From Armatimonadota bacterium (GTDB taxonomy: Bacteria; Armatimonadota; Fimbriimonadia; Fimbriimonadales; GBS-DC), in assembly GCA_023511915.1 (NCBI GenBank), contig JAIMAN010000002.1:13488-77487 (forward strand): 64,000 bases of DNA. The letters are read 5' to 3'. The notes beneath the pieces were generated by a model, which was not told the DNA's origin, searched no databases, and worked only from the letters and a program-made list of their open reading frames with translations. Below, in pieces: positions 1 to 64,000 of this stretch. The position numbers were made by a program, and so were the translations under genes. Positions within the stretch are counted from its first letter, which is position 1; the number at the start of each line of letters is the position of its first letter.

Positions 1-2
1 GG

Positions 3-1316
3 CAGTACCCTGCAGACGCGCCGCTGAACGCCACGATTCTCGGGCAGCCCGTGGAGGGCGAGGGGCTGGTCTACATCGGCGCGAGCAACGGGAATGTGCT
101 GGCGCTGGACATCAACACGGGCAGTCTGCGCTGGGTGTTCACCGCCGACAGCGCGCCGACCGCCCGACCTGTGCTGGACGAGGGCGTGCTGTATGTCGGC
201 ACGGGGCGCGGCGAGTTGTACGCCCTCAACGCCCGTAGCGGGGAACCCCTCTGGCGCGAGCCGTACCGCGCCGACGACTACATTCCAGGCAGGCTGGTCA
301 AGGACGGCGACACGCTGTTTTTCGGCACGAACGGCGGGTTCGTGCATGCGGTCAGCGCAGCGGGCGGACGCCGACGCTGGCTGTTTCGGCTGCCCGCACC
401 CAACTATGACCCGCAGCCCGTGTTCGCTAACGGCAGCCTGTATGTGACGACCAACGATGTGGTGATTGCGCTGAACCCCAACAGCGGCGCCGTGCGCTGG
501 TCACGACGGTTCAACACCGAGTTCCGCCTCGCGCCCGCCGCCGATGAGAACCATATCGCCGTCATCACGCGCGAGAACCGCCTGTTTGTGTTCGACACTC
601 AGGGCAAAATCGTCGCGGGCGACCGCGAGCCTATCGAACTGCTGTACGAGCCGCTGACCGCGCCCGAAATCCACAACGGCAAGTTGTGGGTGGCGACGCG
701 GCGCGGCACGCTGCTGTGCTACGCGCTGCCCGACGGCAAACTGGAGTGGGTCTACACGCTGCGCCCGCCCGAAGGCACGGTTGACCAGAACAATCGGCGC
801 GTAGCGTACTTTGCGCTGACGGGCAAGCCCGTGTTCACGCCGAGCGGTTTCGTGGTCGCCACTGCGGAGGGCAACCTGACGGCGTTCGGGATGGGCTGGG
901 TAGACCGCACTGCGCCGCAGGTGGTGCGCACCACGCCCGCGATTGGCGAGATGCTGTCGGGGCAACTGCCGCTGGACTTCACGGCGCGCCTGCGCGACGA
1001 GGGGAGCGGAATCAACCCCGCCAGCGTGCAGTGGCTGCTGAACGACGAGCCGCTACCCGCCGAGTACGAGCCGTCGCTGGGCGAGGTAACGGTGCGCCTG
1101 CGCGCGGGAACCGCTGCCAAGCCGCTGCCCGACGGACGCCACACGATGACCCTCGTCGCAACCGACTGGGCGGGCAACACGGTGCGCTACACTTGGGCGA
1201 TTTACATCGACAATAGCCTGCGCCGCGCGCCCGCACGCCCGCAGCAACAGCAACAAGGCGGTCCCAGCGCGCCTGGCGGCGGGCGCGGAGGACGCGGTGG
1301 CGGCGGCGACTTCTAA
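3..1316 (+). CDS. PQQ-like beta-propeller repeat protein, 5'-truncated by the window edge, with Ig-like C-terminal region and a Q5/RGG-rich tail
   Basis: The frame is open from nt 3 with no stop before the GTG at 51. Repeated 'G.LYA.d..tG...W' blades are present (LVYIGASNGNVLALDINTGSLRW, VLYVGTGRGELYALNARSGEPLW, LYVTTNDVVIALNPNSGAVRW). The tail reads PQQQQQGGPSAPGGGRGGRGGGGDF. Confidence 0.6.
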   Translation, partial: QYPADAPLNATILGQPVEGEGLVYIGASNGNVLALDINTGSLRWVFTADSAPTARPVLDEGVLYVGTGRGELYALNARSGEPLWREPYRADDYIPGRLVKDGDTLFFGTNGGFVHAVSAAGGRRRWLFRLPAPNYDPQPVFANGSLYVTTNDVVIALNPNSGAVRWSRRFNTEFRLAPAADENHIAVITRENRLFVFDTQGKIVAGDREPIELLYEPLTAPEIHNGKLWVATRRGTLLCYALPDGKLEWVYTLRPPEGTVDQNNRRVAYFALTGKPVFTPSGFVVATAEGNLTAFGMGWVDRTAPQVVRTTPAIGEMLSGQLPLDFTARLRDEGSGINPASVQWLLNDEPLPAEYEPSLGEVTVRLRAGTAAKPLPDGRHTMTLVATDWAGNTVRYTWAIYIDNSLRRAPARPQQQQQGGPSAPGGGRGGRGGGGDF

Positions 1317-2082
1317 GCAGCTGTTCGAAGCGACGGGGGCAACCGACGCCCCTGTCGCCATTCGCGCCGAGAACCTCACCAAAGAGTTCAAACTCGCCCA
1401 CCACGCCTACGCCTCGCTCAAGGGGCTGCTGCTGTCGTTCCTGCCGCGCCGCATCGAGCGCATGGTCGCCCTGCAGCAGGTCAGTTTCACCATCCGCAGG
1501 GGCGAGACGGTCGGCGTGATTGGGCAGAACGGGTCGGGCAAAAGCACGCTGCTGGGGCTAATCGCCCGCGTCTACCGCCCCACCGCAGGCATGCTGGAAG
1601 TGAACGGGCGCGTCGCCCCACTGCTCGAACTCGGCGCGGGCTTCCACCCCGACCTCACGGGGCTGGAGAACATCTACTTCAACGGCGTGATTTTGGGGCT
1701 GACGCGCAAACAAATCGCCGAACGCCTTGACGCCATCGTGCAGTTTGCCGAACTGGAGGGCTACATCGACGCGCCGATACGCACCTACTCGTCGGGGATG
1801 CTGATGCGGCTGGGCTTCGCTGTCGCCGCGCATGTGGACGCCGACATCCTGCTGGTGGACGAGGTGCTGGCGGTCGGCGACGCGCGATTCCAGCAGAAAT
1901 GCTACGACAAAATCCGCCAGTTCCAGCGCGAGGGGCGCACGATTCTGTTCGTGTCGCACGACATGGAGGCGATTACGCAGGTCGCCGCGCGCGCCTTGTG
2001 GCTGGACAAGGGCGTCCTGCGCGCCGACGGCGACGCGCAGGCGGTAGTGCAGGAGTACCTACATTCCGTGCAGGCAGGGTAG
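1297..2082 (+). CDS. ABC transporter ATP-binding protein, polysaccharide/teichoic-acid exporter type (TagH/Wzt-like)
   Basis: Walker A GQNGSGKSTLL, signature YSSGMLMRLGFA and Walker B ILLVDEVLAVGD are present, followed by a H-loop (FVSHD). GTG start is uncertain and overlaps the upstream gene by 20 nt. No permease partner is adjacent. Confidence 0.85.
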   Translation: MAAATSKQLFEATGATDAPVAIRAENLTKEFKLAHHAYASLKGLLLSFLPRRIERMVALQQVSFTIRRGETVGVIGQNGSGKSTLLGLIARVYRPTAGMLEVNGRVAPLLELGAGFHPDLTGLENIYFNGVILGLTRKQIAERLDAIVQFAELEGYIDAPIRTYSSGMLMRLGFAVAAHVDADILLVDEVLAVGDARFQQKCYDKIRQFQREGRTILFVSHDMEAITQVAARALWLDKGVLRADGDAQAVVQEYLHSVQAG

Positions 2083-2112
2083 GTATACTTTCCCCACCGA
2101 TGGAGGGCTGGT

Positions 2113-4440
2113 ATGGTTAACGGCAACTTGCGCAAAGGACACGCCGTCGTGTTGGGCGCGGGCACGATGGGCGGCGGCATCGCCGCGCTGTTGGCAAGCA
2201 TCGGCTGGCGCGTTCACCTGCTGGATCAAGGCGAGATTGCCTCTCGCGCACTGGAACGCTTGCAGCAATCGGGCGCGTTTTATCAACCCAGCGACGCTGC
2301 GCGAATCACCCCAGGCGATGTGAACGCCGACTTGGACTGCGTGCGCGACGCCGACTGGGTCGTGGAAGCGATTATCGAGCAGATTGAACCCAAGCGTGCG
2401 CTGTGGCGGCAGGTCGCCGAGCGGGTGAACCCCGACGCCGTGCTGAGTTCCAACACTTCGGGACTGGGCATCGCCGAAATCGCGCAGGCGCTGCCCGAAC
2501 CCCTGCGCAAGCGGTTTCTGGGCACGCACTTTTTCAACCCCCCGCGCGTGATGCGCCTGCTGGAACTGATTCCCACCGAAGACACCGACCCTGACCTGAC
2601 GGTGCGCTTCACGACCTTCGCCGAGCGGCTGCTGGGCAAGCGCGTCGTGCTGGCGAAGGATCGCCCTGGGTTTATCACGACACGCATCGGCATCTACGCG
2701 ATGGTGCAGGCGTTGGTGAGCGCGATTCGGTACGGCATCACGCCCGAAGAGGCGGACTTGCTGTTGGGCACACTAATTGGTCGCCCGCGCAGCGGGGTGT
2801 TTCGGCTGACCGACCTTGTGGGGCTCGATGTCGCCAACAACATTATCCGCAACCAGAAAGAGCGTCTGCCCGACGACGCCTACATTCAGTCGCTGGAGCC
2901 GCCCGCCCTCTGGCACGCGCTGATTGCGCAGGGGCGTCTCGGCGAGAAGGCGGGCGCGGGCTTCTATCGGCGCGAGGGCAAGCAAATCCTCACGCTGGAC
3001 TACGCGACGCTGGACTACCGCCCCTACGCCGAGCCGAGCCTGCCCATCGAGCCGAGCCTCAGCCGCGCCCCTTACGAGGAGCGGCTGCCCGCCTTGCTGA
3101 ACCTGCCCGACCCGTATGGCGCGTTTATGCGCGAGGCGTTCCTCAAGCCGTTGGCGTATGGCGCGGCGGTGATGCCCGAAGTCGCCTACGACATCCCGTC
3201 GCTGGACATGGCGATGCGCCTCGGCTACAACTGGGACCTCGGCGTGTTCGAGACTTGGGACGCGCTGGGCGAGGCGGGACGCGACGCGCTAACGCGGCTT
3301 GACCTGCCCGAAGAGCCTGCCCCGCTGCGCGCCCTGCGCAACGCGGGACTGAAGACCTTCTACACGACCAAAGGCGCGAGCCGACTCTACTTCGAGCCGC
3401 GCGACGAGCAGGGCGACTACGCGCCGCTGCTGACCCCGCAGTTTTTCGTGCGCTTGGACGACCTCGCCCGCGCGGGCAGGGTGCTAGACGAGACGCCCGA
3501 ATGCCGCGTGATCGACCTCGGCGACGATGTGGCGTGCATCGAGTTCCGCACCAAAGCGAATGTGCTGACCCCCAGCCTGATGGAGTTCGTGCTGGCGTAC
3601 CTGGAGCGCGCCGAGCGGATGCATGTCGGCGTGGTGATAGGCAATCAGGGGCGGATGTTCTCGGCGGGGTTCAACCTGAACCTGTTTCTGGACTATATCG
3701 CCCGTGAAGACTGGCAGGGGATGGAGCGCGGGCTGACGCTGCTGCAGGAACTCAGCCAACGCATTCGGTACTGTGGCGTGCCTGTGGCGGCGGCGGTGCA
3801 TGGCTACGCGCTGGGCGGCGGGCTGGAGGTCGTGCTGCCCTGCGTGCATGTGCATGCGCATGTGGACACGGGGCTGGGGCTGCCCGAGGCGTCGGTCGGG
3901 CTGATTCCTGCAGGCGGCGGCACGACGCTGATGACCCGCCGCGCCTTGCACAACCTGCCGCCCGAAGCCGACCCGCTGCCGCATCTGCGCGCGCCGTTCC
4001 TCACCCTCGCCTACGGCAAGCGGTCGAGCAACGCTTTTGAGGCGTACACGCTGGGCTTCCTGCGCGAGCGCGACACGGTGTGCTGGAACCTTGACCGCCT
4101 GCTGTACGAAGCCAAGCAGCATGTGCTGGCGCTGTCGCGCGCGGGCTACCGACCCCCAGAGCCGACGCCAATCCTCGCAACAGGCGTCAACGGCTATAGC
4201 CGCCTGATGATGGAAGTCCACTGGATGCACCAAGCGGGGCAAATCAGCGACCACGACCGCCTGATTGCCGAGAAAATCGCCTTCGTGATGACGGGCGGCG
4301 ACCTGCGCGATGCAACGCCCCTGCCCGAAACGCACTTCCACGCCTTAGAGCGGCAGGTGTTTATTGAACTCTGCCAGACCGAGAAGACCGTCGCCCGCAT
4401 CCGCCACATGCTGGAGACGGGCAAACCGCTGCGCAATTAG
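2113..4440 (+). CDS. Bifunctional 3-hydroxyacyl-CoA dehydrogenase / enoyl-CoA hydratase (FadN-type domain order)
   Basis: N-terminal Rossmann motif VVLGAGTMGGGIAALLA with a 3HCDH region. C-terminal crotonase fold (MFSAGFNLNLF, HGYALGGGLEVVLPC). SD GGAGGG at 2102-2107. Confidence 0.85.
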   Translation: MVNGNLRKGHAVVLGAGTMGGGIAALLASIGWRVHLLDQGEIASRALERLQQSGAFYQPSDAARITPGDVNADLDCVRDADWVVEAIIEQIEPKRALWRQVAERVNPDAVLSSNTSGLGIAEIAQALPEPLRKRFLGTHFFNPPRVMRLLELIPTEDTDPDLTVRFTTFAERLLGKRVVLAKDRPGFITTRIGIYAMVQALVSAIRYGITPEEADLLLGTLIGRPRSGVFRLTDLVGLDVANNIIRNQKERLPDDAYIQSLEPPALWHALIAQGRLGEKAGAGFYRREGKQILTLDYATLDYRPYAEPSLPIEPSLSRAPYEERLPALLNLPDPYGAFMREAFLKPLAYGAAVMPEVAYDIPSLDMAMRLGYNWDLGVFETWDALGEAGRDALTRLDLPEEPAPLRALRNAGLKTFYTTKGASRLYFEPRDEQGDYAPLLTPQFFVRLDDLARAGRVLDETPECRVIDLGDDVACIEFRTKANVLTPSLMEFVLAYLERAERMHVGVVIGNQGRMFSAGFNLNLFLDYIAREDWQGMERGLTLLQELSQRIRYCGVPVAAAVHGYALGGGLEVVLPCVHVHAHVDTGLGLPEASVGLIPAGGGTTLMTRRALHNLPPEADPLPHLRAPFLTLAYGKRSSNAFEAYTLGFLRERDTVCWNLDRLLYEAKQHVLALSRAGYRPPEPTPILATGVNGYSRLMMEVHWMHQAGQISDHDRLIAEKIAFVMTGGDLRDATPLPETHFHALERQVFIELCQTEKTVARIRHMLETGKPLRN

Positions 4441-4517
4441 CGGGGCGGCTGGGAACTTTTTCGGGCTGTTGGCAGTATCATGGTGTATCCCATACCAGAA
4501 GGAGGAGGACAACCACT

Positions 4518-4703
4518 ATGACGACTGTCAAGGAAAAGGTGCGCGTTAACGACACGGAGTTCGAGATCGAACTCAAGCCCGTGCTGCCGAACACGGTGAA
4601 CGACCCGATGGTGCTGGATCAGCCGCTGCCGACGCCCGACGAAGTGCTACAGCGCGTGCCTGCAGTTGAGCAGCTGCCGAACTGGCAAGACGGGGGCTAC
4701 TAA
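4518..4703 (+). CDS. Small hypothetical protein (61 aa) ending ...WQDGGY; candidate ubiquitin-like or partner protein of the downstream E2-like gene
   Basis: Strong SD (GAAGGAGGAGG) lies 9 nt before the ATG. The stop overlaps the next start (TAATG at 4701-4705). C-terminus is Gly-Gly plus one residue. I recognise no family. Confidence 0.5.
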   Translation: MTTVKEKVRVNDTEFEIELKPVLPNTVNDPMVLDQPLPTPDEVLQRVPAVEQLPNWQDGGY

Positions 4704-5158
4704 TGGACGCGCGTCTGAAGCGTATCCACTACGAGGTCGCGCTGGCGGCGGTGCGCTACTCGCGCACCCACAGCGCGGACTTCGACGACGAATCGGGCAG
4801 CTGGGTCATCATCAAGGACTTCCCGCTGCCCGCAGGCTACAACTACGAGACGACCGATATTCTGGTGCTGCTGCCGCCGAACTACCCGCAGACGCCGCCC
4901 GACTGGTTCTATGTGGACGACAACCTGCGCCTTGCCGATGGACGCCGACCCAGCCATGTGTTTTACGGGCAGACGACGCACGACCCGAACGCGCGCAGTG
5001 CGAACCGCGCGGTGGACGCGCCGCCGCAGATGAAGGGCTGGACGGGGTGCTGCCTGCATATCCGTTCGTGGCAGCCCGCGCCGAACCCTGTGGAGGGGCA
5101 CTCGCTGCTGAGCGTGTGTGAACTGATTCGAGGCGCGCTGGAACGCTGGCGCAAGTAA
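4703..5158 (+). CDS. E2/UBC-fold (ubiquitin-conjugating enzyme-like) protein
   Basis: Motif-by-motif match to classical UBC E2s. LKRIHYEV matches LKRIHKEL; LLPPNYPQTPPDWFY matches HFPTDYPFKPPKVAF; HDPN matches HPN; GCCLHIRSWQP matches SICLDILRSQWSP (candidate catalytic Cys117); LLSVCELI matches LLSICSLL. Confidence 0.7.
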   Translation: MDARLKRIHYEVALAAVRYSRTHSADFDDESGSWVIIKDFPLPAGYNYETTDILVLLPPNYPQTPPDWFYVDDNLRLADGRRPSHVFYGQTTHDPNARSANRAVDAPPQMKGWTGCCLHIRSWQPAPNPVEGHSLLSVCELIRGALERWRK

Positions 5159-5164
5159 ACGGCG

Positions 5165-6181
5165 CTACCGCCCTGTCGCTGGGGTGTCTGAGTTAGGTGC
5201 GCTGAGCGATTGAGCGATGCGCTCGAGCTCGGCTTTGGGCAGGCTGCCCACGATGCCGAACCAGTAGTCGCCGCTCTGCCAGAAGTGGGCATGGGGTCGC
5301 CCGCGACGGCGCTTGCCCCCGAACTCGGCGGGGCGGCTCTTGTGCGCTTGAAAGATCGAGAATCGCGCACTTGGCGTGCGATAGTGCAGCACGACGACCT
5401 GCCCCGACGCGCGCGGCTGCACCATCACACGCTCCAGCGTCGCGCCTGTCGGCAGATAGCTCGGCGTGCGGATGGGGAATCCCGCGGCGCGCTGCGCCTC
5501 TTCAACGGTCTCGTACACGCCCCCCAACGGGCGCACGACCACATCGGGCGGCAGCGTGAACAGCTCAGGCGACAGGCGGGGGGTCAGCTCCAGGCGCGTG
5601 AGTTCCATGCGCATCACGGGCGCGCCTTCCCGCAGGGCGATTTCGCGTTTGAGCGCGTAGCCCGTCTGCTTGTCGATCCACAGGGTGACGGCGGCGGGGA
5701 ACATCGGGCGCGGCGGCTCGTCGCGTTGCAGGGCAGGGCGCGCCAGCGTCAGGCGCACCACGACGCAGCTGCGCCCCAGCACCGTCGCGTCGGGCAGCGT
5801 CTCCGCCAGCACCACCCCGCGCTGGACGAGTTCGACGGCGGTCTTGAGCAGCAGCGCGCCTTGAATGGGCATGCGGGGCATCTCGAACGCCTCTTTCGTG
5901 TTGGGGCGCATGGCGAGCCAGCGTCCGCCACGGTAGAGCAGCACCTCGCCGCGCCGTTCAGGGGGGGCGAGAACCTCGATGCGCTCGGCGCGTGCGCCCT
6001 GCCGCCAGAACCGCTCCTCGATGCGCTGCACGGTGCGTCCCGCCGTAATCTCCACGACCCGCGCGCCCGCGAGGGCGAGCGTCTCTTCCGCCTGCTGCGC
6101 GCGCTGCAGCCACTGCACAGGGCGCTCCTGCGCCCAGCCCAGCGTCCAGACCAGCGCGGTCAGCAGAAAGGCGGCTCTCAT
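5165..6181 (-). CDS. Exported MucB/RseB-like (LolA-fold) protein with DUF4367-like C-terminal domain
   Basis: Signal peptide MRAAFLLTALVWTLGWAQ. It is the third gene of the sigma/anti-sigma operon, with a 4-nt overlap on the anti-sigma gene. C-terminal YLPTGATLERV...FWQSGDYWFGIVG resembles DUF4367. Confidence 0.55.
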   Translation of the reverse strand: MRAAFLLTALVWTLGWAQERPVQWLQRAQQAEETLALAGARVVEITAGRTVQRIEERFWRQGARAERIEVLAPPERRGEVLLYRGGRWLAMRPNTKEAFEMPRMPIQGALLLKTAVELVQRGVVLAETLPDATVLGRSCVVVRLTLARPALQRDEPPRPMFPAAVTLWIDKQTGYALKREIALREGAPVMRMELTRLELTPRLSPELFTLPPDVVVRPLGGVYETVEEAQRAAGFPIRTPSYLPTGATLERVMVQPRASGQVVVLHYRTPSARFSIFQAHKSRPAEFGGKRRRGRPHAHFWQSGDYWFGIVGSLPKAELERIAQSLSAPNSDTPATGR

Positions 6182-6648
6182 CGGGTGTACCCTGTGCTGA
6201 TGAAGTAGCTCGGCGTCGGCGACGGCGACCAGTCCGCAACCTCCAACTGCTCGTGCAGCTCGACCAGCGACTCGGTCGGGTCTTCGGCGGCGGTGTTGAT
6301 AGGAGCGTTAGGCTGCTGCGCCTGCCAGCCCCACCACACGGCGACGGTCAGTAGCCCCAGCGCGGGTGCGAGCGCAACGCGCCGCCACACGCGCGCCCAA
6401 TCGACGCGCGGGCGGGCGGACGGCTGAGCCATGCGATGGCGTACCTGCACGGCGAGATTCTCAGGCGCACGATGGCGCGGGAGCGCGCGCAGCGCACGAT
6501 AGGTCGCCTGCGCCGCCGCCCACTGACGCTGGCAGCGCGGACACGCCTGCAGGTGCGCCTCGAACGCCTGCGCCTGCGCCGAGGGCAACTGACCCTCAAG
6601 ATACGCCCATATCTGCTGCTCAAAACGCTTGCAATTCATGTCAATCAC
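6178..6648 (-). CDS. Anti-sigma factor, zf-HC2 type, single-pass membrane
   Basis: HLQACPRC (H-x3-C-x2-C) motif near the N-terminus and one TM (VALAPALGLLTVAVWWGW). It lies immediately downstream of the ECF sigma gene. Confidence 0.75.
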   Translation of the reverse strand: MIDMNCKRFEQQIWAYLEGQLPSAQAQAFEAHLQACPRCQRQWAAAQATYRALRALPRHRAPENLAVQVRHRMAQPSARPRVDWARVWRRVALAPALGLLTVAVWWGWQAQQPNAPINTAAEDPTESLVELHEQLEVADWSPSPTPSYFISTGYTR

Positions 6649-6649
6649 C

Positions 6650-7312
6650 TCACTTCGCGGACGGCGCCCGCGTCGGCACGGGCGCGTCGCTCAGGTACGC
6701 CGCGACAGCCTTTTGAATCTGCGTGCGGGCGTGGTTCAGGCGCGACTTCACCGTGCCGATGGGAATGCCCAGCACGCGCGCAATCTCCTCATACGAGAGT
6801 TCCTCGACATCGTACAGCAGCAACACCGTTTTCAACTTCGGCGAGAGTTTGCCAATCGCCTCTTCGACGACCGCTTCCAGCTCGCGGTTCAGCGCAGCGT
6901 CCAGCGGGTTCGGCGTCTGCTGGTCGGGGAAATCCCACTCGGTCGCCTCGCCGTCCTCGTCGTCGTGCGCCGAGTAGGAGACCGTCGGCACGCGCCGCGC
7001 GCGCCTGCGCTGATGGTCAATACACAGGTTCGCCGCAATCCGATACAGCCAAGTGCCCAGACTGGCGCGCCCGTCGAAGTTGGGTAGCCCCTGATAGGCG
7101 CGCAGAAAGGTCTCCTGCACGAGGTCTTCCGCATCGGTCGCGTTGCCTACCATGCGTAGGATGTAGTTGTACAGGCGGTCGGCGTACAGGCTCATAATCT
7201 GCTCGAACGCCGCTTCGTCCTGCGCTTTGGCGCGCTCTACAAGCTGTGCTTCGACCGATAGGGTGTCCACCGCGACGAAACTCCCGCTTAAGGATACCGT
7301 TTCGCGGAACAT
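6650..7312 (-). CDS. ECF-type RNA polymerase sigma-70 family factor
   Basis: Region 2 (LYNYILRMVGNATDAEDLVQETFLRAY) and region 4 HTH (LSYEEIARVLGIPIGTVKSRL). Start moved to the internal ATG (MFRETV...) because the track ORF start at 7384 overlaps the tyrA stop. Confidence 0.85.
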   Translation of the reverse strand: MFRETVSLSGSFVAVDTLSVEAQLVERAKAQDEAAFEQIMSLYADRLYNYILRMVGNATDAEDLVQETFLRAYQGLPNFDGRASLGTWLYRIAANLCIDHQRRRARRVPTVSYSAHDDEDGEATEWDFPDQQTPNPLDAALNRELEAVVEEAIGKLSPKLKTVLLLYDVEELSYEEIARVLGIPIGTVKSRLNHARTQIQKAVAAYLSDAPVPTRAPSAK

Positions 7313-7380
7313 CGCACAGGTATAGACGCTTCGCGGGCGTTCGGGTTCAGTCCATCCCGTTGCCCAAGGAACGCGCGCAC

Positions 7381-8211
7381 TCACGGCTCACGCGGTGAGG
7401 GCGCGCTTGGGGCGCTGAACCATTCCTGAAGCGCGTTGGCGTCGCCCTGCTCAAGCGCGTCCGCAAGCGTCTGTAGCCGCTGGATGAGTTGCTGTAGCCA
7501 CTGGCGCGTCGGCTCGCGGTTCAGCGCCATCAGTTGCGCCCACAGCGCGGGGTCGCTTTGGGCGACGCGCGTCGCCGAACGCCAGCTGCCGCCTGGGGGC
7601 ACGGTCGTCGGGTTCTCGCGGTGCAGTGCAGCAAGGCTGAAGGCGACGGCGTGCGGGAGAAAACTCAGCAGCGCGAACTCGCGGTCGTGTTGCGCGGGGT
7701 CTACTGTCAGCGGCGCGGCGCGCAGGGTGCGTACGAACGCCTCCACGCGCAACAGGGCGTCGGGGTCGGTCTGCGCGGTCGGGGTCAGCACCCACGGCGC
7801 GCCGTGAAACAAATCGGCGCGCGCGGCGCGAACGCCGTGATGCTCCGTGCCCGCAATCGGGTGCCCCCCGACGAAGCGGCTGGGGTAGGGCAAGTGCGCC
7901 TCCGCCCAGCGCAGCACGGGCGACTTGACGCTCGCCACATCGGTCAGCACGGTTTCGGGGCGCAGGCGGGGCACGAGTGCTTGGAACACATCGGGCATCG
8001 CCAGCGGCGGCGTTGCTATCACGATGAGGTCGGCGTCGGCGCATGCAGCGACGCTCTCAGCGAGGTGGTCAATCGCGCCGATTTGCAGCGCGCCCTCCAG
8101 CGCGTCGGGGGCAATATCATAGCCGACCACGCCCCAGCCCAACGCCTCGTGCTGCACCGCCAGCCCGACCGACGCGCCGATCCCGCCCAGCCCGATAATC
8201 GCGATACGCAC
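7381..8211 (-). CDS. tyrA: Prephenate dehydrogenase
   Basis: VRIAIIGLGGIGASVGLA dinucleotide fold directly at the GTG at 8211, and the GGHPIAGTEHHG motif. The 102-aa Arg/Ala-rich N-terminal extension of the track ORF (to 8517) overlaps accA and was rejected. Confidence 0.8.
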   Translation of the reverse strand: MRIAIIGLGGIGASVGLAVQHEALGWGVVGYDIAPDALEGALQIGAIDHLAESVAACADADLIVIATPPLAMPDVFQALVPRLRPETVLTDVASVKSPVLRWAEAHLPYPSRFVGGHPIAGTEHHGVRAARADLFHGAPWVLTPTAQTDPDALLRVEAFVRTLRAAPLTVDPAQHDREFALLSFLPHAVAFSLAALHRENPTTVPPGGSWRSATRVAQSDPALWAQLMALNREPTRQWLQQLIQRLQTLADALEQGDANALQEWFSAPSAPSPREP

Positions 8212-8240
8212 GCCCCAAAGATACCCTACGCGCGTGGCAG

Positions 8241-9200
8241 TTAGCCCACCGTTTCGAACACGCCCATCGCGCGGAACCGCTGGTAGCGTTGCTCGCGCAG
8301 CGCGTCGGGCGACATCGCGCCGAGTTCGTCCAGCTGCTGTAGCACGGCGGTGCGCACGCTCAGCGCGGTGGTTTGCGGGTCGCGATGCGCCGCGCCCAGC
8401 GGCTCTGGGATGATCATATCGATAAGCCCCAGTGCCAGCGCGCTCTCGGCGGTCAGTTTCAGCGCGTCCGCCGCTTGGGGCGCCTTGTTCGGGTCGCGAT
8501 ACAGAATCGCCGCGCACCCTTCAGGCGGGATGACCGAGTAGATGGCATGTTCCAGCATCAGCACGCGGTTGGTCGCCGCCAGTGCAATCGCGCCGCCACT
8601 GCCCCCCTCACCCAGAATCACCGCCACTGTCGGCACGGTCAACTCAAACAGCGTCAGCATCGACTGGGCAATCGCCTCGCTGATGCCGCGCGACTCCGAT
8701 TCGACGCCTGGGTCGGCGGCGGGCGTGTCGACCAGCGTCAGCACAGTCAGGCGGAACTTCTCGGCGAGACGGAACATCCGCATCGCTTTGCGATAGCCTT
8801 CGGGCTTCGCCATCGCGAAGTTGCGCCGTTGTCGCTCCTTGAGGTCGCGCCCCTTCTGCTGCCCAACAATCACGAGGTTGCGCCCGCCCATCTTCGCCAG
8901 CCCCGCGACGACGGCGGGGTCGTCATATCCCAGACGATCGCCGTGCAGCTCCACAAAGCTCTCGCACATTAGGCGGATGTAGTCCAGCGCGTAGGGGCGT
9001 TTCGGGTGGCGCGCCAGCAGCACCTTGTCCCATGGGCGCAGGTGCGCGAAGATTTGCCGCAGCAGGCGTTCGCGCTGCGCCTCCAGCTCGGCAATCTCGC
9101 GCGACCGATCCAGCCCCTTCTCCGCCGCCAGCTGGCGCAGCTCGGCGATGGCGCTCTCCAGCTCGTTGATGGGCTTCTCGAAGTCGAAAATCGTCATCAT
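8241..9200 (-). CDS. accA: Acetyl-CoA carboxylase carboxyltransferase subunit alpha
   Basis: Full-length AccA-like sequence (FDFEKPINELE..., GEGGSGGALA). 4-nt overlap with the accD stop. Confidence 0.9.
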   Translation of the reverse strand: MMTIFDFEKPINELESAIAELRQLAAEKGLDRSREIAELEAQRERLLRQIFAHLRPWDKVLLARHPKRPYALDYIRLMCESFVELHGDRLGYDDPAVVAGLAKMGGRNLVIVGQQKGRDLKERQRRNFAMAKPEGYRKAMRMFRLAEKFRLTVLTLVDTPAADPGVESESRGISEAIAQSMLTLFELTVPTVAVILGEGGSGGAIALAATNRVLMLEHAIYSVIPPEGCAAILYRDPNKAPQAADALKLTAESALALGLIDMIIPEPLGAAHRDPQTTALSVRTAVLQQLDELGAMSPDALREQRYQRFRAMGVFETVG

Positions 9201-10021
9201 GGCGTTATGCTCCCCGCGTAGGACGCTTGGAACATCTCCAGCAAGTAGCTCAGCGTCGGGCGCATGTTGCGTCGGGGCACGACGAGGTCGAGCATGCCGT
9301 GTTCGTGCTGGAACTCGGCGGTCTGGAAGTTGGCGGGCGGTTTGCCGACGCTGGCTTGCGCGGCGACGCGCTGCCCTGCAAACCCGACCAGCGCGCCTGG
9401 CTCGGCGAGGATCACATCCGCCAGCGACGCGAAGCTCGCCAGCACGCCTGCCATCGTCGGGTCAGTGAACACAGCGATGTAGGGCAGCCCCGCGCGATGG
9501 AACCTGCCGACCGCCGCTGTGGTTTTTGCCATCTGCATCAGCGAAATCAGCCCCTCCTGCATGCGCGCCCCGCCTGACGCGCAGAACAGAATCACAGGGC
9601 AACGCAGCTCCACCCCACGCTCGAACGCCCGCACGACCTTCTCGCCCACGACCGACCCCATGCTCCCGCCCATAAAGCCGAAGTCCATCGCGCCGATAAC
9701 GATGGGGACGCCGTTCAGTTGGGCAAGCCCTGTGAGGATGGCTTCGTTCTCGCCCGCCGCGCTTGCCCCCTTGCGCAGCTTGTCGGCGTATTCGGGAAAG
9801 CCCAGCGGGTCGGTCGGGCGCAGGTCGGCGTCGGTCTCCTCAAAGGTGTCGGGGTCTACCGTCAGCAGGATACGCTCCCGGGCGCGCAGCCGATGATGAT
9901 GCCCACAGTGCGGACACACCCGCAGCGCGCGCTCGAAATCGGGGCGGAACAGAATCTTCTTGCAGCGGGCGCACTGCACCCACTGCTCCGCATTCGCCTG
10001 CACAATCGCTCGCTTTTGCAT
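9197..10021 (-). CDS. accD: Acetyl-CoA carboxylase carboxyltransferase subunit beta
   Basis: N-terminal Zn ribbon CARCKK...CPHCGHH followed by a carboxyltransferase domain. Start set at ATG 10021 (SD GGAGAGGG) because the longer track ORF would overlap the tRNA. Confidence 0.9.
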   Translation of the reverse strand: MQKRAIVQANAEQWVQCARCKKILFRPDFERALRVCPHCGHHHRLRARERILLTVDPDTFEETDADLRPTDPLGFPEYADKLRKGASAAGENEAILTGLAQLNGVPIVIGAMDFGFMGGSMGSVVGEKVVRAFERGVELRCPVILFCASGGARMQEGLISLMQMAKTTAAVGRFHRAGLPYIAVFTDPTMAGVLASFASLADVILAEPGALVGFAGQRVAAQASVGKPPANFQTAEFQHEHGMLDLVVPRRNMRPTLSYLLEMFQASYAGSITP

Positions 10022-10044
10022 CCCGCCCTCTCCGTAAGTAAGCA

Positions 10045-10133
10045 TGGTGCCGGAGGTGGGACTCGAACCCACACCTGAGTCGCCCCAGACCGATTTTTGA
10101 GACCGGCGCGTCTGCCTGTTCCGCCACTCCGGC
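10045..10133 (-). tRNA. tRNA-Leu (anticodon CAA), long variable arm, CCA encoded
   Basis: The reverse complement folds as a cloverleaf. Acceptor GCCGGAG/CTCCGGC; anticodon stem CCGGT/ATCGG with loop CTCAAAA; T-arm GTGGG-TTCGAGT-CCCAC; 3' ACCA. Confidence 0.9.
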
Positions 10134-10240
10134 TTGGAGCGTGTATTATACCCAATCGCACAACCTGGAAAGGTCGCAGGGTGAATTCGGGTACAATCTC
10201 AGCGATGAAGGTATACAGGCAGGCACAGTCAACAATAATT

Positions 10241-10281
10241 CCCCGTATCCTTAAGGTTCCGATTGCAACGCAGGGGGAACC
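10241..10281 (+). repeat. Degenerate partial copy of the GGTTCCCC/GGGGAACC palindromic element
   Basis: ccccgtatCCTTAAGGTTCCgattgcaacGCAGGGGGAACC aligns with the 5' half of the elements at 35570 and 28468 (reverse). Lies between tRNA-Leu and the S41 peptidase signal peptide. Confidence 0.5.
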
Positions 10282-10300
10282 GATCAGGGCGCAAGCGCGG

Positions 10301-11611
10301 TTGACCTTGCTTGAAGGGGGAATCTTACGGAGAGGGCTGCTACAGGTACTTCTTATCCTATCATTAGCACTCACCCTCCTCGCCTGCGCGCCCAGTCAGC
10401 GGCTGACGGAGCAGCAGCGCGTCGAGGTGTTCCAGTTCGTGTGGGAGGAGGTGCGCCGCTCGCACTACGATCCCAAACTGGGCGGGGTAGATTGGGACGC
10501 GGTGCGCGAGGCGTACCTGCCGAGAGCACGCACCGCCGAGAGCGACGCCGCCTTCTACGCCGTGCTGAATGAGATGCTCGGCGAGCTGAAGCAGTCGCAC
10601 TTCGGGGTGATCCCGCCTGGCGCGTTCGTGGCGCAGGAGGAGGCGCGCCAGCGCGTCAGCGGCGGCGAGGTCGGCGTCACGGTGCAGTTGGTGGAGGGCA
10701 AGCCTGTGGTAGTGCGCGTCCGCGACGGCTCGCCTGCTGCACGGATGGGCGTCCCGCCGGGCGCGGAGCTGCTCGCCATCGACGACATGCCCGCCGACGC
10801 GATCGTGCAGCGCATTCGCGCCCGCAACCTGCCCGCAGTGGAGGAACGCTTCGAGGCGTACCTGGCGTTCCGCGCGTACCTGAGCGGGCGCGTCGGCAGC
10901 ACGGTCGCCTTGCGCTACCGCGACTGGGACGGCATTGAGCGCACGATGACGCTCACGCGCGAGGCGGCGTCGGGCGAGCGTGTGCAGTTCGGGTTGTTGC
11001 CCGAGTTGCGCGTGCGTATCGAGAGCCGCATCCTGCCTGGCAACATCGGCTACCTCGCCTTCAACGCTTTCATGCCGCCCGTGATGCGCGAGTTGCCCAA
11101 CCGCTTGCGCGAACTGCGGGACACGCGCGGGCTGATTATCGACCTGCGCGAGAACCTCGGCGGGATTGGGCTGATGGCGGGCGGCGTGGCGGGCTATCTG
11201 TTGCCCCGCGAGACGCCGTTGGGCATCATGCGCCTGCGCGACGGCACTTTCGGCATCGTCGCCTATCCCCAGCAGCCCCAGTATGCCAAGCCTGTGGTCG
11301 TGCTGGTGGACGAGTTCTCGGTCAGCACCGCCGAGATTCTCGCGGCGGGCTTGCAGGAGACCAAACGCGCGGTCATCGTCGGTCGCCCAACGCCAGGCAA
11401 GGCGTTGCCGTCCAAAATCGTCGCGCTGCCGCACGGGGGCTACCTGCAGTGCGTGCTGGCGGACTACGAGACGGCGGGTAAGCGACGCATCGAGGGAATC
11501 GGTGTGCAGCCCGACATCTCGGTAGACCTCACCCGCGAGGCGTTCCGAACTGCACGCGACCCCGCCCTCCAGCGGGCAGTGGAGTACCTGCTGCGGCAAT
11601 CCGCGAGGTAG
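10301..11611 (+). CDS. S41 family C-terminal processing peptidase with PDZ domain, probable lipoprotein
   Basis: DLRENLGG, the VSTAEILAAGL serine region and GRPTPGK lysine, plus a PDZ-like segment. Lipobox LALTLLAC. Start is uncertain. In-frame TTG at 10301/10307 gives a normal signal peptide; ATG 10205 would read through the repeat copy; track start 10097 overlaps the tRNA. Confidence 0.8.
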   Translation: MTLLEGGILRRGLLQVLLILSLALTLLACAPSQRLTEQQRVEVFQFVWEEVRRSHYDPKLGGVDWDAVREAYLPRARTAESDAAFYAVLNEMLGELKQSHFGVIPPGAFVAQEEARQRVSGGEVGVTVQLVEGKPVVVRVRDGSPAARMGVPPGAELLAIDDMPADAIVQRIRARNLPAVEERFEAYLAFRAYLSGRVGSTVALRYRDWDGIERTMTLTREAASGERVQFGLLPELRVRIESRILPGNIGYLAFNAFMPPVMRELPNRLRELRDTRGLIIDLRENLGGIGLMAGGVAGYLLPRETPLGIMRLRDGTFGIVAYPQQPQYAKPVVVLVDEFSVSTAEILAAGLQETKRAVIVGRPTPGKALPSKIVALPHGGYLQCVLADYETAGKRRIEGIGVQPDISVDLTREAFRTARDPALQRAVEYLLRQSAR

Positions 11612-11622
11612 TGTGGTTTAGG

Positions 11623-11628
11623 TATATT
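11623..11628 (+). promoter_or_regulatory. -10 box (GGTATATT) 7 nt upstream of ATG 11636; probable leaderless transcript
   Basis: Member of the recurrent GGTAYAMT motif. No SD lies between the box and the ATG. Confidence 0.45.
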
Positions 11629-11635
11629 TTAACCG

Positions 11636-11875
11636 ATGCCCAAGCGAACTGAGATTGAGTTGTCGCCATCACACTGGCAGCGGCTGAGCCAATTAGCGAA
11701 GCGACGCAAGAAAAGTGTCTCGCAGCTGATTGCGGATGCCGTTGACCAGTACCTGCAGCGTGAGCAGCAGTCGGATTGGGAAGAGCGAAAGCGACGCGCG
11801 CTTGCCGCCGTTGGGCGTTTTCCTGCAGACCCTGACCTTGCGGAGAGGCATGATGAGTATTGGACACGAGGCTAA
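11636..11875 (+). CDS. Ribbon-helix-helix (CopG/antitoxin-like) protein
   Basis: The N-terminal pattern IELSPSHWQRLSQLAKRRKKSVSQLIADAVDQYL fits a beta-strand plus two helices, as in RHH domains. No toxin gene follows. Confidence 0.55.
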   Translation: MPKRTEIELSPSHWQRLSQLAKRRKKSVSQLIADAVDQYLQREQQSDWEERKRRALAAVGRFPADPDLAERHDEYWTRG

Positions 11876-11876
11876 A

Positions 11877-12890
11877 CTACTCCCCATCCCGCCCCTGCCG
11901 TATCTCGCGAATCGCTTGTAGGTGTTCCGCGTAGGTGCGCGAGAAGCGGTGGTAGCCGTTCGCCTGCGCCACATAAAACAGATACTCCGTCTGCTCAGGC
12001 TCCAACGCCGCGCGGATGCTCGCTAAGCCTGGGCTGGCAATCGGTCCTGGGGGCAGCCCGCGCCGCAAGTAGGTGTTGTAGGGTGACTCGTGGCGCAGGT
12101 CTTTATACAGCACGCGCTCTTTCCACAAGCCCATCCCGTATAGCACCGTCGCGTCGATTTGCAGGGGCATGTTGATGCGCAGGCGGTTGTAGATGACCGA
12201 CGCCACACGCGGGCGCTCGTCGTCGTGCAGCACCTCCTTCTCGATCATCGAGGCAATCGTCAGCAGTTCGTGCAAGGTCAGCCTGCGCTGTGCCATCGTC
12301 TGTTTGTAGGGCAGGTACACATAGCGTCGGGTCGCCTCCAGCATCGTGCGAATCGCCTGCTCCGCGCCTGTGCCTGGCGGCAAGCGGTAAGTGCTGGGGA
12401 ACAGGTAGCCCTCCAGGTGCAGGCTATCGGGCAGGGGCATGTCGATGTCCTTGAAGCGTTGCGGTTGGCGACACAGCGCGAGGAACTCGTCTTTGTCGGC
12501 AATCCCGCGCTCGTGCAGTCGTTCGGCAATTCGCGCGAGTGTCCAGCCTTCGGGGATGGTGACCCAGTTGCGCGTGAAGCGTTCGTGGACGAGGATGTCG
12601 GCGATTTCGAGCAGGCTCTGGTTCGGGCTGAACTCGTAGTCGCCTGCAGCGACGGTTGGCTTGCCCCGCCAGCGCAGCAGCCATGCCAGCAGGCGCGGGT
12701 TGCGAATCAGTTTGCGCTGATACAGCCGCTGCGCCAAGGCGTCAGCGTCCATCGGCTGTTTGAGGCGCACCAGTTGGGGCTGAAAGGCGCGGCTTATGGG
12801 GCGCACTTGCAGGTAGAACCAGCCGCCCGCGCCGCCCCCCACCAGCAGCAGCGCTGCCAACAGCCCCAGCCACACCCATCGCTTGCGCAT
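11877..12890 (-). CDS. mltG: Endolytic murein transglycosylase MltG (YceG family)
   Basis: N-terminal TM anchor and the YceG-like core (LTIASMIEKEVLHDDERPRVASVIYNRLRINMPLQIDATVLY). Confidence 0.85.
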   Translation of the reverse strand: MRKRWVWLGLLAALLLVGGGAGGWFYLQVRPISRAFQPQLVRLKQPMDADALAQRLYQRKLIRNPRLLAWLLRWRGKPTVAAGDYEFSPNQSLLEIADILVHERFTRNWVTIPEGWTLARIAERLHERGIADKDEFLALCRQPQRFKDIDMPLPDSLHLEGYLFPSTYRLPPGTGAEQAIRTMLEATRRYVYLPYKQTMAQRRLTLHELLTIASMIEKEVLHDDERPRVASVIYNRLRINMPLQIDATVLYGMGLWKERVLYKDLRHESPYNTYLRRGLPPGPIASPGLASIRAALEPEQTEYLFYVAQANGYHRFSRTYAEHLQAIREIRQGRDGE

Positions 12891-12894
12891 GGCG

Positions 12895-13272
12895 CTATGC
12901 TTGCGAGGCGCGTGTCCGCGCCCGTCGCGCCCAGTACACCACTACGCGCGGCAGACCTGTGAACAGCGCGACGCCCGCCAGCGAAATCACCCAGAACACG
13001 GGGCTAATCGTCCCCAGCAGCCCGCGCCCAATCAGCCAGTTACGCAGCATAATCCCCAGCGTCACGCCCAACGCCCACGCAACGGGCAGCGACCACTTCG
13101 GGGGCTGCGCCCGATAGACGCCCGCTACAATCGCCGCGACGAACCATCCCGCCAGAAACGCGGGCAGGTTGCGTTGCAGCCCGAACTCGTCCAGCGTGCC
13201 ATGACTGCGCAGACCCGTCAGCACGAACAACCCAATCGCCAGCGCGTCGATTGCTATCCAGCCCCAACGCAT
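12895..13272 (-). CDS. DUF3054-like small integral membrane protein
   Basis: Four predicted TM helices. N-terminal WIAIDALAIGLFVLTGLRSHG is typical of DUF3054. Confidence 0.55.
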   Translation of the reverse strand: MRWGWIAIDALAIGLFVLTGLRSHGTLDEFGLQRNLPAFLAGWFVAAIVAGVYRAQPPKWSLPVAWALGVTLGIMLRNWLIGRGLLGTISPVFWVISLAGVALFTGLPRVVVYWARRARTRASQA

Positions 13273-13286
13273 GTGATGAGGATACC

Positions 13287-15329
13287 CTACCGTGCGGGGG
13301 ATTTGGGCGACTTGGGCGGCTCAAGGCGCGGGAAGTAGATACTGAAGCAGGTTCCCTTGCCGACCTCCGTGCGCACCTCGATATAGCCCCCCAACTGCTG
13401 CACTGCGCCTTGCACAGCCGCCAGACCCATTCCCGTGCCCTGACCGAACGGCTTGGTGGTGTAGAACGGCTCGAAGATGTGGGGCAGCACTTCGGGCGGG
13501 ATGCCTGTGCCTGTATCTTCCACTTCCAGAAGCACATAGCGCCCGTTGGGGACAATTGGCGTGCGGGCGCGGCGCAGGGTCTTGTTGCGCACGCGCAGGG
13601 TAATCGCGCCGCCGTTGGGCATCGCGTCGCGGGCGTTCACGACCAAGTTCAGCACAATCTGCAGCAGCAGGTTCGAGTCGGCGTTGGCTTGCCAGAGGTT
13701 CGGCTCGATCTCGGTGCGTAGGCGGACGCTTTCGGGCAGCACGCGGCGCAGGATGTCGAGCGTGCCCTGTAGCCACTCGCCCAGGTTCATCGGCGCGGGC
13801 TGGATGACCTGCCTGCGGGCATACGCCAGCAGCTGCTTGTTTAGGTCGGCAGCGCGCTCGGCTGCCTTCAGAATGCCGTCCAGGTAGTGCAGGATGGTCT
13901 CGTCCTGCATGCGCCCGCGCGCCAGCTCCGCGTAGCCAATCACGGCGGTCAGCACATTGTTGAAGTCGTGCGCAATCCCGCCCGCCAGCCTGCCGATGCT
14001 CTCCAAGCGGTAGGCGCGGTCTAACTCCTGCTGTAGGCGGCGTAGTTCACTAATGTTGGTCATCACGCCCCAAGTGCGAATCAGATTACCGTCTTCCACC
14101 ACTCCGAAAAAGCTGTTTACAAACCATCGTTCGCTCCCATCGAAGCCGCGCGTGCGCGACACAAAGCCCTCAAGACGATAGCCGTTCTCGACGAAAGTCT
14201 TCAACATCGCGCGAATCTCTGGGTCTGTGGGGTCTATCATCTCGTTCAGGTGCTTCCCGATAAGCTGGTCGGGCGACTCTGCGCCGTGCGCCCGCGCGAA
14301 CGCCAAGTTGCACTCGCCGATGTAGGATGTCTCAAAGAAGAAGCGCAGCTGCTCCTCGATAGGAAGGCGGATATCCATCGGCTTAGACTTATCGAAGCGC
14401 ACGATGCACTCGTTGGCGTACTGTACGAAGTGGCGATAGCGCTCCTCGCTTTCTTGCAGGGCGCGTTGGGTGCGGATCAGCTCCGTCACATCGCGAAACA
14501 TGCCCCATGTGCCCCACAATAGCCCTTCGGAAACAATCCCTTGAAAGCTACACAGATAATAGATTTTCTCGCCTGTGGACAGACGGGCGGTGAATAGCCA
14601 GTTGTTGAGGCGATACCCACTGAGAATCACCTGCCGCATTAACTCGCGGTTTTGCGGGTCGTGGGGCGAGACGCGCGTGCGCGTCATCGTGCCCAGCAGC
14701 TCGCTCGGACTGCTTGCGCCCCACATCCGACAGAACGCCATATTGCATTCCGCCAAGTAGCTGCGCTCGAAAATCAGTTCGATCTGCTCCTCTACGGGCA
14801 ACTGGACAGGAATCGGCTCGGTCATCATGTCGCGCCAGATGGCTTCGCTGGAGAGTCGGATGAAGGCTTGGTAGCGATTGTAGCTGGCTTCTAGCGCTTC
14901 CTGTGCCCGCACGCGATCGGTGACATCGAAGCAAATGAGGTGGATGACGGTTCGCCCCCGAATAGCGATCTGCGCGAAATGCGCCTCGACGACTCGCACC
15001 TCGCCCGACGCGGTGTGTTGGAGCGCAAGCTTCTTTCCGTAGCGGTTCTGCATAAAGAGCGGCTGGATGTCGCGCGTCCAATCCAGCCCGGCGCACACGC
15101 ACATGATGTCCCCCCGCCCCAGAAGCGCATCGCCATAGAATGCGCGCGCTGCGGCGTTCGCCGCCAGAATCGCGCCCGTATCGAAATCCAGCAGCAGCTG
15201 CGGGATGTCGCTCTCATGAAACAGCTGCGTCCCCCACTCGTGAACTTCCAGCGTATGCTCCAGTTCCGCGACGTGTCGCTTGAGTTTCTCATTCTCCGTT
15301 TGCAACTGCGCTATCAGCACCTCGTGCAT
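13287..15329 (-). CDS. Multi-PAS sensor histidine kinase
   Basis: N-terminal coiled coil and several PAS-like segments. HisKA H-box GGIAHDFNNVLTAVIGYAELA; HATPase_c N/G boxes (NLVVNARDAM, DTGTGI, GTGMGLA). SD AGGAGG. Confidence 0.85.
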   Translation of the reverse strand: MHEVLIAQLQTENEKLKRHVAELEHTLEVHEWGTQLFHESDIPQLLLDFDTGAILAANAAARAFYGDALLGRGDIMCVCAGLDWTRDIQPLFMQNRYGKKLALQHTASGEVRVVEAHFAQIAIRGRTVIHLICFDVTDRVRAQEALEASYNRYQAFIRLSSEAIWRDMMTEPIPVQLPVEEQIELIFERSYLAECNMAFCRMWGASSPSELLGTMTRTRVSPHDPQNRELMRQVILSGYRLNNWLFTARLSTGEKIYYLCSFQGIVSEGLLWGTWGMFRDVTELIRTQRALQESEERYRHFVQYANECIVRFDKSKPMDIRLPIEEQLRFFFETSYIGECNLAFARAHGAESPDQLIGKHLNEMIDPTDPEIRAMLKTFVENGYRLEGFVSRTRGFDGSERWFVNSFFGVVEDGNLIRTWGVMTNISELRRLQQELDRAYRLESIGRLAGGIAHDFNNVLTAVIGYAELARGRMQDETILHYLDGILKAAERAADLNKQLLAYARRQVIQPAPMNLGEWLQGTLDILRRVLPESVRLRTEIEPNLWQANADSNLLLQIVLNLVVNARDAMPNGGAITLRVRNKTLRRARTPIVPNGRYVLLEVEDTGTGIPPEVLPHIFEPFYTTKPFGQGTGMGLAAVQGAVQQLGGYIEVRTEVGKGTCFSIYFPRLEPPKSPKSPAR

Positions 15330-15489
15330 GAGAGCCTCCTGCAGTTAATTTTGGCATGTTCCCCATAGTTCCTATCGCATGTTTCGTAGGAAATCGTATT
15401 TAAGGGGCGAATTGCCGACGCTGCTTGCACAGCGGCAGGAATCACGCGCTCATGGGCGAATCTCTGCGCCATCACAGGAGGGCGTTCTT

Positions 15490-16593
15490 ATGCTGAAATT
15501 TGCGTCTGCCGATCAGCTACTGGATATTTGCTATGAGCGCGATGCGTCGGACATCCACATCGTGCCGAACGAGCCTGCGACGCTGCGCCTGCACGGGCGG
15601 CTGGTGCGCTTGGAGGAGTACGGCGAGCTCAGCCCTGCCGACACGGAGCGGCTGTTCCGTGAGGTTGCGCCGCCGCGCGCGATTCACGAGCTGGAGCGCG
15701 TGCGCACCGCCGACTTCGGCTACACCCACGCCAAAGCGCGGTTCCGCGTCGCCGCCTACTACGAAAAAGGCTCTATCGCCATCAACTTCCGCCTCATCCC
15801 GTACCGCTTGCGCAGCTTCGAGGAGATTGGGCTGCCCGACACGGTCAAGCGACTGCTCCACCTCCCGCGCGGGCTGGTGCTGGTCACAGGTCCCACAGGC
15901 TCTGGGAAGACCACCACGCTGGCGACGATGATCGACTACATCAACGCGAACCGCGAGACGCATATCGTGACGGTCGAGGACCCGATTGAGTATTTCCACA
16001 GCGCGAAGAAGTCGGTGATTAGCCAGCGCGAGGTGGGCGTTGATGTGCCCAGCTTCGACGAGGGCGTCATCCGCGCGATGCGTATGGATCCCGATGTGAT
16101 TCTGGTGGGCGAGATGCGCGACCTCAAGACGATTCAAGCCGCCATTACCGCTGCCGAGACGGGGCACCTCGTGTTCGCCACCGTCCACACCACAGGCGCG
16201 GCGCGCACGGTGGAGCGCATCGTCGATGTGTTCCCGCACGAGCAACAGGAGCAGATTCGCGTGCAGCTCAGCACGAACCTCGTGGCGATTATCTCGCAAC
16301 TGTTGCTGCCGCGCGCTGACCGACCGGGGCGCGTCGCCGCGTTCGAGATTATGTATGTCACCCCTGCGATTGGGCACATGATTCGCGAGCGCAAGATTCA
16401 CAGCATCGAGTCGGCGATTCAGACGGGGCAGCAGCTGGGGATGATTTCGCTGGACAACCACCTGATGTTTTTGTATCAGCATAAACTCATCACGCGCGAG
16501 GAGATGTACCGCGTGGCGCAGAACCCCGAAGACATCGCTTCGCGCTTAGGCGAGCAGCTGCCCGAAACGGCGATGGCGCGTCAGGCGGTGTAG
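15490..16593 (+). CDS. pilT: Type IV pilus retraction ATPase PilT
   Basis: DIHI..., Walker A GPTGSGKTTTLA, DPDVILVGEMRD, and the characteristic AIGHMIRE motif. Start at ATG 15490 after SD GGAGGG; the track ORF start at 15379 is unsupported. Confidence 0.9.
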   Translation: MLKFASADQLLDICYERDASDIHIVPNEPATLRLHGRLVRLEEYGELSPADTERLFREVAPPRAIHELERVRTADFGYTHAKARFRVAAYYEKGSIAINFRLIPYRLRSFEEIGLPDTVKRLLHLPRGLVLVTGPTGSGKTTTLATMIDYINANRETHIVTVEDPIEYFHSAKKSVISQREVGVDVPSFDEGVIRAMRMDPDVILVGEMRDLKTIQAAITAAETGHLVFATVHTTGAARTVERIVDVFPHEQQEQIRVQLSTNLVAIISQLLLPRADRPGRVAAFEIMYVTPAIGHMIRERKIHSIESAIQTGQQLGMISLDNHLMFLYQHKLITREEMYRVAQNPEDIASRLGEQLPETAMARQAV

Positions 16594-16599
16594 CGGGCG

Positions 16600-17391
16600 A
16601 TGCGCTTCCGCAACAAGGTGGTCTGGATCACGGGCGCGTCGTCGGGCATCGGCGAGGCGCTGGCGTATGCGTTCTCGCGCGAGGGAGCGCACCTGATCCT
16701 CACGGCGCGTCGCCGCGAGCGACTTGAAGCCGTGCGCGACGCCTGCACGGGCGAGGGCAAACGCCTGCTGCTGCCGTTCGATGTCACCGACTACGGGTGC
16801 CACCCGACGATGGTCGGCGCAGCCGTTGAACACTTCGGGCAGGTGGACATCCTTGTCAACAACGCGGGCGTCTCGCAACGCTCGCTCGTGCTGGAGACCG
16901 ACTTCAGCGTCGATCGGCGCATTATGGAGGTCAACTACTTCAGCGTGGTGTCGCTGACCAAGGCGGTGCTGCCGTATATGATTGAGCGCGGCGGCGGGCA
17001 CATCGCGGTGGTGAGCAGCCTGCTGGGCAAGTTCAGCACGCCGTTGCGCTCGGCGTACTGCGCCTCCAAGCACGCGCTGCACGGCTATTTTGACGCCCTT
17101 CGCGCGGAAGTGTACGACCAAAACATCCGCATCACGCTGATTTGCCCTGGCTTTGTGCGCACGGAGGTCTCGCTGCACGCGCTGCGCGGCGACGGGCAGG
17201 AACACGGGCGCATGGACGACGCCATCGAGAAGGGCATGCCCGCCGAAGTCTGCGCCCGCCATATCCTGAACGCCCTGCACAAGCGCAAGGAGGAGGTTTA
17301 CATCGCCCGCTACGAGAAAATCGCACTGTACCTCAAGCGGTTCGCGCCGGGGCTGTTTTCCAAGCTGATTCGCAAGGCGAAGGTGGCTTAA
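16600..17391 (+). CDS. SDR family oxidoreductase
   Basis: TGASSGIGEALA cofactor motif, NNAG, and catalytic YCASKHAL. Confidence 0.85.
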   Translation: MRFRNKVVWITGASSGIGEALAYAFSREGAHLILTARRRERLEAVRDACTGEGKRLLLPFDVTDYGCHPTMVGAAVEHFGQVDILVNNAGVSQRSLVLETDFSVDRRIMEVNYFSVVSLTKAVLPYMIERGGGHIAVVSSLLGKFSTPLRSAYCASKHALHGYFDALRAEVYDQNIRITLICPGFVRTEVSLHALRGDGQEHGRMDDAIEKGMPAEVCARHILNALHKRKEEVYIARYEKIALYLKRFAPGLFSKLIRKAKVA

Positions 17392-17399
17392 AGTGGGCA

Positions 17400-17426
17400 G
17401 CGCCGGGAAGTGGGCGTTCCCGGCGC
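17400..17426 (+). terminator. GC-rich hairpin after the SDR gene (possible terminator, no U-tract)
   Basis: GCGCCGGGAA-gtgggcg-TTCCCGGCGC, a perfect 10-bp stem 9 nt after the stop. Confidence 0.3.
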
Positions 17427-17645
17427 TGTGGGTGTAGGGCGCGTGCGTGGGAGGGATGAAAAGCTTACTCGTGCGCCTGCTGGAGGCGCTGGGCGAATCG
17501 ACGCCCCGCTTCGTCGATTCGCGCCAGCGTCTCACTGAGCGCGACCTGCGCCCCGCTTCGCAAGTCGCGCACTGCAGGAGGAGGTACAGGCATGCAAAGT
17601 CTGACCAACCCCAATCCTGTCTGCGCGGCGTCGCGCACTATCCGT

Positions 17646-17867
17646 TCACGCGGCGTCATCCCAATCCTCACTGCCCTTAGACAGCTCGACCCGCTTGGCA
17701 GGTTCCGCCGAGCCGTAGTCCCAGTTGTCGCAATCCAGCCTTCGGCAATACAGCATTCGCTGTACTCTACCGTCCGCCATCTCCACATCCGCAATATCGG
17801 CGAACCGACATCGCGTGCATAACTCAGGTTCCAGAAGGCGCACGACCTTCAATTCGCGCTTGGACAT
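17646..17867 (-). CDS. Small Cys-containing hypothetical protein (73 aa)
   Basis: ATG preceded by GAGG. CxxC...CxxxxC spacing (CTRC / CRRLDC) suggests a zinc ribbon. I recognise no family. Confidence 0.35.
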   Translation of the reverse strand: MSKRELKVVRLLEPELCTRCRFADIADVEMADGRVQRMLYCRRLDCDNWDYGSAEPAKRVELSKGSEDWDDAA

Positions 17868-18002
17868 ATCCCGACCTCATCGTGTGGTTTTCGGAAGGCG
17901 TTGCCCACCGAAGGCTATTATCGGCTATTGGACTGCAGGAATGCAGGGGCAGGTTCCGAATAATATTGCGGGTTTTGCCCTGTAGGAGGTACGATTCGGA
18001 CG

Positions 18003-19433
18003 ATGAGCGTTCCCGAGATACGGTTCGGCACAGAGGGTTGGCGTGGCGTAATCGCCGACGATTTCACGGTCGCGAATGTGCGCTTGGTGACGCACGCGCT
18101 GGCGCGTCACTTGAAGGAGGCGCAGCCGCCCGGTGAGGGCGTGCTGGTGGCGTATGACTGTCGCGCGCTCTCCGAGGTGTTCGCGCAGGCGGCGGCGCAG
18201 GTGCTGGGCAGTTATGGCTTCCCCGTGTATGTTGCGCCGCGCCCCGTGTCGTCGCCCGCGGCGGCGCACGCGGTCATCAAGCGCGGGATGCAAGGCGCGG
18301 TAATGTTCACCGCCAGCCACAACCCGCCCATCTTTCACGGCGTCAAGTTCAAGCCCCACTACGGCGGCGCGGCGCTGACCGACATCACCCAGAGCATCGA
18401 ACGCCACCTCGCCGCGCTGCTGCCCGACTACGAACGCTACACCCAGCCCGTCAGCGACGCATCCGAACCGCATACGCTCGACCCTGCGCCTGACTACCTG
18501 GAGCATGTGCATCAGTTTATTCGCGTGGACGAGTTATACGAGGCGCCCTATCGCGTCGTGACAGACGCCATGCATGGTTCAGGCGCAGGCTACCTCAAGT
18601 CGCTACTAACGCGGCTGGGGCTGGAAGTCCACGCTCTGCGCGAGGAGCGCAACCCCTACTTCGGCGGGGTGAACCCCGAACCGATTCCGCAGAACCTGCA
18701 GCCGCTGCTGCACGCTGTCAAGCACCTCAAGGCGCACATCGGCATCGCCGTCGACGGCGACGGCGACCGAATCGGCGCGGTGGATGAACACGGCAACTTC
18801 GTCGACAGCCACCGCATCTTCGCCATCACGCTGCGCCACATGGTGGAACGGCGCGGCAAAGCGGGCGCAGTGGTCAAGACCTTCTCGGTCAGCCAGATGA
18901 TCGACAAACTGTGCCAGCATTATGGCTTGCCCCTTAGCGTGACGCCCATCGGTTTCAAGTTCATCGTGGAGAAGATGTTGGCAGGCGGCGTGCTGATGGG
19001 CGGCGAGGAGAGCGGCGGCATCGGCATCACCGACTACATGGTCGAGCGCGACGGCGTGATGATGGGCATGCTGCTGCTGGAGGCGATGGCGACTTCGGGC
19101 AAGACCCTCGCTGAACTGGTGGAAGAGGTGTTCACCATCACGGGTCCGTATCATTATCACCGCATCGATGCGCACTTCGAGCGCGAGCAGATGCCCGCCC
19201 TGCGCGAGCAACTCAAGACGCTGGAGTTGACGCAGGTGCTGAACACGCCCGTCGTGCAGCGCGACACGCTGGACGGCATCAAGCACATCTTGGAAGACGG
19301 CAGTTGGGTGCTGATGCGGGCGTCGGGCACGGAGCCTGTGGTGCGGATTTATGCCGAGGCGCGCACGCCCGACGGCGCACGCCACCTCGCCGAAGAGGGG
19401 CACTACACCCTCAAGCGGCTGATTGGCGCGTAG
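18003..19433 (+). CDS. Alpha-D-phosphohexomutase (phosphoglucomutase/phosphomannomutase family)
   Basis: Active-site TASHNPP, metal loop AVDGDGDRIG and sugar loop GEESGG. SD GTAGGAGG. Confidence 0.85.
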   Translation: MSVPEIRFGTEGWRGVIADDFTVANVRLVTHALARHLKEAQPPGEGVLVAYDCRALSEVFAQAAAQVLGSYGFPVYVAPRPVSSPAAAHAVIKRGMQGAVMFTASHNPPIFHGVKFKPHYGGAALTDITQSIERHLAALLPDYERYTQPVSDASEPHTLDPAPDYLEHVHQFIRVDELYEAPYRVVTDAMHGSGAGYLKSLLTRLGLEVHALREERNPYFGGVNPEPIPQNLQPLLHAVKHLKAHIGIAVDGDGDRIGAVDEHGNFVDSHRIFAITLRHMVERRGKAGAVVKTFSVSQMIDKLCQHYGLPLSVTPIGFKFIVEKMLAGGVLMGGEESGGIGITDYMVERDGVMMGMLLLEAMATSGKTLAELVEEVFTITGPYHYHRIDAHFEREQMPALREQLKTLELTQVLNTPVVQRDTLDGIKHILEDGSWVLMRASGTEPVVRIYAEARTPDGARHLAEEGHYTLKRLIGA

Positions 19434-19439
19434 GCGAGG

Positions 19440-19445
19440 TATACT
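19440..19445 (+). promoter_or_regulatory. -10 box (GGTATACT) 9 nt upstream of hisD ATG 19455; probable leaderless transcript
   Basis: The hexamer begins 6 nt after the upstream stop codon. No SD is present. Confidence 0.45.
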
Positions 19446-19454
19446 CTCGGCGCG

Positions 19455-20759
19455 ATGCTGACGGTTTTGGACGCGCGGGCGACGCCCACCGAGCAGATTC
19501 AGGCGCATTTGCAGCAGGGCGCGCCGCAGCCCACCCCAGAGATGGAGGCGCAAGTGCGCGCCATCTGCGAGCGCGTGCGCACGGAGGGCGACCGTGCCTT
19601 GATAGAGTTCACCCGCCAGTGGGACTGCCCCATCCTTGAGACGCTGGAGGTCTCTGAAGCGGAGTTCGAGGCGGCGTATCGGCGCCTCAGCGAGGCGACG
19701 CTGACGGCGATTCGGCACGCAGTGGCGCGGGTGCGCCGCTTCCACAAACAAATGCGCCCGCACTCGTGGCACATGCTGGAGGCGCACGGCGGCTGGCTGG
19801 GGCAACTGGTGCGCCCGTTGGAGCGCGTCGGCGTCTACGCGCCTGGCGGACGCGCCCGCTATCCCAGCACGGTGATTATGAACGCTGTGCCTGCCCGCGT
19901 TGCAGGCGTGGACGAAATCATCCTCTGCACCCCGCCGCAACAGGACGGGAGCATACCCGCCTCCGTGCTGGTCGCCGCGCGCGAGTCGGGCGTGCAGCGC
20001 GTGTTCAAGGTCGGCGGCGCACAAGCCGTCGCCGCGATGGCTTACGGCGCCGAGACCATCCCCGCCGTCGAGAAGATTGTGGGACCAGGCAACCTGTATG
20101 TAGCGCTGGCGAAGCGGCTGCTGTGGGGCGTGGTGGGCGTGGACATGTGGGCAGGACCGAGCGAGGTCGCCATAATTGCCGATGCGCACGCGAACCCCGC
20201 CTACATCGCCGCCGACCTGCTGACCCAACTGGAACACGGCGCGGAGTCGGTCGGCTACCTGTTCACGCCGAGCGAGCAGGCGCTTCAGGGGACGCTTGCC
20301 GCGCTGGAAGCGCAACTGCCTCAGCGGGCGCGACGGGCAATCTTGCGCGAGTCGCTTGCCCGCAGCCTCGCCGTGCTGACGCGCAGCCTGCCCGAAGCGT
20401 TCGAACTGGCGAACCTCGCCGCGCCCGAACACCTGACGCTGATGGTGCAGCACCCGATGCACTGGCTGAGCCATGTGCGCAACGCGGGCTGCGTCCTGCT
20501 GGGGGGCGACACGCCGCAGTCGGCGGGCGACTACCTCGCGGGACCCAGCCACACGCTGCCCACAGGGCGCGCCGCACGGTTCGAATCGCCCGTGTCGGTG
20601 GAGACCTTCCTCAAGCGCAGCAGCGTGATTGCTCTCAGTCGCGACGCGCTGCACCACCTCGCGCCCGACATCCTCGCCCTCGCCGACGAGGAGGGCTTCG
20701 AGGCGCACGCCGCTGCCGTACACATCCGATTACACGAGGAGAACAATGCGAACGCCTAA
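19455..20759 (+). CDS. hisD: Histidinol dehydrogenase
   Basis: Full-length HisD-like sequence (GGAQAVAAMAYG, LLTQLEHG, GDYLAGPSHTLPT). Confidence 0.9.
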   Translation: MLTVLDARATPTEQIQAHLQQGAPQPTPEMEAQVRAICERVRTEGDRALIEFTRQWDCPILETLEVSEAEFEAAYRRLSEATLTAIRHAVARVRRFHKQMRPHSWHMLEAHGGWLGQLVRPLERVGVYAPGGRARYPSTVIMNAVPARVAGVDEIILCTPPQQDGSIPASVLVAARESGVQRVFKVGGAQAVAAMAYGAETIPAVEKIVGPGNLYVALAKRLLWGVVGVDMWAGPSEVAIIADAHANPAYIAADLLTQLEHGAESVGYLFTPSEQALQGTLAALEAQLPQRARRAILRESLARSLAVLTRSLPEAFELANLAAPEHLTLMVQHPMHWLSHVRNAGCVLLGGDTPQSAGDYLAGPSHTLPTGRAARFESPVSVETFLKRSSVIALSRDALHHLAPDILALADEEGFEAHAAAVHIRLHEENNANA

Positions 20760-21378
20760 CCCCGGTTCCCGATTTGGCATGTACGAGCGCGAGACGAGCG
20801 AGACGCGCGTCTATGTGTCCGTTGACCTCGACGGCACAGGCAGCGCGCAAATCAGCACAGGCGTCGGCTTTTTTGACCACATGCTGACCCAAGTCGCCCG
20901 CCACGGGGTGATAGACCTCGTGGTGAGCGCAACAGGCGACTTGGAAGTCGACGAACACCATACGGTGGAGGATGTTGGCATCTGCTTGGGCAAGGCGGTG
21001 CAGCAGGCGTTGGGCGACATGCGCGGCGTCAACCGCTACGGCTGGGCGATTGTGCCGATGGACGAGTCGCTGGCAATGTGCGCCATTGATTTCAGCGGGC
21101 GACCCCTGCTGGCGTTCGAGGCGCAGTTCCAGCGCGAGCGCGTCGGACAGATGCCGACCGAGTTAGTGGCGGAGTTTTTCCGCGCGTTCGTCAGCCACGC
21201 GCACGCGACGCTGCACCTGCGCCTGTTGCAAGGCGGCAACGACCACCACGCGATCGAGGCGCTGTTCAAGGCGTTCGCCAAAGCGCTGGAGATGGCGACG
21301 CGCTTCCACCCGCGCCAAACGGGAACCCCCTCCACCAAAGGCTACATCGAGGGCGCGGAACCATCGAGCGGACTATGA
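20746..21378 (+). CDS. hisB: Imidazoleglycerol-phosphate dehydratase
   Basis: RETSETRVYVSVDLDG, GFFDHML and DEHHTVEDVGI motifs. Internal ATG at 20746 overlaps the hisD end by 14 nt. Confidence 0.9.
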   Translation: MRTPNPGSRFGMYERETSETRVYVSVDLDGTGSAQISTGVGFFDHMLTQVARHGVIDLVVSATGDLEVDEHHTVEDVGICLGKAVQQALGDMRGVNRYGWAIVPMDESLAMCAIDFSGRPLLAFEAQFQRERVGQMPTELVAEFFRAFVSHAHATLHLRLLQGGNDHHAIEALFKAFAKALEMATRFHPRQTGTPSTKGYIEGAEPSSGL

Positions 21379-22013
21379 TTGCCATCGTCAACTACGGGAT
21401 GGGCAACCTGCGCAGCGTGCAGAAGGCGTTGGAGCATCTCGGCGCGACGACGCACATTACCAGCGACCCCGCCGATTTGCACGCGGCGGACGCCGTCGTG
21501 CTGCCAGGCGTCGGGGCGTTCGGCGCGGCGATGCAACGCCTCAACGACGCGGGGCTGACCTCTGCCCTGCAACGCGCGATTGAATCGGGCAAGCCGTTTC
21601 TGGGCATCTGCTTGGGGCTGCAACTGCTGTTCGAGAGCAGTTCGGAATCGCCCGGCGTCGCGGGGCTGGGCGTCCTGAAGGGGCGCGTGGTCGGCTTCGC
21701 GGAGACGCCTAACTTCCCGCTGCGCATCCCGCACATGGGCTGGAGCCGTCTACGCCTCGCCCAGCCCGACTGCCCCCTGTGGCAGGGCGTCCCCGACGGC
21801 GCGTATGTCTATTTTGTGCATTCGTACTACCCCGCGCCTGCCGACGAGAACCTGATTACCGCCTACTGCGACTACGGGGTGCGCTTTGCGTGCGCCGTTG
21901 GGGTGGGCAACCTGCATGCCGTGCAGTTCCACCCCGAAAAAAGCAGCGACACAGGCTTGCAAATCCTGCGCAACTTCCTCGCCGTTGTTGGAGCTGCCTC
22001 ATGTTGCCCGTAG
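21375..22013 (+). CDS. hisH: Imidazole glycerol phosphate synthase, glutamine amidotransferase subunit
   Basis: MIAIVNYGMGNLRSV, catalytic GICLGLQLL, and HSY...FHPEKS. Confidence 0.9.
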   Translation: MIAIVNYGMGNLRSVQKALEHLGATTHITSDPADLHAADAVVLPGVGAFGAAMQRLNDAGLTSALQRAIESGKPFLGICLGLQLLFESSSESPGVAGLGVLKGRVVGFAETPNFPLRIPHMGWSRLRLAQPDCPLWQGVPDGAYVYFVHSYYPAPADENLITAYCDYGVRFACAVGVGNLHAVQFHPEKSSDTGLQILRNFLAVVGAASCCP

Positions 22014-23095
22014 ACCTCAACCACATCGAGCGACTGCTGATTCTGAAGGTCTCCTCGATGGGGGACTTGGTGCATGCGTCGCCTGTGGCGGCGGCGTTGA
22101 AACGGGCGTTCCCGCACCTGCGCATCGGCTGGATTGCGGAAGACCGCCACGCAGGAGTGCTTGCCGATTCGCCGCGCATCGATCGGCTGCACATCATCCC
22201 GCATCGCGTGCTTCGGGAGCGCCCGTTCGGGCGCGCGGCGTGGCAGACTGTGCTTCGCCTGACGCGGGAGTTGCGTGCGGAGCGGTATCAGGTCGCGCTG
22301 GACTTGCAGGGGTTGCTGAAAAGCGCGATATGGGGCGTGCTGGGGGGCGTGCCCATCCGCTACGGGGCGCACCGCATGCGCGAACTGACCCCGCTGCTGC
22401 TGCGACGCATCCCCATCCCTGACCGCCCCGACCGCCATGTGGTGCAGCAGTATCTGGACGCGGCGCGGTGGCTGGGCGCGCCCTGCGAGTTCCCCGACCT
22501 CTACGCCACGCCCGATGACGCCTCCGCGCCCGAACCGCCCGTGGAGTTCCCACTGTATGTGCCCGACGCGGCGCGTCAGCAAGTTGCCTGCAAACTCGCG
22601 CAACTCGGCGTGGAGGACCAGCCACTGATTAGCATGAACCCCTCCGCGGGCAGACCGTGGAAGCGCTGGCGCATCGAACACTTCGCCGAGTTGTCCGACC
22701 GAATTGAGGCGGAGTGGGGCGTCCCTGTGGTGTTCGTCGGGGGACCGGGCGATAATCCGCTGGAGGAGCAACTCGCGCGTCTCAAGCGGCGTCCGCTGCG
22801 CAGCCTGATTGGGCGCACGAGCCTGAAAGCGGCGATGGCGGTCGTGCAGCGGTCGGCAGTGCATGTGTGCGGCGACACGGGCACGGCGCACATCGCTGCG
22901 GCGTTCCGCGTGCCTGTGGTCTCGCTGTACGGACCGACCAGCCCCGACCGCACGGGACCCTACGGACAGCGCGCCCGCGCCCTCTACAAGCGACCCCTCT
23001 GCACCGCCTGCCCGCCCAACCGTTGCATCCGCAAGGAGTGCCTGCAGTGGATTACCGTCGATGAGGTGCTGACGGCGGTTGGGGCGTTGGTTTAG
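22001..23095 (+). CDS. Glycosyltransferase family 9 (LPS heptosyltransferase-like)
   Basis: LILKVSSMGDLVHASPV at the N-terminus and C-terminal GDTGTAHIAAAF. ATG at 22001 overlaps hisH by 13 nt. Confidence 0.8.
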   Translation: MLPVDLNHIERLLILKVSSMGDLVHASPVAAALKRAFPHLRIGWIAEDRHAGVLADSPRIDRLHIIPHRVLRERPFGRAAWQTVLRLTRELRAERYQVALDLQGLLKSAIWGVLGGVPIRYGAHRMRELTPLLLRRIPIPDRPDRHVVQQYLDAARWLGAPCEFPDLYATPDDASAPEPPVEFPLYVPDAARQQVACKLAQLGVEDQPLISMNPSAGRPWKRWRIEHFAELSDRIEAEWGVPVVFVGGPGDNPLEEQLARLKRRPLRSLIGRTSLKAAMAVVQRSAVHVCGDTGTAHIAAAFRVPVVSLYGPTSPDRTGPYGQRARALYKRPLCTACPPNRCIRKECLQWITVDEVLTAVGALV

Positions 23096-23151
23096 CGGGT
23101 GCGGGTGTGTCCCCAGATAGTGACCCCTGCCAGCAGGTACAATCCCTGCCG

Positions 23152-25491
23152 ATGGAGTGGGACGCGCAAACGCTGCAGGTGCTGGAGTTGGACTATGTGC
23201 GTCAGGAGTGGGCGAAGCGCGCGGACACCCCGTTCGGGCGCGAGCATGCGCTGACACGCGACCTCAGCCGCGACGAGACGCTGGTCGCGCTGCGCCTGCA
23301 GGAGACGGACGATGCTGTGCGCCTGTTGCAACGCGAGCCGCCGTCCCCTGTGCGCGGGTTCGAGCCGCGCCCCGCGCTGCAGAAAGCCACGAAAGGCGGC
23401 GCGCTTAGCCCCGACGAACTGCTGAGCGTCCAACGCCTGCTGCAAACCGCACGCCTCTACAAAAGCCACCTGCTGCCCCGCGCCGAGCGATACCCGCGCC
23501 TCGCCCGCTACGCCGAACGCCTGCACACCCTACACACGCTGGAGAAGCACATCGCGCAGTGCATCGCGCCGTCGGGCGAGGTGCTGGACACCGCCAGCGA
23601 GCGACTGGCGCAACTCCGCCGCGACCAGCAACGCCTGCACAAGCGCATCACCGAAGAGTTGCAACGCCTGATTCACACGCTGCGCGACGCCCTGCAGGAG
23701 CCGCACTACACGATTCGCGGCGGACGCTACTGCCTGCCCGTGCGTAGCGACTCGCGCGGGCGCGTCAAGGGTATCGTCCACGACGCCAGCGCGAGCGGCG
23801 CAACGCTGTTTATCGAACCCGAACCGCTGATTGAACTGGGCAACCGCCTGCGCGAACTGCACGCCGCCGAACAGGAAGAGATCGACGCCATCCTGTACGG
23901 TCTCTCGCGAGCGGTGGAGGCGGAATCGGACGCGCTGCATGAGACGCTGGACGCGCTGACCTTGATTGACGCTGCGCTGGCAGCGGGCAGACTCGCGCTC
24001 GACTGGGACTGCACGATGCCCGCGCTGAACACGCAGGGCGAGTGGAAACTGCGCAAGGCGCGCCACCCGATGATCCCGCGCGAGCGCGCCCAACCGATTG
24101 ACCTCGAACTGGGGCGCGAGTGGCTGGGCGTGCTGATCACGGGTCCCAACACGGGCGGCAAGACGGTCAGCCTCAAGACGCTGGGGCTACTGACGCTGAT
24201 GACCCTGCTGGGGCTGCACATCCCCGCGCTGGAGGGGTCGCGCATCGCCATCCCGAACGGCATCTACGCTGACATCGGCGACGAGCAGAGCTTGCAGCAG
24301 TCGCTGTCCACCTTTTCGGGGCACATGCGGCACATCATCCGCTACTTGGCGCAGGCGGGTCGGTACAGCCTCGTGTTGCTGGACGAACTCGGCGCGGGCA
24401 CTGACCCGACGGAGGGCGCGGCGCTGGCGCGAGCCATCCTGCAGACGCTGCTGGAGCGCGAGGCGCGCGTGGTCGCCACCACCCACTACGGCGAACTGAA
24501 GGCGTTTGCGCACCGCCACCCCCAGCTGATCAACGCCGCGATGGAGTTCGACCTCGAAACGCTGCAGCCGACCTACCGCCTGCTGATGGGCGCGCCAGGC
24601 GCGAGCCACGCTATCGAGATCGCGCGTCGGCTGGGACTGCCCCCGCGCGTGGCGCAACTGGCGACCGAATCGCTGGGCGTGCAAGAGGCGACGCTGACAG
24701 AGATGATTCAAGACCTCGAACGCGCCCGACGCCACGCCGAGCAAGCCGAAGCCGAGTGGCGCGCAAAACTGCAGGAACTTGCCGAGCGCGAAGCGCGCCT
24801 GAACGCCGACCGCGCCGCGCTGGAACACGACAAGCAAACCTACAAGCAACGCCTGCAGCAGGAGATGGAGCAAGTGCTGGAGCAGGCGCGCGCCGAAGCC
24901 GAGCAAATCCTGCGCCAGCTGCGCCAAGCGCCGCGCGAGAGCAAGCAGACCGCCCAACTGCGCGAGCAGATGCACCAGTTGGTGGAGGGCGTGCGCGCCC
25001 CGCGCGAGCGCGCATCTGCGACCCCGCCCGACCAGCCCGCCGAGTGGCGCGCAGGCATGCGCGTGCGCATCCGCAGCCTGAGCAAGGAGGGCACACTCGC
25101 CGAGCCGCCCAGCGACGGCAAAGCGCAAGTGTTCGTCGGCAAACTGCGCATGGCGTTTCCGCTGAGCGACCTTGAGCCGCTACCCGACCCGCAGCAGAAG
25201 CCCGCGCCCACCCGCTACTCCAAGCCGCGCCCGCCCCAACCCGTGCCGCTGGAGTTAGACCTGCACGGCAGGCGCGTCGAAGAGGCGCTGCCCCTGCTGG
25301 AGAAGTACCTCGACGACGCGATTCTGGCAGGGCTGGGCAGCGTGCGCATCAATCACGGCAGGGGCACAGGGACGCTGCGGTCGGTCGTGCATCAGTATCT
25401 CAAGAGCCACCCCCAGGTGCGCGGGTTCCACCTCGCGCCCCAGCATGAAGGCGGCGACGGCGTGACGATTGTGCTGTTCCGCGGACGGTAA
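23152..25491 (+). CDS. mutS2: Endonuclease MutS2 (MutS domain V ATPase plus C-terminal Smr)
   Basis: Walker A ITGPNTGGKTV, LLDELGAGTDP, a long coiled coil, and Smr LDLHGRRVEEAL...INHGRGTG. Confidence 0.9.
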   Translation: MEWDAQTLQVLELDYVRQEWAKRADTPFGREHALTRDLSRDETLVALRLQETDDAVRLLQREPPSPVRGFEPRPALQKATKGGALSPDELLSVQRLLQTARLYKSHLLPRAERYPRLARYAERLHTLHTLEKHIAQCIAPSGEVLDTASERLAQLRRDQQRLHKRITEELQRLIHTLRDALQEPHYTIRGGRYCLPVRSDSRGRVKGIVHDASASGATLFIEPEPLIELGNRLRELHAAEQEEIDAILYGLSRAVEAESDALHETLDALTLIDAALAAGRLALDWDCTMPALNTQGEWKLRKARHPMIPRERAQPIDLELGREWLGVLITGPNTGGKTVSLKTLGLLTLMTLLGLHIPALEGSRIAIPNGIYADIGDEQSLQQSLSTFSGHMRHIIRYLAQAGRYSLVLLDELGAGTDPTEGAALARAILQTLLEREARVVATTHYGELKAFAHRHPQLINAAMEFDLETLQPTYRLLMGAPGASHAIEIARRLGLPPRVAQLATESLGVQEATLTEMIQDLERARRHAEQAEAEWRAKLQELAEREARLNADRAALEHDKQTYKQRLQQEMEQVLEQARAEAEQILRQLRQAPRESKQTAQLREQMHQLVEGVRAPRERASATPPDQPAEWRAGMRVRIRSLSKEGTLAEPPSDGKAQVFVGKLRMAFPLSDLEPLPDPQQKPAPTRYSKPRPPQPVPLELDLHGRRVEEALPLLEKYLDDAILAGLGSVRINHGRGTGTLRSVVHQYLKSHPQVRGFHLAPQHEGGDGVTIVLFRGR

Positions 25492-25568
25492 GGAACGCCC
25501 TGCGCGACGCCGATAATTAAGGAACGGAACCTCGCCGCGCGTAGCCGCGCCTAATGCGCCAGATAGGG

Positions 25569-25574
25569 TACAAT
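25569..25574 (+). promoter_or_regulatory. -10 box (GGGTACAAT) for the response-regulator gene (leadered; SD GGAGGA at 25592)
   Basis: Same GGTAYAMT motif, 30 nt upstream of ATG 25605. Confidence 0.35.
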
Positions 25575-25604
25575 ATCGGTACTATACCGCGCGGAGGACA
25601 ATCG

Positions 25605-26009
25605 ATGAGGAAGATTCTGGTTGTAGACGACGAACGGCACATCGTGCGCCTGATTCAGGTCAACCTGGAGCGGCAGGGCTACAATGTCGTCACGGCGCAC
25701 GACGGCAAAGAGGCGCTGGAGAAGGTCGCTTCTGAAAAGCCCGACTTGGTGGTGCTGGATGTGATGATGCCCTATATGGACGGCTTCGAGGTGCTGCGCA
25801 ACCTGCGTCGCGACCCAGCGACGGCGGAGCTGCCCGTGATTATGCTGACCGCGAAGGCGCAAGACCAAGATGTGTTTCGCGGCTGGCAGGAGGGCGTCGA
25901 TATGTACCTGACCAAGCCGTTCAACCCGCAGGAGCTGATCACCTTCGTCAAGCGCATCTTCCGTTCGCGTGAGACTGGCGAAGATGGTGACGGACGCTAT
26001 GAACTCTAA
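25605..26009 (+). CDS. Stand-alone response regulator receiver (CheY-like)
   Basis: ILVVDDE, phospho-acceptor LVVLDVMMP, ML(T)AK and KPF motifs. No output domain. Confidence 0.85.
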   Translation: MRKILVVDDERHIVRLIQVNLERQGYNVVTAHDGKEALEKVASEKPDLVVLDVMMPYMDGFEVLRNLRRDPATAELPVIMLTAKAQDQDVFRGWQEGVDMYLTKPFNPQELITFVKRIFRSRETGEDGDGRYEL

Positions 26010-26211
26010 CAGCGCGCCCCGCTGCTCGTATGGATGGCTGGTCGGCGCGGCAGTGATTACCGCTGCCGTGACCGCAATCGCAGTCATCCGCCGATTGCAG
26101 GAGAAACAGGCGCAGCCAGAGTACCGCGCCGAGCGCGCCTACCAACGCGGCATCAAACAGGTGCAGGCGGTGGAAGAGCGCATCCCGCGCTGGCTGGCGG
26201 AGCATAACTGA
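25999..26211 (+). CDS. Small single-TM hypothetical protein
   Basis: ATG 25999 overlaps the receiver gene end by 11 nt. One TM (WLVGAAVITAAVTAIAVI) is followed by an amphipathic helix. No family recognised. Confidence 0.35.
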   Translation: MNSNSAPRCSYGWLVGAAVITAAVTAIAVIRRLQEKQAQPEYRAERAYQRGIKQVQAVEERIPRWLAEHN

Positions 26212-26282
26212 ACCTACGGAACTCAGGGCGACGCACACCCAACGGGCGCGCCGCCCTGACCGCGTTCCACGCTGGAGGCAAA

Positions 26283-27551
26283 ATGTCGGTTTCGGTCGTC
26301 GTCGGCGCCCAGTGGGGCGACGAAGCGAAAGGGAAAGTCGTCGATCTGCTTGCCAAAGATGCACGCTATGTCGTGCGCTACGCAGGCGGCAGCAACGCGG
26401 GACATACGGTCTGTGTCAACGGCGCGACCTACAAGTTCCACCTCATCCCGTCGGGCATCCTGCACCCGCAGGCGACCGCCGTGATCGCCGACGGGGTGGT
26501 GATGGACTTGCGGGCGTTCGTGGCGGAAGCGGACGCGCTGCAGGTGCAAGGCGTTGACCTCTCGCGCCTGCGCATTGGGCTGGGCGTTCACCTGACGATG
26601 CCTTACCACCGCCTGCTCGACGAACTCGAAGAGTCGCAACTGGAAGGGCGCATCGGCACTACCAAGCGCGGGATCGGACCCACCTACGCCGACAAGGCGT
26701 GGCGCATCGGCGTGCGCGTCGCCGACTTGTTGGATCGCGACCGCTTCGCGCAGCGCGTCTGGCGCGTGCTGCAACGGCGCAACCCGACCATCCAGCGCGT
26801 CTACAACGCCACACCCATCAACGCCGACGCGCTGATTGCCGAGTTCGAACCCTACGCCGAGCGCGTGCGCCCCTACGCTTGCGATGTGCCCCACCTGCTG
26901 ATGGACGCTGCCGAGCGCGGCGAGCCAATCCTGCTGGAAGGCGCGCAGGGCACGCTGCTGGACCTGGACTACGGCACCTACCCGTATGTGACCTCGTCGC
27001 ACCCTGTGGCGGCGGGCGCATGCTTGGGCACGGGGATTGCGCCGAACCGCCTGCGCGAGATCTGGGGCGTGGCGAAAGCCTACACGACGCGCGTGGGCGA
27101 GGGACCGTTCCCGACCGAGTTGACCGACGAGACGGGCGACCGCATCCGCAATCGCGGGCGCGAGTACGGCACGACCACAGGCAGGGCGCGGCGCGTCGGC
27201 TGGCTGGACTTGGTCGCGCTGCGCTACGCCGCCCGCGTCAACGGCTTCACCGCTTTGGCGGTCACCCTGCTCGATGTGCTGTCAGGGTTCGATGCGCTGA
27301 AGGTGTGCGTTGCCTATCGGCTGGACGGCACGATAACGCGCGACTTTATCGCCGACGCGCCGACTTTGGCACGCTGCGAACCCGTGTACGAGACGCTGCC
27401 GGGCTGGCGCGAGGAGATCGGCGACTGCCGCACGCTCGACGAGTTGCCCCCCAACGCCCGCGCCTATCTGCAGTTCATCGAGCAGTATGTGGGCGCGCCC
27501 ATACGCCTTGTATCGGTCGGCGCAGGGCGCGAGCAGACGATTTGGGTGTAA
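26283..27551 (+). CDS. purA: Adenylosuccinate synthase
   Basis: GAQWGDEAKGKVVD P-loop, GTTKRGIGPTY, and TTGRARRVGWLD. Confidence 0.95.
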   Translation: MSVSVVVGAQWGDEAKGKVVDLLAKDARYVVRYAGGSNAGHTVCVNGATYKFHLIPSGILHPQATAVIADGVVMDLRAFVAEADALQVQGVDLSRLRIGLGVHLTMPYHRLLDELEESQLEGRIGTTKRGIGPTYADKAWRIGVRVADLLDRDRFAQRVWRVLQRRNPTIQRVYNATPINADALIAEFEPYAERVRPYACDVPHLLMDAAERGEPILLEGAQGTLLDLDYGTYPYVTSSHPVAAGACLGTGIAPNRLREIWGVAKAYTTRVGEGPFPTELTDETGDRIRNRGREYGTTTGRARRVGWLDLVALRYAARVNGFTALAVTLLDVLSGFDALKVCVAYRLDGTITRDFIADAPTLARCEPVYETLPGWREEIGDCRTLDELPPNARAYLQFIEQYVGAPIRLVSVGAGREQTIWV

Positions 27552-27553
27552 GC

Positions 27554-28318
27554 CTACTCCTCCCAGCGTTCGGGTCGGCGCAGGCTGTCCAGCGTCATCG
27601 GCTTGATGTGCCCGTCGACGAACGCTACATTGGCAAACCCGCCGACAATCTGCCCGTCGCGAATTTGGCTGAAGTGGCGCGGGAAGACATGCCCGTAGCT
27701 CAGCGGGCGCAGCGGCGGCGCGCCCTGCCACAAGCGCGGCGGGTAGACCATTGCGTAGCCGATACGGTCGTAGCCCGTGCAGGTCAGCCCCTGCGAGCGC
27801 GTCTCCAGCGTGATGCTTTCCACGAACATCACAATCTCACTGGCGCGTTGTACCCGCGCCAGCGGCGCGCCGCGATAGGGCGCCTCCGTCGGGTTGAACT
27901 CGTCCAGCGACGGCGACAGAAAAATCTGGTTCAGCCCCCACGCAGGGAACCGCCCGAACACATACCCGAAGTACGGGTGGTCTAACTCGCGGCAGTTGCT
28001 CTTCGGCTCGGTGGGGCACCAGAACACCTCGAACGAGTTGGTGTACGGGCGCAGCAGCCACGGCCAGAAGTAATACCCGTAGTTGTTCGGCTGGGTGCGC
28101 CCCCCATCCCCGATGTAGTAGGCAGGGAAAAAGGTCTCGTCGTAGTCCTGCAGGTACATCTGCGTCGCCAGCACAATCTGGCGCAGGTTGGAGGCGCAGG
28201 TGGTTTGCCGCGCCTTCTCGCGCGCCTGCGCAAACACAGGAAACAGAATCGCCCCCAATATCGCAATAATCGCGATGACCACCAGCAGCTCAATCAGTGT
28301 GAACGCTCTTGCTCGCAT
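27554..28318 (-). CDS. Prepilin-type N-terminal cleavage/methylation domain protein, DUF1559 family (H-x9-DG)
   Basis: [46 protein letters not shown]-terminus and C-terminal FVDGHIKP. Confidence 0.85.
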
Positions 28319-28343
28319 CGGTTTTGCCTCCTGTTAGGATTTG

Positions 28344-28468
28344 CCCCCCTCCTTTAGGTTCCCCCCGCTTCGCGAGGGGAACCGAGCGTAGCGCGTGGGG
28401 TTGCCCCGCTTCGCGAGGGGAACCGCGTTCGGTTCCCCCTGCCAGCAGGGGGAACCTTAAGGAGGGGG
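28344..28468 (-). repeat. GC-rich palindromic (REP/MITE-like) element, long copy with duplicated inner hairpin
   Basis: Terminal inverted repeats CCCCCCTCCTTTAGGTTCCCC ... GGGGAACCTTAAGGAGGGGG. Hairpins GGTTCCCCCTGC-ca-GCAGGGGGAACC and two copies of (G)GGTTxCCCCGCTTCGCGAGGGGAACC. The reverse complement aligns with 35570-35655. Confidence 0.8.
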
Positions 28469-28483
28469 TCGCGAAAACACATC

Positions 28484-29314
28484 TCAGCACCCATTCCCGA
28501 AGTTGAACAGCACTGTTAGCAGGTCGGCGTCGTCGATGATGCCGTCGCCGTTCAGGTCAGCGGGGAGGTTCGCGCCCGTCTCGCCGAAGGCGAACAGCGC
28601 GCTCAGCAGGTCGGCGTCGTCGGTGCAGCCGTCGCCGTTCACATCGCCCGCGACGCGATAGACCACCTGCAGCACGGGTCCGCGCCCGCCGCCGTCGTTG
28701 CGCGAGTAGAAGCGGTAGAAGCGCGTCCCGCCCTGACCCGCAGGGTCCAGACGCGACACGAAGCCGATGCCCAGTTCGCCGCCGTTCTGGTTGACCGCCG
28801 CGTTGAAGTACGGCTCGAACGCCTCCGCGTTCAGCGGGATGGGAATCGCGAACGGCGCGTCGGTGCGGTAGTTGGTCATCAGGCTCTCACCGAAGATCGT
28901 CGCGCCAGGGGAGGTGGTGTTTGTGTTGTAGCTCCAAGTCGCCTCTACGAAGCTGGTATCGCTCAGGTCGCGCGCCTCCAGCGGGAACTGCTCGCCTTCT
29001 GCGCGGGTGTAGCCAGGTGGTTGCGTCTGCACGACGGTAATCTGCGCCTGCAGCACCTGATACTGCCTGCCTGCGGGGATGCCCTGCAGACGCCACTTCG
29101 CCAGCGCGTAGGAGAACTCCGAACGCGGACGCGCGGGGTTAATCGGATCCACGGCGTCTTGCCCGTTGCCCCACACGCGCAGAATCGCCGTGAACCCCGC
29201 GTTGAAGGCGTTGTCGTAGAGCCACACATCGTCAGTGGGCTGCGCTTGATACACCTGCTGCGCCCACGCGCCTAAACTTAGGCTCAAACCCAGTAGCAAC
29301 GCTTGTCTTCGCAT
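28484..29314 (-). CDS. Secreted protein with C-terminal dockerin-type (EF-hand-like) repeats
   Basis: Signal peptide MRRQALLLGLSLSLGAWAQQ. C-terminus has GDVNGDGCTDDADLLSALFAFG and DLNGDGIIDDADLLTVLFNFG. Confidence 0.7.
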   Translation of the reverse strand: MRRQALLLGLSLSLGAWAQQVYQAQPTDDVWLYDNAFNAGFTAILRVWGNGQDAVDPINPARPRSEFSYALAKWRLQGIPAGRQYQVLQAQITVVQTQPPGYTRAEGEQFPLEARDLSDTSFVEATWSYNTNTTSPGATIFGESLMTNYRTDAPFAIPIPLNAEAFEPYFNAAVNQNGGELGIGFVSRLDPAGQGGTRFYRFYSRNDGGGRGPVLQVVYRVAGDVNGDGCTDDADLLSALFAFGETGANLPADLNGDGIIDDADLLTVLFNFGNGC

Positions 29315-29417
29315 AGCATGGGAATTGTAGGCAATCGGTCGGGGGGAATGCTACCCCTGAAGCGACAACTTTTTGCGCAGGGGCGACATCTGTTGTCGCC
29401 GCTTCGGGAGACAAGGG

Positions 29418-29423
29418 TATACT
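29418..29423 (+). promoter_or_regulatory. -10 box (GGGTATACT) 7 nt upstream of ATG 29431; probable leaderless transcript
   Basis: No SD lies between the box and the ATG. Confidence 0.45.
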
Positions 29424-29430
29424 TTTCACG

Positions 29431-29739
29431 ATGGGGACTGTAAGCGGGACGCTTGAGGCGATTCGGGAGCAGCTGGCGCACCACCGAGAGGCTTTGAAGC
29501 GACAGTTTCGCGTAGCGCGGCTGGCGGTGTTCGGCTCTTACGCCCGCGGAACGGCGCGCAAGCGCAGCGATGTCGATATTCTGGTCGAGTTCGAGCCAGA
29601 CGGGGTTACCTTCGATAACTACATGGATCTCAAATTCTACCTACAGCGCGTTTTGCGGCGACGTGTTGATCTGGTGATGGTGGACGCCGTGCGCCCTGAG
29701 TTGCGTCCAATCATCCTTCGCGAGGCTGTCGATGTCTAA
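29431..29739 (+). CDS. Minimal nucleotidyltransferase (MNT-type antitoxin of HEPN/MNT systems)
   Basis: The LAVFGSYARGTARKRSDVDILVEF motif (GS-x9-11-DxD) in a protein of about 100 aa. Confidence 0.75.
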   Translation: MGTVSGTLEAIREQLAHHREALKRQFRVARLAVFGSYARGTARKRSDVDILVEFEPDGVTFDNYMDLKFYLQRVLRRRVDLVMVDAVRPELRPIILREAVDV

Positions 29740-29770
29740 TTCGGAGAAGGATTATCGTCTCTACCTCTAG
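29732..29770 (+). pseudogene. Remnant of the partner HEPN/DUF86 toxin gene (12 codons then stop)
   Basis: An ATG overlapping the MNT stop (gATGtcTAA) encodes MSNSEKDYRLYL*. The D-x-x-LYL start is the usual DUF86 N-terminus, and downstream frames show no HEPN-like sequence. Confidence 0.4.
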
Positions 29771-29835
29771 CCCAAGTGAGTGTTATCCTGGAGGCGGAGT
29801 CGTAGGTTTCGCGCTGCGTCCACTTTAGAATGCAG

Positions 29836-29861
29836 AAGCCCCTCCGCAGGTGGAGGGGCTT
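29836..29861 (-). terminator. Hairpin downstream of the PEP-CTERM gene (candidate intrinsic terminator)
   Basis: AAGCCCCTCC-gcaggt-GGAGGGGCTT, a 10-bp perfect stem 34 nt after the minus-strand stop, followed on that strand by CTGCATTCT. Confidence 0.45.
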
Positions 29862-29894
29862 AGGTCAGGAGGAGAGGAGGGGAAGGATAGCGTC

Positions 29895-30929
29895 TTAGCG
29901 CGTGCGGCGGCGCAGGCGCAACAGCCCGACCAGACCCGTGCCCAGCGCCAGCAGGCTCGCAGGCTCAGGCACGACCTCGAACTGAATCTCTTGGAAGCCG
30001 CTGCCGAGGTTCGCTGTACCTGCGTAGCTGTCATGGTAGCCGTCCCAGCGGATGACATAATCCACGCGCACGGTCACGATGTCGCCGATATTGTAGGTGG
30101 AGAGGTCAAGCAGGTAGCTGTTGCTGACCGCGCCAATCCCTTTGGTCGCTGCGCCCTCGTTCACGGCGAAGGTGGTCAGCCCGCTGTTGCCCGACTGCAC
30201 GGTGGATGCGTTGATTTTGAAGTCCGCCAGCAGGTAGGCGTCGTCGCGGAAGGGCGAGTTAATCGCGCCGAAGTACGCGCCGCCCGCCACCTGCCCGCGA
30301 AACACCTGCGCGCCGACCACATTCCAGTTGATGGTGATGGTCGGGTTGAAGAACTTGTTGACTTGGATGCCGGGATTAACCGTATCGTCGTCGGGGATGC
30401 CCAGAATGTTGATGCTGGGCGACGCGCTCAGGCTCACGGCGGCGGCGTTGTTCGCCTGCGCGCGGGTGCGTGTGGTCAAGTCGCCGCCGAAGGCAGGCTT
30501 GTTCGAAAGCTGCTCCGTGCGAAAGAAGTGCCCCGACCCCACCCAAGTGGTGAAGGTTGCAACGCCGCTGGGGTTGTTGCCTGTCACACCGCCGAAGCGG
30601 TTAGAGGGCAACCGCCAGTAGCTGCCCGCAGCGGTACCGCCGTCGCCCGAGAAGCGCATCACGAGCCGCCCGAACGGGTCGCCGCTGCTGAACGCCGATA
30701 CATCGCGTCGCCAAGTCCAGCCGTTGCCTGTGCCCAACGTCGATGTATCGGTCAATCGCCACTCGGCGTTGGTGAACACGCCGCTGGTCGGACCCGAGTT
30801 CGTCTGGCTCACGCTGAAGTCCACATTCGACGGACCGTTGTTGTTGGACACCAGAAATTGCTGTCCGAGCGCAACAGAAATCGTGAGCGCGCTGCTCACG
30901 GTCAAGCTAAACCATCGATTCGTTCGCAT
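29895..30929 (-). CDS. PEP-CTERM sorting-domain protein
   Basis: Signal peptide, then C-terminal VPEPASLLALGTGLVGLLRLRRRTR (PEP motif, TM, basic tail). SD GAGAGGTGA. Confidence 0.8.
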   Translation of the reverse strand: MRTNRWFSLTVSSALTISVALGQQFLVSNNNGPSNVDFSVSQTNSGPTSGVFTNAEWRLTDTSTLGTGNGWTWRRDVSAFSSGDPFGRLVMRFSGDGGTAAGSYWRLPSNRFGGVTGNNPSGVATFTTWVGSGHFFRTEQLSNKPAFGGDLTTRTRAQANNAAAVSLSASPSINILGIPDDDTVNPGIQVNKFFNPTITINWNVVGAQVFRGQVAGGAYFGAINSPFRDDAYLLADFKINASTVQSGNSGLTTFAVNEGAATKGIGAVSNSYLLDLSTYNIGDIVTVRVDYVIRWDGYHDSYAGTANLGSGFQEIQFEVVPEPASLLALGTGLVGLLRLRRRTR

Positions 30930-31128
30930 AATTCACCTCTCGTTTCAGAGTGCGGAGCGCGTGTGCGCATCCAATCAATAGAGACTCCGCGCCGTCCCGA
31001 AAGCGGACAGTCAACCGACGGGTCAGGCGAAAACTTAACGGGAACTTAATGGGGGCGTGCCACGCGATGGATGGAGTGCAGAAGTACTGCTGCTTAAGCT
31101 TCCGCTGCCACACTCCGAAGGCGGTGGG

Positions 31129-31134
31129 TATAAT
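31129..31134 (+). promoter_or_regulatory. -10 box (GGGTATAAT) 9 nt upstream of argS ATG 31144; probable leaderless transcript
   Basis: Consensus TATAAT with no SD. It argues against the longer track ORF start at 31057. Confidence 0.5.
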
Positions 31135-31143
31135 TTGAGGTCT

Positions 31144-32838
31144 ATGATACGCCAGCAGTTAGCGGAGTGGGTTGTGCAGGCGGCGGATGCCGCGCAGGAG
31201 GCGGGCGAGTTGGCATTTGATGTGCTGCCAGCGTTCGAAATCGAGACGCCGCGCAACCCGCAGTTCGGCGACTACGCGGCGAACTTGGCGATGCTGTTAG
31301 CCAAGCAAGCGCGGCGCAACCCGCGCGAGGTCGCCGAAGCGATTCGCCAACGCCTGCCCGAAGACGCCTTCGCGTGGGTCGAGCGTGTAGAGGTCGCAGG
31401 CACGGGCTTCCTGAACTTCTACCTGAAGCCCGACTGGGCGGGCGCGGTCGTGCGCCACATCCTGCAACGCGGCACGCGGTACGGCGACCTGGCACTGGGC
31501 GCGGGCAAGCGCGTGCAAATCGAGTTCGTCAGCGCGAACCCGACAGGACCCCTCACGCTGGGGCACGGGCGCAACGCCGCCGTCGGCGACACGCTCGCAC
31601 GCCTGTACGCAGCGGCAGGCTACGCCGTCGAACGCGAGTTCTACATCAACGACGGCGAGAACTCCACGCAGATTCGCAACTTCGCGCTGTCGGTGCTGAC
31701 GCGCTACCGCCAACTGCTGGGCGAACCCGCCGAGATGCCCGAAGACGGCTACCACGGCGAGTATGTGAAGGAGATTGCGCAGGGCATCCGCGACCAGTAT
31801 GGCGATTCGTTCGCGCAGGGCGACCCCGAAACCGTGCTGAAACGGTTCGAGCAAATCGCCAAGCAGCAGATGCTGGAGGAGCAGGCGCGCGACTTGGCGG
31901 ACTTCGGCGTGCGCTTCGACCGCTGGTTCTCGGAGCAGAGCCTGTACGATTCGGGCGCAGTGCAGGCGACGCTGGAGATGCTTCGGGCGCGTGGCTACGC
32001 CTACGAACACGAGGGCGCACTGTGGCTCAAGTCCACCGCGTTCGGCGACGAGAAAGACCGCGTGCTGGTGCGGGCGAATGGGATGCCGACCTACCTCGCC
32101 GCCGATGTCGCCTACCATCGCGACAAGTTCGAGCGCGGCTACGACCTGATGATTGACCTGTGGGGCGCGGATCACCACGGCTATGTCGCCCGCATGAAGG
32201 CGGCGATGGCGGCGCTGGGCTACGACCCGAACCGCCTGCACATCCTGATTTACCAACTGGTGAACCTGTTTCGCGGGGCGGAGCCTGTGCGCATGTCCAA
32301 GCGGGCGGGCGAGTTTATTACCCTGCGCGAGGTGATGGACGAAATCGGCACAGACGCGCTGCGCTTTTTCTACCTGCTGCGCTCGCACGACAGCACGCTG
32401 GACATCGATATCGAACTGGCGCAGGAGCAGTCGGAGAAAAACCCCGTCTACTATGTGCAGTACGCGCACGCGCGGATCTGCAGCATTGAGCGCACGGCGG
32501 CAGAGCGGGGCGTCGCGCTGCCCGACCCTGAAACGACCGACCTGAGCGTGCTGACGCACCCTGCGGAAATCGCGCTGGTCAAGCGGCTGGCTGACCTGCC
32601 CGACGAGATTGCGCTGGCGGTGCGGCACGACGCGCCCCATCGGTTGACGGCATACGCGCTGGAGGTCGCGCGGGCGTTTCACGGCTTCTACACCGAGTGT
32701 CGCGTGCTGGGCGCGGAGCCTGCGCTTCAAGCGGCGCGTCTGCTGCTGACGCAAGCAACGCGGATTACACTCGCCCGCACGCTGGGGCTGCTGGGCGTCT
32801 CCGCACCCGAACGGATGGAACGCGCTGAGGAGTCATAA
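31144..32838 (+). CDS. argS: Arginine--tRNA ligase
   Basis: SANPTGPLTLGHGRN (HIGH-type) and MSKRAG (KMSKS-type) motifs, plus the anticodon-binding C-terminus. Confidence 0.95.
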   Translation: MIRQQLAEWVVQAADAAQEAGELAFDVLPAFEIETPRNPQFGDYAANLAMLLAKQARRNPREVAEAIRQRLPEDAFAWVERVEVAGTGFLNFYLKPDWAGAVVRHILQRGTRYGDLALGAGKRVQIEFVSANPTGPLTLGHGRNAAVGDTLARLYAAAGYAVEREFYINDGENSTQIRNFALSVLTRYRQLLGEPAEMPEDGYHGEYVKEIAQGIRDQYGDSFAQGDPETVLKRFEQIAKQQMLEEQARDLADFGVRFDRWFSEQSLYDSGAVQATLEMLRARGYAYEHEGALWLKSTAFGDEKDRVLVRANGMPTYLAADVAYHRDKFERGYDLMIDLWGADHHGYVARMKAAMAALGYDPNRLHILIYQLVNLFRGAEPVRMSKRAGEFITLREVMDEIGTDALRFFYLLRSHDSTLDIDIELAQEQSEKNPVYYVQYAHARICSIERTAAERGVALPDPETTDLSVLTHPAEIALVKRLADLPDEIALAVRHDAPHRLTAYALEVARAFHGFYTECRVLGAEPALQAARLLLTQATRITLARTLGLLGVSAPERMERAEES

Positions 32839-33975
32839 TCGCTCTAACGCCTGCGCCAAGTCCGCGATCAAGTCGTCGGGATGTTCGATGCCGACTGACA
32901 GGCGCACGAGGTTGTCCGTGATGCCGCGCTCCAGACGCTCCGCTTCGGTCAGCCCTTCGTGCGACATCGTGGCGGGGTAGCCAACCAGCGACTCCACTCC
33001 GCCGAGACTGCTGGCGAGGCTAAACAGCCGCAGGCTCTGGCAGAAGCGGTCTACCCCCGCGCGGTCGGTCTTGAGGGAGACGGCAATCATCCCGCCGAAG
33101 CCGCGCATCTGCCGCTTCGCCAACTCGTGCTGCGGGTGGTCGGGCAGACCGGGGTACAGCACGCGCGCCACCTTCGGATGCTCGGCGAGGAAGCGGGCGA
33201 CTCGCAGCGCGTTCTCGCAGTGGGCGCGCATGCGCACTGCGAGCGTCTTCATCCCGCGCAGCAGCAGCCAACTCTCGAACGGCGACAGCACCGCGCCGCC
33301 AATCGCCTGCTGGTCCCATAGTGGCTCGTACAAATCATCGCGATTGAACACCAGCGCGCCGCCCAGAATGTCGCTGTGCCCGCCCAGATACTTCGTGACG
33401 CTATGCACCACCACATCGACGCCCATCTCCAGCGGGTTCTGCAGGTACGGCGTGGCGAAGGTGTTGTCGATGACCACCAGCAGGTTATGCTGACGCCCCA
33501 GTTCGGCAAGCGCGGGGATGTCCAGCACATAGGTCAGCGGGTTGGTCGGCGATTCGAGCCACAGCATGCGCGTGTTCGGCTGGATGGCGGCGGCGGCAGC
33601 GTCCAAGTCGAGCAGGTTCGCATACGAGACGCTGACGCCCCGCTGCGGCGCGAGGTGCTTCCACATCGAGATTGTGCCGCCGTACACATCGCGCGTGCAG
33701 ACCACATGGTCGCCTGGGCGCAGCAGCCCCAGCAGCGCGACTTCCGCCGCCATGCCCGACGCGAACAGCAACCCGTAGCGGGCGTTCTCCAGCGCGGCGA
33801 GGCACTGCTCCACCGCTGCGCGTGTCGGGTTCGACACCCGCGAGTACGAGTAGCCCTCCTGTTGGTCAATCGAGTGTCGCTGGAAGTTGCTGGTGGCGTA
33901 GATCGGCGGGATAATCGCGCCTGTGGCGGGATCTGGCTCCTGTCCTACCCGAATGGCTCGCGTTTCAAAGTGCAT
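32833..33975 (-). CDS. Cys/Met metabolism PLP-dependent enzyme (cystathionine gamma-synthase/lyase family)
   Basis: PLP-lysine motif SVTKYLGGHSD and N-terminal ETRAIRVGQEPD. Start at ATG 33975. The 3' end overlaps the argS stop by 6 nt (convergent). Confidence 0.85.
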   Translation of the reverse strand: MHFETRAIRVGQEPDPATGAIIPPIYATSNFQRHSIDQQEGYSYSRVSNPTRAAVEQCLAALENARYGLLFASGMAAEVALLGLLRPGDHVVCTRDVYGGTISMWKHLAPQRGVSVSYANLLDLDAAAAAIQPNTRMLWLESPTNPLTYVLDIPALAELGRQHNLLVVIDNTFATPYLQNPLEMGVDVVVHSVTKYLGGHSDILGGALVFNRDDLYEPLWDQQAIGGAVLSPFESWLLLRGMKTLAVRMRAHCENALRVARFLAEHPKVARVLYPGLPDHPQHELAKRQMRGFGGMIAVSLKTDRAGVDRFCQSLRLFSLASSLGGVESLVGYPATMSHEGLTEAERLERGITDNLVRLSVGIEHPDDLIADLAQALERL

Positions 33976-33995
33976 ATCGGCTCGCTCCCGCTGCA

Positions 33996-34001
33996 AGTAT
34001 A
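33996..34001 (-). promoter_or_regulatory. -10 box (GGTATACT) for the cystathionine-family gene, just after the fliP stop
   Basis: Minus-strand sequence is GGTATACTtgcagcGGGAGCGAGccgatATG. This implies the downstream gene is transcribed independently of fliP. Confidence 0.4.
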
Positions 34002-34004
34002 CCT

Positions 34005-34757
34005 TCAGCGGAAGCCCTGCACCAACGCCTGCGCCAACACATTCCAGCCGTTTGCCAGCGTGAACACCAGCAACTTCGCAGGCAGCGAGACCACTACGGG
34101 CGGGAGCATCATCATGCCCATCGACAGCAGGATGCTCGCCACGATGAGGTCAATCACCAGGAACGGGATGTAGATGTAGAAGCCGATGATGAACGCCGTC
34201 TTGAGTTCGCTGAGCATGAAGGCAGGAATAAGCGTGGTCAGCGGCAGGTCGTCGGCGGTGCGGGGCGGCGGCTGCTTGCTCAAGCGGATGAACAGGTTCA
34301 GGTCTTCCGTGTAGGTCTGGCGGAGCATGAAGGCGCGGATGGGCTTCTCGGCGCGTTCTAACGCCTGCGGGAAGGTGATTTGCTGGCGCATGTAGGGCTG
34401 CAAGGCGGTGCGGTTGATTTCGTCCAGCGTGGGCGCCATCACATAGAAGGTCAGGAACAGGCTCAGCCCGATAATTACGGGCGTGGGCGGGATGTTCGGC
34501 GTGCCGAGCGCGCTCTTGAGGAACGACAGAACAATCACGATGCGCGTGAACGCGGTCATCATCAGCAGGATGGACGGCGCGACCGACAGCAGGGTGAGGA
34601 TAGCGAGGATTTGCAGCGAGGTGGAGACCTCCTGCGGGGTGCGCGCCGTGCCGACTTCCACGCTCACGCGGGGCAAGGGAACGGTCTCTTGCGCGAGGGC
34701 TGGCAGCCAGAGAACAAAGAGAAGCAATAGCGCAAGCAGGCGCACCCTACCAATCAA
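34005..34757 (-). CDS. fliP: Flagellar/T3SS export apparatus protein FliP
   Basis: LIPAFMLSELKTAFIIGFYIYIPFLVIDLIVASILLSMGMMMLPP and PPTPVIIGLSLFLTFYVM. Start placed at TTG 34757 (alternative GTG 34745) just before the signal peptide RVRLLALLLLFVLWLPALAQE. The track ORF extends to ATG 34988 through a hairpin array. Confidence 0.85.
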   Translation of the reverse strand: MIGRVRLLALLLLFVLWLPALAQETVPLPRVSVEVGTARTPQEVSTSLQILAILTLLSVAPSILLMMTAFTRIVIVLSFLKSALGTPNIPPTPVIIGLSLFLTFYVMAPTLDEINRTALQPYMRQQITFPQALERAEKPIRAFMLRQTYTEDLNLFIRLSKQPPPRTADDLPLTTLIPAFMLSELKTAFIIGFYIYIPFLVIDLIVASILLSMGMMMLPPVVVSLPAKLLVFTLANGWNVLAQALVQGFR

Positions 34758-34775
34758 CGATTGACACGGTTTACT

Positions 34776-34965
34776 CTCGCCCCCTGTGTTCCCCTCTCTC
34801 GCGAGCGGGCGAGGGGAATTATGGAGTGCGGAAGCGAAGCTTCCGCCCGACGCTGAAGCTGACGCTTCAGCACTCCAAACAGATCGGCGTGCGAGCGAGG
34901 GCGAACCGCCGTTCGCCCCTACGCTCCCTTCCCTATTCGTGGGAGAGGGACTGGGGGTAAGGGCT
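34776..34965. repeat. Array of five distinct GC-rich hairpins between fliO and the fliP signal peptide
   Basis: TTCCCCTC..GAGGGGAA (34789-34818), GCGGAAGC-gaa-GCTTCCGC (34828-34846), GCTGAAGC-tgac-GCTTCAGC (34852-34871), AGGGCGAAC-cgcc-GTTCGCCCCT (34898-34920) and TCCCTTCCC..GGGAGAGGGA (34925-34950), followed by CTGGGGGTAAGGGC. Confidence 0.75.
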
Positions 34966-34984
34966 ACTCCAGTTGCCGTTGCAC

Positions 34985-35686
34985 TCATCGTTCGCCTCCC
35001 AGCAGGTTTTGCAGTTGTGCGCGGGTCTGTCGGAGGCGCGTTTGCACCTGCGCGGCGGCTTCCTGCTGCAGGTCGGGGGGCGGGGCGGCGGGGCGGGCGT
35101 TGCGGAGAACCTGCTCGAACGCGCTTTCGGCGACTGGCGCGGGTTCAGGCTTCGGCAGCGTGTCGGTCAGGTCTGCCAGCAGGTGCATGCCTTGCGGGGT
35201 CGCGCCAATCAGCAGCAGTTTGTCGCGCGCCTTGACCAGCATTAGGCTGCCGCCGACCGCGCTGCGCGTCTCGATAATCCGTATCTGCCCGTCGACGGGT
35301 GAGCCGTCGCCTGTTTTGCCTGCCCAGCGCAGCAGGCGGGGCAGCCCCCAGCGCAAGCCGACCGCCACAATCAGCAGGGCGACCCCCAACTGCGCCCAGC
35401 CCGTCGAGGAGGCGTCGGGCGACGCCACGCGCTGAATAGGCGCGCCTGTGCGCGTGCCGAACGCCCCAGGCGCAAGCGCGTCGGGCGACTCTTGCGCCCA
35501 AGTTGCGGAAATTGCCGTTGCGACGCCAACGACCAAAGCACACTTCGCAAGGACGCGGGTGATGGAGAACCCCCTCCTTAAGGTTCCCCCTGCGAGCAGG
35601 GGGAACCGAACGGGTGGTTCCCCTCGCGAAGCGGGGGGAACCTGCAGGAGGGGGGTCAACAGTCGTCTATCGAACAGGCGTCTCAT
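34985..35686 (-). CDS. fliO: FliO-like flagellar export protein (start uncertain)
   Basis: Sits between fliN and fliP. Single TM (LGVALLIVAVGLRWGL) followed by IRIIETRSAVGGSLMLVKARDKLLLIGATPQGMHLLADL, the FliO core pattern. The first roughly 45 codons after ATG 35686 are encoded by the palindromic repeat. Confidence 0.6.
   Translation of the reverse strand: MRRLFDRRLLTPLLQVPPASRGEPPVRFPLLAGGTLRRGFSITRVLAKCALVVGVATAISATWAQESPDALAPGAFGTRTGAPIQRVASPDASSTGWAQLGVALLIVAVGLRWGLPRLLRWAGKTGDGSPVDGQIRIIETRSAVGGSLMLVKARDKLLLIGATPQGMHLLADLTDTLPKPEPAPVAESAFEQVLRNARPAAPPPDLQQEAAAQVQTRLRQTRAQLQNLLGGER
35570..35655 (+). repeat. GC-rich palindromic (REP/MITE-like) element, short copy
   Basis: CCCCCTCCTTAAGGTTCCCCCTGC-ga-GCAGGGGGAACCgaacgggtGGTTCCCCTCGCGAAGCGGGGGGAACCTGCAGGAGGGGGG. 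Two hairpins are flanked by inverted CCCCCTCCT/AGGAGGGGG termini. Confidence 0.8.
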
Positions 35687-35688
35687 GG

Positions 35689-36645
35689 CTACGCTCCCAG
35701 GCGTTGGATGCGCTCGGCGGGCGACAGGATTTCGGTGATGCGCACGGCGAAGTTGTCTTCCACGACGACCACCTCGCCCCGCGCGATGAGTCTGCCGTTG
35801 ACCAGCACCTCGACAGGCTCGCCTGCGGCTTTTTGCAACTCGACGATAGAGCCTGTGCCGACCTCCAGCAGTTCGCGAATGAGCATCGTCACGCGCCCCA
35901 GTTCAACGGACACCTCCAGCGGGATGTCCAGCAGCAGGTCAAGGTTTTGTTCGCGGCTGTCGTCGTTGTCGGCGAAGATGTTGAACGCCGCGGGCGTTGG
36001 CGTCGGCGCGGCGGCGGGCGCGGCGGGCTCTGGCTCCATCAGCAACGACGCCAGCGGGTCGGATTCGGCAGGCTTCATGCCAAGCAACGCGCGGGCGAGG
36101 TTCTCGGTCAGCAGCCAAGTGAGTTTGAACGGCGCGCGTTCGGGAATCTGCACAGTAAACCGTGTCGCGATGACCTCGTCGACGGTCAGGAAGTTGGGCG
36201 GGAAGGCGATAGGCTCGTAGCGTGCGATGACCTGATCGGGCGTGAAGGTCTTGCTGGTGAGGTTGCCAAACGCGATTGCCAGTCCCTGCATTAGGTGCTG
36301 TCCGAAGGCTTGCGCGGCGTTGAGCGCGGCGTCGTCGATGGCGTCGGGCGCGCTGCCCAGCGTCGCTTCAAGCAGGGCGCGTTCGTTATCGGCGCGTTCG
36401 CTTGGCTGCTCGCCCACCACGAACAGGCACGGCGCGTCGCTCTGCTCGGCGAACTGCGCCTGAATGTGCAGCACAGGGTCTGCCGTCAGCCCCGTCAGGT
36501 CGCCAATCGGTACCGCGCTGGACTGCGGCGTCGGGATTTCGACCAGCGTGTTGTTCTGCTCGGACAGGTACATGGCGACGCTTTGCCAGACCTGCGCCTG
36601 CTTCACCACAAATTGCGTCAACAGTTCGGCTGAAACTTCGCTCAC
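35689..36645 (-). CDS. fliN: Flagellar motor switch protein FliN/FliY-like (long form)
   Basis: C-terminal SpoA/FliN domain (LLLDIPLEVSVELGRVTMLIRELLEVGTGSIVELQKAAGEPVEVLVNGRLIARGEVVVVEDNFAVRI). The roughly 220-aa N-terminal extension resembles FliY-type proteins. GTG start uses the GGAGGAG at the fliM 3' end as SD. Confidence 0.8.
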   Translation of the reverse strand: MSEVSAELLTQFVVKQAQVWQSVAMYLSEQNNTLVEIPTPQSSAVPIGDLTGLTADPVLHIQAQFAEQSDAPCLFVVGEQPSERADNERALLEATLGSAPDAIDDAALNAAQAFGQHLMQGLAIAFGNLTSKTFTPDQVIARYEPIAFPPNFLTVDEVIATRFTVQIPERAPFKLTWLLTENLARALLGMKPAESDPLASLLMEPEPAAPAAAPTPTPAAFNIFADNDDSREQNLDLLLDIPLEVSVELGRVTMLIRELLEVGTGSIVELQKAAGEPVEVLVNGRLIARGEVVVVEDNFAVRITEILSPAERIQRLGA

Positions 36646-36648
36646 GGT

Positions 36649-37656
36649 TCACTCCTCCGAGACGACATCGGTAATCGCGACGACCAGCCGTCGGTTGCGG
36701 ATGGCGGGCTTGCCGCGAAACTTCACACGGTTCTCTGCCAGCAGGTCGATCTTGCCGTTGACGGGCGTATCCAGCGGGATGGTGTCGCCGACCTTGAGTT
36801 GGAGCAACTCGCTCAGTCGCATGCGTGTTCTGCCCAGCCGTGCGCGGCAGGTGATAGCGGTGCGCTGCAGGTGCTGGGTCAGCATACGGCGCAGCAGGGG
36901 CGTGGTGCGCTTGCCCGCGCTGGAGACCCAGTTTTGCGAACTCAGGCGCGGCGTGATGGGCTTAATGACCATGTGGGGCACACACAGGCTCATCGCGTCG
37001 CGTCGCTCGCCAAAGCGCGCCTCCATCAGCACGGTAATCACGATGTCGCTGGGCGGGGCGATTTGCACGAACTGCGCGCTGGTCTCCAGCGTCTCGATTT
37101 TCGGGTCAACCTGCAGGATGCTCTCCCACGCGCTGCGGTACGCCATCAGCATCCGTTCGGCGAGCGCGAGTACCAGCGGCTTCTCGATCTCGGTGAAGGC
37201 GTTGCGCTCAATCGGCTTGCCCATCCCACCCAGCAGGCGGTCGAGCATGGTGAACACGAGCGCGAACTCCATCTCCAGCACCGCCTCGCCCGACAGCGGC
37301 GGCGCGCTGAACACGATAAACGCCGACTGCTTGAGCGAGCGCAGGTAGTCCTCGTAGGGGATTTGCTCCAGCGAAATAAGTTCGATATGCACGGGCGTGC
37401 GCAGGTAGGTGGCGAGGTTGGTTGAGCAGAGCCGTGCGAAGGTCTCGAACACCATCTGCAGGGTGCGCAGTTGGTCGCGCGAGAACTTGTCGGGGCGACG
37501 GAAGTCGTAGACCTCATAGGAGATCGGCTTGCGGGGGGTTCCCATCCCGCCCACAGGCGCGGCGACGGGCGCGCCGAAGTCGCCGCCTGCGCTCTCTTCC
37601 GAGCCAAGCGACGCCAGAAGCGCCTCGATCTCCGCCTGTGATAGAATCTCGCTCAA
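36649..37656 (-). CDS. fliM: Flagellar motor switch protein FliM
   Basis: N-terminal CheY-P-binding peptide SEILSQAEIEALL, then YDFRRPDKFSRDQLRTLQMVFETFAR and a C-terminal SpoA-like domain. TTG start with SD GGGAGG 8 nt upstream. Confidence 0.9.
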   Translation of the reverse strand: MSEILSQAEIEALLASLGSEESAGGDFGAPVAAPVGGMGTPRKPISYEVYDFRRPDKFSRDQLRTLQMVFETFARLCSTNLATYLRTPVHIELISLEQIPYEDYLRSLKQSAFIVFSAPPLSGEAVLEMEFALVFTMLDRLLGGMGKPIERNAFTEIEKPLVLALAERMLMAYRSAWESILQVDPKIETLETSAQFVQIAPPSDIVITVLMEARFGERRDAMSLCVPHMVIKPITPRLSSQNWVSSAGKRTTPLLRRMLTQHLQRTAITCRARLGRTRMRLSELLQLKVGDTIPLDTPVNGKIDLLAENRVKFRGKPAIRNRRLVVAITDVVSEE

Positions 37657-37689
37657 TCCGTTCGCCTCCCGCTGGACATTCGCGCGAAA

Positions 37690-37697
37690 TTATCGGC
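37690..37697 (-). promoter_or_regulatory. Candidate sigma-28 (FliA)-type -10 element GCCGATAA upstream of fliM
   Basis: Exact 8-mer GCCGATAA on the fliM sense strand, 33 nt before the TTG start. A CAAA lies 14 nt upstream (consensus TAAA-N15). Confidence 0.3.
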
Positions 37698-37739
37698 ACG
37701 CGCAGGCGGTTTTTGCAGATATGGAATAACCCCCATGCC

Positions 37740-39863
37740 ATGCGTATCAGGGCGCGTTTTGGGGGAGTCGTCGCGTGGGTATTGGGCGCGACCAGCCTGC
37801 TGTGGGGACAGCAGGTGTATTGGCTGGGCGCGCTCGGCGGCGACTGGAGCGAAGTGGGCGCCGTCGCGGCGAACGGCATGACGGTCGTGGGCGAGGCGAC
37901 GCTGAGCAACGGCGAGAGCCGCGCCTTCCGCTGGACGCCCACAAGCGGGATGCAAAACTTGGGCACGCTCGGCGGACGCTGGAGCGCGGCGACCGCTGTG
38001 TCGGCGGACGGGAGCGTTATTGCAGGCTCGTCGGAGAATGCAAGCGGGGCGTACCTGGCGTTCCGCTGGACACAAGCGGGCGGGATGCAAACCATCGGCT
38101 CGCTCGGCGGCATGTGGAGCGAGGTGAACGCTATCTCGGCGGACGGACAGGTGATTGTGGGCGTGTCGGAGGATGGGCAGGGCAATCTCCGAGCGTTCCG
38201 CTGGACACAAGCGGGCGGGATGCAGAATCTGGGCATTCTGAGCGGCGGAACCTACAGCGAGGCGAAGTATGTCTCCAGCGACGGCAGCGTGGTCGTGGGC
38301 GACGCGGACCTAAACGACGGGAGCCTGCGCGCCTTCCGCTGGACACAAGCGGGCGGGATGCAGAACTTGGGCACGCTGGGGGGCAACTGGAGCAGCGTCA
38401 CGGGCATCTCGGCGGACGGGCAGGTGATTGTGGGCGTGTCGGAGGACGCGCAGGGCAACCTGCGGGCGTTCCGCTGGACACAAGCGGGCGGGATGCAAGA
38501 CTTAGGCGCGTTGGGCGGCGGCTACAGCAGCGCGACGGGCGTGTCGTCAGACGGGAGCGTTGTGTACGGCAACGCGGCAGACGCCGATGGCAACTTGTTG
38601 GCGGCGCGCTGGAGCAGCGGCGGGGTGCAGAGCCTCGGCTCGCTCGGCGGCGCATGGAGCGTGATTCAGCACGGCACGCGCGGCGGGCGCATGCTGGTCG
38701 GCGGCGCGGAGAACACGCAGGGGCAACTGCGCGCCGTGCTATGGACGGAAAATAGCGGGATGGTGAACCTGAGCCAACGCTACAGTTCGCTGCTGAGCGC
38801 GGGGTCGTTTTTGGAGGACGCGCAGTTTGTGTCGGAGACGCGGCGGTTCGTGGTCGGGCGCGGCTACAACGCGCAGCGCCAACGCTACGAGCCGTTCGTG
38901 CTGGACATGGGCGCGGAGTGGATCGGGCGACTGCACTGGCTGGGCACACTGGGCGGGCGCGCGAGCATGGCGGTGGGCGTCTCGGACAGCGGCGTGGTGG
39001 TCGGTTCCAGCCAAGACGCGGCGGGACGCTGGCGCGCCTTCCGCTGGACACAAGCGGGCGGCATGCAGCCGCTCGGCGTGCTGGGCACGCTCGCAGGCAG
39101 CTACGCGACGGGCGTCTCCAGCGACGGCGCCCGCATCAGCGGCTACTGCACGGACAGCGCGGGGCGCACCTTCGCGTTCCTGTGGCAGAACGGGCAGATG
39201 CAGACGCTGCCGACTCTGATTGGCACGGGCAACAGTATGGCGACCGCTGTGAGTGGGAACGCCGTCACGGGCACAACGCGCAACGGCAGCGGGCGCTGGC
39301 AAGCCGTGCTGTGGAACGCGCTGAACTTGCCTGCATCGCTGGGCACGCTGGGCGGGCGCGACTGCTACGCTACGGCGCTGTCGGCAGATGGAAGCACGGT
39401 GGTCGGCTACGGCGCGGACGCTTCGGGCAACCTACGCGCCTTCCGCTGGACATACACGGGCGGCATGCAGGCGTTGGGCACGCTCGGCGGGCGCGAGAGC
39501 ATCGCCTACGGCGTCTCGGCGGACAGCAGGTTCATCGTGGGCGTGAGCCGAAACGCATCGGGACGCTGGCAGGGCTTCCGCTGGAGCCAATCCGACGGCA
39601 TGCGTGCGTTGGGGCTGATTACCGCGCGCGCGGTTTCGGCGGACGGCGCAACGATTGTTGGTTCGGGAGGCGGCGCAGCGATGCTCTGGGACAGCCTCGG
39701 CGGGCTGCGCCCGTTGCAGCAAGAGTACGCGGGACTGCTCAGCGCGGGCAGCACGCTGATAGACGCCTACGCCATCTCGCCCAGCGGACGCTACATCGTC
39801 GGCTTCGGCTACAACGCCCAGACACGCCGACGCGAGGCGTTCCTGCTGGACACCGCCCCGTAG
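37740..39863 (+). CDS. Exported HAF-family repeat protein (about 13 repeats in two roughly 350-aa half-units)
   Basis: Signal peptide MRIRARFGGVVAWVLGATSLLWGQQ. Repeats of the type LRAFRWTQAGGMQNLGTLGG.WS.v.gISADGqVIVG. The track ORF start at 37422 overlaps fliM and was rejected. Confidence 0.8.
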   Translation: MRIRARFGGVVAWVLGATSLLWGQQVYWLGALGGDWSEVGAVAANGMTVVGEATLSNGESRAFRWTPTSGMQNLGTLGGRWSAATAVSADGSVIAGSSENASGAYLAFRWTQAGGMQTIGSLGGMWSEVNAISADGQVIVGVSEDGQGNLRAFRWTQAGGMQNLGILSGGTYSEAKYVSSDGSVVVGDADLNDGSLRAFRWTQAGGMQNLGTLGGNWSSVTGISADGQVIVGVSEDAQGNLRAFRWTQAGGMQDLGALGGGYSSATGVSSDGSVVYGNAADADGNLLAARWSSGGVQSLGSLGGAWSVIQHGTRGGRMLVGGAENTQGQLRAVLWTENSGMVNLSQRYSSLLSAGSFLEDAQFVSETRRFVVGRGYNAQRQRYEPFVLDMGAEWIGRLHWLGTLGGRASMAVGVSDSGVVVGSSQDAAGRWRAFRWTQAGGMQPLGVLGTLAGSYATGVSSDGARISGYCTDSAGRTFAFLWQNGQMQTLPTLIGTGNSMATAVSGNAVTGTTRNGSGRWQAVLWNALNLPASLGTLGGRDCYATALSADGSTVVGYGADASGNLRAFRWTYTGGMQALGTLGGRESIAYGVSADSRFIVGVSRNASGRWQGFRWSQSDGMRALGLITARAVSADGATIVGSGGGAAMLWDSLGGLRPLQQEYAGLLSAGSTLIDAYAISPSGRYIVGFGYNAQTRRREAFLLDTAP
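37920..39600 (+). repeat. Intragenic tandem repeats of 135-138 bp inside the HAF gene
   Basis: The core TTCCGCTGGAC recurs at 38061, 38196, 38334, 38469, 39039 and 39441 (variants at 37926 and 39576). In five of these it extends to the near-identical TTCCGCTGGACACAAGCGGGCGG(G/C)ATGCA. Spacing in the first block is 135/138/135 bp. Confidence 0.85.
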
Positions 39864-39900
39864 CAGGAACTTTCGGCGCGCAGGGGAATCCTACAATTCC

Positions 39901-41139
39901 ATGCGAGCCGTATGGGTGATTGCGCTATTGGGGTTGCTGCTCGGGCGCGGGCTGACACAGGAGTCGCCCAAGCCGCCTGCGAACGAGAAGCCCGCCGCGC
40001 CGCGCGAAACGACCCTGAGTTTCGCGGGGGAAGGGGAGCGCTGGTGGTGGACGGAGAGCGCGAAAGGCGAGCCGCTCAGCCCGCCCCAGAAGACCAGCGA
40101 CGCCTCCGTCGCGATTAAACTACCCGCAGACGCCGACGCGCTTTGGGTCTACGACGCCAAGACGGGCAACCTCGCCCAGCTCAAGGTCGCCGACCTCAAG
40201 GAGAAGACCGAGCTGACCAGCGACCGATTCAGCCATGTGGCGCGGGTGCAGGTGAACCTGCAGGCGCAGGGCAAGCCCGTCGCCAGCGCGGTGGTGCAAC
40301 TCACCGACGCTAACGGCACGACGCACACGCGCGTGCTGGAGCCATCGGCGGAGGGCGTCCTGATTTTCGAGCGCGTGCCGCTGGGCAAGGTGTCCATCAC
40401 GGCGCGCTACGGCGACGAGGGCAAAGCCTCGCAGGAGACCACGCTGAAAGCCGAGCGGGAGACGCGCGTGCCGATTATCGAACTCGCGCTGAGCGGGAGC
40501 GTCGCCACGCTGGAGGTCGCGCCGAAGGGCAGGGAAGGGCAGGGCGACGCCGAGACGCCCCAAGCCAGTCGGATTGGTACAATCGTGATGTTTGTGATTG
40601 CGCTCGCGCTGGCAATCGGGGTCATCGTGTTTCTGGTGCGCTTGGCGACGCAGAAGCCGCAGCAACTGGGCGAGGCGATGGGCAAACTTGGCGTGGAACT
40701 GCCGCAGCCGACCCCAGCAGGGCAGGGGAGTGGGGCAACCGCCGCGCTCGCCGCGCCGCCGATGCCCGACCTGCCGCCGCTGGAGAGCGCGGGCGTAGAC
40801 CCCACGGCTGCCCCAATCGGCGCGACGGCGACCGTAATCGCTGTGGGACCCGCAACGCGCATCGTCGCCACGCAGGGACCCTACGCGGGGCAGGCGTTCG
40901 AACTCACGGGCGATTTGATGACTATCGGGCGCGACGCTGCCCAAGCCATCGCGCTGGTGAACGATATGGGCGTGAGCCGCACGCACGCGCAAATCATCCG
41001 CCAAGGCGACCAGACGCTGATTGAAGACCTCGGCAGCACGAACGGAACCTATGTGAACGGGGTGCGCATCAGCGCGCCGACGCCCATCAAGCCTGGCGAC
41101 ACGCTCCAACTGGGCGCAAGCCTGTTCCGTGTGGAGTAG
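39901..41139 (+). CDS. Single-pass membrane protein: exported Ig/CarboxypepD_reg-like domain, TM, cytoplasmic FHA domain
   Basis: Signal peptide, TM IGTIVMFVIALALAIGVIVFLV, and C-terminal FHA (MTIGRD...VSRTHAQI...LEDLGSTNGTYVNG). Confidence 0.8.
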   Translation: MRAVWVIALLGLLLGRGLTQESPKPPANEKPAAPRETTLSFAGEGERWWWTESAKGEPLSPPQKTSDASVAIKLPADADALWVYDAKTGNLAQLKVADLKEKTELTSDRFSHVARVQVNLQAQGKPVASAVVQLTDANGTTHTRVLEPSAEGVLIFERVPLGKVSITARYGDEGKASQETTLKAERETRVPIIELALSGSVATLEVAPKGREGQGDAETPQASRIGTIVMFVIALALAIGVIVFLVRLATQKPQQLGEAMGKLGVELPQPTPAGQGSGATAALAAPPMPDLPPLESAGVDPTAAPIGATATVIAVGPATRIVATQGPYAGQAFELTGDLMTIGRDAAQAIALVNDMGVSRTHAQIIRQGDQTLIEDLGSTNGTYVNGVRISAPTPIKPGDTLQLGASLFRVE

Positions 41140-41141
41140 CG

Positions 41142-42527
41142 ATGGTCAGCAAGCTGTTCTATCTGATGGTGTTCGGCGCGGTGGGCGGCGTGCTTGCCTG
41201 GTTCGTGAACGAGCCGTTTATGAACGACGACATCCGCCGAACGGTGGACTGGGGCGAGCTTGCACGGTTTGGCTCAACTTCAGGGCTGCTGATTGGCGCG
41301 ATGATTGGGCTGGCGACGGGTCTGTCGCTGGGCACGGGCAAGCATATCATCCGCGCGGTCGGGCTCGGCGCGGGTGTGGGTGCGATTGGCGGCTGGGTGG
41401 GGGTGACCATCGGGCAGATTTTGTTCGGCGTACTCGGTGCTACTGTGCCGTTTCTGGGGCTGATTGTGGGGCGCATCCTCGGTTGGAGCGCGTTCGGGGC
41501 GTTGATTGGGGTGTCGGAGGGGCTGATTGCGCGCTCGCCGAAGCGGATGCGCAACGGGTTGTTAGGCGGCGCGATTGGCGGGGCGTTGGGCGGCGCGCTG
41601 TTCGATTTTCTGGCGTTCACGATTGGCTCGGTGTTCGGCTTCGCGCTGCGTGCGGAGGGTGAGGCGGGCGCGCCGTCCCGCGCGGTCGGGCTTACACTCA
41701 TCGGCGCGGGGATTGGGCTGTTCATCGGGCTGCTGGAGTGGCTCACCCGCGCGGCGTGGGTGCGCGTGCTGTATGGGCGCAACGAGGGCAAGGACTACCC
41801 GATTGACCGCGACGGGGCGTATCTGGGACGCGACGAGTTGGCGGATGTGCCCCTGCGCGGCGACCCGCAGGTTGCTCCACGCCACGCTGAGATACGCATG
41901 GACGGCGGCGGCTATGTGCTGATCCCGCTCGCGCCGATGGCGGTCAACGGGCAGCCGATTAACGCGCCTGTGGAACTCAACGACGGCGACCTGCTGCAGA
42001 TTGCTTCGTTTCAGGCGCAGTTCCAGTTGCGCGAGGGTCAAGTGGCGCGTTTGCCGCGCGATGTGGTACGCTCGCCGTTGCCGCCCCCGCCGCCGACGCC
42101 GCCAGGCGTGTGCCCCTACTGCGGGCAACGGCAAGACCCGCTGACAGGCGCGTGTGCCTGCATGCCCACAGCGACGCCCCCGTCCCTGACACCGACACAT
42201 GGCTACCCGCCCGCGCCTGCTGCAGGCGGCGTCGCCGTCGCGCAAGCCACAACGCTGGTGGGCATCGACGGCGCATACGCAGGGCAACGCATCGCTGTCC
42301 CACCCGCAGGGCTGACCATCGGGCGTGAGACAGACAACATGCTGACAATCCCCGACCCGTCGGTCAGCCGCCATCACGCGCGTCTCGCCTACGAAAACGG
42401 CGCGCTGGTGATCTACGACTTGGGCAGCACCAACGGCGTCTATGTTAACGAGCAGCGCGTCAGCAAGCAGTCGTTGCGGGCAGGCGACATCGTGCGCTTC
42501 GGCGGGGCGCGATTCCGCATCGAGTAG
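41142..42527 (+). CDS. Polytopic membrane protein with two cytoplasmic FHA domains and a Cys4 ribbon
   Basis: Gly-rich multi-TM N-terminus. FHA-1 (YLGRDELADVPLRGDPQVAPRHAEI), then CPYCGQRQDPLTGACAC, then FHA-2 (TIGRETDN...VSRHHARL...DLGSTNGVYVNE). Starts 2 nt after the previous gene. Confidence 0.8.
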   Translation: MVSKLFYLMVFGAVGGVLAWFVNEPFMNDDIRRTVDWGELARFGSTSGLLIGAMIGLATGLSLGTGKHIIRAVGLGAGVGAIGGWVGVTIGQILFGVLGATVPFLGLIVGRILGWSAFGALIGVSEGLIARSPKRMRNGLLGGAIGGALGGALFDFLAFTIGSVFGFALRAEGEAGAPSRAVGLTLIGAGIGLFIGLLEWLTRAAWVRVLYGRNEGKDYPIDRDGAYLGRDELADVPLRGDPQVAPRHAEIRMDGGGYVLIPLAPMAVNGQPINAPVELNDGDLLQIASFQAQFQLREGQVARLPRDVVRSPLPPPPPTPPGVCPYCGQRQDPLTGACACMPTATPPSLTPTHGYPPAPAAGGVAVAQATTLVGIDGAYAGQRIAVPPAGLTIGRETDNMLTIPDPSVSRHHARLAYENGALVIYDLGSTNGVYVNEQRVSKQSLRAGDIVRFGGARFRIE

Positions 42528-42529
42528 GG

Positions 42530-42535
42530 TACACT
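42530..42535 (+). promoter_or_regulatory. -10 box (GGGTACACT) 9 nt upstream of nagA ATG 42545; probable leaderless transcript
   Basis: The box starts 3 nt after the upstream stop. No SD is present. Confidence 0.4.
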
Positions 42536-42544
42536 ATCCCCCGC

Positions 42545-43747
42545 ATGGCGTTTCGGATTTACTGTGGCGCGCTGGTGACGGATGGGCAACGCTACCCGCA
42601 CCGCGCGCTGGTGGTGGACAAAGGACGGATTGTCGCGTGGGAGGCGTATGACCCCGCCCAAGTGGGGCGCATCGAGCCGCCCGATGTAGACGCACGCAAC
42701 CTGATTGCGCTGCCAGGCATTATCGACCTGCATGTGCATGGCGGCTTCGGGCGCGATATGATGGAGGGCACGCCCGACGCGATTCGCGCGATTGCCCAAC
42801 GGCTTGCCCAGCACGGCGTCACGGGGTTTCTGGTGACCCCGCTGACCGCCCCGTGGTCGGCGATTCGGCAGTGCCTCGAGGCGGCGGGAGAGACGCGCTG
42901 GAACGGTTCGGGCGGCGCGCGCATGCTGGGCTGCCATATGGAGGGTCCCTTCATCAACCCCAAGCGCGCGGGCGCGCAGCCCCCAGAGCATATTCGCCCC
43001 CCAAGCGTGCGTGAGCTAAAGACCGAGCTGGGCACATTAATTAATGAGTTGCGCGTCGTGACACTTGCACCTGAACTGGAGGGCGCGCGAGAGGTGGTGG
43101 AGTTTCTGACGCAGGAGGGTGTGATTGTCTCCCTCGGGCACAGCGACGCGACCTACGAGCAGACCGTGCAAGCCATCGAGTGGGGCGCACGGCACGCTAC
43201 GCACACCTTCAACGCCATGCGCCCGTTCCAGCATCGCGATCCGGGACTGGCGGGCGCGGTGATGCTGCACGACGAACTGACCGCCGAGATCATCTGGGAC
43301 AATGTGCATACCCATGCGGCGACAGCGCAGTTGCTGATCAAGGCGAAGGGCGCAACGCGCGTGATTTGCGTCTCGGACGGCGCGACGGGCGTCGGGATGC
43401 CCGACGGCTACACCTTCGAATTATGGGGGCATCGCGCGGTGGTGCGGGACGGCGCGGCGCGGATGGTCGAAACGGGCGGCTTGGCAGGCAGCGTCGTCGC
43501 GATGGACGCCTGCCTGCGCCACTGCGCCCAGACGCTGGGGCTGGAAGTCGCCTCGCTGGTGTGCGCGGCGAACCCCGCCCGCGCACTCGGCTACGAGACG
43601 GATTTAGGCACGCTGCGCGCGGGCGCGTGCGCCGATGTGATCCTCTGGAACCCGCACACGCAAAAAGTGGAGTATACTTATATCGACGGCGTTTTGCACG
43701 AGTCGCAACCGCTGTCGGCAGGAGTCTCTGAGCCTGCCACGAAGTAG
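42545..43747 (+). CDS. nagA: N-acetylglucosamine-6-phosphate deacetylase
   Basis: Amidohydrolase signature IIDLHVHGGFGRD, SLGHSDA, and HTFNAM. Confidence 0.85.
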   Translation: MAFRIYCGALVTDGQRYPHRALVVDKGRIVAWEAYDPAQVGRIEPPDVDARNLIALPGIIDLHVHGGFGRDMMEGTPDAIRAIAQRLAQHGVTGFLVTPLTAPWSAIRQCLEAAGETRWNGSGGARMLGCHMEGPFINPKRAGAQPPEHIRPPSVRELKTELGTLINELRVVTLAPELEGAREVVEFLTQEGVIVSLGHSDATYEQTVQAIEWGARHATHTFNAMRPFQHRDPGLAGAVMLHDELTAEIIWDNVHTHAATAQLLIKAKGATRVICVSDGATGVGMPDGYTFELWGHRAVVRDGAARMVETGGLAGSVVAMDACLRHCAQTLGLEVASLVCAANPARALGYETDLGTLRAGACADVILWNPHTQKVEYTYIDGVLHESQPLSAGVSEPATK

Positions 43748-43779
43748 AGCAATCAGCCCTGAAGGAGGTCCGTGAAACC

Positions 43780-45300
43780 ATGTGGAGTGACGAGCAGACC
43801 CGCGAGAACTTGATGACCGAGTCGACGGAGGCGACGGCGAGCGTTGTGGAGACGATAGCGACCGAGCCGAGTACCGACATCGAGAGCGCACGCGACGCGG
43901 AGGCGGCTGTATCGGCGGACGCGCCTCACGAAACGCCAGCCCCCGTTGCCAGCGCGCCCGAACCAGCCGCCGATGCATCTGTGTCCCCGATAGCCCCTGC
44001 GCCTGAGCCTGTTGCTGCTGCCCCAGAATCCACCCCAGACGCCGAGGAACGCATCTCGATGGACGAAGCCATCGAGCAGAGCTTCCCGTCGTTCGAGCCG
44101 GGCGAGGTGATTCAAGCGACCGTCGTGCAGGTCGATCGCGACGCCGTGCTGGTCGATGTCGGCACGAAGACCGAAGTCAAAATCCCCAAAGAGGATCTGG
44201 CGACGGGCAAGGTCGAATCGGCGAGCGATGTGGTGCAGGTCGGCGACACGATCGATGTGAAGGTGATGCGCACGCGCGGCGAGGAAGGCACACCTGTGCT
44301 GTCCAAGCGCGAGGCGGACTTCGACAAACTCTGGGAGTCGATTGTTGAGGCGTACAACAATAAAGAGACGCGGGAGGCGATGGTCGAAGACGCGGTCAAG
44401 GGCGGGATTGTGGTCAACATTGGCGTGCGGTGCTTCGTGCCTGCCAGCCAGATTGCCCGTCGCTTGCCGCCGAACCAGCTCGATCGGCTGATTGGCGAGG
44501 TTATTCCCATCAAGATTATCGACCTTGACCACGAGCGGCGCAAGGCGGTCGCGTCCAACCGTCTGGCGGACGAAGAGATACGCCGCCAGCGCGAGGAAGA
44601 GGAGCGCAAACGGCGCGAGCGCGTGTTCGCCACTCTCAAGGTCGGCGATCGGTTCACAGGTGTGGTCAAGCGCATCACGGGCTACGGCGCGTTCGTGGAC
44701 ATCGGTGAGTACGAGGGGCTGTTGCACATCAGCGAGTTGTCGTGGGCGCGTGTGGAGAACCCGCGCGAGGTCATCAAAGAGGGCGACCAGATTGAGGTCG
44801 TCGTGATTCGCTTAGAGCCAGAGAACGGCAAAGTCGCGTTGAGCCGCCGTCAAGCGATGCCTGACCCGTGGCACCTGGCGGCACAGCGGTATCGGGAAGG
44901 AGAGGAGCTGGAAGTGCCCATCACGCGCGTGGCGCGCACGGGCGCGTTTGCCCGCGTCGATGAGGGCGTCGAGGCGTTCCTGCCCCTGTCGGAGCTGACC
45001 AGCAAGCGCGTCAAATCGCCCGATGAGGTCGTCTCCGTCGGCGATGTGGTCAAGGGGCGGATTATCGAGTTAGACCCGCGCCGACGGCGCATGGTGCTGA
45101 GCCTGCGCGCGCCCGAAGAACAACGCGCCGTGCAGGAACACCGCCAACGCGCAGGCTCCAGCAAGAGCGGCGGCTTCACCATCGGCGAGCGGCTCTCGTC
45201 GCAGCTGCAGCAGTTGCGCACGGAGTCGCGGGAGCCGCAAAAATCCGCGGAAACCGACGATTCGGCGGCAGGAACCGAGACGGACGCCGCGAATGATTGA
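43780..45300 (+). CDS. rpsA: 30S ribosomal protein S1 (four S1 domains, acidic Ala/Pro-rich N-terminal extension)
   Basis: S1 motifs GDRFTGVVKRITGYGAFVDIG..EGLLHISE and GEELEVPITRVARTGAFARV. SD AAGGAGG. Confidence 0.85.
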   Translation: MWSDEQTRENLMTESTEATASVVETIATEPSTDIESARDAEAAVSADAPHETPAPVASAPEPAADASVSPIAPAPEPVAAAPESTPDAEERISMDEAIEQSFPSFEPGEVIQATVVQVDRDAVLVDVGTKTEVKIPKEDLATGKVESASDVVQVGDTIDVKVMRTRGEEGTPVLSKREADFDKLWESIVEAYNNKETREAMVEDAVKGGIVVNIGVRCFVPASQIARRLPPNQLDRLIGEVIPIKIIDLDHERRKAVASNRLADEEIRRQREEEERKRRERVFATLKVGDRFTGVVKRITGYGAFVDIGEYEGLLHISELSWARVENPREVIKEGDQIEVVVIRLEPENGKVALSRRQAMPDPWHLAAQRYREGEELEVPITRVARTGAFARVDEGVEAFLPLSELTSKRVKSPDEVVSVGDVVKGRIIELDPRRRRMVLSLRAPEEQRAVQEHRQRAGSSKSGGFTIGERLSSQLQQLRTESREPQKSAETDDSAAGTETDAAND

Positions 45301-45953
45301 TGCAACGGATTGCCATCACGGGCGGCGTTGCTGAAGGCAAGACGACGGTCTTGCGCATGTTCGAGTCGCTGGGCGCACAGGCGATGAGCAGCGACCAGTT
45401 AGCGGCGACGCTTCTCGCTCCAGGGACGGAAGTATGGGAGCAACTCATCAGGGAGTTTGGACAGGCGATTACAGCGGCGGACGGCGCGCTGGTGCGGGAG
45501 CGACTGGCGGCGCTGGCGTTCGGCGACCCCGCCGTGCGCAGGCGTCTGAATCGGATGATGCACCCCGCTGTGGTGCGGGCGTTGCAGGCGCACCTGCAGG
45601 CGCGCGAGCCGTCGCCGACGCCCCTCTTCGTCGAGGTACCGCTACTGATCGAGGTCGCGCTGCAGGGCATGTTCGATGCGGTCGTGGTGGTGCAGGCGAC
45701 CCCTGCGTTGCAACGCCAGCGTCTGATGGCGCGGGGCGTCCCACCCCAGCGGGCGCGGCAAATCCTGCAGGCGCAACTGCCGACCCGCTGCAAAACCCCC
45801 TTCGCCGACTGGGTGATTCGCACCCATCGCTCGCTGGAGCAGGTCGAAGCGCAGGCGCGCCGTATCTGGCGCACACTCACGCAGCAGGTATACTCGGTAG
45901 CGCAACGGAATTCGGTTTCGGGCGTCAAAATCGGGCAGGAGTATCGCGAGTGA
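45300..45953 (+). CDS. coaE: Dephospho-CoA kinase
   Basis: P-loop IAITGGVAEGKTTV. ATG 45300 overlaps the rpsA TGA (TGATG). Confidence 0.85.
   Translation: MQRIAITGGVAEGKTTVLRMFESLGAQAMSSDQLAATLLAPGTEVWEQLIREFGQAITAADGALVRERLAALAFGDPAVRRRLNRMMHPAVVRALQAHLQAREPSPTPLFVEVPLLIEVALQGMFDAVVVVQATPALQRQRLMARGVPPQRARQILQAQLPTRCKTPFADWVIRTHRSLEQVEAQARRIWRTLTQQVYSVAQRNSVSGVKIGQEYRE
45889..45894 (+). promoter_or_regulatory. -10 box (GGTATACT) inside the coaE 3' end, 97 nt upstream of the giant surface-protein gene
   Basis: Same GGTAYAMT motif. The downstream gene has SD GAGGAGG and a GTG start at 45991. Confidence 0.35.
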
Positions 45954-45990
45954 TACGGAATCTGACTACGGAAGAGGAGGTTCGAACGCA

Positions 45991-48900
45991 GTGATACGAC
46001 GATGGCGATGGCATCTGGCACTGGCGGGGCTGTTATTGGCTTGGACGGGCTACGCCGACGACGGCGCGGGGCAGAGTGAAGACCCCTACCGCGATCGTCC
46101 GTCGCGCCATGTGTTGCCCAGTTCCGCGTATAAGCCCATCCCGCCCCAAAACTACAAGATTGCGCCGCAGCGCGCCCCGCAAAGCGGCAGCGTGCAGTGG
46201 CGCAAAAACGGGCTGTTCGACCCGCAGCAGTTCCATCAGCAGCTGCAGCAACGGCGGCAACGCACGCGCGCGCCGCGCTGGGATCGCGACATCACCAACG
46301 CCGCGCCCGACGAGATTCATCCCGTGTATAACCCTGGCGCGGCGAAGATGTTCTTTGCCAGCAACGCGGGCGGGGTCGGGCAAGACGGGCGACTGGTGAA
46401 CCCCACGCCGCGCTACCGCATCTGGCGCGGCGACCTCGACGAAGGTTCCCAAACCTACTTGAGCAATCTGACGAACCTCACGCCGATTACGGGGGACACG
46501 CCCGACGAACAGTTCGGCAGCCAGATTCAGCCATCGCTTAACGCCTCCGCGAACATTATCGCCTATGCCAACCGCAGCGCGGCAGGCAGCTACAACATCG
46601 TCGTGCGCAACCTCAGCACGGGACAGCGCGTGGTGCTGACCTCCGACAACAACGGCGTCACGCAGAACCTTCGCCCCGCGCTGAGCCCCGGCGGCAACTT
46701 GGTGATTTTCTCGTCCAACCGTCTGCTTGCGAACGAGACGGAAGCCGACCGACGCTATCGCCTCTATGTCGCACGCACGGACGGACGCCCGTTCGAAGAC
46801 GGAACCTTCTTCAGGCGCATTACCTTCCCTGATCCAGGCGAGAACGATGTGGAGCCTGCGTGGTCGCCCGACGGCAACCGTGTGGCGTTCGCCCGCATCG
46901 CCGCCGACGGAACCAGCTACATCTATATGCTGGACTTCAACACGCTGACCGTCGTGCAGTGGACGACCTTCGTCGATAGCAACGGCAACCGCCCACGCGA
47001 CCGTCAACCGACTTGGGCGCAGATTGGCGACACGCCGTATATTGTCTTCTCCTCGACGCGCAAGTCGGGTCAGCCGCACCAGCTGGGCGAGCCGTCCGAC
47101 CGCGTTGATGTGGCGAACAACATCTACGATATTTACTACCTGCCCGCGCTGTTGCCCGAGCCGCCGTCGGCAGCGAACACGCTTTCGTTGACCACCGACC
47201 CCAGCACGGCGGCGTTGGCGCGCCCCGATGTGCCCGGCGTGGCGTCCTTTGTGCCCGCTGCGGGCGCGAAGTACCCGTCCGCCGCCATCGACACGCGCAA
47301 CCGCGTCGCGTACCACTCCACCCGCACGCAGGGCGCAGAGTCGCCCGGACCGGGCGTCCACGACCTGTGGGAGACGCTGGTGTTCGACCTCACGCCGCCG
47401 CTGATGGAGATCCTGCCCATCGTCAGCCCCAAGGAGTCGTTCCCTGGCGACACGGTCACGATTAAGGTGCGTGCGCTGGATCTGCAGAGCGGTATCGACT
47501 TCGTGCGCGTGCAGTTCAAAGATCCCGATAGCGCGGAACAGGACGCCGAAGGGCTGGAACACCGCCTGTACCAGCTGTTCCAGTTCGACATCTTCTTCCC
47601 GAACCGCATTCTGGTCGATCAGGGGCAGGCGTATGTGCCGCTGTTTGTGGAGGTCGGGCAGCAGGCGATTCACCCAGAGACCTACGAATACAAGGAGCCT
47701 TACAGCCTTGCACGGCTGGGCTTCGACGGGCGTATCGACGACACCCTGCTGTTGCAGCCCGAACTGGACGACAACGGCAACCCGACGGATTGGTATGTCG
47801 CCACATGGCGCACACCCGACATTCCGAGCGACTTCTACTTGGATGTGATTGTGCGCGACAATGTGGGCAACGAGTTTATTTACGACAATATTTCGGGCTT
47901 CACGACGCAGCAATTTACGGGCGCGCACAACATCCTGCTGGTCTCGGACTACATGGGCGGTCAAATTTTCGTGCAGAACCGCGTGGACGCGATTGGCAAC
48001 TCCATCACGCGCCCGACTTGGCAGCCCGTCGAGAGCTACTGGACGGACAACCCGACAGGCAAGCCGCCATTTGACCTTACGCAGCCGCCGAGCGGGCAGG
48101 GCACAACGATTCACGGCGACGGGGCAATCCCCCACCCGAACCTCCCGCCGGGCTTTTTCATCCGCTCCGACACGCTGGGGCAGAACACCACCTACGGCAA
48201 CTTGTATAGCATTTGGCGCGTGCAGTGCCGCAACCCGATTACGCCTGCCGTGCTGGCGGGCTACCAGCCGCGCACGGAGCGCGAGCCGACCGACCTCACA
48301 GGCGGCTTCCGCAACAAGCTGCACGCGACCCGAATGGTCATCTGGGGCAGCCCCTACGCAGGCAATGTGTGGGCGGGACCCGGGCACATCTTAGATCCCG
48401 AGGTGCAGACGCTAATCCGCAGCTACCTGCAAAACAGCGGGCGCATGCTGTTTAGTGGTCAGGACATTGCCTGGGCGCTGAGCTTGCGCGGCGCGGTCGC
48501 GAACCAATTCATGAACGACATCCTGCGCGTGTCGTTCGACAGCGACACTGCCGACGATGTGTTCTTCATCCCCTATCGCGGGCTGCGCCACATCCTACAG
48601 GGTGTCGCCCCGCCCGCAGGCGAGGATCCGAACCCGTTCGCCGACAACCCTGGTGGCATCGTCATCTGGACGCGGTTTGAAGGCAACGCGCGCGTTCCCG
48701 ACCAGCCGAACGAGCTGCGCTTGTCGCACCCCGCGGCGTATGTGGTGCTGCCGACCTTCGATACCTTCGATGTGATTCCGCCTGTGGGCGCGGGCACCGG
48801 TCCGCTCTACACCGACGCTGCGTGGAACCAAGTATGGATTGACACCGTGACCGTAGCGCCGTCGGCGCGCCCGACCTACATCTACACGCAGCCGCGCGTC

Positions 48901-51477
48901 AATCAGGGCGCGCTGCTGGGCACCTCCAACCAAGCCGGCTCTTACTACGCTAATGACGCGAACCGCTCGAAGGTCGGCTTCTTGGCGTTCGGCGTCGAGG
49001 GCGTCAATTCGGCGTATTCGCAAGGTCCGCAAGACTTGCTGTGGTGCCGCTCGCTGCGCAACAAAATCATCCACAACGCCTTCGGCTGGATGACGCATAG
49101 CGTGCTGGAGGGCGTGGTGCGCCAGTACGACCCCGACACGCGCACCTTCACCCCTCTGCCGCGCGCGCTGGTGCGCGTGGTGGGCATCGCGCCCCAAAGC
49201 GTTGCGGGCGTGAACGCAGGCTACGCCATCACCGACTCCAACGGATTCTACCGAATCGTGGGGCTGGAAGCGGGCGCGTATGTGGTGGACGCGGAGCGCC
49301 CCGGCTTCAAGACGCAGCACCCCGAAACCGTCGTGCTGGTGGCAGAGACCGCCACAATTAACCTAATTATGCTGGCGACGCCGCCAGGGCAGATCAGCGG
49401 GCGCGTCATCGATATCAACAACCAGCCTGTGCGCGGCGCACTGGTGCGCGCCACGAACACCACCGACCCCGAACTGACGCTCGAGATTGTGACGGACCCC
49501 GACGGCACCTTCCTGATCCCGCGTGTGCCCGTCGGCACTTGGGAGGTGACGGTCGTGTCGCTGGCGTTCGGCGGCTACACGCTGCCTCCTGTGCAGCCCA
49601 CGCCCGACGGCGTCTATCGCGATGTGCAGGTGCGCTCTGGGGAGACGACCAATGTTGGCGACTTCGTGCTGGAGCCTGAACCGGGCACGGTCACGGGAAC
49701 CGTCACAGACGCGAACACGGGGAACCCGATTCCGAACGCGCGCGTCACCGCGGTGGCGGGCACGAACACCCGCGCCGATGTGACCACCGACGAGAACGGC
49801 GTGTACAGCTTCGATGTGCCTGCAGGCGAGTATGTGATTACGGCGGTCGCGCCAGGCTACGCGCCTGAGAGCCAAACGCTGAATGTGCCCGCGAACACGA
49901 CAACCACGCTGAACTTCCAGCTGTCGCTGCTTCCGCCTGGCTCTGCGTCGGGACGCATCGTGCGGCGCTTCGGCGGCGCGCCTGAACCCGGCGCAACAGT
50001 GCGCCTGCGCTTCGGCACGGTGGATGTCCAAACCGCCACCACAGACCCGAACGGCAACTACAGCTTCACGAATGTGCCGCCCGGCGAGTATGTGGTCATC
50101 CCCGAAAAGACGGGCTTCACCTTCACGCCGAACCAGCGCACGATTACCGTGAACTCGAACCAGAACACGGTCATCGGCGAGTTCAAGTCGGAGCCGCTGC
50201 GCACCTTCTTCAAGGGTCGCTTCCTGGTCTCCGCGCCGTATGACTACACGCAGGATGTGCGCACGCTGCTGAATGTGCCTGCGTCGGCGACCTTCCGCTT
50301 CTTCAGCTGGGATCCGAGCCAGTCGCGCTATGTGTTCTATCCAAACGCCCCTGCGAACCGCTTCCAACTCGGACGCGGCTACTTTATCGAGACTTCGGAA
50401 GACCTGCCGCTTGCCATCGAAGGCACGGCTGCCGACACGAACCAGCCGTTCCAGATCCCGCTGCAAGTTGGTTGGAACCTCATCGGCAACCCGTTCACCT
50501 TCGATGTGAACTGGAGCCAGGTGCAGTTCATCGACCCCGACACCAACACGGCGGTCTCCCTGCCGACGGCGGTGGGCAAGGGCATCGTGGCGAACGCGCT
50601 GTGGGGCTACTCGTTCGGCAGCTACTCGGCGACGACCCGCATGAAGGTCTGGGAAGGCTACTGGGTGTACGCCTACCGCGCGACGACGCTGATTATCCCG
50701 CCCAGTGCGGCAGCGACCAGCGCGTCCAACCGCAGCGCGGGCGTGGATGCAGGCAGCTGGCGACTGACACTGGAGGTGCAGTCGGGCGACTTGAAAGATC
50801 GCGCCTACATCGGCGTGTCGCGCAGCGCAACGCCAGGCTACGATACGGCGCATGACCTACTCAAGCCGCCGCCCGTCGGCGCGGACTATGTGCACATCAG
50901 CCTGCCGCGCATGAGCTGGGGCGCGCAGAGCGGCGTGTACGGCGTGGACATCCAGCCCGCCACGCGCAGCGCAAGCTGGGAGTTCACCGTGGAGAGCAGC
51001 CAGCCGAACCGCGAGGTCACCTTGCACTGGCCCGACGCGCAGCAGCTGCCGCGCGCGGCGAACCTCGTGCTGGTGAACCTTGAAACGGGCGAGCGACGCT
51101 ACCTGCGCACTTCGGGCGCGTACACCTTCCGCACGAACGCCAGCGGCGTGAGCCGATTCCGCCTCGAAATGGCGTCCAGCGGCGGGCTGCTGCGCATCCA
51201 GCAAGTGCAGGTGCAGTCGGGGCGCGGCGCACAGCACACCGTCGCGTTCCAACTGACAGGAGACGCAACCGTGCAGGTGAATATCCTATCGGGCGGTAAG
51301 GTCGTGCGCCAGCTGCTGAATCAAGCGACCCGCAGCGGCGTGCAGCAAGCCAGCTGGGACGGGCGCGACCAGAGCGGAATCGCGCTGCCGCCCGGCGCCT
51401 ACACCGTAGAGATTCGAGCCGTGAGCGAAGACGGTCAGGTTGCTCGCGCGACCGCGCCGCTGGTGCTCACGCGCTGA
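45991..51477 (+). CDS. Giant exported protein (1828 aa): TolB/PD40-like beta-propeller, central region, four to five CarboxypepD_reg-like domains, shared C-terminal module ending in an FlgD-Ig-like domain
   Basis: Signal peptide MIRRWRWHLALAGLLLAWTGYA. PD40-like repeats (PALSPGGNLVIFSSNR, EPAWSPDGNRVAFARI). CarboxypepD_reg-like repeats (GRVIDINNQPVRGALVRA...DPDGTFLIPRVPVGTWEV and similar). C-terminus ...PPGAYTVEIRAVSEDGQVARATAPLVLTR. Confidence 0.8.
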   Translation: MIRRWRWHLALAGLLLAWTGYADDGAGQSEDPYRDRPSRHVLPSSAYKPIPPQNYKIAPQRAPQSGSVQWRKNGLFDPQQFHQQLQQRRQRTRAPRWDRDITNAAPDEIHPVYNPGAAKMFFASNAGGVGQDGRLVNPTPRYRIWRGDLDEGSQTYLSNLTNLTPITGDTPDEQFGSQIQPSLNASANIIAYANRSAAGSYNIVVRNLSTGQRVVLTSDNNGVTQNLRPALSPGGNLVIFSSNRLLANETEADRRYRLYVARTDGRPFEDGTFFRRITFPDPGENDVEPAWSPDGNRVAFARIAADGTSYIYMLDFNTLTVVQWTTFVDSNGNRPRDRQPTWAQIGDTPYIVFSSTRKSGQPHQLGEPSDRVDVANNIYDIYYLPALLPEPPSAANTLSLTTDPSTAALARPDVPGVASFVPAAGAKYPSAAIDTRNRVAYHSTRTQGAESPGPGVHDLWETLVFDLTPPLMEILPIVSPKESFPGDTVTIKVRALDLQSGIDFVRVQFKDPDSAEQDAEGLEHRLYQLFQFDIFFPNRILVDQGQAYVPLFVEVGQQAIHPETYEYKEPYSLARLGFDGRIDDTLLLQPELDDNGNPTDWYVATWRTPDIPSDFYLDVIVRDNVGNEFIYDNISGFTTQQFTGAHNILLVSDYMGGQIFVQNRVDAIGNSITRPTWQPVESYWTDNPTGKPPFDLTQPPSGQGTTIHGDGAIPHPNLPPGFFIRSDTLGQNTTYGNLYSIWRVQCRNPITPAVLAGYQPRTEREPTDLTGGFRNKLHATRMVIWGSPYAGNVWAGPGHILDPEVQTLIRSYLQNSGRMLFSGQDIAWALSLRGAVANQFMNDILRVSFDSDTADDVFFIPYRGLRHILQGVAPPAGEDPNPFADNPGGIVIWTRFEGNARVPDQPNELRLSHPAAYVVLPTFDTFDVIPPVGAGTGPLYTDAAWNQVWIDTVTVAPSARPTYIYTQPRVNQGALLGTSNQAGSYYANDANRSKVGFLAFGVEGVNSAYSQGPQDLLWCRSLRNKIIHNAFGWMTHSVLEGVVRQYDPDTRTFTPLPRALVRVVGIAPQSVAGVNAGYAITDSNGFYRIVGLEAGAYVVDAERPGFKTQHPETVVLVAETATINLIMLATPPGQISGRVIDINNQPVRGALVRATNTTDPELTLEIVTDPDGTFLIPRVPVGTWEVTVVSLAFGGYTLPPVQPTPDGVYRDVQVRSGETTNVGDFVLEPEPGTVTGTVTDANTGNPIPNARVTAVAGTNTRADVTTDENGVYSFDVPAGEYVITAVAPGYAPESQTLNVPANTTTTLNFQLSLLPPGSASGRIVRRFGGAPEPGATVRLRFGTVDVQTATTDPNGNYSFTNVPPGEYVVIPEKTGFTFTPNQRTITVNSNQNTVIGEFKSEPLRTFFKGRFLVSAPYDYTQDVRTLLNVPASATFRFFSWDPSQSRYVFYPNAPANRFQLGRGYFIETSEDLPLAIEGTAADTNQPFQIPLQVGWNLIGNPFTFDVNWSQVQFIDPDTNTAVSLPTAVGKGIVANALWGYSFGSYSATTRMKVWEGYWVYAYRATTLIIPPSAAATSASNRSAGVDAGSWRLTLEVQSGDLKDRAYIGVSRSATPGYDTAHDLLKPPPVGADYVHISLPRMSWGAQSGVYGVDIQPATRSASWEFTVESSQPNREVTLHWPDAQQLPRAANLVLVNLETGERRYLRTSGAYTFRTNASGVSRFRLEMASSGGLLRIQQVQVQSGRGAQHTVAFQLTGDATVQVNILSGGKVVRQLLNQATRSGVQQASWDGRDQSGIALPPGAYTVEIRAVSEDGQVARATAPLVLTR
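50290..51474 (+). other. Shared C-terminal module, copy 1 (GWNxIGNP motif at 50470-50496)
   Basis: Collinear with 54950-56282 and 57700-58997. Blocks are PLQVGWNLIGNPF, WEGYWVYA, WRLTLEVQSGD, EVTLHWPD...LVLVNLETGERRYL, and the FlgD-Ig-like tail. Confidence 0.75.
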
Positions 51478-51506
51478 GAACAGACTATGAAGGAGGAGCA
51501 ATCAGG

Positions 51507-53282
51507 GTGAAAACACGGATGAGACGAACTTGGACGACGCGCACAGTGTATCTCGGCGTGCTGAGCATGCTCGCAGTGGGGCTGCTCTACCCGCTGGGCG
51601 CTGTGCGCGCCTACGCCCAGCTGGTGCAACTGCCGCGTGTGGCAGTGCTGGACTTCGAGAACAAAAGCGGCTTCGGTGGCGCGAGCATCGCGCGCGCAGC
51701 CACCGACGCCGTGGCAGGCGAATACCAAAAGTCGCGCAAGTTCGAGGTGTTGGCGCGCGGCGAAATCGAACAGCAACTCAAAGACCTTGATCTCTCGACG
51801 CCCCTCGATAAGACAGGGTTCTTGCGTCTGGGACGCGCGCTTCAGACCGAGTCGCTCATCACGGGCGAGGTGAACGCCGTGACCTTCGTGGGCAACCCGA
51901 AGCAGGCGCAAGTCGTGATCACCGTGCGGGTGATCGACATCGCGTCGGGTGAACCCATCAACGGCGCGGTCGCCACGGGCTTCAGCAACCGACGCCCTGG
52001 CTTCACGGGCGACGACGATACGCTGGTGCAAGAAGCCATCCGCAACGCTGCATTTGAAGCCGTGCGCACCATCAACAACTACACCATCCCTGAAGCGACA
52101 ATTCTAACCACGCGCGCGGGCAAAGAGGTGCTGCTGACCCGCGGCATTCGCGGCGGGCTGCAACCGGGCATGGAGATGATTGTCGTGCGGCGCGGCGAGG
52201 AGGTCGGACGCATCCGTGTGACCCAAGTTTCCGATAGCGACGCTGTGGGCGAAATCATCGACTTCGGGCGCGGCATTCAGAGCGAAGATCGCGCACGCGC
52301 CGTCTTCCGCGTGCCCAGCGTCGAGGTCAAAGCGGGGCGCGTGGTCACCGAGCGACCCCGCCAGCGCGGCGAGGGCAATAAACTGCTGCGGGCGCTGGGT
52401 CCGATTCTCATCATCGGGCTCATCGCGTTCGGCGTGGCGCGCGGCTCGTCGGGCGGCAACACTCCCGTACAGACAGTGCTGGCGGAGCCAAGCGCGGACG
52501 GCAACTTTGAACCGTTCGTGCGCGTCTCGTGGAAGACGACCCTCTTCGCCAAGAGCGCGCCCGACACCATCCAATGGCAAATCTACCGCTCCGATTTTAT
52601 CGGCACGGACGGCAACGGCAACCTGCAGCCTGTCGGCGTCACGCCTGGCAACCAAAACTTCTTCGTGGACTCGACTGTGCCGCGCAATGTGAGCTACGCC
52701 AGCTTGCCGCGCGAGGGCAGTGAAGACTTGGAACTGGAAGAACTTGAGGGCGCGCCTGGCGTTGCCCCCGGACGCTCGTACACCTACCAGATTGCGTTGG
52801 TCTACCGCGAGACACGCGAAGCTGAAGGTCAATCGCAGATTATCTATCGACTCTCTGACCGCGTGCGTTCGGGGCAGGCAACCGTGCTCCTGCCAGTGCA
52901 ACTGTTGACCCCTGTGCAGCGCAGCGAGGATGTCGACCCGAAGGATGTGCGCTTCAGCTGGCTGGCGGCGGAGGGCGCGAACGCCTACCGCGTGGAGGTC
53001 TCCACAGACCCGACCTTCAACGATCGGAATCGTACTTTCGTGTCGCCCGAGATTCTCTCAACTGCTGTGGGCGGCTCGCCTGTCTCCACCGAGCGCATCA
53101 ACCTTGAGACAGGGCTGCTCAATCGGCTGGGGCTGACAGGGCAACGGGTCACACTCTACTGGCGCGTCGGGGCGCGTAATCTTGGGGACAATCCTGGTCC
53201 CATGCCCGGACCTGGCGGGCTGCGCTATGTGTGGAGCCGACCGTTCGAGTTCACCACACAAGAGCTGCCGCCCAGCCCGTAG
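51507..53282 (+). CDS. Exported/membrane protein: CsgG/LpoB-like N-terminal domain, small beta-barrel domain, basic stretch plus TM, Fn3-like C-terminal half
   Basis: GTG start with SD GAAGGAGGAG and a signal peptide. RVAVLDFENKSG...SLITGEVNAV...VRVIDIASGEPI, a mid-protein TM LLRALGPILIIGLIAFGVA, then WLAAEGANAYRVEVSTDPTF (Fn3-like). Confidence 0.7.
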   Translation: MKTRMRRTWTTRTVYLGVLSMLAVGLLYPLGAVRAYAQLVQLPRVAVLDFENKSGFGGASIARAATDAVAGEYQKSRKFEVLARGEIEQQLKDLDLSTPLDKTGFLRLGRALQTESLITGEVNAVTFVGNPKQAQVVITVRVIDIASGEPINGAVATGFSNRRPGFTGDDDTLVQEAIRNAAFEAVRTINNYTIPEATILTTRAGKEVLLTRGIRGGLQPGMEMIVVRRGEEVGRIRVTQVSDSDAVGEIIDFGRGIQSEDRARAVFRVPSVEVKAGRVVTERPRQRGEGNKLLRALGPILIIGLIAFGVARGSSGGNTPVQTVLAEPSADGNFEPFVRVSWKTTLFAKSAPDTIQWQIYRSDFIGTDGNGNLQPVGVTPGNQNFFVDSTVPRNVSYASLPREGSEDLELEELEGAPGVAPGRSYTYQIALVYRETREAEGQSQIIYRLSDRVRSGQATVLLPVQLLTPVQRSEDVDPKDVRFSWLAAEGANAYRVEVSTDPTFNDRNRTFVSPEILSTAVGGSPVSTERINLETGLLNRLGLTGQRVTLYWRVGARNLGDNPGPMPGPGGLRYVWSRPFEFTTQELPPSP

Positions 53283-53289
53283 CACGCTT

Positions 53290-53319
53290 GGGGCGTAGGC
53301 TCAAGGAAACCTACGCCCC
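53290..53319 (+). terminator. Hairpin between the second and third genes of the surface locus (terminator or attenuator candidate)
   Basis: GGGGCGTAGG-ctcaaggaaa-CCTACGCCCC, a 10-bp perfect stem 8 nt after the stop, followed by GCTTGGTCGTCTTTATAG. A TATAGA hexamer follows at 53332. Confidence 0.45.
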
Positions 53320-53363
53320 GCTTGGTCGTCTTTATAGACAGCAATTATCGGGAGGAATAGCCG

Positions 53364-56285
53364 ATGAGACGGATGTGGTTATGGCTGGTTGGAGTGTTCG
53401 TCGCGGCGCAGTGTGCGTGGGCGCAAGCGCCGCAATTGACGCCAGACGATGTTGTGCCTGGCGAGATGATTGTACGGCTCAAGCCCGGACGCACCCTGGA
53501 GACCGCGCGTGCGATTGCAGGCTCCGTGAACGCAGAGGTTCGTCCCATCCGTGTGCAGGATACCTATGTGCTGCGCTTGCGCGATCAGGGGCTTGCCGCC
53601 ACTACGCTGCTCCAAAAGGTGCAGGATACGGTCAAGAGCCTTGAAAAACACCCTGATGTGCTTTACATCGAGCCGCACTACATCCTGCGCTATCACGACA
53701 TCCCGAACGATCCGCTCTTCCCAGAACAGTGGGCGCTAACGATGATGCAAATGCCTGCTGCGTGGGACATCGAGAAAGGGCAGGCGGGGATTCGTGTTGC
53801 CTTCATCGACGACAACTTCCAACGGTCACATCCCGACTTGGCAGGCTTATTCGACCCGCTCTCGCGCAACTTCGCCGCCGATACGCCTGATGATAACATC
53901 GACCCCGAAGGCTCCGGCTTCTCGCACGGAACCTCAACGGTAGGCGTGGCGGCAGCGGTCACCAACAACGGAATCGGTATCGCAGGGCTTATCTGGGAAA
54001 ATGTGAAAATCGTCGGGCTCAAGGTCACCGAGCGACCTCTGGGTCCGCTGTACACGGAGAATGTGCTGGAAGCCTACCAGCATGTGATTGACAACGCCGC
54101 GCAGATTCATGTGCTGAATATGAGCTATGGCGGCTACTTCTTCTCGCAGCAGTCGAACGCGCTCATCCAAGAGATCTATCGTCGCGGCGTGGTGCCTGTT
54201 GCATCGGCGGGCAACGACAATGTGAATATTCCCAGCTACCCCGCGAACTTCGAGAATGTGGTGAATGTGTCGGCTGTTGGGCGCACGGGCGCGAAGGCAT
54301 CTTACTCCAACTACGGCAATATCGATTTGGCGGCGCCAGGCGGCGATCAGGAAAGCAGTTTCTTCGACGGCGTAATTACGACCGCTTCCACCTCGCAGCA
54401 ATATACCTATGTGCAGGGGACTTCGTACTCGGGACCGTATGTCGCCGCGGCGGTTGCGTTAGTGCTTTCGGCAGGCGCACCGCGACACAATGCGAACACA
54501 GTGGAGCCTGAAGCGGTAATCGCGCTCAAGGAGACCGCCGATCCACGCGGGCGAAATGTGCCCGACCCTGAACTGGGCTTTGGGATTATCAACCTTGACC
54601 AAGCTCTGCGCGGGGTAGGCGGCGTGAATGTCGCGTTCGTTGAACCTGTTTCGGGCACGACGATCGACACCCGCTTAGTGCGCGTACAAGTCGTGGTGCG
54701 CCGCGTGCTGAATAACGACCCCGCGAACATCCTGAATGTGCGCTTGAACGGCGACCCACTCCCGCGTAGCCAGTGGGAGCCGACGGCTGTGGTGAACCCG
54801 CAGCAGAGAACGATAACGCTGGACTTTGTGGTTGCGCTACCGGGCGAGGGACGCCATACGATCTCGGTTGAGGCGGTTGGACAGGACGGCGTGAGCGGCA
54901 GCGGCGCCACGCGCGTGATTGCAAAGGCGCGCGTGCAAAGTGCAGGGCTGGCGATGTTCTCCACACCCTACGATATTTCGGCAGCCCCTGAAGAGCTGTT
55001 TGGCAACGACGCGATTCTGGCGCGTTATCTGCCGTCAGAAGGCGCGTATGCCCGCTACTCGGCGGCGAATCCCGACCCGCGCGCCAGCTTCAATCCACCG
55101 GCCGTCGCTGTGCGTCCCGACGGCTCGAACAACCCCACGCCGCCGCGCGGCTTGGGCTACTTCCTGCGCACCACCTCGCCCGCCTTTATTCTGGGCGAGG
55201 AGCAGGTGGATGTGAATACCGCCTACCTCATCCCGCTGCAAGAGGGTTGGAACATGATTGGCAACCCCTTCCCGTTCAATGTGCCGTGGGCGGCATGTGA
55301 GGTTGAGGTGTTGGGTGCGGGGGGCATCGTACAGCGGCTCAGCCTGCAGGAAGCCGCCGACCGCGAATATATCCGCCTGCAAATCTACCGCTACATTCCG
55401 CTGACAGGTGAATACACTTGGCGCACGGCGCCGCTGGGCGAGCTGATCGCGTGGCAAGCGCACTGGGTACGCGCGCTCAAGCCGTGTACGCTGGTTGTGC
55501 CGCCCGTCGGCAGCCTACGCAGTCAGCCCGATGATACGCCGCGCGTTGCCCCCGTGCAGTCCGATGGCTGGCTCCTGCGCCTGATTGCCCGCAGTGGTGA
55601 CCGCGAGGACGCCAACAACCTCATCGGTACCGCAGCCCACGCTAACGACGCTCTCGGAACCGAGGATGTGGAGAAGCCGCCCGCATTCCAGGCGTATGTC
55701 GCGCTCACGATTCTGGAGCCGCGCACGCGCAGCGCGCTCGCGCAAGACCTGCGACGCAACGTGCGACGCACGCAGCGCTGGAACATCGAGGTTACGACCG
55801 ACCAGCCCAACGCGGAGGTCACCTTGCAGTGGAGCCAGGAACTGCCCGTGCCAAAAGGGACGCGCCTGGTGCTGATTGACCAAGTCACAGGCGAGCGCAT
55901 CTCGATGCTCCAAAACAGCTCGCACCGCTTCCGCACGGACGAGACCAGCCGACGGCGGTTCGTCATCGAGGCGCAGCCCGCCCGCGCCAGCCGCCTGCAG
56001 GTGACGAATGTGTCGATCACCCAGACGCGCGGCAACCAGTTCGCGATTCAATACGCCCTTAACGGCGAAGCGTCAGTGCAGGTGCTGGTTCAGGATGCAA
56101 CGGGCAAGACCGTCGCGCGTCTACAATCAGGCACGCGCACTTCAGGCGTCAGCACGGCGACTTGGAACGGACGCACCGACTCGGGCATCGCGGTGCCGCC
56201 TGGAACCTATCAGGTGCAGATTATCGCCACTGGAGACGACGGTGAGGCAGCGCGTGTGGTGCGACCGCTTGTGGTCGCCCGCTAA
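53364..56285 (+). CDS. Exported S8 (subtilisin-family) serine peptidase with I9-like propeptide and the shared C-terminal module
   Basis: Signal peptide. Catalytic triad contexts AFIDDNF (Asp), HGTSTVGVAAA (His) and GTSYSGPYVAAAVALV (Ser). C-terminus ...PPGTYQVQIIATGDDGEAARVVRPLVVAR. Confidence 0.85.
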   Translation: MRRMWLWLVGVFVAAQCAWAQAPQLTPDDVVPGEMIVRLKPGRTLETARAIAGSVNAEVRPIRVQDTYVLRLRDQGLAATTLLQKVQDTVKSLEKHPDVLYIEPHYILRYHDIPNDPLFPEQWALTMMQMPAAWDIEKGQAGIRVAFIDDNFQRSHPDLAGLFDPLSRNFAADTPDDNIDPEGSGFSHGTSTVGVAAAVTNNGIGIAGLIWENVKIVGLKVTERPLGPLYTENVLEAYQHVIDNAAQIHVLNMSYGGYFFSQQSNALIQEIYRRGVVPVASAGNDNVNIPSYPANFENVVNVSAVGRTGAKASYSNYGNIDLAAPGGDQESSFFDGVITTASTSQQYTYVQGTSYSGPYVAAAVALVLSAGAPRHNANTVEPEAVIALKETADPRGRNVPDPELGFGIINLDQALRGVGGVNVAFVEPVSGTTIDTRLVRVQVVVRRVLNNDPANILNVRLNGDPLPRSQWEPTAVVNPQQRTITLDFVVALPGEGRHTISVEAVGQDGVSGSGATRVIAKARVQSAGLAMFSTPYDISAAPEELFGNDAILARYLPSEGAYARYSAANPDPRASFNPPAVAVRPDGSNNPTPPRGLGYFLRTTSPAFILGEEQVDVNTAYLIPLQEGWNMIGNPFPFNVPWAACEVEVLGAGGIVQRLSLQEAADREYIRLQIYRYIPLTGEYTWRTAPLGELIAWQAHWVRALKPCTLVVPPVGSLRSQPDDTPRVAPVQSDGWLLRLIARSGDREDANNLIGTAAHANDALGTEDVEKPPAFQAYVALTILEPRTRSALAQDLRRNVRRTQRWNIEVTTDQPNAEVTLQWSQELPVPKGTRLVLIDQVTGERISMLQNSSHRFRTDETSRRRFVIEAQPARASRLQVTNVSITQTRGNQFAIQYALNGEASVQVLVQDATGKTVARLQSGTRTSGVSTATWNGRTDSGIAVPPGTYQVQIIATGDDGEAARVVRPLVVAR
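54950..56282 (+). other. Shared C-terminal module, copy 2 (GWNMIGNPF at 55245-55271)
   Basis: Collinear blocks: PLQEGWNMIGNPF, WQAHWVRA, WLLRLIARSGD, EVTLQWSQ...LVLIDQVTGERISM, and the FlgD-Ig-like tail. Confidence 0.75.
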
Positions 56286-56303
56286 GGAAGGAGGCTACAG
56301 ATT

Positions 56304-59000
56304 ATGAAACGATGGATGTCAGCAATCTTGAATGGTAGCCTGGTGATGGGGATAGCTCTCGCCCAAGGCGGGAGCTATCAGCCAGGACCTGGGCAACCGT
56401 GCGGCTGTCCCAACAACGATAACCCGGTCAGCGACGATTACGCCGCACTCACGGTGGACAATGGCGTGCTGGGCGCTACGCTTGGCTTGGGCGGTACTGT
56501 TACTTGGATTACAGGATGCTTCCCGATTGAGAATGCGGAGTGTACCACTCGTCCCGCTGAGGGCAGTATCCAGCTGGGCACTTCAGGCGGCAACGCGCTG
56601 CTGGGCGATCGGGGCATCGCGCTGACCTCAGGCTATCCGTGGGGCGTCTATCCCGGCGGGATGTATATCACTATGCAGGCGCAGCGCGAGGGTCAGACCC
56701 AAACCTTCGTTTGGGGACGCGAGGGCGGACCGACGGTCACTTTTGATCAAGCCTGGCGCGGCGCGAGTGGGTTCTACATCCGCCGTATCTGGAATGTGGA
56801 AGGCTGGGACACCGACATGCGGATTGATTTGGTACAGTCCGCGGCGCGTATCAGCCTGCGCGTGCGCAACAATGGCGACACGCCCGCCTCGCTCGCGCTC
56901 CGATTGGCTTCGGATGTCGAAACAGGCGTTGAGGAGGGCTTCGACCGCAACGGCGCGTCGCGACCGCCCTATGTCTATGTGCAGGGGCAGCGACCCATAC
57001 GCACCTACACTGATATTCGGGGCGTGCAAATCCCCAACGCTATCGAGTTCTATCTGGGGCGCGGCAACCTCGCCGGCTCCTCGCGATACCTTCTGCGCCC
57101 CGTCAAGGGATTCGAAGACCAGACGCCCATCGATCGGCTGGTCGTCGGCGCGTGGCTTTTCATACAGGGCACAACGATTTGGGAGCCGACGCTGTTCCCC
57201 GATGCGTTCATCAATGATGTCGCGATCAACCTGTTTGTTAACGCACGCAATTTTGCGCCGGGTCAAGAGCGTGAGTTTGTGTTCTATGTGACGCTGACGC
57301 CCGTGGATTTGGATGTGCAGCCGCCTGTGGCGGTGGGCGTCGAGGCGCTGCCTGTGGTGGAGCCAGACCCGCAAGACCTGTCGCAGTTGGCAAATGACGG
57401 CGAGTTCGTGATTGTCGCGAATGTCACGAACCAGTTCTTCATTGTCGGGCGCGAGATTGACCTGACGAATGTGGCGGTGGACTTGTCGCTGCCTGCAGGC
57501 GTCTCGCTTGCGCCTGGGGAAACGCGCACCCGCACCATCGCGCGCCTTGCACCTGGGCAGACCGCGCCCTTGAGGTGGCGTGTGGTGGCAGACCCGACCA
57601 CAGTGGGCTTCGTGACCTTCCGCGTTTCGGTGCAGGCGCCGCCCGCACCCACAAAGTCCGTGGCGCGCACGATTCTCATCTCCGCCACCGCCAACCGCAA
57701 ACTGGAGTCGGGCTTCCAGATCGTCTCGATTCCCTTCACGACCACCAGCTCACTGGATGAGGTGTTGAATCTGCCCGGCGCGTACCAAGCGAAGCGCTGG
57801 AACCCCGAACGCGAGCTATATGAGACCATAGACACTATTCAGCCTGGTCAGGGCTTCTGGATCTTCTTGCCAGGCGACGCCACCACTGCCCAATACGATG
57901 CGACCAACTTACGCTTCCCCGACAATGTGTTCACCACAAGTGTGCCACTGCCGCTCAAGCGTGGGTGGAACCAAATTGGCAATCCGTACCCTTATCCGCT
58001 CGTGCTGGGGCAGGTAGTCATCGTGCCAGCCAGTGACCCGTCGCGTAGCATTAGCTTCTTCGAGGCGGCGCAGCGTGGCGTCATTCGCGGCGTTCTCTAC
58101 TACTGGGACGAGTTCTCGCGCGAGTATAAGTTCACTTCTGACCCGAACACGCCACTCCTGCCGCATCGGGGCTACTGGATCAAAGTGAACGAAGACATTG
58201 AGTTCGTCTACCCGCCTGTGTTTTTGCCTGGTACGGGCTTTGGCGGGGTGATCATCCGTTCCGCTGAGGAGCGTCCCAATCTGCCCAACGATTGGCGACT
58301 GCAGATTGTGGCGCGTACGACCCGCGGCGCGGACACGCAGAACTTCATCGGCATGAGCAGCGGGCGCAGCGCAGGCGACATCGAGGAGCCGCCGACGCCG
58401 CTGCCTGACCGCCCCGTGAACTTGGTCATCCTCAAGTCGGGCACAGGCGCGCCGCTGATGCAAGAAATCCGCCCGCTTGCCAATCGCCAACAGTTCGACT
58501 TGATGGTGGAGGCGGGCGCGGGCGAGGAGGTCACGCTGTCCTTCCCGAACCTGAACACGGTGCCGCAGGGCTACCGCCTGCGCCTGACCGACTTGAACAC
58601 GGGACGCGCGGTCGATCTGCGCACGACGCCTGAGTACCGCTTCGTCTCCACAGGGCGCACGCGCCTGCAAATCACCGTCGAGCGCGCGGCGCGTACAGGC
58701 GCGCTGATTACCAGCGTGAATGTGGGCAGCGCAGGGCGCGGCGCCAACAGCGTGTCCATCTCCTATGTGCTGGCAGACAACGCGCAGACCAGCATCCAGA
58801 TTCTTGGCTCGGATGGTCGAGCGATTGCAAGCCTGCATCGCGGACGCGCAGCCACGCGCGGCGTCAACACGGTCTCGTGGAACCTGCGCGACGATCAAGG
58901 GCGCGCCGTACCGCCGGGAACCTATCAGGTGCAGGTCGAGGCGCGCACTGAAGACGGTCAGACGGCGCGCGCGGTGCGACCGCTGGTGCTGACCCGATAA
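56304..59000 (+). CDS. Exported hypothetical protein (898 aa) carrying the shared C-terminal module
   Basis: Signal peptide MKRWMSAILNGSLVMGIALAQG. I do not recognise the N-terminal roughly 460 aa. C-terminus ...PPGTYQVQVEARTEDGQTARAVRPLVLTR. Confidence 0.75.
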   Translation: MKRWMSAILNGSLVMGIALAQGGSYQPGPGQPCGCPNNDNPVSDDYAALTVDNGVLGATLGLGGTVTWITGCFPIENAECTTRPAEGSIQLGTSGGNALLGDRGIALTSGYPWGVYPGGMYITMQAQREGQTQTFVWGREGGPTVTFDQAWRGASGFYIRRIWNVEGWDTDMRIDLVQSAARISLRVRNNGDTPASLALRLASDVETGVEEGFDRNGASRPPYVYVQGQRPIRTYTDIRGVQIPNAIEFYLGRGNLAGSSRYLLRPVKGFEDQTPIDRLVVGAWLFIQGTTIWEPTLFPDAFINDVAINLFVNARNFAPGQEREFVFYVTLTPVDLDVQPPVAVGVEALPVVEPDPQDLSQLANDGEFVIVANVTNQFFIVGREIDLTNVAVDLSLPAGVSLAPGETRTRTIARLAPGQTAPLRWRVVADPTTVGFVTFRVSVQAPPAPTKSVARTILISATANRKLESGFQIVSIPFTTTSSLDEVLNLPGAYQAKRWNPERELYETIDTIQPGQGFWIFLPGDATTAQYDATNLRFPDNVFTTSVPLPLKRGWNQIGNPYPYPLVLGQVVIVPASDPSRSISFFEAAQRGVIRGVLYYWDEFSREYKFTSDPNTPLLPHRGYWIKVNEDIEFVYPPVFLPGTGFGGVIIRSAEERPNLPNDWRLQIVARTTRGADTQNFIGMSSGRSAGDIEEPPTPLPDRPVNLVILKSGTGAPLMQEIRPLANRQQFDLMVEAGAGEEVTLSFPNLNTVPQGYRLRLTDLNTGRAVDLRTTPEYRFVSTGRTRLQITVERAARTGALITSVNVGSAGRGANSVSISYVLADNAQTSIQILGSDGRAIASLHRGRAATRGVNTVSWNLRDDQGRAVPPGTYQVQVEARTEDGQTARAVRPLVLTR
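57700..58997 (+). other. Shared C-terminal module, copy 3 (GWNQIGNPY at 57962-57988)
   Basis: Collinear blocks: PLKRGWNQIGNPY, HRGYWIKV, WRLQIVARTTRG, EVTLSFPN...LRLTDLNTGRAVDL, and the FlgD-Ig-like tail. Confidence 0.75.
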
Positions 59001-59047
59001 CGCATCACGGGCTGGGGCAACCCCCCAGCCCACCTAAAGGAGGCGCA

Positions 59048-59743
59048 ATGGTGAGAACTTACTGGGCAGTGATCATCGCATGCCTGTCGCTCGGATGGAG
59101 TGCGGCGCAGACACGCGAACTGGTGCTGTTCCCGTTCGCGCAGGGCGCGGCGGTGCAACCGAGCGACGAGTTCAATGTAAATGTCGAGGCGCTCAACGCC
59201 CTCTACGCGCAGCTCAAAGAGATTCCCAGCATCTATGTGCTACGGTTCCGTGAGACGAACCCGTCGATTACCCGCGCGATTGAGGAGAACCGTATTCGGC
59301 GCGACCGCCTGAACCCACCGTTCAACGAGCGCGAGGCGGACGGTACTTGGCGCGCCGCGCGCGTGGGCGCACTGCTGGATGTTGACCTCGCGTTTGCAGG
59401 GCGCATCGAGGAGTTCAGCTACGACCCCACCAAGCGCGAGGCAATTATCACCATCAGCGGCGACCTCATCGATGTGCGCACGGGTGAGGTCATCGTCTCG
59501 GTGGCGGAGTCAGGACGCGGGCGGTTAGGCTCTGACCAAGAGGATGTGAACATCGCCCGAATCGCTGCGGTGGCTGAGGTCGCCCAGAAGGTGGGCGCAG
59601 CGTTGCGCGAACGCTTAGCGCCGCCTGTGCAGCAACCAACCCAACCGCAAGAAGAGCGTCGCCCCGACCGCAAACGCGAGCGCGCGACAGTGACGCTGTT
59701 CGCGATTATTCTGGGCGCGGTGCTGGGCGGCTCGCAGTTTTAG
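59048..59743 (+). CDS. Small exported CsgG/LpoB-like domain protein with basic linker and C-terminal TM anchor
   Basis: Signal peptide MVRTYWAVIIACLSLGWSAAQ. DLAFAGRIEEFSYDP...ISGDLIDVRTGEVIV is paralogous to the N-domain of the 51507 gene. Tail is RRPDRKRERATVTLFAIILGAVLGGSQF. Confidence 0.7.
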   Translation: MVRTYWAVIIACLSLGWSAAQTRELVLFPFAQGAAVQPSDEFNVNVEALNALYAQLKEIPSIYVLRFRETNPSITRAIEENRIRRDRLNPPFNEREADGTWRAARVGALLDVDLAFAGRIEEFSYDPTKREAIITISGDLIDVRTGEVIVSVAESGRGRLGSDQEDVNIARIAAVAEVAQKVGAALRERLAPPVQQPTQPQEERRPDRKRERATVTLFAIILGAVLGGSQF

Positions 59744-59744
59744 A

Positions 59745-61682
59745 ATGTGCAAGCGACCCATCCGACGACTGATCGGGGCAGGGGGGCTGTGGCTCCTCTG
59801 CCTTTGTGCTTGTTGGGCGAATGGGGCAATTCGCCTGAGCGTCTACCCCGCGGCGGCGGTCGCCGACGGCGCAACGCAAATTCTGGTGGTCGCCGAAGTG
59901 CGCACCAGTCAGGGCAAGCCTGCGCCCGACGGCACGCAGGTCGCGTTCACCACGACGCTGGGCGCGTTCCGCGAGCCTGTGGTCGCCACCGAGGGCGGCG
60001 TGGCGCGTGCGACGCTCATCGCCAGCCAGACGCCCGGCGCCGCGACGATTACCGCGACCGCTGTCGGGCTGGGCGTTGTGGGTGAGACTCAGGCGCTGTT
60101 CGTGGCGACCCAAGACGAGCTGCGCAGCGCGACCGACTATGTGCAAGTGCTGGGCGCGGAGTACCTCGCCTACGCCAACGAGCAGCGCGTCATCGCCGCG
60201 TCGGGCAAGGCGCGCGGCGCAAGCGTCCGCTTCGGCTTCACGCGCATCGAGGCGGACGACCTGCAGCTGGAAGTGGAGAGCCTGCGCGTGAAGGCGCGCA
60301 ACGCTCGCCTGCAGTACGGCTCCGAAGCTGCCGAGTTTGCCGAACTGAGCTATGAGTTGCGCGCCTTGCAAGGCTACGGGCTGACCCAACGCGATGGACG
60401 CTGGGAAGTCGTGCGCGTGCGCTACGGGGCAATCGAGCCGTTTGACGCTGTGGTTCCGCCTGAGCTGTTCCAGTTCGCCGACATCTCCGAGTCGGATTTG
60501 GTCATCAAGGCGGCGCAGATTTGGTTCTACCCCAACGAGCGCATTCAGTTCCACCGCGCGGAGTTTTATGTGGGCGAGGTGCGCTCGCTGAGCCTGCCGC
60601 TCTATTCGCAAAGCCTCTGGAGTGGTGGCGTCGGCAGCGACACGCTGATTGGCGTGCAGAGCGGGCAGGTCTATCTGGATGTGCCGTACTACTACACGCT
60701 GTCGCCGACGCAGATTGGCGCGTTGCGCTTGCGCACGGCGCAGGTGGGCGGGCGCACCATGGGCGCGGCGCGAGGGATGTTCCTTGACCTCGAACACGAG
60801 TATCGGGTCGGGCTGGGCACGGGGATGGTGAGCCTCACCAGCCTGGCACGCAGCGACTGGGGGGTGAACTGGCGGCATCAGCAGCCGCTTGCGCCGAACA
60901 CGCGCCTTGCGCTGTGGCTCGACTCGCCTGCGCATCAGGGCGTCTACGGCTCCCTGCAACTCTCGCATCAGGCGCGCGGCTACTCGACAGGCGCGACGCT
61001 TGCGGGCAGCACCTATTGGCGCGGCGCGCGTGCGCAGAGTCTCCGCACGGATGTGTTCATCGAGACCACTCCGCGCCGCGTCGCCGATTTGCCGCTGCGC
61101 CAGAGCCTATCGCTGAACCTTACGACCAACCGCGTGCAAGGCAGTTTGGGGACACAGACCCGTGAGGGCGTCGGCGTCCGCGCACGCTGGAATCTCATTC
61201 CCCAATCGCTGGGGCAGGGAACCACCCTCACGGGCGGGCTTACGGTGGGGCGGTTCGTGGGCAACCTACCCAACGCGGGCTGGAGCCTCACAGGCACTTT
61301 GGGGATTACGCAAGCGTTGGGCGCGAGCGGCGCGCTCAGCATCAACTATGACTACGCTCAAGACGCGCTCGGCGCAAACCTGCTGGGCAGACACCGACTG
61401 TCGGGCAGCCTCACTTGGAGCGCTGGCGAGCGATACTACCTCACAGGCTACTTCAGCCGCGCCTTAGACGCCGATTCTGTGAGCTATGTCGGGGACTTCT
61501 CGTGGCGAATTAGCCCCCTCTGGCGGATGGGATTGGGGTATACTTGGCAGCGGTATCAGCAGTACGACTTTCGCGACCAAACCTTCACCATCGCCTATCG
61601 GATAGGCTTCCGCGAGGTCGCGCTGACTTGGTCGTCCTTCACGAAGCGATGGGGCTTCGACCTGCTCACGGCGTTCTACTAA
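59745..61682 (+). CDS. Putative outer-membrane beta-barrel protein with N-terminal bacterial Ig-like (Big_1-type) domain
   Basis: Signal peptide. IRLSVYPAAAVADGATQILVVAEVRTSQGKPAPDGTQVAFTTTLG resembles invasin/intimin Big_1. The C-terminal roughly 400 aa alternate hydrophobic/polar residues, rich in G/S/T/Y, ending ...WGFDLLTAFY (aromatic terminus). Starts 1 nt after the previous gene. Confidence 0.6.
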   Translation: MCKRPIRRLIGAGGLWLLCLCACWANGAIRLSVYPAAAVADGATQILVVAEVRTSQGKPAPDGTQVAFTTTLGAFREPVVATEGGVARATLIASQTPGAATITATAVGLGVVGETQALFVATQDELRSATDYVQVLGAEYLAYANEQRVIAASGKARGASVRFGFTRIEADDLQLEVESLRVKARNARLQYGSEAAEFAELSYELRALQGYGLTQRDGRWEVVRVRYGAIEPFDAVVPPELFQFADISESDLVIKAAQIWFYPNERIQFHRAEFYVGEVRSLSLPLYSQSLWSGGVGSDTLIGVQSGQVYLDVPYYYTLSPTQIGALRLRTAQVGGRTMGAARGMFLDLEHEYRVGLGTGMVSLTSLARSDWGVNWRHQQPLAPNTRLALWLDSPAHQGVYGSLQLSHQARGYSTGATLAGSTYWRGARAQSLRTDVFIETTPRRVADLPLRQSLSLNLTTNRVQGSLGTQTREGVGVRARWNLIPQSLGQGTTLTGGLTVGRFVGNLPNAGWSLTGTLGITQALGASGALSINYDYAQDALGANLLGRHRLSGSLTWSAGERYYLTGYFSRALDADSVSYVGDFSWRISPLWRMGLGYTWQRYQQYDFRDQTFTIAYRIGFREVALTWSSFTKRWGFDLLTAFY

Positions 61683-61738
61683 ACGCAGGGTTAACTTACA
61701 CAAGGGTAGAGTATAGACGCACACTTTGGAGGCAGGCT

Positions 61739-62233
61739 ATGTATGAGGTCAGGGATGTAGCCGTTGCGCCGTTGCCGCGTCTGGCGCGTTATTGTACGGC
61801 AGGCGCAGGCGTCGGCGTCTCGGCGTTCGAGTTGGTGTCGTTCGATCGCGCGCTGCGTCAGGCAGGCTTTGCGGACTACAACCTGTTGCGCGTGTCCAGC
61901 ATTTTGCCGCCGAGCGTGGCGTTGCGACCAAGCGTTGATGTGCCAAAGGGGAGCCTGTTGCCTATCGCCTACGGCGTGTTCAGTTCGGACGAAGCAGAGC
62001 GCACAATCGCTGCCGCCGTCTCGCTGGCGTTCCCCACCGACCCGCGCGAAGTCGGCGTGATTATGGAGACCGAAGGCTATATGACCGAGCGCGAGGCGCA
62101 CGAGATGGTCGCCGCGATGGCGGAAGAGGCGATGGAGGATCGCAATCTCCGAATCGCGCGGCTGGAGGTCGTCGCGATCGAGGCGCAGGTCGAACTCTAC
62201 ACGACGGTGTTCGCGGGCGTCGCACTGTGGTGA
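61739..62233 (+). CDS. pdaD: Pyruvoyl-dependent arginine decarboxylase
   Basis: FELVSFDRALRQAGFADYNLLRVSSILPP contains the self-cleaving Ser-Ser site. Length is 164 aa. SD GGAGG; the track ORF start at 61544 lies inside the previous gene. Confidence 0.8.
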   Translation: MYEVRDVAVAPLPRLARYCTAGAGVGVSAFELVSFDRALRQAGFADYNLLRVSSILPPSVALRPSVDVPKGSLLPIAYGVFSSDEAERTIAAAVSLAFPTDPREVGVIMETEGYMTEREAHEMVAAMAEEAMEDRNLRIARLEVVAIEAQVELYTTVFAGVALW

Positions 62234-62235
62234 GC

Positions 62236-63156
62236 CTACGAGGGCGCGCGGCGTCGCGCGAGGTGTTCAAACTCCAGCGCGACATCGGCGACCACCGAAC
62301 GCAGGTCGGAGAGCAGGGGCAGCTGGGCGCGGGCGATTGCCACATCGTCCAAGTCTAACGGCGCGACCAGCAGCGCCTCTTGATTGATCGGTCCCTGCGC
62401 AATCGCCTTGCCGAAGGGGTTCACCACCCACGACGCGCCCACAAAACCCTTGCCGCCCTCGAAGCCGACCAGACTGGACTGCACCACATACAGCGTATGC
62501 TCGCCGCCGATTTGGGTGAGCATACGCCGATACGCCTCCACATTCTCGATCTGCTCGGCTTGGAACCCGCGCGCGGGCGAAGCAGTCGGTACATACAACA
62601 CCTGCGCGCCTTTGAGCGCGACAATCGTGCTGGTAATCGAGTGCCACACATCTTCGCAAATCAAAATTGCGGCGCGTCCGAAGCGTGTTTGAAAGACCTC
62701 TAAGCGACGCCCCCGCGCCACGAAACGCTCCTCCTCGAACACGCCGTAGGTCGGCAGGAAGAATTTCTGATGCACATGCAGAAGCGACGACTGTGCAGGT
62801 TCTGGGTCTAAAGTTGCATAGAGCGCGGAGTTGAAGTATTCGCCGTCGAGGTACTCGTAGAAGCCGACGCAGATGTCGAGCGGTCGGTCGGGTTGCAGGT
62901 CGGCGTACAGGCAGGCGAGGTCGTGCAGTAGTTGCGTCGCAGGGATGGCTAATTCGCGCACACCGCCCTCCACGAAGTAGCCTGTGGTCGCCGTTTCGGG
63001 CAGCGCCAACACATCCACGCCCTCATGAAGGGACTGGCGCATCAGCTCGCCAATCCGCTCCAGATTGCGCCGATACTGCCCCTTGGTCGGCTTGAACTGC
63101 CCAATCCCGACCGTGAACCGCCGCTGCACGCCCTCGAACAGGTTGCGTTGCATCAT
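62236..63156 (-). CDS. Carbon-nitrogen hydrolase, NadE-glutaminase type (stand-alone subunit)
   Basis: Catalytic contexts LALPETATTGY (Glu), HQKFFLPTYGVFEEERF (Lys) and AAILICEDVWH (Cys). These match the LPNYGVFDE / ICEDLW signatures of the glutaminase domain of glutamine-dependent NAD synthetases. Starts 7 nt after the nadE stop. Confidence 0.7.
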   Translation of the reverse strand: MMQRNLFEGVQRRFTVGIGQFKPTKGQYRRNLERIGELMRQSLHEGVDVLALPETATTGYFVEGGVRELAIPATQLLHDLACLYADLQPDRPLDICVGFYEYLDGEYFNSALYATLDPEPAQSSLLHVHQKFFLPTYGVFEEERFVARGRRLEVFQTRFGRAAILICEDVWHSITSTIVALKGAQVLYVPTASPARGFQAEQIENVEAYRRMLTQIGGEHTLYVVQSSLVGFEGGKGFVGASWVVNPFGKAIAQGPINQEALLVAPLDLDDVAIARAQLPLLSDLRSVVADVALEFEHLARRRAPS

Positions 63157-63163
63157 AGCCGCC

Positions 63164-64000
63164 TCAATAGTCCACAGGACGCAGGTAATACTCACCGATG
63201 GCGGTGGTGGAGAGCATCGCGACGGTCGGCAGGTGGCGTTTCCAGTGCGTGCTGTCCACCTTGTTTTTGACCAGCCACACATCATCGGCGGGGAAGCCCA
63301 TCTCGATCAAGCGTTCGGGCGCGTAGCCCTGCGTGACGTAGTGCAGGATACGGTCAGCGCGCTGATAGGAGATACCGAAGTCGCCCTCGTCGGTTTGCCC
63401 GACGATGAGGTCAGCGGACGCGGGCTTTTGCACGATAACTTCGGGCACACCCAAGTAGCGCGCCAGTTGCCACACTTGGGTCTTGAACAGGTCGCCGATG
63501 GGGTTCACGGGCGGCGAGTCGTCGGCGTGCCAAGTGAAGTAGCCAAACAGTCGCTCGCTTTTGTTGCCTGTGCCGATGGGCAGTGCGCCCAGCTTCGCCG
63601 ACTGGTCAAACAAGATAATCATCCGCATGCGGGCGCAGATGTTGCCGATGCGCGTTGGGCTGGCGTCAGGCTCGAACGCCTCCAGATAGGCGTCCACCAT
63701 CGGCGTGATCTCGATCACGCGATGGTGGATGCCCAACTCGCGCACGACCAGCATCCCGTGGTCCAGCGACTCGGGGCTGCTGGTCTTGTAAGGCATCAGG
63801 AAGGCGTACACATTTTCGGGACCGAACGCCCGTGCGCACAGGTAGGCGACGACCGAGGAGTCCACGCCGCCTGACAGTCCCAGCAGCGCTTTGGTGAAGC
63901 CGCGCCGCCGTTGCACCTCGTCGCGCAGAAACTCCATCAGCCACTCGGCGACCAGCGGCGCGTTGATGCGCAGCGGCTCGTCCGAGTTCGGGTCATAAAT
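63164..64000 (-). CDS. nadE: NAD+ synthetase (synthetase domain only), 5' end runs off the window
   Basis: PP-loop GLSGGVDSSVVA. The frame stays open upstream of the ATG at 63937 to the window edge (…EPLRINAPLVAEWLMEFLRDEV). Confidence 0.85.
   Translation of the reverse strand: MYDPNSDEPLRINAPLVAEWLMEFLRDEVQRRRGFTKALLGLSGGVDSSVVAYLCARAFGPENVYAFLMPYKTSSPESLDHGMLVVRELGIHHRVIEITPMVDAYLEAFEPDASPTRIGNICARMRMIILFDQSAKLGALPIGTGNKSERLFGYFTWHADDSPPVNPIGDLFKTQVWQLARYLGVPEVIVQKPASADLIVGQTDEGDFGISYQRADRILHYVTQGYAPERLIEMGFPADDVWLVKNKVDSTHWKRHLPTVAMLSTTAIGEYYLRPVDY

Follow-up and report, generated by a model that had tools for sequence, protein, structure and literature searches.

The locus analysed here raises the question of whether an E2-like protein and a 61-residue partner, encoded side by side without an E1 gene in their surroundings, can belong to a ubiquitin-like conjugation system. 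The window is the whole stretch of DNA that was analysed (64 kb), and the features of the cassette given below lie on its + strand.

Organisation of the two-gene cassette

The first gene, at 4518..4703, encodes a candidate modifier precursor of 61 aa (ATG at 4518, TAA at 4701-4703, C-terminus ...WQDGGY). The second, at 4703..5158, encodes a Cys-type Prok-E2_E/BubB-like E2 of 151 aa. A Shine-Dalgarno run GAAGGAGGAGGA at 4498..4509 is located 9 nt 5' of the ATG of the small ORF, and the stop codon of the small ORF overlaps with the start codon of the E2 gene in the sequence TAATG at 4701..4705; both were read from the sequence. The two genes are translationally coupled via this overlap, and the first-pass annotation of the DNA was correct on the coordinates, the coupling and the ribosome binding site. 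Position 4441 is the first base of a 77-nt intergenic spacer behind a FadN-like gene, and the E2 gene stops 6 nt short of the next gene. A scan of 4300-5400 gave no sites for a sigma-70-like promoter or an intrinsic terminator.

Genes for an E1, a JAB peptidase or a zinc-finger partner were found nowhere in the 64-kb window by tblastn, in agreement with the first-pass annotation, which had seen no E1 or JAB gene nearby. The NCBIfam scan gave no matches for the two proteins, and at E<=10 neither of them was matched by a PADLOC-DB v2 model, including those of Bil and of CBASS Cap2/Cap3. An exact-sequence look-up of the E2 returned no record.

The 151-residue protein is an E2 of the bacterial BubB type

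The 151-aa protein matched the Pfam family PF14462 (Prok-E2_E) over residues 28-85 with 55.1 bits (gathering cutoff 25) and E=8e-15, and the same family was carried by 31/31 of its close homologues. No other Pfam family was matched at E<=10, and the eukaryotic-type UBC was among those unmatched. In the PDB, BubB was found with E=5.6e-5 for the single sequence and 4.4e-8 for the family profile and was the sole significant relative with a solved structure. The AF2 model (pLDDT 84.9, pTM 0.80) is composed of H3-19, E25-27, E34-41, E50-56, E68-72, E113-117 and H135-149, which corresponds to the UBC core, with four antiparallel strands as a sheet after the N-terminal helix and a further helix behind the active-site loop. 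When the model was used in a Foldseek search, the best match was again BubB (9eae_C, E=3.7e-5, probability 1.0, TM 0.54/0.63). Only one C-terminal helix was present in the model, a feature that BubB and Cap2 show as well. As had been claimed, the 151-aa protein is an E2 with a UBC fold, but it is of the bacterial Prok-E2_E/BubB type and not eukaryote-like.

The description as strikingly eukaryote-like, made in the first-pass annotation, had to be given up. On this reading, the pair would be an E2 of the canonical eukaryotic type and a ubiquitin-like beta-grasp partner, either taken over from the eukaryotic UBC enzymes or standing at their origin. The reading is favoured by the N-terminal helix and four-stranded sheet and by many weak Foldseek matches to eukaryotic E2s with E values of about 0.07-0.2; by profile, the best of these E2s reached E=0.13. 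We assign a minimal probability to this origin, which is largely refuted already by the Pfam, profile and Foldseek results, with significant matches limited to BubB and a single C-terminal helix. The wider family comprises 511 cluster representatives at E<=1e-3 in an all-source library, and every close relative of the window E2 with a named source is a bacterial MAG. For the small protein, in addition, AF2 and Foldseek recovered no beta-grasp (see below). The HDPN sequence, which had been equated with the HPN motif, is a spurious match. It is located in a variable loop of about 15 residues (aa 90-104, at 4970..5014) that is missing from BubB and has a pLDDT <50 at residues 90-93 and 95-104. 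Among close homologues the loop is variable and gapped, with H, F, Y or V in place of the His, and in the wider family it consists mostly of gaps.

The active-site residues were then compared with those of BubB. Asp67 (codon at 4901..4903) is invariant within PPDWFYVD, and in a gap-free HMMER alignment it stands opposite residue 70 of the BubB chain, which is the active-site D299 in the BubAB numbering of the Bub paper. The codons for Cys117-Leu118-His119 at 5051..5059 encode the [C/S]-x-H motif within GW..[FY][CS].H. Cys117 is nearly invariant in the alignment of close homologues. Of 149 representatives of the family, 74 carry C in the catalytic column, 27 carry S and 43 have a gap, with C-x-H in 54 and S-x-H in 27, and a fusion protein of BubAB length (P0140) has S-x-H at this motif. 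The Cys117 motif is offset by 13 residues from S333 of BubB because of a loop insertion of equal length. In BubB, S333 and H335 are catalytic (bioRxiv 10.1101/2024.11.21.623953). Judged from the alignment, D67, C117 and H119 are the predicted counterparts of D299, S333 and H335 of BubB with Cys in place of Ser, and Cys117 is at the putative position of the catalytic nucleophile, where the first-pass annotation had placed it.

The small protein resembles the precursor of a modifier

For the small protein, 27 homologues were found, and in 31/31 loci examined it was encoded directly upstream of the E2. A stop codon separated the two ORFs in all 31 loci, and the junctions varied between an overlap of 4 nt and a gap of 87 nt, with the genes always adjacent. 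The small ORF is genuine, as had been proposed: it is coupled and conserved, takes the place of a Ubl precursor and has a dN/dS of 0.14.

Modifiers of this family are 47-68 aa long. In the 61-aa protein, an N-terminal beta-hairpin (aa 4-19) is followed by a Pro-rich coil, a short helix (aa 40-45) and the invariant C-terminal LP.W.DG. The AF2 model, limited by a shallow alignment (pLDDT 74.8, pTM 0.27), has one hairpin and is then mostly coil. Pfam gave no match, and the PDB search with the family profile stayed at chance level, with an unrelated actin depolymerisation factor as the best match (E=0.038). Foldseek found nothing below E=4.5, a weak negative for a model of such low pTM. When the family was aligned by hhalign to the Ubl regions of fused relatives, the probability was 19% and covered the first hairpin only. 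With a more diverse profile it rose to 64% (E=6.6e-5) over 12 columns, with the first hairpin in the same register as in the Ubls. Since the match spans just 12 columns, beta-grasp homology of the small protein is not claimed, and the ubiquitin-like beta-grasp suggested by the first-pass annotation was not recovered. Of a Bub-type beta-grasp Ubl, the small protein appears to retain just two elements, the first hairpin and the tail at the C-terminus.

The C-terminus had been likened to the GG end of ubiquitin precursors. This holds for the first glycine, which is conserved in W-x-D-G and followed by a putatively removable tail, but not for the second, as the residue behind the motif varies (GG/GA/GI/GT/GM). 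Gly59 (codon at 4692..4694) is the invariant C-terminal glycine and the predicted mature C-terminus, and the variable tail Gly60-Tyr61 (4695-4700) is predicted to be removed. Across the loci the tails are 2-4 aa long and include GY, GC, AF, GGDA, ATKR, APA and others; the homologous small ORFs of L040 and L041 terminate exactly at the Gly. In lineages other than that of the cassette, the modifier slot is occupied by short proteins with such a terminal Gly (L040, L041), by an unfused beta-grasp Ubl that ends in ...FQYG with a 4-aa tail (L039) or by a fused Ubl ending in P-[RK]-[YFW]-x-x-G. In the Bub system, the JAB domain cuts after a conserved Gly, where BubCD processes BubAB (bioRxiv 10.1101/2024.11.21.623953). 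An invariant Gly that is followed by a variable tail, or that is itself the last residue as in L040 and L041, is the signature of a putatively processed and activated C-terminus.

Related loci contain a JAB-E1 and a zinc-finger gene

Behind the pair, most Fimbriimonadales loci carry a gene for a BubCD-like fusion of JAB and E1 and then a tandem zinc-finger gene, p138. The order small-E2-(JAB-E1)-p138 was found in 20+ loci (L001/2/3, L006, L008, L009, L011-L018, L020-L030, L035 and L041), and intermediate forms with three genes were present in L007, L010, L031 and L032. The E1 of the relatives aligned with BubCD over residues 9-422 (E=9.5e-24), a stretch that takes in both the metal motif of the JAB domain and the Tyr of GYIxG. 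This crossover-loop Tyr (GY[IV]QG) is invariant in 21/21 E1s of the relatives, of which 20/21 also have an intact JAB motif.

The p138 protein has 138 aa and contains two tandem C-x2-C-x19-20-H-x2-C units that are 16 residues apart. Its Pfam matches to zf-ANAPC11, zf-RING_2, DUF2175 and PHD were weak and below threshold. A RING E3 was considered for p138, but the ligand spacing differs from the RING cross-brace. No match to PF20137 (DUF6527/BubE) was obtained, and 0/42 homologues carry PF20137; the window contains no DUF6527/BubE gene either. Because the fourth gene does not encode the BubE/DUF6527 protease, regulation and deconjugation may differ from Bub.

Genomes with a reduced pair were inspected for a second copy. 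Reduced and full loci coexist in the complete genome AP024673.1 (L005 and L023), in JBBIQK01 (L004 and L026), BPGO01 (L010 and L018), NKPV01 (L007 and L014) and JBDNDR01 (L032 and L024), and on a JGI contig of 2.76 Mb (L037 and L035). A full operon was present elsewhere in every well-sampled genome with a reduced pair, and the view of the cassette as a minimal, self-sufficient orphan is not supported. From these relatives, a complete second operon with a JAB-E1 is expected elsewhere in the genome of the window. Between the two modules of one genome, the modifiers are 80-87% identical and the E2s 69-76%; the closer relationship of the modifiers supports a shared E1/JAB.

The reduced pair is maintained by selection

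The loss of the E1 and p138 is common to the window, L004, L005, L033, L036 and L037. Across a dS of about 0.4-0.5, the dN/dS was 0.14 for the small ORF and 0.14-0.15 for the E2, and Cys117, His119 and Asp67 are invariant in the two-gene copies. Both ORFs are real and have been under purifying selection after the loss of the E1 and p138.

These values bear on the possibility that the pair is a decaying remnant of the four-gene operon, functionless since the E1 and zinc-finger genes were deleted. The missing genes, the next gene at 6 nt from the E2 stop and the three-gene intermediates speak for such a decay. A further 39-nt deletion at the 3' end of the window E2 points in the same direction: at 5155..5156, the gene lacks 39 nt that are present in L033, its nearest relative, and the E2 is thereby deprived of a 13-aa acidic C-terminal tail (PPVSVIVDDDPFE); in a pairwise DNA alignment, the two E2 genes are 97.6% identical in nt. 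This deletion, however, is exactly in frame, the reading frames, the Shine-Dalgarno sequence, the coupling and the catalytic residues are kept, and the low dN/dS of both genes was obtained after the shared loss. We therefore consider decay very unlikely. A D-[DE]-D-P-F tail is present in many members of the E2 family, and the loss of the acidic C-terminal tail, which is retained by the nearest relatives, might alter the function of the window E2.

Purifying selection on a pair without an E1 in cis would also be seen if the two proteins worked independently of an E1, as a stable regulatory or scaffolding complex that does not conjugate and in which the Gly motif is a binding element. Such a complex could be tied to the ECF sigma/anti-sigma/MucB-RseB-like cluster. 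Downstream of the two-gene form, a convergent cluster of a 338-aa protein, a zf-HC2 anti-sigma factor and an ECF sigma factor always follows at a 6-nt gap, even when the upstream neighbour is different. The small protein alone looks largely unstructured, as binding partners often do, and the cysteine-less E2/RWD-like domains of the 6e neighbourhoods have been proposed as non-catalytic Ub binders (Iyer et al. 2006, PMC1779556). Against this, the sigma cluster is convergent to the pair, so the two are not cotranscribed, and Cys117, His119 and Asp67 have remained invariant in the two-gene copies. Moreover, all well-sampled genomes with the pair hold a full operon with a JAB-E1, and the end of the modifier, with its variable tail behind the invariant Gly or its terminal Gly in L040 and L041, has the mark of a C-terminus that is processed and activated. 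A non-conjugating complex is in our view unlikely, though less so than decay.

A probable modifier-E2 module, proposed to be served by an E1 in trans

We consider it probable that the cassette is a satellite modifier and E2 module of a Fimbriimonadales-wide conjugation system that is related to Type I Bub (6E) and receives its JAB-E1 in trans from a paralogous operon. The ancestral unit would have had four genes, encoding the small protein, the BubB-like E2, the BubCD-like JAB-peptidase/E1 fusion and the lineage-specific tandem C2HC zinc-finger protein. In the lineage of the window, the JAB-E1 and the zinc-finger genes would have been dropped from this copy.

The pathway would start with the cotranslation of both genes, for which the Shine-Dalgarno run and the TAATG overlap are observed. 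By analogy to the processing of BubAB by BubCD, the JAB domain may then trim Gly60-Tyr61 and expose Gly59. The E1 would adenylate Gly59 and hold it on the crossover-loop Tyr, as the invariance of this residue in the E1s of the relatives suggests. From there, the modifier would move on to the E2 and form a thioester with Cys117, probably aided by His119 and Asp67 as in the alignment with BubB, and the E2 could finally hand it to a target lysine.

Several points count against the satellite module. Within the 64 kb of the window, no JAB-E1 is seen, and its presence in this organism is expected from the relatives; the E2 lacks the acidic tail that its nearest relatives keep; and the fourth gene of the related operons is not that of BubE. 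To our knowledge, a relay from an E1-Tyr oxyester to an E2-Cys thioester is without published precedent. Further, no beta-grasp was detectable in the small protein, and its Ubl homology amounts to 12 columns and the end motifs. The more detailed proposal that the modifier is a mostly unstructured, non-beta-grasp protein of ~59 residues, that it is used by a Tyr-type JAB-E1 and a Cys-type E2 in a Bub-related system, and that one E1 serves several dispersed modifier and E2 modules per genome, is put forward tentatively, as possible but rather doubtful.

Comparison with known systems

Type I Bub (6E.1/DUF6527) operons consist of BubAB, BubCD and BubE (Ye, Gong, Chambers & Corbett, bioRxiv 10.1101/2024.11.21.623953), and Bub was reported in 2024 as unique for its all-oxyester (Tyr, Ser) intermediates, its beta-grasp Ubls and its DUF6527 protease. 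The cassette shares with it the E2 family Prok-E2_E, with BubB as the best match in sequence and fold, and the active-site geometry of an Asp and a [nucleophile]-x-His. Also alike are the modifier gene directly 5' of the E2, the conserved Gly at the predicted processing or activation site and, in the relatives, the BubCD-like JAB-E1 fusion with its crossover-loop Tyr. The differences start at the E2 nucleophile, which is an invariant Ser in Type I Bub and Cys117 here. In Bub, the Ubl and the E2 are fused (BubAB) and the published BubA has 1-3 beta-grasp domains, whereas the cassette has a separate, coupled gene for a modifier of a family that is 47-68 aa long and not modelled as a beta-grasp. 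The DUF6527 Ser-His protease (BubE) is replaced in the Fimbriimonadales operons by the tandem C2HC zinc-finger protein, and the JAB-E1 BubCD, encoded in the Bub operon, has no counterpart within the 64 kb of the window. The Fimbriimonadales loci lie on chromosomes, occur throughout the order and in several copies, and include satellite modules that lack an E1; the CapW and CapH/CapP regulators were not seen near them.

The family is thus related to Bub but differs in three respects, the Cys nucleophile of the E2, the drastically reduced modifier and the fourth gene, on E1 and E2 scaffolds that are alike. This makes it a natural comparison for the questions of why Bub took Ser, what minimal Ubl an E1 and an E2 need and whether an E1 can act in trans on several dedicated E2-modifier modules in a bacterium. 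If the proposal is true, the layout of one E1 with many modules would mirror, in bacteria, the 'one E1, many E2s' of eukaryotes. A literature search brought up no relevant follow-up work on Bub relatives of the Cys type or on Ubl systems of Armatimonadota.

The 6e gene neighbourhoods, described by Iyer, Burroughs & Aravind 2006 (PMC1779556), likewise have a central JAB-E1 fusion, an E2/RWD-like protein, Ubl genes and a small zinc-finger protein. Their E2-like domains, however, were described as devoid of the conserved Cys and predicted to have no activity, whereas the Cys is present in the cassette E2. They contain poly-Ubls and a C-x3-C...H-x2-C protein (now DUF6527) where the Fimbriimonadales have a mini-modifier and a different zinc-finger protein, and the hosts reported for them are proteobacteria, cyanobacteria and actinobacteria rather than Armatimonadota (PMC1779556).

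With Bil (BilABCD) and CBASS Cap2/Cap3, the cassette and its relatives would share the bacterial E1/E2/JAB chemistry, thioester-forming Cys E2s and the lack of a dedicated E3. The E1 of Bil, which is multidomain and includes a catalytic Cys domain, and its ISG15-like Ubl were not found here, nor was the E2-E1 fusion of Cap2, which conjugates a cGAS-like enzyme. Pup of the Actinobacteria is a largely unstructured modifier of ~60 residues with a C-terminal Gly-Gly-Gln/Glu that in some species needs trimming or deamidation prior to conjugation. It is ligated via a side-chain carboxylate by the glutamine-synthetase-like PafA, without an E1 or E2. Pup and the small protein are alike in form only, without a known sequence relationship; if the proposal is true, the modifier is Pup-like in form and ubiquitin-like in chemistry.

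A defence-island context was not observed: the Fimbriimonadales loci have housekeeping genes as neighbours, and genes of mobile elements were not seen near them. If the proposal is true, the hierarchical system may have a housekeeping or stress-regulatory role and not an anti-phage role. For annotation, an 'orphan' E2 beside a tiny unannotated ORF is a reason to look genome-wide for a paralogous full operon. In the different lineage of L041, the locus adjoins a gene for a P-loop protein that, judged by eye only, is maybe a coupling protein.

The two-gene cassette and its E2 protein

The 61-aa small ORF runs on the forward strand from an ATG at 4518 to a TAA at 4701-4703 and is preceded by a GAAGGAGGAGGA run at 4498-4509. 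The 151-aa E2 ORF on the same strand (4703-5158) starts with an ATG that overlaps this stop as TAATG, and the window sequence thus confirmed the coupled pair described in the first-pass annotation. The window starts with genes for a PQQ/beta-propeller-like repeat protein with a Gly/Arg-rich tail (51-1316) and an ABC-transporter ATPase (1297-2082), and a gene for a 775-aa 3-hydroxyacyl-CoA dehydrogenase/enoyl-CoA hydratase (FadN-like, 2113-4440) lies upstream of the pair. Located 6 nt downstream of the E2 gene is a convergent cluster on the reverse strand (5165-7384), encoding a 338-aa MucB/RseB-like protein, a zf-HC2 anti-sigma factor and an ECF sigma factor. This cluster was always found 6 nt from the two-gene pair, in the window and in the related loci L004, L005, L033, L036 and L037, even where the upstream neighbour varied between FadN-like and BcrAD_BadFG.

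The sole Pfam match of the 151-aa protein was Prok-E2_E (PF14462; E=8e-15; score 55.1 bits, cutoff 25). The eukaryotic UBC family of Pfam was not matched, and the NCBIfam and PADLOC scans were empty. Among all PDB sequences, only BubB, the E2 of the bacterial ubiquitin-like Bub pathway, from Citrobacter gave a significant match (E=5.6e-5 for the sequence alone and 4.4e-8 for the profile of its family); no eukaryotic E2 scored better than E=0.13. The AF2 model, for which 27 homologues were used, was of high confidence (pLDDT 84.9, pTM 0.80) and predicted an N-terminal helix, a four-stranded sheet and a single C-terminal helix, with a floppy loop at residues 90-104. When this model was used in Foldseek, BubB (9eae_C) was the only significant match (E=3.7e-5, probability 1.0), followed by dozens of eukaryotic E2s at E ~0.07-0.2. 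Profile and structure searches therefore recovered a UBC-type E2, which is of the bacterial BubB type and not eukaryote-like. Of the proposed "eukaryote-like E2" the enzyme class was retained and the eukaryotic likeness was not. The equation of HDPN with the HPN motif was also lost, since the His varies among the homologues and lies in a low-confidence loop.

Compared with L033, 39 nt are deleted exactly in frame at the end of the window E2 gene (window 5155-5158, L033:6640-6680), so that the 13-aa acidic C-terminal tail (PPVSVIVDDDPFE) is missing from the protein. Many members of the E2 family end with a D-[DE]-D-P-F motif.

The active site

In a gap-free alignment with BubB, the invariant Asp67 of the window E2 was aligned with residue 70 of the BubB chain, corresponding to D299 of the BubAB fusion. 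The active site of Type I BubB consists of D299, S333 and H335, and S333A/H335A abolished conjugation (Ye et al., bioRxiv 10.1101/2024.11.21.623953). The wider E2 family comprised 511 clusters at E<=1e-3, and 149 representatives were aligned to the window-family profile. The column of Cys117 contained Cys in 74, Ser in 27 and a gap in 43 of them, usually with a His at +2; a 357-aa family protein, of the same length as BubAB, has Ser-x-His at this position. The BubB alignment and the [C/S]-x-His column together identify D67/C117/H119 as the counterpart of D299/S333/H335, with a 13-residue loop offset. Judged by its sequence, the window E2 is a member of a large Cys-type branch of the family. 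Two of the closest relatives outside the Fimbriimonadales, the cluster representatives P0059 (E=3e-43) and P0060 (E=6e-36), have Ser and not Cys in the catalytic column, so switching between Cys and Ser seems to be evolutionarily easy.

Reduced and full operons in related genomes

Homologues of both proteins were confined to Fimbriimonadales/Armatimonadota MAGs. A relative with 69% identity has genes for a 492-aa protein with a ThiF domain and a 138-aa protein (p138) directly behind the pair. tblastn over 29 genome loci plus others distinguished three layouts: four genes (small-E2-E1-p138) in most loci, three genes (small-E2-p138) in L007, L010, L031 and L032, and two genes in the window, L004 and L005, which have their downstream neighbours in common. 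The nearest relative of the window, L033 (97.6% nucleotide identity over the E2), also has the two-gene layout between the same neighbours. The expected synteny was observed, with the small ORF immediately 5' of the E2 in 31/31 loci, where the two genes overlap by up to 4 nt or are up to 87 nt apart. The reported lack of a nearby E1 held, as tblastn found no match in the 64 kb of the window when the E1 and the fourth-gene product of close relatives were used as queries.

The orphan look of the pair is explained by related genomes, in which a reduced copy is accompanied by a full operon. The complete genome AP024673.1 carries the reduced L005 at ~0.11 Mb and the full L023 at ~2.76 Mb, and on a 2.76-Mb JGI contig the reduced L037 and the full L035 are separated by ~148 kb. 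Reduced and full copies also co-occur in JBBIQK01 (L004 and L026), BPGO01 (L010 and L018), NKPV01 (L007 and L014) and JBDNDR01 (L032 and L024). The window E2 clusters with four-gene copies of other genomes at ~80% identity, whereas it is only 69% identical to the full-operon copy of its own near relatives, which makes the window copy a truncated descendant of one operon lineage beside another. Decay of the pair was rejected, since comparison with L004 and L005 (dS ~0.4-0.5) yielded a dN/dS of 0.14 in the small ORF and of 0.14-0.15 in the E2.

L033 has the gene order of the window but carries additional genes for an N6/N4 DNA methyltransferase and a 362-aa protein between the ABC and FadN-like genes; both are absent from the window. 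In L041:4930-7265, from outside the Fimbriimonadales, small-E2-JAB/E1 is followed by genes for a 138-aa hydrophobic, probably membrane-bound protein, a 197-aa protein and a P-loop protein. The latter looks, on visual inspection, like a conjugative coupling protein. In contrast to the Fimbriimonadales loci, these genes hint at the context of a mobile element.

The E1 of the relatives aligned over residues 9-422 to Citrobacter BubCD, a JAB-E1 fusion (E=9.5e-24), including the JAB E...HxH...S..D motif and the 'GYIxG' Tyr. The latter is Y370 of BubCD, which carries the Ubl as an oxyester (Ye et al., bioRxiv 10.1101/2024.11.21.623953). Among 21 E1s of related loci, the Tyr was present in 21/21 and the JAB motif intact in 20/21. 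The E1 of L024 (1076-2512, JBDNDR01) has a degenerate JAB metal motif, with EADGYPQTHQEHGSNTSPENT replacing EAHSHPW...FS.ID..SD, and retains the adenylation motifs and the GYVQG Tyr.

The fourth gene (L002:11938-12354, L035:8199-8708 and L010:9765-10190, all outside the window) was considered as the protease BubE and rejected, as no DUF6527 match was found and PF20137 was present in 0/42 homologues, all of which are from Armatimonadota. An N-terminal PIP.NRRW is invariant in its protein, which contains two C-x2-C-x19-20-H-x2-C zinc-finger units in tandem and gave RING-H2, PHD and DUF2175 matches, all sub-threshold. Since the gene is kept in the E1-less three-gene loci, it seems to be tied to the E2 and the modifier and not to the E1.

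The candidate modifier

The invariant parts of the small protein are an N-terminal V.[VIL]N[DG]..[FY].[IV] hairpin and a C-terminal LP.W.DG, separated by a Pro/Thr-rich middle that differs in length and sequence among the homologues. The 2-4 residues behind the invariant Gly vary (GY, GC, AF, IG, GGDA, ATKR, APA and others), so the ubiquitin-like di-glycine that had been suggested is not conserved. AF2 predicted a hairpin at residues 4-19, a coil and a short helix at 40-45 with a pTM of 0.27, and no match was found in Foldseek, Pfam or PDB.

The small protein is found in the gene slot of BubA. In Type I Bub, BubA forms the 5' part of a fusion with BubB, and the JAB cleaves it behind a conserved Gly (Ye et al., bioRxiv 10.1101/2024.11.21.623953). 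In L039 this slot contains an unfused 73-aa protein of beta-grasp-Ubl-like appearance ending ...APTFQYG+AAVG, and in fused relatives with a Cys-type E2 a Ubl ending P-[RK]-[YFW]-x-x-G, one of which weakly matched Multi_ubiq. The slot proteins of L041 (68 aa) and L040 (47 aa) share the hairpin pattern of the small protein, and the Gly is their last residue. When the small family was compared with the Ubl regions, the first hairpin aligned in the same register with 19% probability at first and, with a more diverse profile, with 64% (E=6.6e-5), over 12 columns only. The slot position, its occupants in other lineages and this hairpin match place the small protein in the Ubl role. In our reading it is a Bub-type Ubl in strongly reduced form and of putative fold, in which the first hairpin and the tail for activation would have been kept. 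The idea of a Ubl-like partner is plausible for the function but was not borne out for the fold.

The slot of the metagenomic L038 (1-198) contains an ORF with IPRWEDGG, which continues through ~40 further residues rich in Gly, Arg and Ala as far as the start of the E2. Either the pro-peptide is exceptionally long here, or the extension is an artefact of assembly or reading frame.

Proposed pathway and relation to Bub

Comparison of the sequences established a coupled bicistron, conserved catalytic-site residues and an invariant Gly with a disposable tail. In the pathway we propose, a JAB-E1 from a paralogous full operon would trim Gly60-Tyr61 from the small protein, adenylate Gly59 and hold the modifier on its crossover-loop Tyr. 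From there the modifier would be passed to Cys117 of the window E2 as a thioester and then to a lysine of the target. Service in trans by a shared E1 is supported by the two modules of one genome, where the modifiers are more alike (80-87% identical) than the E2s (69-76%) and share an identical C-terminal motif. Such a biology would bear on the questions of how far a Ubl can be reduced and why Bub relies on oxyesters.

The window cassette is a satellite member of a Bub-related Cys-type variant. Cys-type members, mini-modifiers and E1-less satellite modules are described in neither Bub paper, and literature searches found no later account of such systems. The E1 and E2 scaffolds, the active-site geometry and the gene order are shared with Type I Bub. 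Unlike Type I Bub, the window system has no Ubl-E2 fusion, no DUF6527 gene and no demonstrable beta-grasp in its modifier, and its nucleophile is Cys instead of Ser. It also differs from '6e' (Iyer et al. 2006, PMC1779556), where the E2-like domain is without the Cys that the window-type E2 has.

What the first reader, a model, noticed from the sequence alone, without database searches (positions are those of the whole stretch)
45889..61682. 15.7-kb same-strand locus of six exported proteins: three cargo-like giants, two CsgG/LpoB-like anchors and an outer-membrane barrel
Six consecutive plus-strand genes all begin with signal peptides, and the gaps between them are only 29, 81, 18, 47 and 1 nt. 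The genes are: (A) a 1828-aa TolB-propeller plus CarboxypepD_reg protein; (B) a CsgG/LpoB-like domain protein with a mid-chain TM and Fn3-like half; (C) an S8 subtilase; (D) an 898-aa protein of unknown N-terminal fold; (E) a small paralogue of the B N-domain with a C-terminal TM; and (F) a Big_1 plus beta-barrel protein ending in ...TAFY. A, C and D share a long C-terminal module (next finding). The layout pairs cargo proteins carrying a common C-terminal domain with periplasmic or membrane accessory proteins, a protease and a barrel. That is the logic of a dedicated surface-display or secretion-and-anchoring system, compare T9SS CTD cargo or curli CsgG/E/F. I recognise none of the canonical components of those systems here. 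A hairpin at 53290-53319 followed by a TATAGA box may split the locus into two transcription units (A-B and C-F).
Basis: partly seen in the sequence, partly recalled or inferred. Interest (0 to 1): 0.75.

Follow-up and report, generated by a model that had tools for sequence, protein, structure and literature searches.

The report
LptD-like barrel in conserved envelope operon
Six neighbouring genes for exported proteins in a hot-spring Armatimonadota genome form a block conserved across the phylum. Its outer-membrane barrel is a very divergent relative of LptD, the lipopolysaccharide inserter, paired with PelC/LptE-like partners, so it is probably not a wholly unknown secretion pore.

Summary
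There are six + strand genes: A 45991-51477, B 51507-53282, C 53364-56285, D 56304-59000, E 59048-59743 and F 59745-61682. The gaps are 29/81/18/47/1 nt, every product has an N-terminal signal sequence, and A, C and D share a ~410-aa C-terminal module.

The genes are co-conserved. The order A-B-C-D-E-F recurs in 9 other Fimbriimonadia genomes, down to 34% F identity. Reduced or substituted versions occur in class HRBIN16 and in unclassified contigs, where an M6 protease replaces S8 and the giant protein has other domains.

F is not an unknown barrel. It consists of Big_1, an Lpt/OstA-type beta-jellyroll and a large barrel. Its top 28 Foldseek matches are all LptD (E ~1e-14). A profile alignment to E. 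coli LptD (E 3.8e-5; BamA and FimD controls fail) matches 'PYYYTLSP' to the lateral-gate 'PYYWNIAP'.

E and the N-domain of B have the PelC/CsgG/FlgT/LpoB fold, which also matches a C. jejuni LptE structure. Each carries a hydrophobic helix and no lipobox.

Best reading: an Armatimonadota LptD-type translocon with non-canonical partners, co-transcribed with module-bearing envelope proteins. I could not test whether F is the only LptD. A protein secretion or anchoring role therefore remains possible, at about 0.25.

The parts
45991..51477 (+). Gene A: 1828-aa exported giant. It has a signal peptide, PD40/TolB-like propeller repeats, a ~600-aa region of unknown fold, 4 CarboxypepD_reg domains and the C-terminal module.
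   Evidence: ORF; Pfam; RBS and start.
50248..51474 (+). C-terminal module of A (~410 aa). It has three sub-domains: a 'GWNxIGNPF...GYWV' domain, a 'WRLxL...KPP...TLxWP' domain, and FlgD_ig ending in PLVLTR.
   Evidence: Alignments; tblastn; FlgD matches in PDB.
51507..53282 (+). Gene B: 591 aa. It has a signal peptide, a PelC/CsgG/LpoB-fold domain (~44-190), a beta-rich domain, a hydrophobic helix (residues 293-311, nt 52383-52439) and a ~280-aa beta-rich C-terminal half.
   Evidence: hhalign to the E family; alignment A5; hydropathy scan; B-family HMM hits in distant loci at 1e-77 to 7e-85.
53290..53319 (+). GC-rich hairpin (10-bp stem, 10-nt loop) directly after the B stop, followed by a GTCGTCTTTATAGAC motif. 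Possible terminator, attenuator or mRNA 3'-end stabiliser separating A-B from C-F.
   Evidence: Sequence; positional conservation with sequence change in 9 of 10 orthologous loci. The terminator scan did not call it.
53364..56285 (+). Gene C: 973-aa subtilase. It has a signal peptide, a fervidolysin-like propeptide, an S8 catalytic domain and the C-terminal module (about nt 55149-56282).
   Evidence: Pfam; module alignment.
56304..59000 (+). Gene D: 898 aa. It has a signal peptide, a ~440-aa N-terminal region with no family match and the C-terminal module (about nt 57696-58997).
   Evidence: D-like genes are present in L001, L003, L017 and L021.
59048..59743 (+). Gene E: 231 aa. It has a signal peptide, a PelC/CsgG/FlgT/LpoB-fold alpha/beta domain (23-190), a disordered Pro- and basic-rich linker and a C-terminal hydrophobic helix (213-231). 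Its stop lies 1 nt before the F start.
   Evidence: AlphaFold model, pLDDT 85; Foldseek; profile hit to PelC, E 8e-6; weak Pfam hits.
59745..61682 (+). Gene F: 645-aa outer-membrane protein. It has a signal peptide, Big_1 (res 28-120, nt 59826-60104), an Lpt/OstA-type beta-jellyroll (res ~133-283, nt 60141-60593) and an LptD-like beta-barrel (res ~300-645, nt 60642-61679). The invariant P314 lies in 'PYYYTLSP', and the protein ends in an aromatic residue (TAFY).
   Evidence: Model; Foldseek; hhalign with controls; weak LptD_N/OstA_2/LptA/LptC hits in family members; alignments.

Best explanation
The locus is an Armatimonadota-specific cell-envelope operon built around a very divergent LptD-type outer-membrane translocon.

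**F.** After Sec export and BAM insertion, F would sit in the outer membrane. Its Big_1 domain and Lpt-type jellyroll would face the periplasm. F would pass lipopolysaccharide, or a related amphipathic glycolipid, along the jellyroll groove and out through a lateral gate into the outer leaflet, as LptD does.

**E and B.** E is translationally coupled to F. B is its larger paralogue. Both would be the periplasmic partners of the barrel. They have the alpha/beta fold shared by ring-forming PelC, CsgG and FlgT and by LptE. They would act as a plug and/or a periplasmic collar. They are tethered by a hydrophobic helix instead of the lipid anchor used by LptE and PelC.

**A, C and D.** These are Sec-exported envelope or surface proteins: a propeller/CarboxypepD_reg giant, a secreted protease and a protein of unknown fold. 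They share a three-domain C-terminal module ending in a FlgD/T9SS-CTD-like Ig domain. They are co-expressed with the translocon. I infer that the module docks them at or near the complex or its lipid product.

**Shown versus inferred.** Shown: gene structure, co-conservation, folds, LptD-specific similarity of F, and PelC/CsgG/LpoB-type fold of E and B. Inferred: LPS as the substrate, physical E/B-F contact, membrane location of the helices, and module docking.
For: **F resembles LptD specifically.**
- The F model has a Big_1 domain, a jellyroll and a barrel.
- Its 28 best PDB matches are all LptD. Full-length LptD scores E 1e-14 to 1e-11, against 3e-07 to 2e-05 for barrel-only (core-complex) LptD entries, so both jellyroll and barrel contribute.
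- The F-family profile aligns to E. coli LptD at the jellyroll/barrel junction with E 3.8e-5. In that alignment 'DVPYYYTLSP' matches 'YLPYYWNIAP'.
- P314 is invariant in 53 family members.
- The BamA and FimD controls give probabilities of 0.4% and 3.3%.
- Family members give weak LptD_N (4/53), OstA_2, LptA and LptC hits.

**The organism plausibly makes LPS.**
- Armatimonadetes encode the core LPS genes (PMC5007114).
- The window itself encodes a GT9 heptosyltransferase and a BamB-like protein.
- One related contig has flgH/flgI next to the cluster.

**E and B fit as barrel partners.**
- The E model has pLDDT 85.
- It matches FlgT, PelC, CsgG and GNA1162, and also Cj1090c. Cj1090c is C. jejuni LptE (PMC10077673).
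- The E profile hits PelC by sequence at E 8e-6.
- E and the B N-domain are homologous.
- The E stop and F start are 1 nt apart.

**The genes travel together.**
- The A-F order is kept in 9 other genomes/MAGs (10 fetched loci: L004-L006 and L008-L013, L015, plus L014 at 34% F identity).
- B/E/F plus module proteins recur in L003, L017, L019, L021 and L030.
- F occurs once per genome in the 10 species genomes found.
- F is standalone in L018 and L029, as a housekeeping gene could be.
Against: - No Pfam LptD (PF04453) or NCBIfam LptD model is matched.
- A profile search against PDB sequences finds only the Big_1 domain.
- The F model is of modest quality (pLDDT 69, pTM 0.43) and TM-scores to LptD are only ~0.25.
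- The barrel segment is ~350 aa, against ~550 aa in E. coli. The strand count cannot be fixed (22-26).
- The second LptD gate proline (P231) is not conserved.
- The E family shows no profile similarity to E. coli LptE. It resembles PelC, CsgG and FlgT more than LptE.
- No lptA/B/C/F/G genes lie within the 64-kb window or within 10 kb of F in any locus.
- LPS insertion does not explain why module-bearing proteins and a protease are kept next to F over such divergence.
- I could not check whether these genomes hold another, canonical LptD.
Confidence: 0.5

Rival explanations
1. This is a dedicated protein secretion, anchoring or surface-display system. An LptD-derived barrel (F), together with PelC-like collars (B and E), exports or anchors proteins that carry the three-domain C-terminal module. 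The protease would process them. One variant: the complex couples lipid/LPS insertion to attachment of surface proteins, analogous to the T9SS attachment complex PorU/V/Z/Q with A-LPS. Another variant: F inserts the hydrophobic helices of B and E into the outer membrane.
For: - B, E, F and D-like genes stay linked while the 'cargo' is exchanged: S8 to M6 protease, and a PD40 giant to an SBBP/Kre9 giant.
- The module is also found on unlinked proteins with other N-terminal domains, such as WD40 and Big_13.
- Some distant full-module relatives end in a Pfam Por_Secre_tail domain or are named T9SS type A sorting domain.
- There are weak similarities to the PorU and PorZ CTDs.
- L030 has a module protein immediately upstream of F.
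- B carries ~280 residues of beta-rich, extracytoplasmic-looking sequence after its helix. In Fimbriimonadia the basic cluster lies before the helix. That arrangement fits an outer-membrane-spanning helix better than an inner-membrane one.
Against: - The LptD fold is known only as a lipid/LPS inserter.
- No known protein-secretion component (T9SS Por/Spr, usher, secretin, TPS, Slam) is detected in the locus.
- A serine-to-metalloprotease swap is hard to reconcile with a sortase-like transpeptidase.
- Module proteins in L022 and L023 have no B/E/F nearby.
- F occurs without B, E or cargo in L018 and L029.
- The charge asymmetry around the helices is not kept in distant homologues.
Confidence: 0.27
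2. This is a polymer-export complex of the PelBC or curli type. E and B would form a periplasmic ring on a barrel that exports an exopolysaccharide or amyloid fibre. A, C and D would be matrix or processing proteins.
For: - The E fold and sequence profile match PelC.
- In PelBC a 12-mer PelC ring is mounted on the PelB barrel (PMC12141448).
- There are weak CsgG hits, and NCBI names one homologue 'CsgG/HfaB family'.
Against: - No glycosyltransferase, polysaccharide synthase, TPR-porin, PelA/D-G or CsgA/B/E/F genes lie in or beside any of the loci.
- F matches LptD, not PelB/AlgE/BcsC-type porins.
- E and B lack the lipobox that anchors PelC and CsgG.
Confidence: 0.08
3. There is no functional coupling. 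The six genes are simply vertically inherited neighbours encoding unrelated envelope proteins.
For: - Most complete copies come from one class (Fimbriimonadia), where synteny could be inherited.
- The flanking rpsA-coaE and PvlArgDC genes are also often kept.
Against: - The order is retained at 27-41% protein identity (L014).
- It is also retained in class HRBIN16 and in more distant contigs, with non-orthologous replacement of the protease and the giant but retention of B/E/F.
- The gaps are tight and the E-F junction is 1 nt.
Confidence: 0.07

Closest known systems
LptD-LptE lipopolysaccharide translocon (e.g. PDB 5IV9, 4Q35, 4RHB)
   Same: - F has the same domain order: a periplasmic Lpt/OstA beta-jellyroll followed by a very large C-terminal barrel.
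- It carries the LptD 'PYY..(A/S)P' motif, whose proline aligns with LptD P246 at the start of the barrel.
- LptD structures are its best structural matches.
- A small periplasmic alpha/beta protein (E) is encoded with it, and E's fold also matches a C. jejuni LptE structure.
   Different: - F has an extra N-terminal Big_1 domain in all 53 family members examined.
- Its barrel segment is about 200 residues shorter.
- It has no Pfam or NCBIfam LptD match.
- The P231 equivalent is absent.
- The partner E is not a lipoprotein, has a C-terminal hydrophobic helix, and is closer to PelC, CsgG and FlgT than to LptE.
- There is a second, larger paralogue (B).
- The genes are embedded with module-bearing exported proteins rather than near surA/pdxA or lpt genes.
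PelC of the PelBC exopolysaccharide exporter (PDB 5T10, 5T11, 5T0Z, 9H80)
   Same: E and the B N-domain share the fold and a detectable sequence-profile similarity (E 8e-6). Like PelC, they are encoded next to an outer-membrane barrel.
   Different: - They have no lipobox.
- They are anchored by a hydrophobic helix.
- The partner barrel is LptD-like, not a TPR-porin.
- There are no pel biosynthesis genes.
- The oligomeric state is unknown.
Type IX secretion CTD cargo and the PorU/PorV/PorZ/PorQ attachment complex
   Same: - Sec-exported proteins of diverse function share a C-terminal Ig-like domain.
- A protease carries the same domain.
- An outer-membrane barrel is encoded nearby.
- Some distant relatives of the module end in a Por_Secre_tail domain.
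   Different: - The shared unit here is a ~410-aa three-domain module, not an ~80-aa CTD.
- The terminal domain scores as FlgD_ig.
- No PorK/L/M/N, SprA/Sov, PorV or PorU homologues are detected in the locus.
- The phylum (Armatimonadota) is not known to have a T9SS.
- The protease class is not fixed (S8 or M6).
Curli CsgG/CsgE/CsgF and Caulobacter HfaB
   Same: The fold of E and B resembles the periplasmic domain of CsgG. NCBI names one homologue 'CsgG/HfaB family'.
   Different: - The CsgG Pfam model is matched only below threshold.
- There is no lipobox.
- No CsgA/B/E/F or HfaA/D genes are present.
- A separate large barrel (F) is present, whereas CsgG forms its own pore.
Intimin/invasin inverse autotransporters
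   Same: F has a Big_1/Invasin_D3 domain joined to an outer-membrane beta-barrel.
   Different: - The domain order is reversed: Big_1 precedes the barrel.
- There is a single Big_1 domain.
- The barrel is LptD-like and far larger than 12 strands.
- A jellyroll lies between the two.

Membership tests
LptD (LPS-assembly outer-membrane protein) | N-terminal periplasmic Lpt/OstA-type beta-jellyroll | tested here: met
   - The model shows a multi-strand beta domain at residues 133-283 with pLDDT 80-94.
- Full-length LptD structures score far better than barrel-only (core-complex) LptD entries (E 1e-14 to 1e-11 vs 3e-07 to 2e-05).
- Family members give weak hits to LptD_N (4/53, best 0.0018), OstA_2, LptA and LptC.
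LptD (LPS-assembly outer-membrane protein) | Very large (26-strand) C-terminal beta-barrel | tested here: inconclusive
   About 22 confident strands lie between residues 300 and 645, plus a low-confidence stretch at 276-345. The top 28 Foldseek hits are LptD, but TM-scores are ~0.25 and model pTM is 0.43.
LptD (LPS-assembly outer-membrane protein) | Conserved prolines in strands beta1/beta2 at the lateral gate (E. coli P231 and P246) | tested here: inconclusive
   hhalign aligns F 'DVPYYYTLSP' to LptD 'YLPYYWNIAP'. F P314 corresponds to P246 and is invariant in 53 sequences. The P231 position is Asp in F. The identity of P231/P246 as the gate prolines comes from my own knowledge of the LptD literature.
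LptD (LPS-assembly outer-membrane protein) | Match to the curated family model (Pfam PF04453 or NCBIfam LptD) above its cut-off | tested here: not met
   No hit, even at E<=10, in 53 family members. A profile search against PDB sequences finds only invasin/intimin Big_1. The only sequence-level link is hhalign at E 3.8e-5, probability 71%, with negative BamA and FimD controls.
LptD (LPS-assembly outer-membrane protein) | Single essential copy that exports LPS, fed by an LptA/C bridge | not testable with these tools
   There is one F locus per species genome among the 10 found. Whole genomes could not be scanned for a second LptD or for lptA/B/C/F/G. None lies within the window or the 10-kb flanks.
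LptE | Small outer-membrane lipoprotein with the LptE fold that plugs LptD | tested here: inconclusive
   - The E model matches Cj1090c (C. jejuni LptE) at E 5.8e-5, TMt 0.56, but only at rank 50.
- One of 13 E-family members hits Pfam LptE at 0.007.
- There is no profile similarity to E. coli LptE.
- The lipobox Cys is not conserved.
PelC | PelC alpha/beta fold and sequence similarity | tested here: met
   hmmsearch of the E profile hits PelC (5T11) at E 8e-6. Foldseek gives E ~3e-7 and TMt ~0.6.
PelC | N-terminal lipobox (outer-membrane lipoprotein) | tested here: not met
   The Cys in 'VIIAC' is present only in the closest homologues. Most have none.
PelC | Encoded in a pel operon with the PelB TPR-porin and PelA, PelD-G | tested here: not met
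   No such domains occur in the window locus or in related loci.
PelC | Dodecameric ring on the barrel | not testable with these tools
   No multimer prediction was available.
CsgG / curli secretion | CsgG family model above cut-off, lipobox, and csgA/B/E/F partners | tested here: not met
   CsgG hits are only sub-threshold (7/13 members, best 0.007; cut-off 20.8 bits). There is no conserved lipobox and no curli genes.
Type IX secretion system | Cargo with a type A/B CTD (Por_Secre_tail / TIGR04183) | tested here: inconclusive
   The terminal domain scores as FlgD_ig. Similarity to the PorU/PorZ CTDs is weak and not significant. Some distant full-module relatives do carry PF18962.
Type IX secretion system | Core machinery PorK/L/M/N, SprA/Sov, PorV and PorU | tested here: not met
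   None is detected among the six proteins or the window neighbours. Presence elsewhere in the genome is not testable.
Inverse autotransporter (intimin/invasin) | N-terminal 12-strand barrel followed by C-terminal Big_1 passenger repeats | tested here: not met
   In F a single Big_1 precedes a jellyroll and an LptD-like barrel.

The most novel reading that the evidence does not exclude
An LptD-derived barrel (F), together with helix-anchored PelC-like proteins (B and E), forms a previously undescribed outer-membrane machine in Armatimonadota. It would either export or anchor proteins carrying the ~410-aa C-terminal module, possibly by coupling them to the lipid it inserts. Alternatively, it would use the Lpt-type hydrophobic groove and lateral gate to insert alpha-helical anchors into the outer membrane.
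Probability: 0.22. Interest if true: 0.85.

Novelty: new variant of a known kind. Interest (0 to 1): 0.6.

Why it matters
**If F is the Armatimonadota LptD.** It would show how far the LPS translocon can diverge: an added Big_1 domain, a compact barrel, and a non-lipoprotein, helix-anchored partner with a PelC-like fold. It would also supply a candidate for the 'missing' LptD/LptE in lineages where sequence searches fail. The same problem was noted for diderm Firmicutes in PMC5007114.

**If F has been repurposed.** The locus would be a new outer-membrane protein-anchoring or insertion system built from Lpt parts.

**In either case.** The conserved linkage of an LptD-type barrel, PelC-like proteins and module-bearing exported proteins is undescribed in the searched literature. 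It also gives a concrete, testable gene set in a poorly studied phylum.

Tried and rejected
- **Lipoprotein status of E and F.** Rejected, because the Cys is not conserved.
- **Sequence-level identification of F.** Pfam, NCBIfam and a profile search against PDB sequences found only Big_1. A profile search of 1.84 billion representatives gave 494 hits, and the 150 listed were nearly all ~640-720 aa. This is a self-contained family that does not reach canonical LptD.
- **E as a sequence homologue of E. coli LptE.** No signal.
- **B against PDB sequences.** No hit.
- **Module against PDB sequences.** Only the FlgD Ig domain.
- **Literature.** A search for Armatimonadota plus LptD found nothing specific.
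- **Terminator scan.** It did not call the B-C hairpin, and promoter-like hits were at chance level.
- **Topology argument from charge asymmetry.** The basic cluster before the helices is not conserved in distant homologues, so I did not rely on it.
- **Other copies in the window.** No other module, B/E or F copies exist in the 64-kb window.

Full report
**1. Observation**

The region holds six consecutive + strand ORFs:
- A: 45991-51477, 1828 aa
- B: 51507-53282, 591 aa
- C: 53364-56285, 973 aa
- D: 56304-59000, 898 aa
- E: 59048-59743, 231 aa
- F: 59745-61682, 645 aa

A starts at GTG 45991, behind a GGAAGAGGAGG ribosome-binding site, and 45889-45953 is the end of coaE.

All six N-termini look like Sec signal peptides on inspection. 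Only B (293-311) and E (213-231) have a further hydrophobic helix. The Cys residues that might suggest lipoboxes in E and F are not conserved.

Pfam gives the following:
- A: PD40, 4 CarboxypepD_reg, FlgD_ig
- C: S8 with a fervidolysin-like propeptide, plus FlgD_ig
- D: FlgD_ig
- F: Big_1/Invasin_D3
- B and E: nothing

A, C and D share 28-34% identity over their last ~370-450 residues. No other copy of this module, of B/E or of F exists in the window.

The flanks are housekeeping genes. Upstream lie two FHA proteins, an amidohydrolase, rpsA and coaE. Downstream lie a pyruvoyl arginine decarboxylase and NAD synthase. Further away are a GT9 heptosyltransferase, a BamB-like protein and fliO/fliP.

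**2. Organism and co-conservation**

Homologues of F and E come from thermophilic Armatimonadota, mostly Fimbriimonadales MAGs such as HR14/HR15, KatS3mg and JP3_11.

A scan of species-representative genomes found 10 true loci, all Armatimonadota, one per genome. A tblastn of the six window proteins on the fetched loci shows the complete order A-B-C-D-E-F in 10 fetched loci (L004/L005, L006, L008-L013, L015 and L014), which represent 9 other genomes/MAGs. In L014 identities have fallen to 27-41%.

Variants of the cluster:
- L003 (HR16) has D-like, a 2036-aa module protein, E and F. HRBIN16 is a class-level clade separate from Fimbriimonadia (PMC9671151).
- L001 has rpsA, coaE, B, D-like and F.
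- L017 has an SBBP/Kre9 giant, B, an M6 metalloprotease with the module, D-like, an E-like gene and F.
- L019 has a PD40/CarboxypepD_reg giant, B, E and F, next to flgF-I.
- L021 has B, S8, D-like, E and F.
- L030 has a module protein, then a PEGA protein with LpoB-like units (judged by eye), then F.

HMMs confirm the B and E assignments in the distant loci. F stands without these partners in L018 and L029, which are short contigs.

B, E and F are the constant parts. The giant and the protease are replaceable by analogous proteins.

**3. What F is**

An AlphaFold model built with 16 homologues (pLDDT 69, pTM 0.43) shows four parts: a signal helix, Big_1 (28-120), a multi-stranded beta domain (133-283, the best-modelled part) and a large barrel (about 300-645).

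Foldseek against the PDB returns LptD for the first 28 hits. Full-length LptD structures score E 1e-14 to 1e-11. Barrel-only (core-complex) LptD entries score 3e-07 to 2e-05. Ushers and BtuB follow at about 1e-5 to 1e-4. Both the jellyroll and the barrel therefore contribute to the match.

Sequence methods alone see only Big_1. A 53-member family profile, however, aligns to E. coli LptD at the topologically equivalent jellyroll/barrel junction (F 268-390 to LptD 197-329; E 3.8e-5, probability 71%). The alignment pairs 'LPLYS' with 'SPYLQ' and 'DVPYYYTLSP' with 'YLPYYWNIAP'. F P314, which corresponds to LptD P246, is one of only three residues invariant across the family. The same profile against BamA and FimD gives probabilities of 0.4% and 3.3%.

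Some family members also give weak LptD_N, OstA_2, LptA and LptC hits.

The family is self-contained. It has 494 representatives at E<=1e-3. The 150 listed are nearly all 640-720 aa, and Big_1 was detected in all 53 examined.

I conclude that F is a divergent LptD-type protein. Armatimonadetes encode the core LPS pathway (PMC5007114), so they need such a translocon. The simplest reading is that this family is their LptD. I could not scan whole genomes to exclude a second, canonical copy.

**4. What E and B are**

The E model (pLDDT 85) has three parts: an alpha/beta domain (23-190), a disordered Pro- and basic-rich linker, and a C-terminal helix. Its Foldseek matches are FlgT, PelC, CT253, CsgG, GNA1162 and HpaA. 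At rank 50 it matches Cj1090c, which is C. jejuni LptE (PMC10077673).

The E profile hits PelC by sequence at E 8e-6. Family members give sub-threshold CsgG, LpoB and (once) LptE hits. There is no similarity to E. coli LptE.

The B N-domain is homologous to E. B continues with a beta-rich domain, the hydrophobic helix and ~280 further beta-rich residues.

PelC forms a 12-mer ring mounted on the periplasmic rim of the PelB barrel (PMC12141448). LptE plugs LptD. Either geometry is possible for E and B with F.

In Fimbriimonadia a basic cluster precedes the helix in both proteins, and the sequence after it is neutral. That pattern would suit an outer-membrane helix with a surface-exposed C-terminal part. 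It is not kept in distant homologues, so the membrane in which these helices sit remains open.

**5. The shared module**

The ~410-aa module has three beta-rich parts: a 'GWNxIGNPF...GYWV' domain, a 'WRLxL...KPP...TLxWP' domain, and a FlgD_ig domain ending in P(L/V)V(L/V)TR. Only the last part has solved relatives, which are FlgD. PorU and PorZ CTDs appear only at non-significant E values.

A profile search finds the whole module on other proteins with different N-terminal domains, such as WD40 and Big_13. It also finds a few distant relatives whose last domain is a T9SS Por_Secre_tail.

Two such proteins (L022, L023) lie far from any B/E/F genes. Each is followed by an overlapping small lipoprotein gene. 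The module therefore behaves like a general tag of a class of exported proteins, three of which are always kept beside B/E/F.

**6. Operon structure**

The hairpin at 53290-53319 is real. A strong hairpin follows the B stop in 9 of 10 orthologous loci, with different stem sequences. It is followed by a GCGTCTATAC-like motif. The simple terminator scan did not call it, and no convincing sigma-70 promoter was found. A split or attenuation between A-B and C-F is plausible but untested.

**7. Interpretation**

- **Best explanation (0.5).** An Armatimonadota envelope operon centred on a divergent LptD-type translocon (F). Its partners (E and B) have the PelC/LptE fold and are helix-anchored. It is co-expressed with module-bearing exported proteins (A, C, D) that probably associate with the complex or its lipid product.
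- **Main rival (0.27).** The LptD-derived barrel and its collars form a dedicated anchoring or secretion device for module proteins. The retention of B/E/F alongside exchangeable 'cargo' favours this. The nature of the LptD fold, the S8-to-M6 swap, and standalone F genes argue against it.
- **Minor rivals.** PelBC- or curli-like polymer export (0.08) lacks any biosynthetic or fibre genes. Pure synteny without function (0.07) is unlikely given the depth of conservation.

**8. Novelty and score**

The locus nevertheless does not fit any described system. It combines an LptD-type barrel carrying Big_1, non-lipidated PelC-like partners and a three-domain C-terminal module. This combination is conserved across at least two Armatimonadota classes and is absent from the searched literature.

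I rate it a new variant of a known kind, interest 0.6. The most novel surviving reading is a new Lpt-derived protein-anchoring or helix-insertion machine (probability 0.22, interest 0.85).

Noticed in passing
window 53283-53363; L004, L006, L008-L013 and L015 B-C intergenic regions: A strong GC-rich hairpin immediately after the B stop is conserved in position but not in sequence (compensatory stems). It is followed by a conserved GCGTCTATAC-like motif. It may be a terminator or attenuator, or a 3'-end stabiliser plus an internal promoter.
   Followed up: partly
L022 8001-9931; L023 8001-10491: Module-bearing proteins elsewhere (a 485-aa protein, and a WD40+module protein of 654 aa) are each followed by an overlapping gene. 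That gene encodes a ~160-175-aa lipoprotein (lipobox 'ACGGGGG') with an Ig-like domain ending in PP(A/S)PPF. This recurrent pair is not present in the window locus.
   Followed up: partly
window 51462-51474, 56270-56282 and 58985-58997 (C-termini of A, C and D): A, C, D and their orthologues in Fimbriimonadia and HRBIN16 end in a near-invariant P(L/V)V(L/V)(T/A)R. More distant homologues end differently. This could be a recognition or processing motif at the extreme C-terminus.
   Followed up: no
L017 3035-6253 versus window 53364-56285: At the position of the S8 subtilase, a distant version of the cluster carries a Peptidase_M6 metalloprotease with the same C-terminal module. This is a non-orthologous replacement of the protease.
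   Followed up: partly
window 37422-42527: An 813-aa ORF with no Pfam match is followed by two tandem FHA-domain proteins (412 and 461 aa) whose FHA region also scores as the T3SS YscD cytoplasmic domain. They lie just upstream of amidohydrolase-rpsA-coaE. They are not conserved next to the locus in L001.
   Followed up: no
window 61544-62233: The mechanical ORF for the pyruvoyl-dependent arginine decarboxylase overlaps the end of F by 139 nt. The Pfam match starts at residue 87, and orthologues are ~167 aa, so the true start is probably near 61730. This gene follows F in most Fimbriimonadia loci.
   Followed up: partly
window 21779-23095 and 51-1316: A GT9 heptosyltransferase (LPS core type) and a BamB-like PQQ propeller protein are encoded in the same window. 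Both are consistent with an LPS-containing outer membrane.
   Followed up: no
L003 11947-13065: In HR16 a rhomboid-family protease with a zinc ribbon directly follows F. This is not seen in the other loci.
   Followed up: no
L019 8999-9907; L021 8766-9866; L003 9212-9985: Distant E homologues carry Gly/Ser/Thr/Pro-rich tails after, or instead of, the C-terminal helix (e.g. 'GGGGGGGGNSGSTSTGTTTPVTTGGPPSPP'). These resemble extracytoplasmic linkers. This bears on which side of which membrane the E C-terminus faces.
   Followed up: partly

Follow-up and report, generated by a model that had tools for sequence, protein, structure and literature searches.

Organization of the locus

The window analysed here (the whole stretch of 64,000 nucleotides of contig JAIMAN010000002.1 of an Armatimonadota bacterium) harbors on its forward strand the genes of proteins A, D591, B, C, G231 and H645. 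Proteins A, B and C end in a common tail formed by three domains: D1 (~170–190 aa), D2 (~140 aa) and a 95-aa terminal domain (CTD). The features are as follows.

45991..51477, + strand: protein A, 1828 aa (NCBI MCL6534551.1), with signal peptide, PD40 propeller region, four CarboxypepD_reg domains and the tail
50200-51474, + strand: tail of A
50200..50703, + strand: D1 of A, a beta-sandwich with IPLQVGWNLIGNPF and WEGYWVYA
50752..51180, + strand: D2 of A, with WRLTLEVQS, an acidic loop ending in KPPP, EVTLHWP and LVLVNLETGE
51193..51474, + strand: terminal Ig-like CTD of A, ending in APLVLTR; Pfam FlgD_ig 39.4 bits
51507..53282, + strand: D591, with signal peptide, LpoB/CsgG/TolB_N-like N-domain, TsaP/FlgT_C-like small barrel, hydrophobic segment and FN3-like C-terminal region
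53364..56285, + strand: protein B, 973 aa (NCBI MCL6534553.1), with signal peptide, Fervidolysin-type prodomain, S8 subtilase and the tail
54930-56282, + strand: tail of B
54930..55505, + strand: D1 of B, about 14 strands in the AF2 model with pLDDT mostly >90
55563..55985, + strand: D2 of B, about 10 strands in the AF2 model; its acidic loop is conserved
55998..56282, + strand: CTD of B, seven strands in the AF2 model; FlgD_ig 52.8 bits
56304..59000, + strand: protein C, 898 aa (NCBI MCL6534554.1), with signal peptide, an uncatalogued N-terminal region of ~460 aa and the tail
57696-58997, + strand: tail of C
57696..58217, + strand: D1 of C
58287..58697, + strand: D2 of C
58710..58997, + strand: CTD of C; FlgD_ig 36.2 bits
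59048..59743, + strand: G231, small and exported, with a hydrophobic helix at its C-terminus; its NCBI name is CsgG/HfaB family
59745..61682, + strand: H645, with signal peptide, a Big_1/Invasin_D3 domain, a beta-rich part of ~520 aa and an aromatic last residue

Synteny of A, D591, B, C, G231 and H645 extends from Fimbriimonadia to Chthonomonadales and Armatimonadia, with D591, C and H645 as the core of the conserved locus. A scan of the locus for promoters and terminators revealed nothing above shuffled expectation. Protein A also carries generic Ig-like repeats.

Homology of the tails

The last ~425–450 residues of A, B and C are collinear and homologous. Their full-length alignment has 28–35 % pairwise identity and 72 invariant columns. 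As judged by pairwise BLASTP, the similarity is far above chance even when the FlgD_ig part is removed (2e-34 for A-B, 5e-19 for A-C and 8e-26 for B-C). The HMM of the module, run against the six-frame translation of the whole window, finds exactly the three copies listed above.

A collinear tail in three adjacent proteins had been claimed in a preliminary description of this DNA, and BLASTP, alignment and HMM all confirm it. The five motif blocks named there are present in the given order in all three + strand ORFs, and the N-terminal parts are indeed unrelated (PD40/CarboxypepD_reg in A, prodomain and Peptidase_S8 in B, no significant family in C). Some details had to be corrected. The tail of A begins somewhat upstream of the proposed start, at 50200. 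The PL(Q/K)xGWNxIGNP(F/Y) block begins 1017 (A), 1050 (B) and 1047 (C) nt before the stop codons, about 10 nt away from the 1007, 1040 and 1038 nt given earlier. The first four blocks are not loose units but belong to two separable domains: D1 carries GWNxIGNPF and WxGYWV, and D2 contains an acidic loop closing in (E/K)PP. The tails of B and C terminate in RPLV(L/V)(T/A)R and that of A in APLVLTR.

Structure and distribution of D1-D2

The AF2 model of the whole tail has pLDDT 89.8 and pTM 0.80; for D1-D2 pTM reaches 0.87. D1 and D2 are predicted to be two rigidly packed beta-sandwich domains. The preliminary description could name no known domain for the first four blocks, and this part is indeed uncatalogued: D1-D2 have no match in Pfam, NCBIfam or PDB, the search of PDB chains with their sequence profile found nothing, and Foldseek against PDB gave nothing at E<=1e-3. 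The whole-tail Foldseek search returned generic beta-sandwich arrays with TM<=0.20, among them C5a peptidase, GH2 glucuronidases and the Vpr fibril; these matches are driven by the CTD and uninformative. Protein B resembles Fervidolysin-type and other subtilases in having a prodomain and S8 domain followed by beta-sandwich domains. It differs from them in that Foldseek found no match of D1-D2 to any solved subtilase accessory domain, and the same tail is found on non-protease passengers.

The search with the D1-D2 profile retrieved at least 17,851 protein clusters. D1-D2 end 90–120 residues short of the C-terminus in 105 of the 143 top matches and lie at the very C-terminus in about 30 more of them. 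The N-terminal partners include S8, PD40/CarboxypepD_reg, FG-GAP, fn3, LVIVD, FGE-sulfatase, VWA and BNR, with S8 being the commonest (12 of 40 sampled proteins). These counts bear out the earlier view of a mobile module with a specific C-terminal position. The module is not confined to the A–H645 locus: further proteins of these genomes carry it, and it is present in other phyla as well; several tailed proteins of Armatimonadota are encoded away from D591 and H645, and many family members are single genes in their loci. The gene neighborhoods of two family members from FCB phyla revealed no conserved partner genes. Two outcomes had been named beforehand as contrary to the module view, namely a breakdown of the blocks into common independent Pfam domains and a genome-wide occurrence of the module without linkage to genes of the A, B and C type. 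Such a breakdown was not observed, and neither outcome applies fully.

D1-D2 also occur without the CTD, in D1-D2-D1' and D1-only proteins, and an S8 protease from Doudnabacteria stops after D2. The role of D1-D2 therefore cannot hang strictly on the CTD pathway. This unit of ~340 residues almost always sits between a variable passenger and a T9SS-type CTD. Its absence from Pfam, NCBIfam and PDB, despite the number of clusters, is a sizeable annotation gap for secreted proteins of FCB-group bacteria and Armatimonadota.

The terminal domain and its relation to T9SS sorting domains

Of the curated models, the tails pass only Pfam FlgD_ig (PF13860, gathering threshold 27 bits), all three with the scores listed above. 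The tailed proteins are distinct from the FlgD hook-capping protein: the N-terminal hook-cap domain of FlgD is missing from them, the FlgD equivalogs of NCBIfam match only the Ig-like part of the tails and far below cut-off, and there are no flagellar genes nearby. The match reflects a shared Ig-like fold family, which also includes the T9SS CTDs. In the model of B the CTD is built of seven strands (tail residues 361–452, block pLDDT 85–96) and ends at the stop codon.

Curated T9SS models respond poorly to the window proteins. TIGR04183 matches B only, at 14.2 bits (E 0.033) against a cut-off of 23; neither A nor C matches it, and PF18962 is found in none of the three at E<=0.1. The match to the PorU CTD is weak as well. 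In relatives from KSB1, Calditrichia and Marinimicrobia, D1-D2 are followed by a bona fide Por_Secre_tail (PF18962), and hhalign of 20 Armatimonadota CTDs with 15 CTDs of such PF18962-bearing relatives gives 98.5 % probability and E 2.3e-15 over 64 columns. At the profile level the CTD of the tail is thus a homologue of the T9SS type A CTD found in relatives from other phyla.

The CTDs of the tails and the type A CTDs are alike in these respects: both are ~95-aa seven-strand Ig-like sandwiches at the extreme C-terminus, and both stand behind many unrelated passenger domains. One difference is the ~340-aa D1-D2 part, which is absent from any described T9SS signal. Type A CTDs share motifs A–E, among them motif B of the PNP type, motif D and motif E with its lysines (PMC10202324). 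The window CTDs contain a motif D-like PPG(T/A)Y, but NxPNPF of the FCB relatives is replaced by xGRGxx, so that the PNP motif B is missing, and they terminate in Arg instead of Lys and have no motif E lysines.

T9SS is described as a system of Bacteroidota and the FCB group (PMC10202324), and only T2SS is listed for a Fimbriimonas genome (PMC4072686). In the literature on T9SS in Armatimonadetes/Armatimonadota and on PF13860/PF18962, neither this tail nor a T9SS of the phylum is described, and no T9SS components were seen within the 64-kb window. CTD HMMs were applied to 60 Armatimonadota loci (0.99 Mb, a sample biased towards module loci) and the window; they found 127 module-bearing ORFs and zero genuine module-less ones. 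ORFs with the CTD only were found exclusively in Bacteroidota, WOR-3 or unclassified loci. In true T9SS genomes CTD-only proteins crowd the neighborhood, unlike in Armatimonadota; in the sampled loci of this phylum the CTD does not behave as a general tag of cargo that shares nothing else. The use of a T9SS-related CTD, always fused to D1-D2 in the sampled loci, by a phylum not known to have T9SS offers a concrete way to study how display through CTDs works, or originated, outside Bacteroidota.

Neighboring genes

D591 scores 13.4 bits with CsgG (PF03783, gathering threshold 20.8), and 10 of its 22 orthologues match CsgG at E<=0.1, the best at 2.9e-7. The LpoB, TolB_N and LptE models likewise match the family, the best PDB match of its profile is LpoB (1.4e-5), and TsaP is also matched. 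G231, in spite of its NCBI name, has no match in Pfam (E<=0.01) or NCBIfam (E<=10).

H645 is a putative outer-membrane barrel, as suggested by its barrel-like composition, its terminal aromatic residue and weak LptD signals. The latter are matches of the profile of 21 orthologues to LptD in PDB (7omm_A, E 0.009 and 0.024), over a region that includes a PxYY..L.P motif; in addition, Pfam LptD_N is matched weakly by two of the 21 orthologues (best E 0.0036) and LptC by one. For H645 of the window there is no such match. We considered that H645 might be a true LptD with G231 as its LptE, but these signals are weak.

With the propeller giant A, the subtilase B, protein C, the LpoB/CsgG-like proteins and the putative barrel, the locus may represent a core envelope system of Armatimonadota, a phylum whose cell surface is essentially unstudied.

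Proposed role of the tail

C-terminal sorting and anchoring tails decide what a bacterium shows on its surface. We propose, at about an even chance of being right, that the shared tail is a three-domain C-terminal surface-display or anchoring cassette with the neighboring D591, G231 and H645 as likely partners. The CTD, a homologue of T9SS-type CTDs, and the gene context suggest a sorting or anchoring function. That the proteins lie at the surface, that D1-D2 act as the anchor and that the three neighbors take part is inferred.

Proteins A, B and C, which all have signal peptides, would each be exported by Sec. Recognition at the outer membrane, for translocation and/or attachment, would fall to the CTD, and D1 together with D2 would form a membrane-proximal pedestal holding the variable passenger (propeller, subtilase or unknown domain) at the cell surface. 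D1-D2 may do so by binding to each other, to LPS or to a glycan of the surface. Within Armatimonadota, A, B and C would be brought to, or held at, the same envelope site, where the LpoB/CsgG/TsaP-like periplasmic D591, the CsgG/HfaB-like G231 and the putative barrel H645 could act as their partners, by analogy with T9SS type B cargo, which is encoded beside its PorP/SprF barrel.

Precedents from T9SS are CTD-dependent attachment and the clustering of type B cargo with its PorP/SprF anchor, and type B cargo needs a region longer than the last 100 residues (PMC10202324). The present locus is similar in that the cargo genes cluster with a (here putative) outer-membrane beta-barrel gene and in the length of the tail, which parallels the long signal region. 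However, the window proteins are not related to PF13585/TIGR04131, and H645 is outside the PorP/SprF family by Pfam, so that the analogy concerns the mechanism only.

In a bolder form of this proposal, D1-D2-CTD and D591, G231 and H645 would constitute a previously unrecognised T9SS-independent outer-membrane display pathway in Armatimonadota, a phylum that does not belong to the FCB group, in which the CTD is read by a dedicated small machinery that is a sister or precursor of T9SS cargo attachment. We regard this as rather unlikely.

It is unlikely, too, that D1-D2 are a CBM- or lectin-like ligand-binding or adhesin module aiming secreted proteins at an external substrate, with the CTD as a mere export tag. 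The strongly conserved aromatics of D1 (GWN, WxGYW) and the promiscuous enzymatic or binding N-terminal partners would suit such a role, as would the occurrence of the module without CTD, including in a CPR bacterium; moreover, the only faint similarities that Foldseek found for D1-D2 are accessory beta-sandwiches of glycosidases. Yet Gly, Pro and Trp, residues usual in structural turns and cores, make up most of the invariant positions, and D1-D2 match no known CBM family. The strict C-terminal position next to the CTD is at odds with substrate-binding modules, which usually shuffle position, and the phylum-wide linkage to envelope proteins would be unexpected for one.

We also consider it unlikely that A, B and C are ordinary cargo of a cryptic or divergent T9SS, with the CTD as a type A-like signal and D1-D2 as its extension, comparable to type B CTDs that need >200 residues. 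CTD homology with PF18962-bearing relatives and the weak TIGR04183 and PorU matches agree with it; so does the D1-D2-CTD order in T9SS phyla, where it stands beside many other Por_Secre_tail proteins, and secretion is affected by longer regions and by Ig-like domains that precede the CTD (PMC10202324). Against it, T9SS is not reported outside the FCB group (PMC10202324, PMC4072686), the CTD stays under the curated thresholds and lacks the PNP and motif E features, ~1 Mb of Armatimonadota DNA contains no CTD on a protein devoid of D1-D2, and the window has no T9SS component.

Quite improbable is a self-assembly unit, by which A, B and C would co-polymerise via D1-D2, forming an S-layer-like lattice or a heteromeric complex on the surface. 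One rigid two-domain unit on three different co-encoded and co-conserved passengers would be consistent with this, and D1 can be doubled at the C-terminus (D1-D2-D1'), as expected of an interaction domain. But similarity to known S-layer proteins does not go beyond the generic Ig-like repeats of A, and the many family members encoded singly do not fit a heteromeric assembly.

Origin of the three copies

Each tail shares 53–59 % identity with its own orthologue in a second Fimbriimonadia genome, but only 27–33 % with the other copies in the same genome. Across classes they group by A, B or C orthologue type; the triplication is therefore ancient. At the DNA level their similarity is confined to three short patches of 60–83 % identity, namely the GWN motif, the WxGR..G..PPG.Y stretch and the last 17 codons, and recent gene conversion is therefore excluded. 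A recent tandem duplication or conversion of the 3' end of one gene, devoid of functional meaning, would agree with the adjacent position of the three tailed genes on the same strand, but it deserves practically no weight and is ruled out by the synteny, the higher identity to orthologues, the grouping by type and the shortness of the DNA patches, and the same tail is found on thousands of unrelated proteins. The data support a modular C-terminal unit rather than a by-product of recent gene duplication. As ancient paralogues, the three copies have been retained in a locus syntenic across the phylum. The earlier statement that the tails do not represent simple gene duplication is correct in that no recent duplication took place; duplication of the tail did occur, long ago.

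Shared C-terminal region of three adjacent proteins

Three genes of the same direction encode proteins with a collinear region at each C-terminal end:

45991–51477, + strand, protein A, 1828 aa (NCBI MCL6534551)
53364–56285, + strand, protein B, 973 aa (NCBI MCL6534553)
56304–59000, + strand, protein C, 898 aa (NCBI MCL6534554)

The NCBI records identical to them come from an 'Armatimonadetes bacterium' MAG. Signal-peptide-like sequences are found at the start of all three. The last ~450 residues share 28–35% identity with 72 invariant columns (MAFFT alignment), and the tails without their terminal FlgD_ig part are still matched by pairwise BLASTP (A–B 2e-34, A–C 5e-19, B–C 8e-26). The likeness at the DNA level is restricted to three short patches (60–83%). 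Translated in all six frames, the 64-kb window contains exactly three copies matched by the tail-region HMM. Every motif block listed in the preliminary description is present in the A, B and C tails and in the order given there; the GWN block was placed slightly off, as it starts 1017, 1050 and 1047 nt before the respective stops, ~10 nt from the earlier figures. The N-terminal parts are indeed unrelated: protein A contains PD40 and four CarboxypepD_reg domains, protein B a Fervidolysin-type prodomain and Peptidase_S8, and this part of protein C has no significant family match.

Predicted architecture of the tail

The B tail was modelled with AlphaFold2 using an alignment of 37 sequences. The model is confident (pLDDT 89.8, pTM 0.80), all-beta and composed of three domains. 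D1 (~14 strands) contains GWNxIGNPF and WxxHWV; D2 (~10 strands) carries the conserved loop D..N..G....A.DG.D..D..(E/K)PP between strands two and three; the terminal domain (CTD) is a seven-strand Ig-like domain. As D1-D2 modelled separately without the CTD reaches a pTM of 0.87, the two domains are predicted to pack as a single rigid unit. The domain borders are as follows:

50200–50703, + strand, D1 of the A tail
50752–51180, + strand, D2 of the A tail
51193–51474, + strand, CTD of the A tail
54930–55505, + strand, D1 of the B tail
55563–55985, + strand, D2 of the B tail
55998–56282, + strand, CTD of the B tail
57696–58217, + strand, D1 of the C tail
58287–58697, + strand, D2 of the C tail
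58710–58997, + strand, CTD of the C tail

D1-D2 as an uncatalogued domain family

Pfam covers only the last ~80 residues of the tails, as FlgD_ig (A 39.4, B 52.8 and C 36.2 bits; cut-off 27). In NCBIfam there are only FlgD-type matches far under cut-off, together with weak ones to TIGR04183 (14.2 bits, cut-off 23) and to the CTD of PorU, the T9SS sortase. Among 39 family members at Pfam E<=1, no family is matched by D1-D2 and only CTD families appear: FlgD_ig (31/39), Por_Secre_tail (25/39) and CHU_C (21/39). A D1-D2 sequence profile has no match among PDB chains, and the best Foldseek result against PDB (E only 0.016, probability 0.25) is no real match, in line with the preliminary description, which could not name the first four blocks as a known domain.

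Close relatives in a word-indexed search occur solely in Fimbriimonadales and other Armatimonadota MAGs. When the profile was widened with distant members, relatives were also found in KSB1, Calditrichia and other bacteria, there with a bona fide Por_Secre_tail domain after D1-D2. When 1.84 billion representatives were searched exhaustively with the D1-D2 profile (hmmsearch), 17,851 proteins matched at E<=1e-3, 9,354 of them at <=1e-10 and 3,143 at <=1e-30. D1-D2 is thus a very large domain family absent from the catalogues.

In 105 of the 143 best non-query matches D1-D2 ends 90–120 residues before the C-terminus (D1-D2-CTD); ~30 have no CTD, and in them a second D1 comes after D1-D2 at the C-terminal end. 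Other arrangements are D2-D1-D2-CTD, D1-D2 alone and D1 alone. Given this variation, D1 and D2 are domains in their own right, and C-terminal D1-D2-CTD is their default order. In 40 randomly sampled proteins the N-terminal partners are S8 (12), CarboxypepD_reg (5), PD40 (4), FG-GAP (3), fn3 (3), LVIVD (2), as well as FGE-sulfatase, VWA, BNR and others. Such diversity is to be expected of a modular tail, and it answers the first refuting condition of the preliminary description, namely that the blocks decompose into common, independently distributed Pfam domains with no preference for the C-terminal position.

Several members deserve mention. The D1-D2-D1 subfamily (P0075, P0079, P0091, P0110 and others) is large, belongs to unclassified 'bacterium' MAGs, is devoid of any CTD and ends with a ..C.L.L.. 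motif; its proteins reach 5087 aa. In KSB1/Calditrichia-type proteins of ~600 aa (P0025, P0031, P0037 and others) the module follows a conserved N-terminal region of ~180 aa (..FFRQGG..ERG(L/V)EYY(L/V)..TFP..NP..) with no Pfam family. P0265, an S8 protease attributed to the CPR lineage Candidatus Doudnabacteria, shares the Fervidolysin prodomain, S8 and D1-D2 with protein B but ends right after D2, without the terminal CTD; if the binning is right, the module exists where neither an outer membrane nor T9SS is expected.

Relation of the terminal domain to T9SS CTDs

Profile comparison of 20 Armatimonadota CTDs with 15 CTDs of T9SS-type relatives gave a probability of 98.5% (E 2.3e-15). Type A CTDs of T9SS are defined by their fold and extreme C-terminal position (PMC10202324), and the tail CTD likewise has seven strands and sits at the extreme C-terminus. 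In contrast to type A CTDs it has no NxPNPF motif, it ends with RPLV(L/V)(T/A)R instead of a K-rich C-terminus, and it falls short of the curated T9SS models. Because of these differences in motif, C-terminus and model scores, the tail CTD is taken to be homologous to the T9SS CTD but only a putative member of its functional class.

CTD HMMs were run over the window and Armatimonadota loci totalling 0.99 Mb, a sample biased towards module loci. In this sample they matched 127 ORFs that carry the module and not one genuine ORF that lacks it; CTD-only ORFs turned up only in Bacteroidota, WOR-3 and unclassified loci. A true T9SS genome taken for comparison has six further Por_Secre_tail proteins in a stretch of 21 kb. 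Within the limits of the module-biased sample, this suggests that the Armatimonadota CTD is part of one fixed cassette and not a general tag.

Conserved locus and neighbouring proteins

Scanning a single genome for each species yielded 77 loci, mostly of Armatimonadota (Fimbriimonadales, Chthonomonadales including Chthonomonas calidirosea, Armatimonadia and Abditibacteriales), with a few in WS1, WOR-3, Desantisbacteria, Planctomycetes, Salinibacter, Cytophagales and other Bacteroidota. The tailed genes are accompanied by three neighbours:

51507–53282, + strand, D591, between A and B, syntenic across the phylum
59048–59743, + strand, G231, small exported protein with a hydrophobic C-terminal helix
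59745–61682, + strand, H645, Big_1/Invasin_D3 domain followed by ~520 beta-rich residues, ending ...LLTAFY

The order A, D591, B, C, (G231), H645 is kept from Fimbriimonadia to Chthonomonadales and Armatimonadia at 25–40% identity, and the conservation of A, B and C extends to their mutually unrelated N-terminal parts. Several Armatimonadota lineages retain just D591-C-H645. Some loci have a fourth tailed protein (~1770–2030 aa) directly after C and before G231:

14057–20134 in locus L008
14061–20147 in locus L009
13815–19115 in locus L025

The tails cluster by orthologue type and not by genome: the A tail of the window is 59% and 41% identical to the A tails of loci L006 and L011, but only 33% and 27% to the B and C tails beside it. 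Judging from this grouping, the triplication predates the divergence of these Armatimonadota classes and was not followed by concerted evolution.

D591 combines an N-domain resembling LpoB/CsgG/TolB_N with a small barrel of the TsaP/FlgT_C kind and FN3-like domains; it also carries a signal peptide and, near residues 292–312, a hydrophobic segment. Its orthologue profile matches LpoB (PDB 4q6l, 1.4e-5), the TsaP/FlgT_C small barrel (3jc8, 1.9e-5) and FN3, and 10 of the 22 orthologues match Pfam CsgG. This architecture recalls proteins forming periplasmic rings around outer-membrane machines. The ~520-residue part of H645 is rich in G/S/T/N/Q and aromatics and contains no hydrophobic helix; an aromatic C-terminal residue is present here and in most orthologues. 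The orthologue profile gives a weak LptD-like signal (PDB 7omm, E 0.009–0.024), with weak Pfam signals for LptD_N (2/21 orthologues) and LptC (1/21). H645, encoded beside the tail proteins across Armatimonadota, may form an outer-membrane barrel, either a divergent LptD-like one or one of another kind. The stop codon of G231 lies 1 nt upstream of the H645 start; G231 is named 'CsgG/HfaB family' by NCBI and, for a cluster member, 'ABC-type transport auxiliary subunit' by JGI, and could be an LptE-like partner of H645. All three neighbours look like periplasmic and outer-membrane envelope components.

Possible function of the tail

The best-supported reading is that the tail is a surface-display cassette, to which we give about an even chance on the basis of homology, position, promiscuity and synteny. 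We infer from these the surface location of the tailed proteins and the involvement of the neighbours as partners. It is rather unlikely that D1-D2 is instead a module binding an external ligand. Slightly less probable again is that Armatimonadota have a T9SS which has gone unrecognised, with A, B and C as its true cargo: a review (PMC10202324) places the system in Bacteroidota, and the Fimbriimonas genome paper (PMC4072686) reports T2SS and LPS genes and no T9SS. That the tail serves as a self-assembly unit seems improbable. Recent duplication as the source of the similarity is excluded, the tails being nearer to their orthologues than to their own paralogues.

The tail combines a known kind of CTD with the large, uncatalogued D1-D2 family. 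In Armatimonadota, where the CTD occurs on D1-D2 alone in the loci covered and the locus with its envelope proteins is kept phylum-wide, it would be a new form of C-terminal sorting and anchoring tail. The finding is solid, of real annotation value and moderately surprising for specialists in T9SS and the envelope; the mechanism is putative.

Upstream genes

HAF repeats usually occur in exported proteins. Two features lie upstream of the tailed genes:

37422–39863, + strand, 813-aa protein with 11 HAF repeats (TIGR02913, E 3.7e-83)
39901–42527, + strand, two adjoining FHA-domain proteins of 412 and 461 aa, the second with two FHA domains

The FHA pair is followed by amidohydrolase, ribosomal protein S1 and CoaE genes and, after a 37-nt gap, by gene A.
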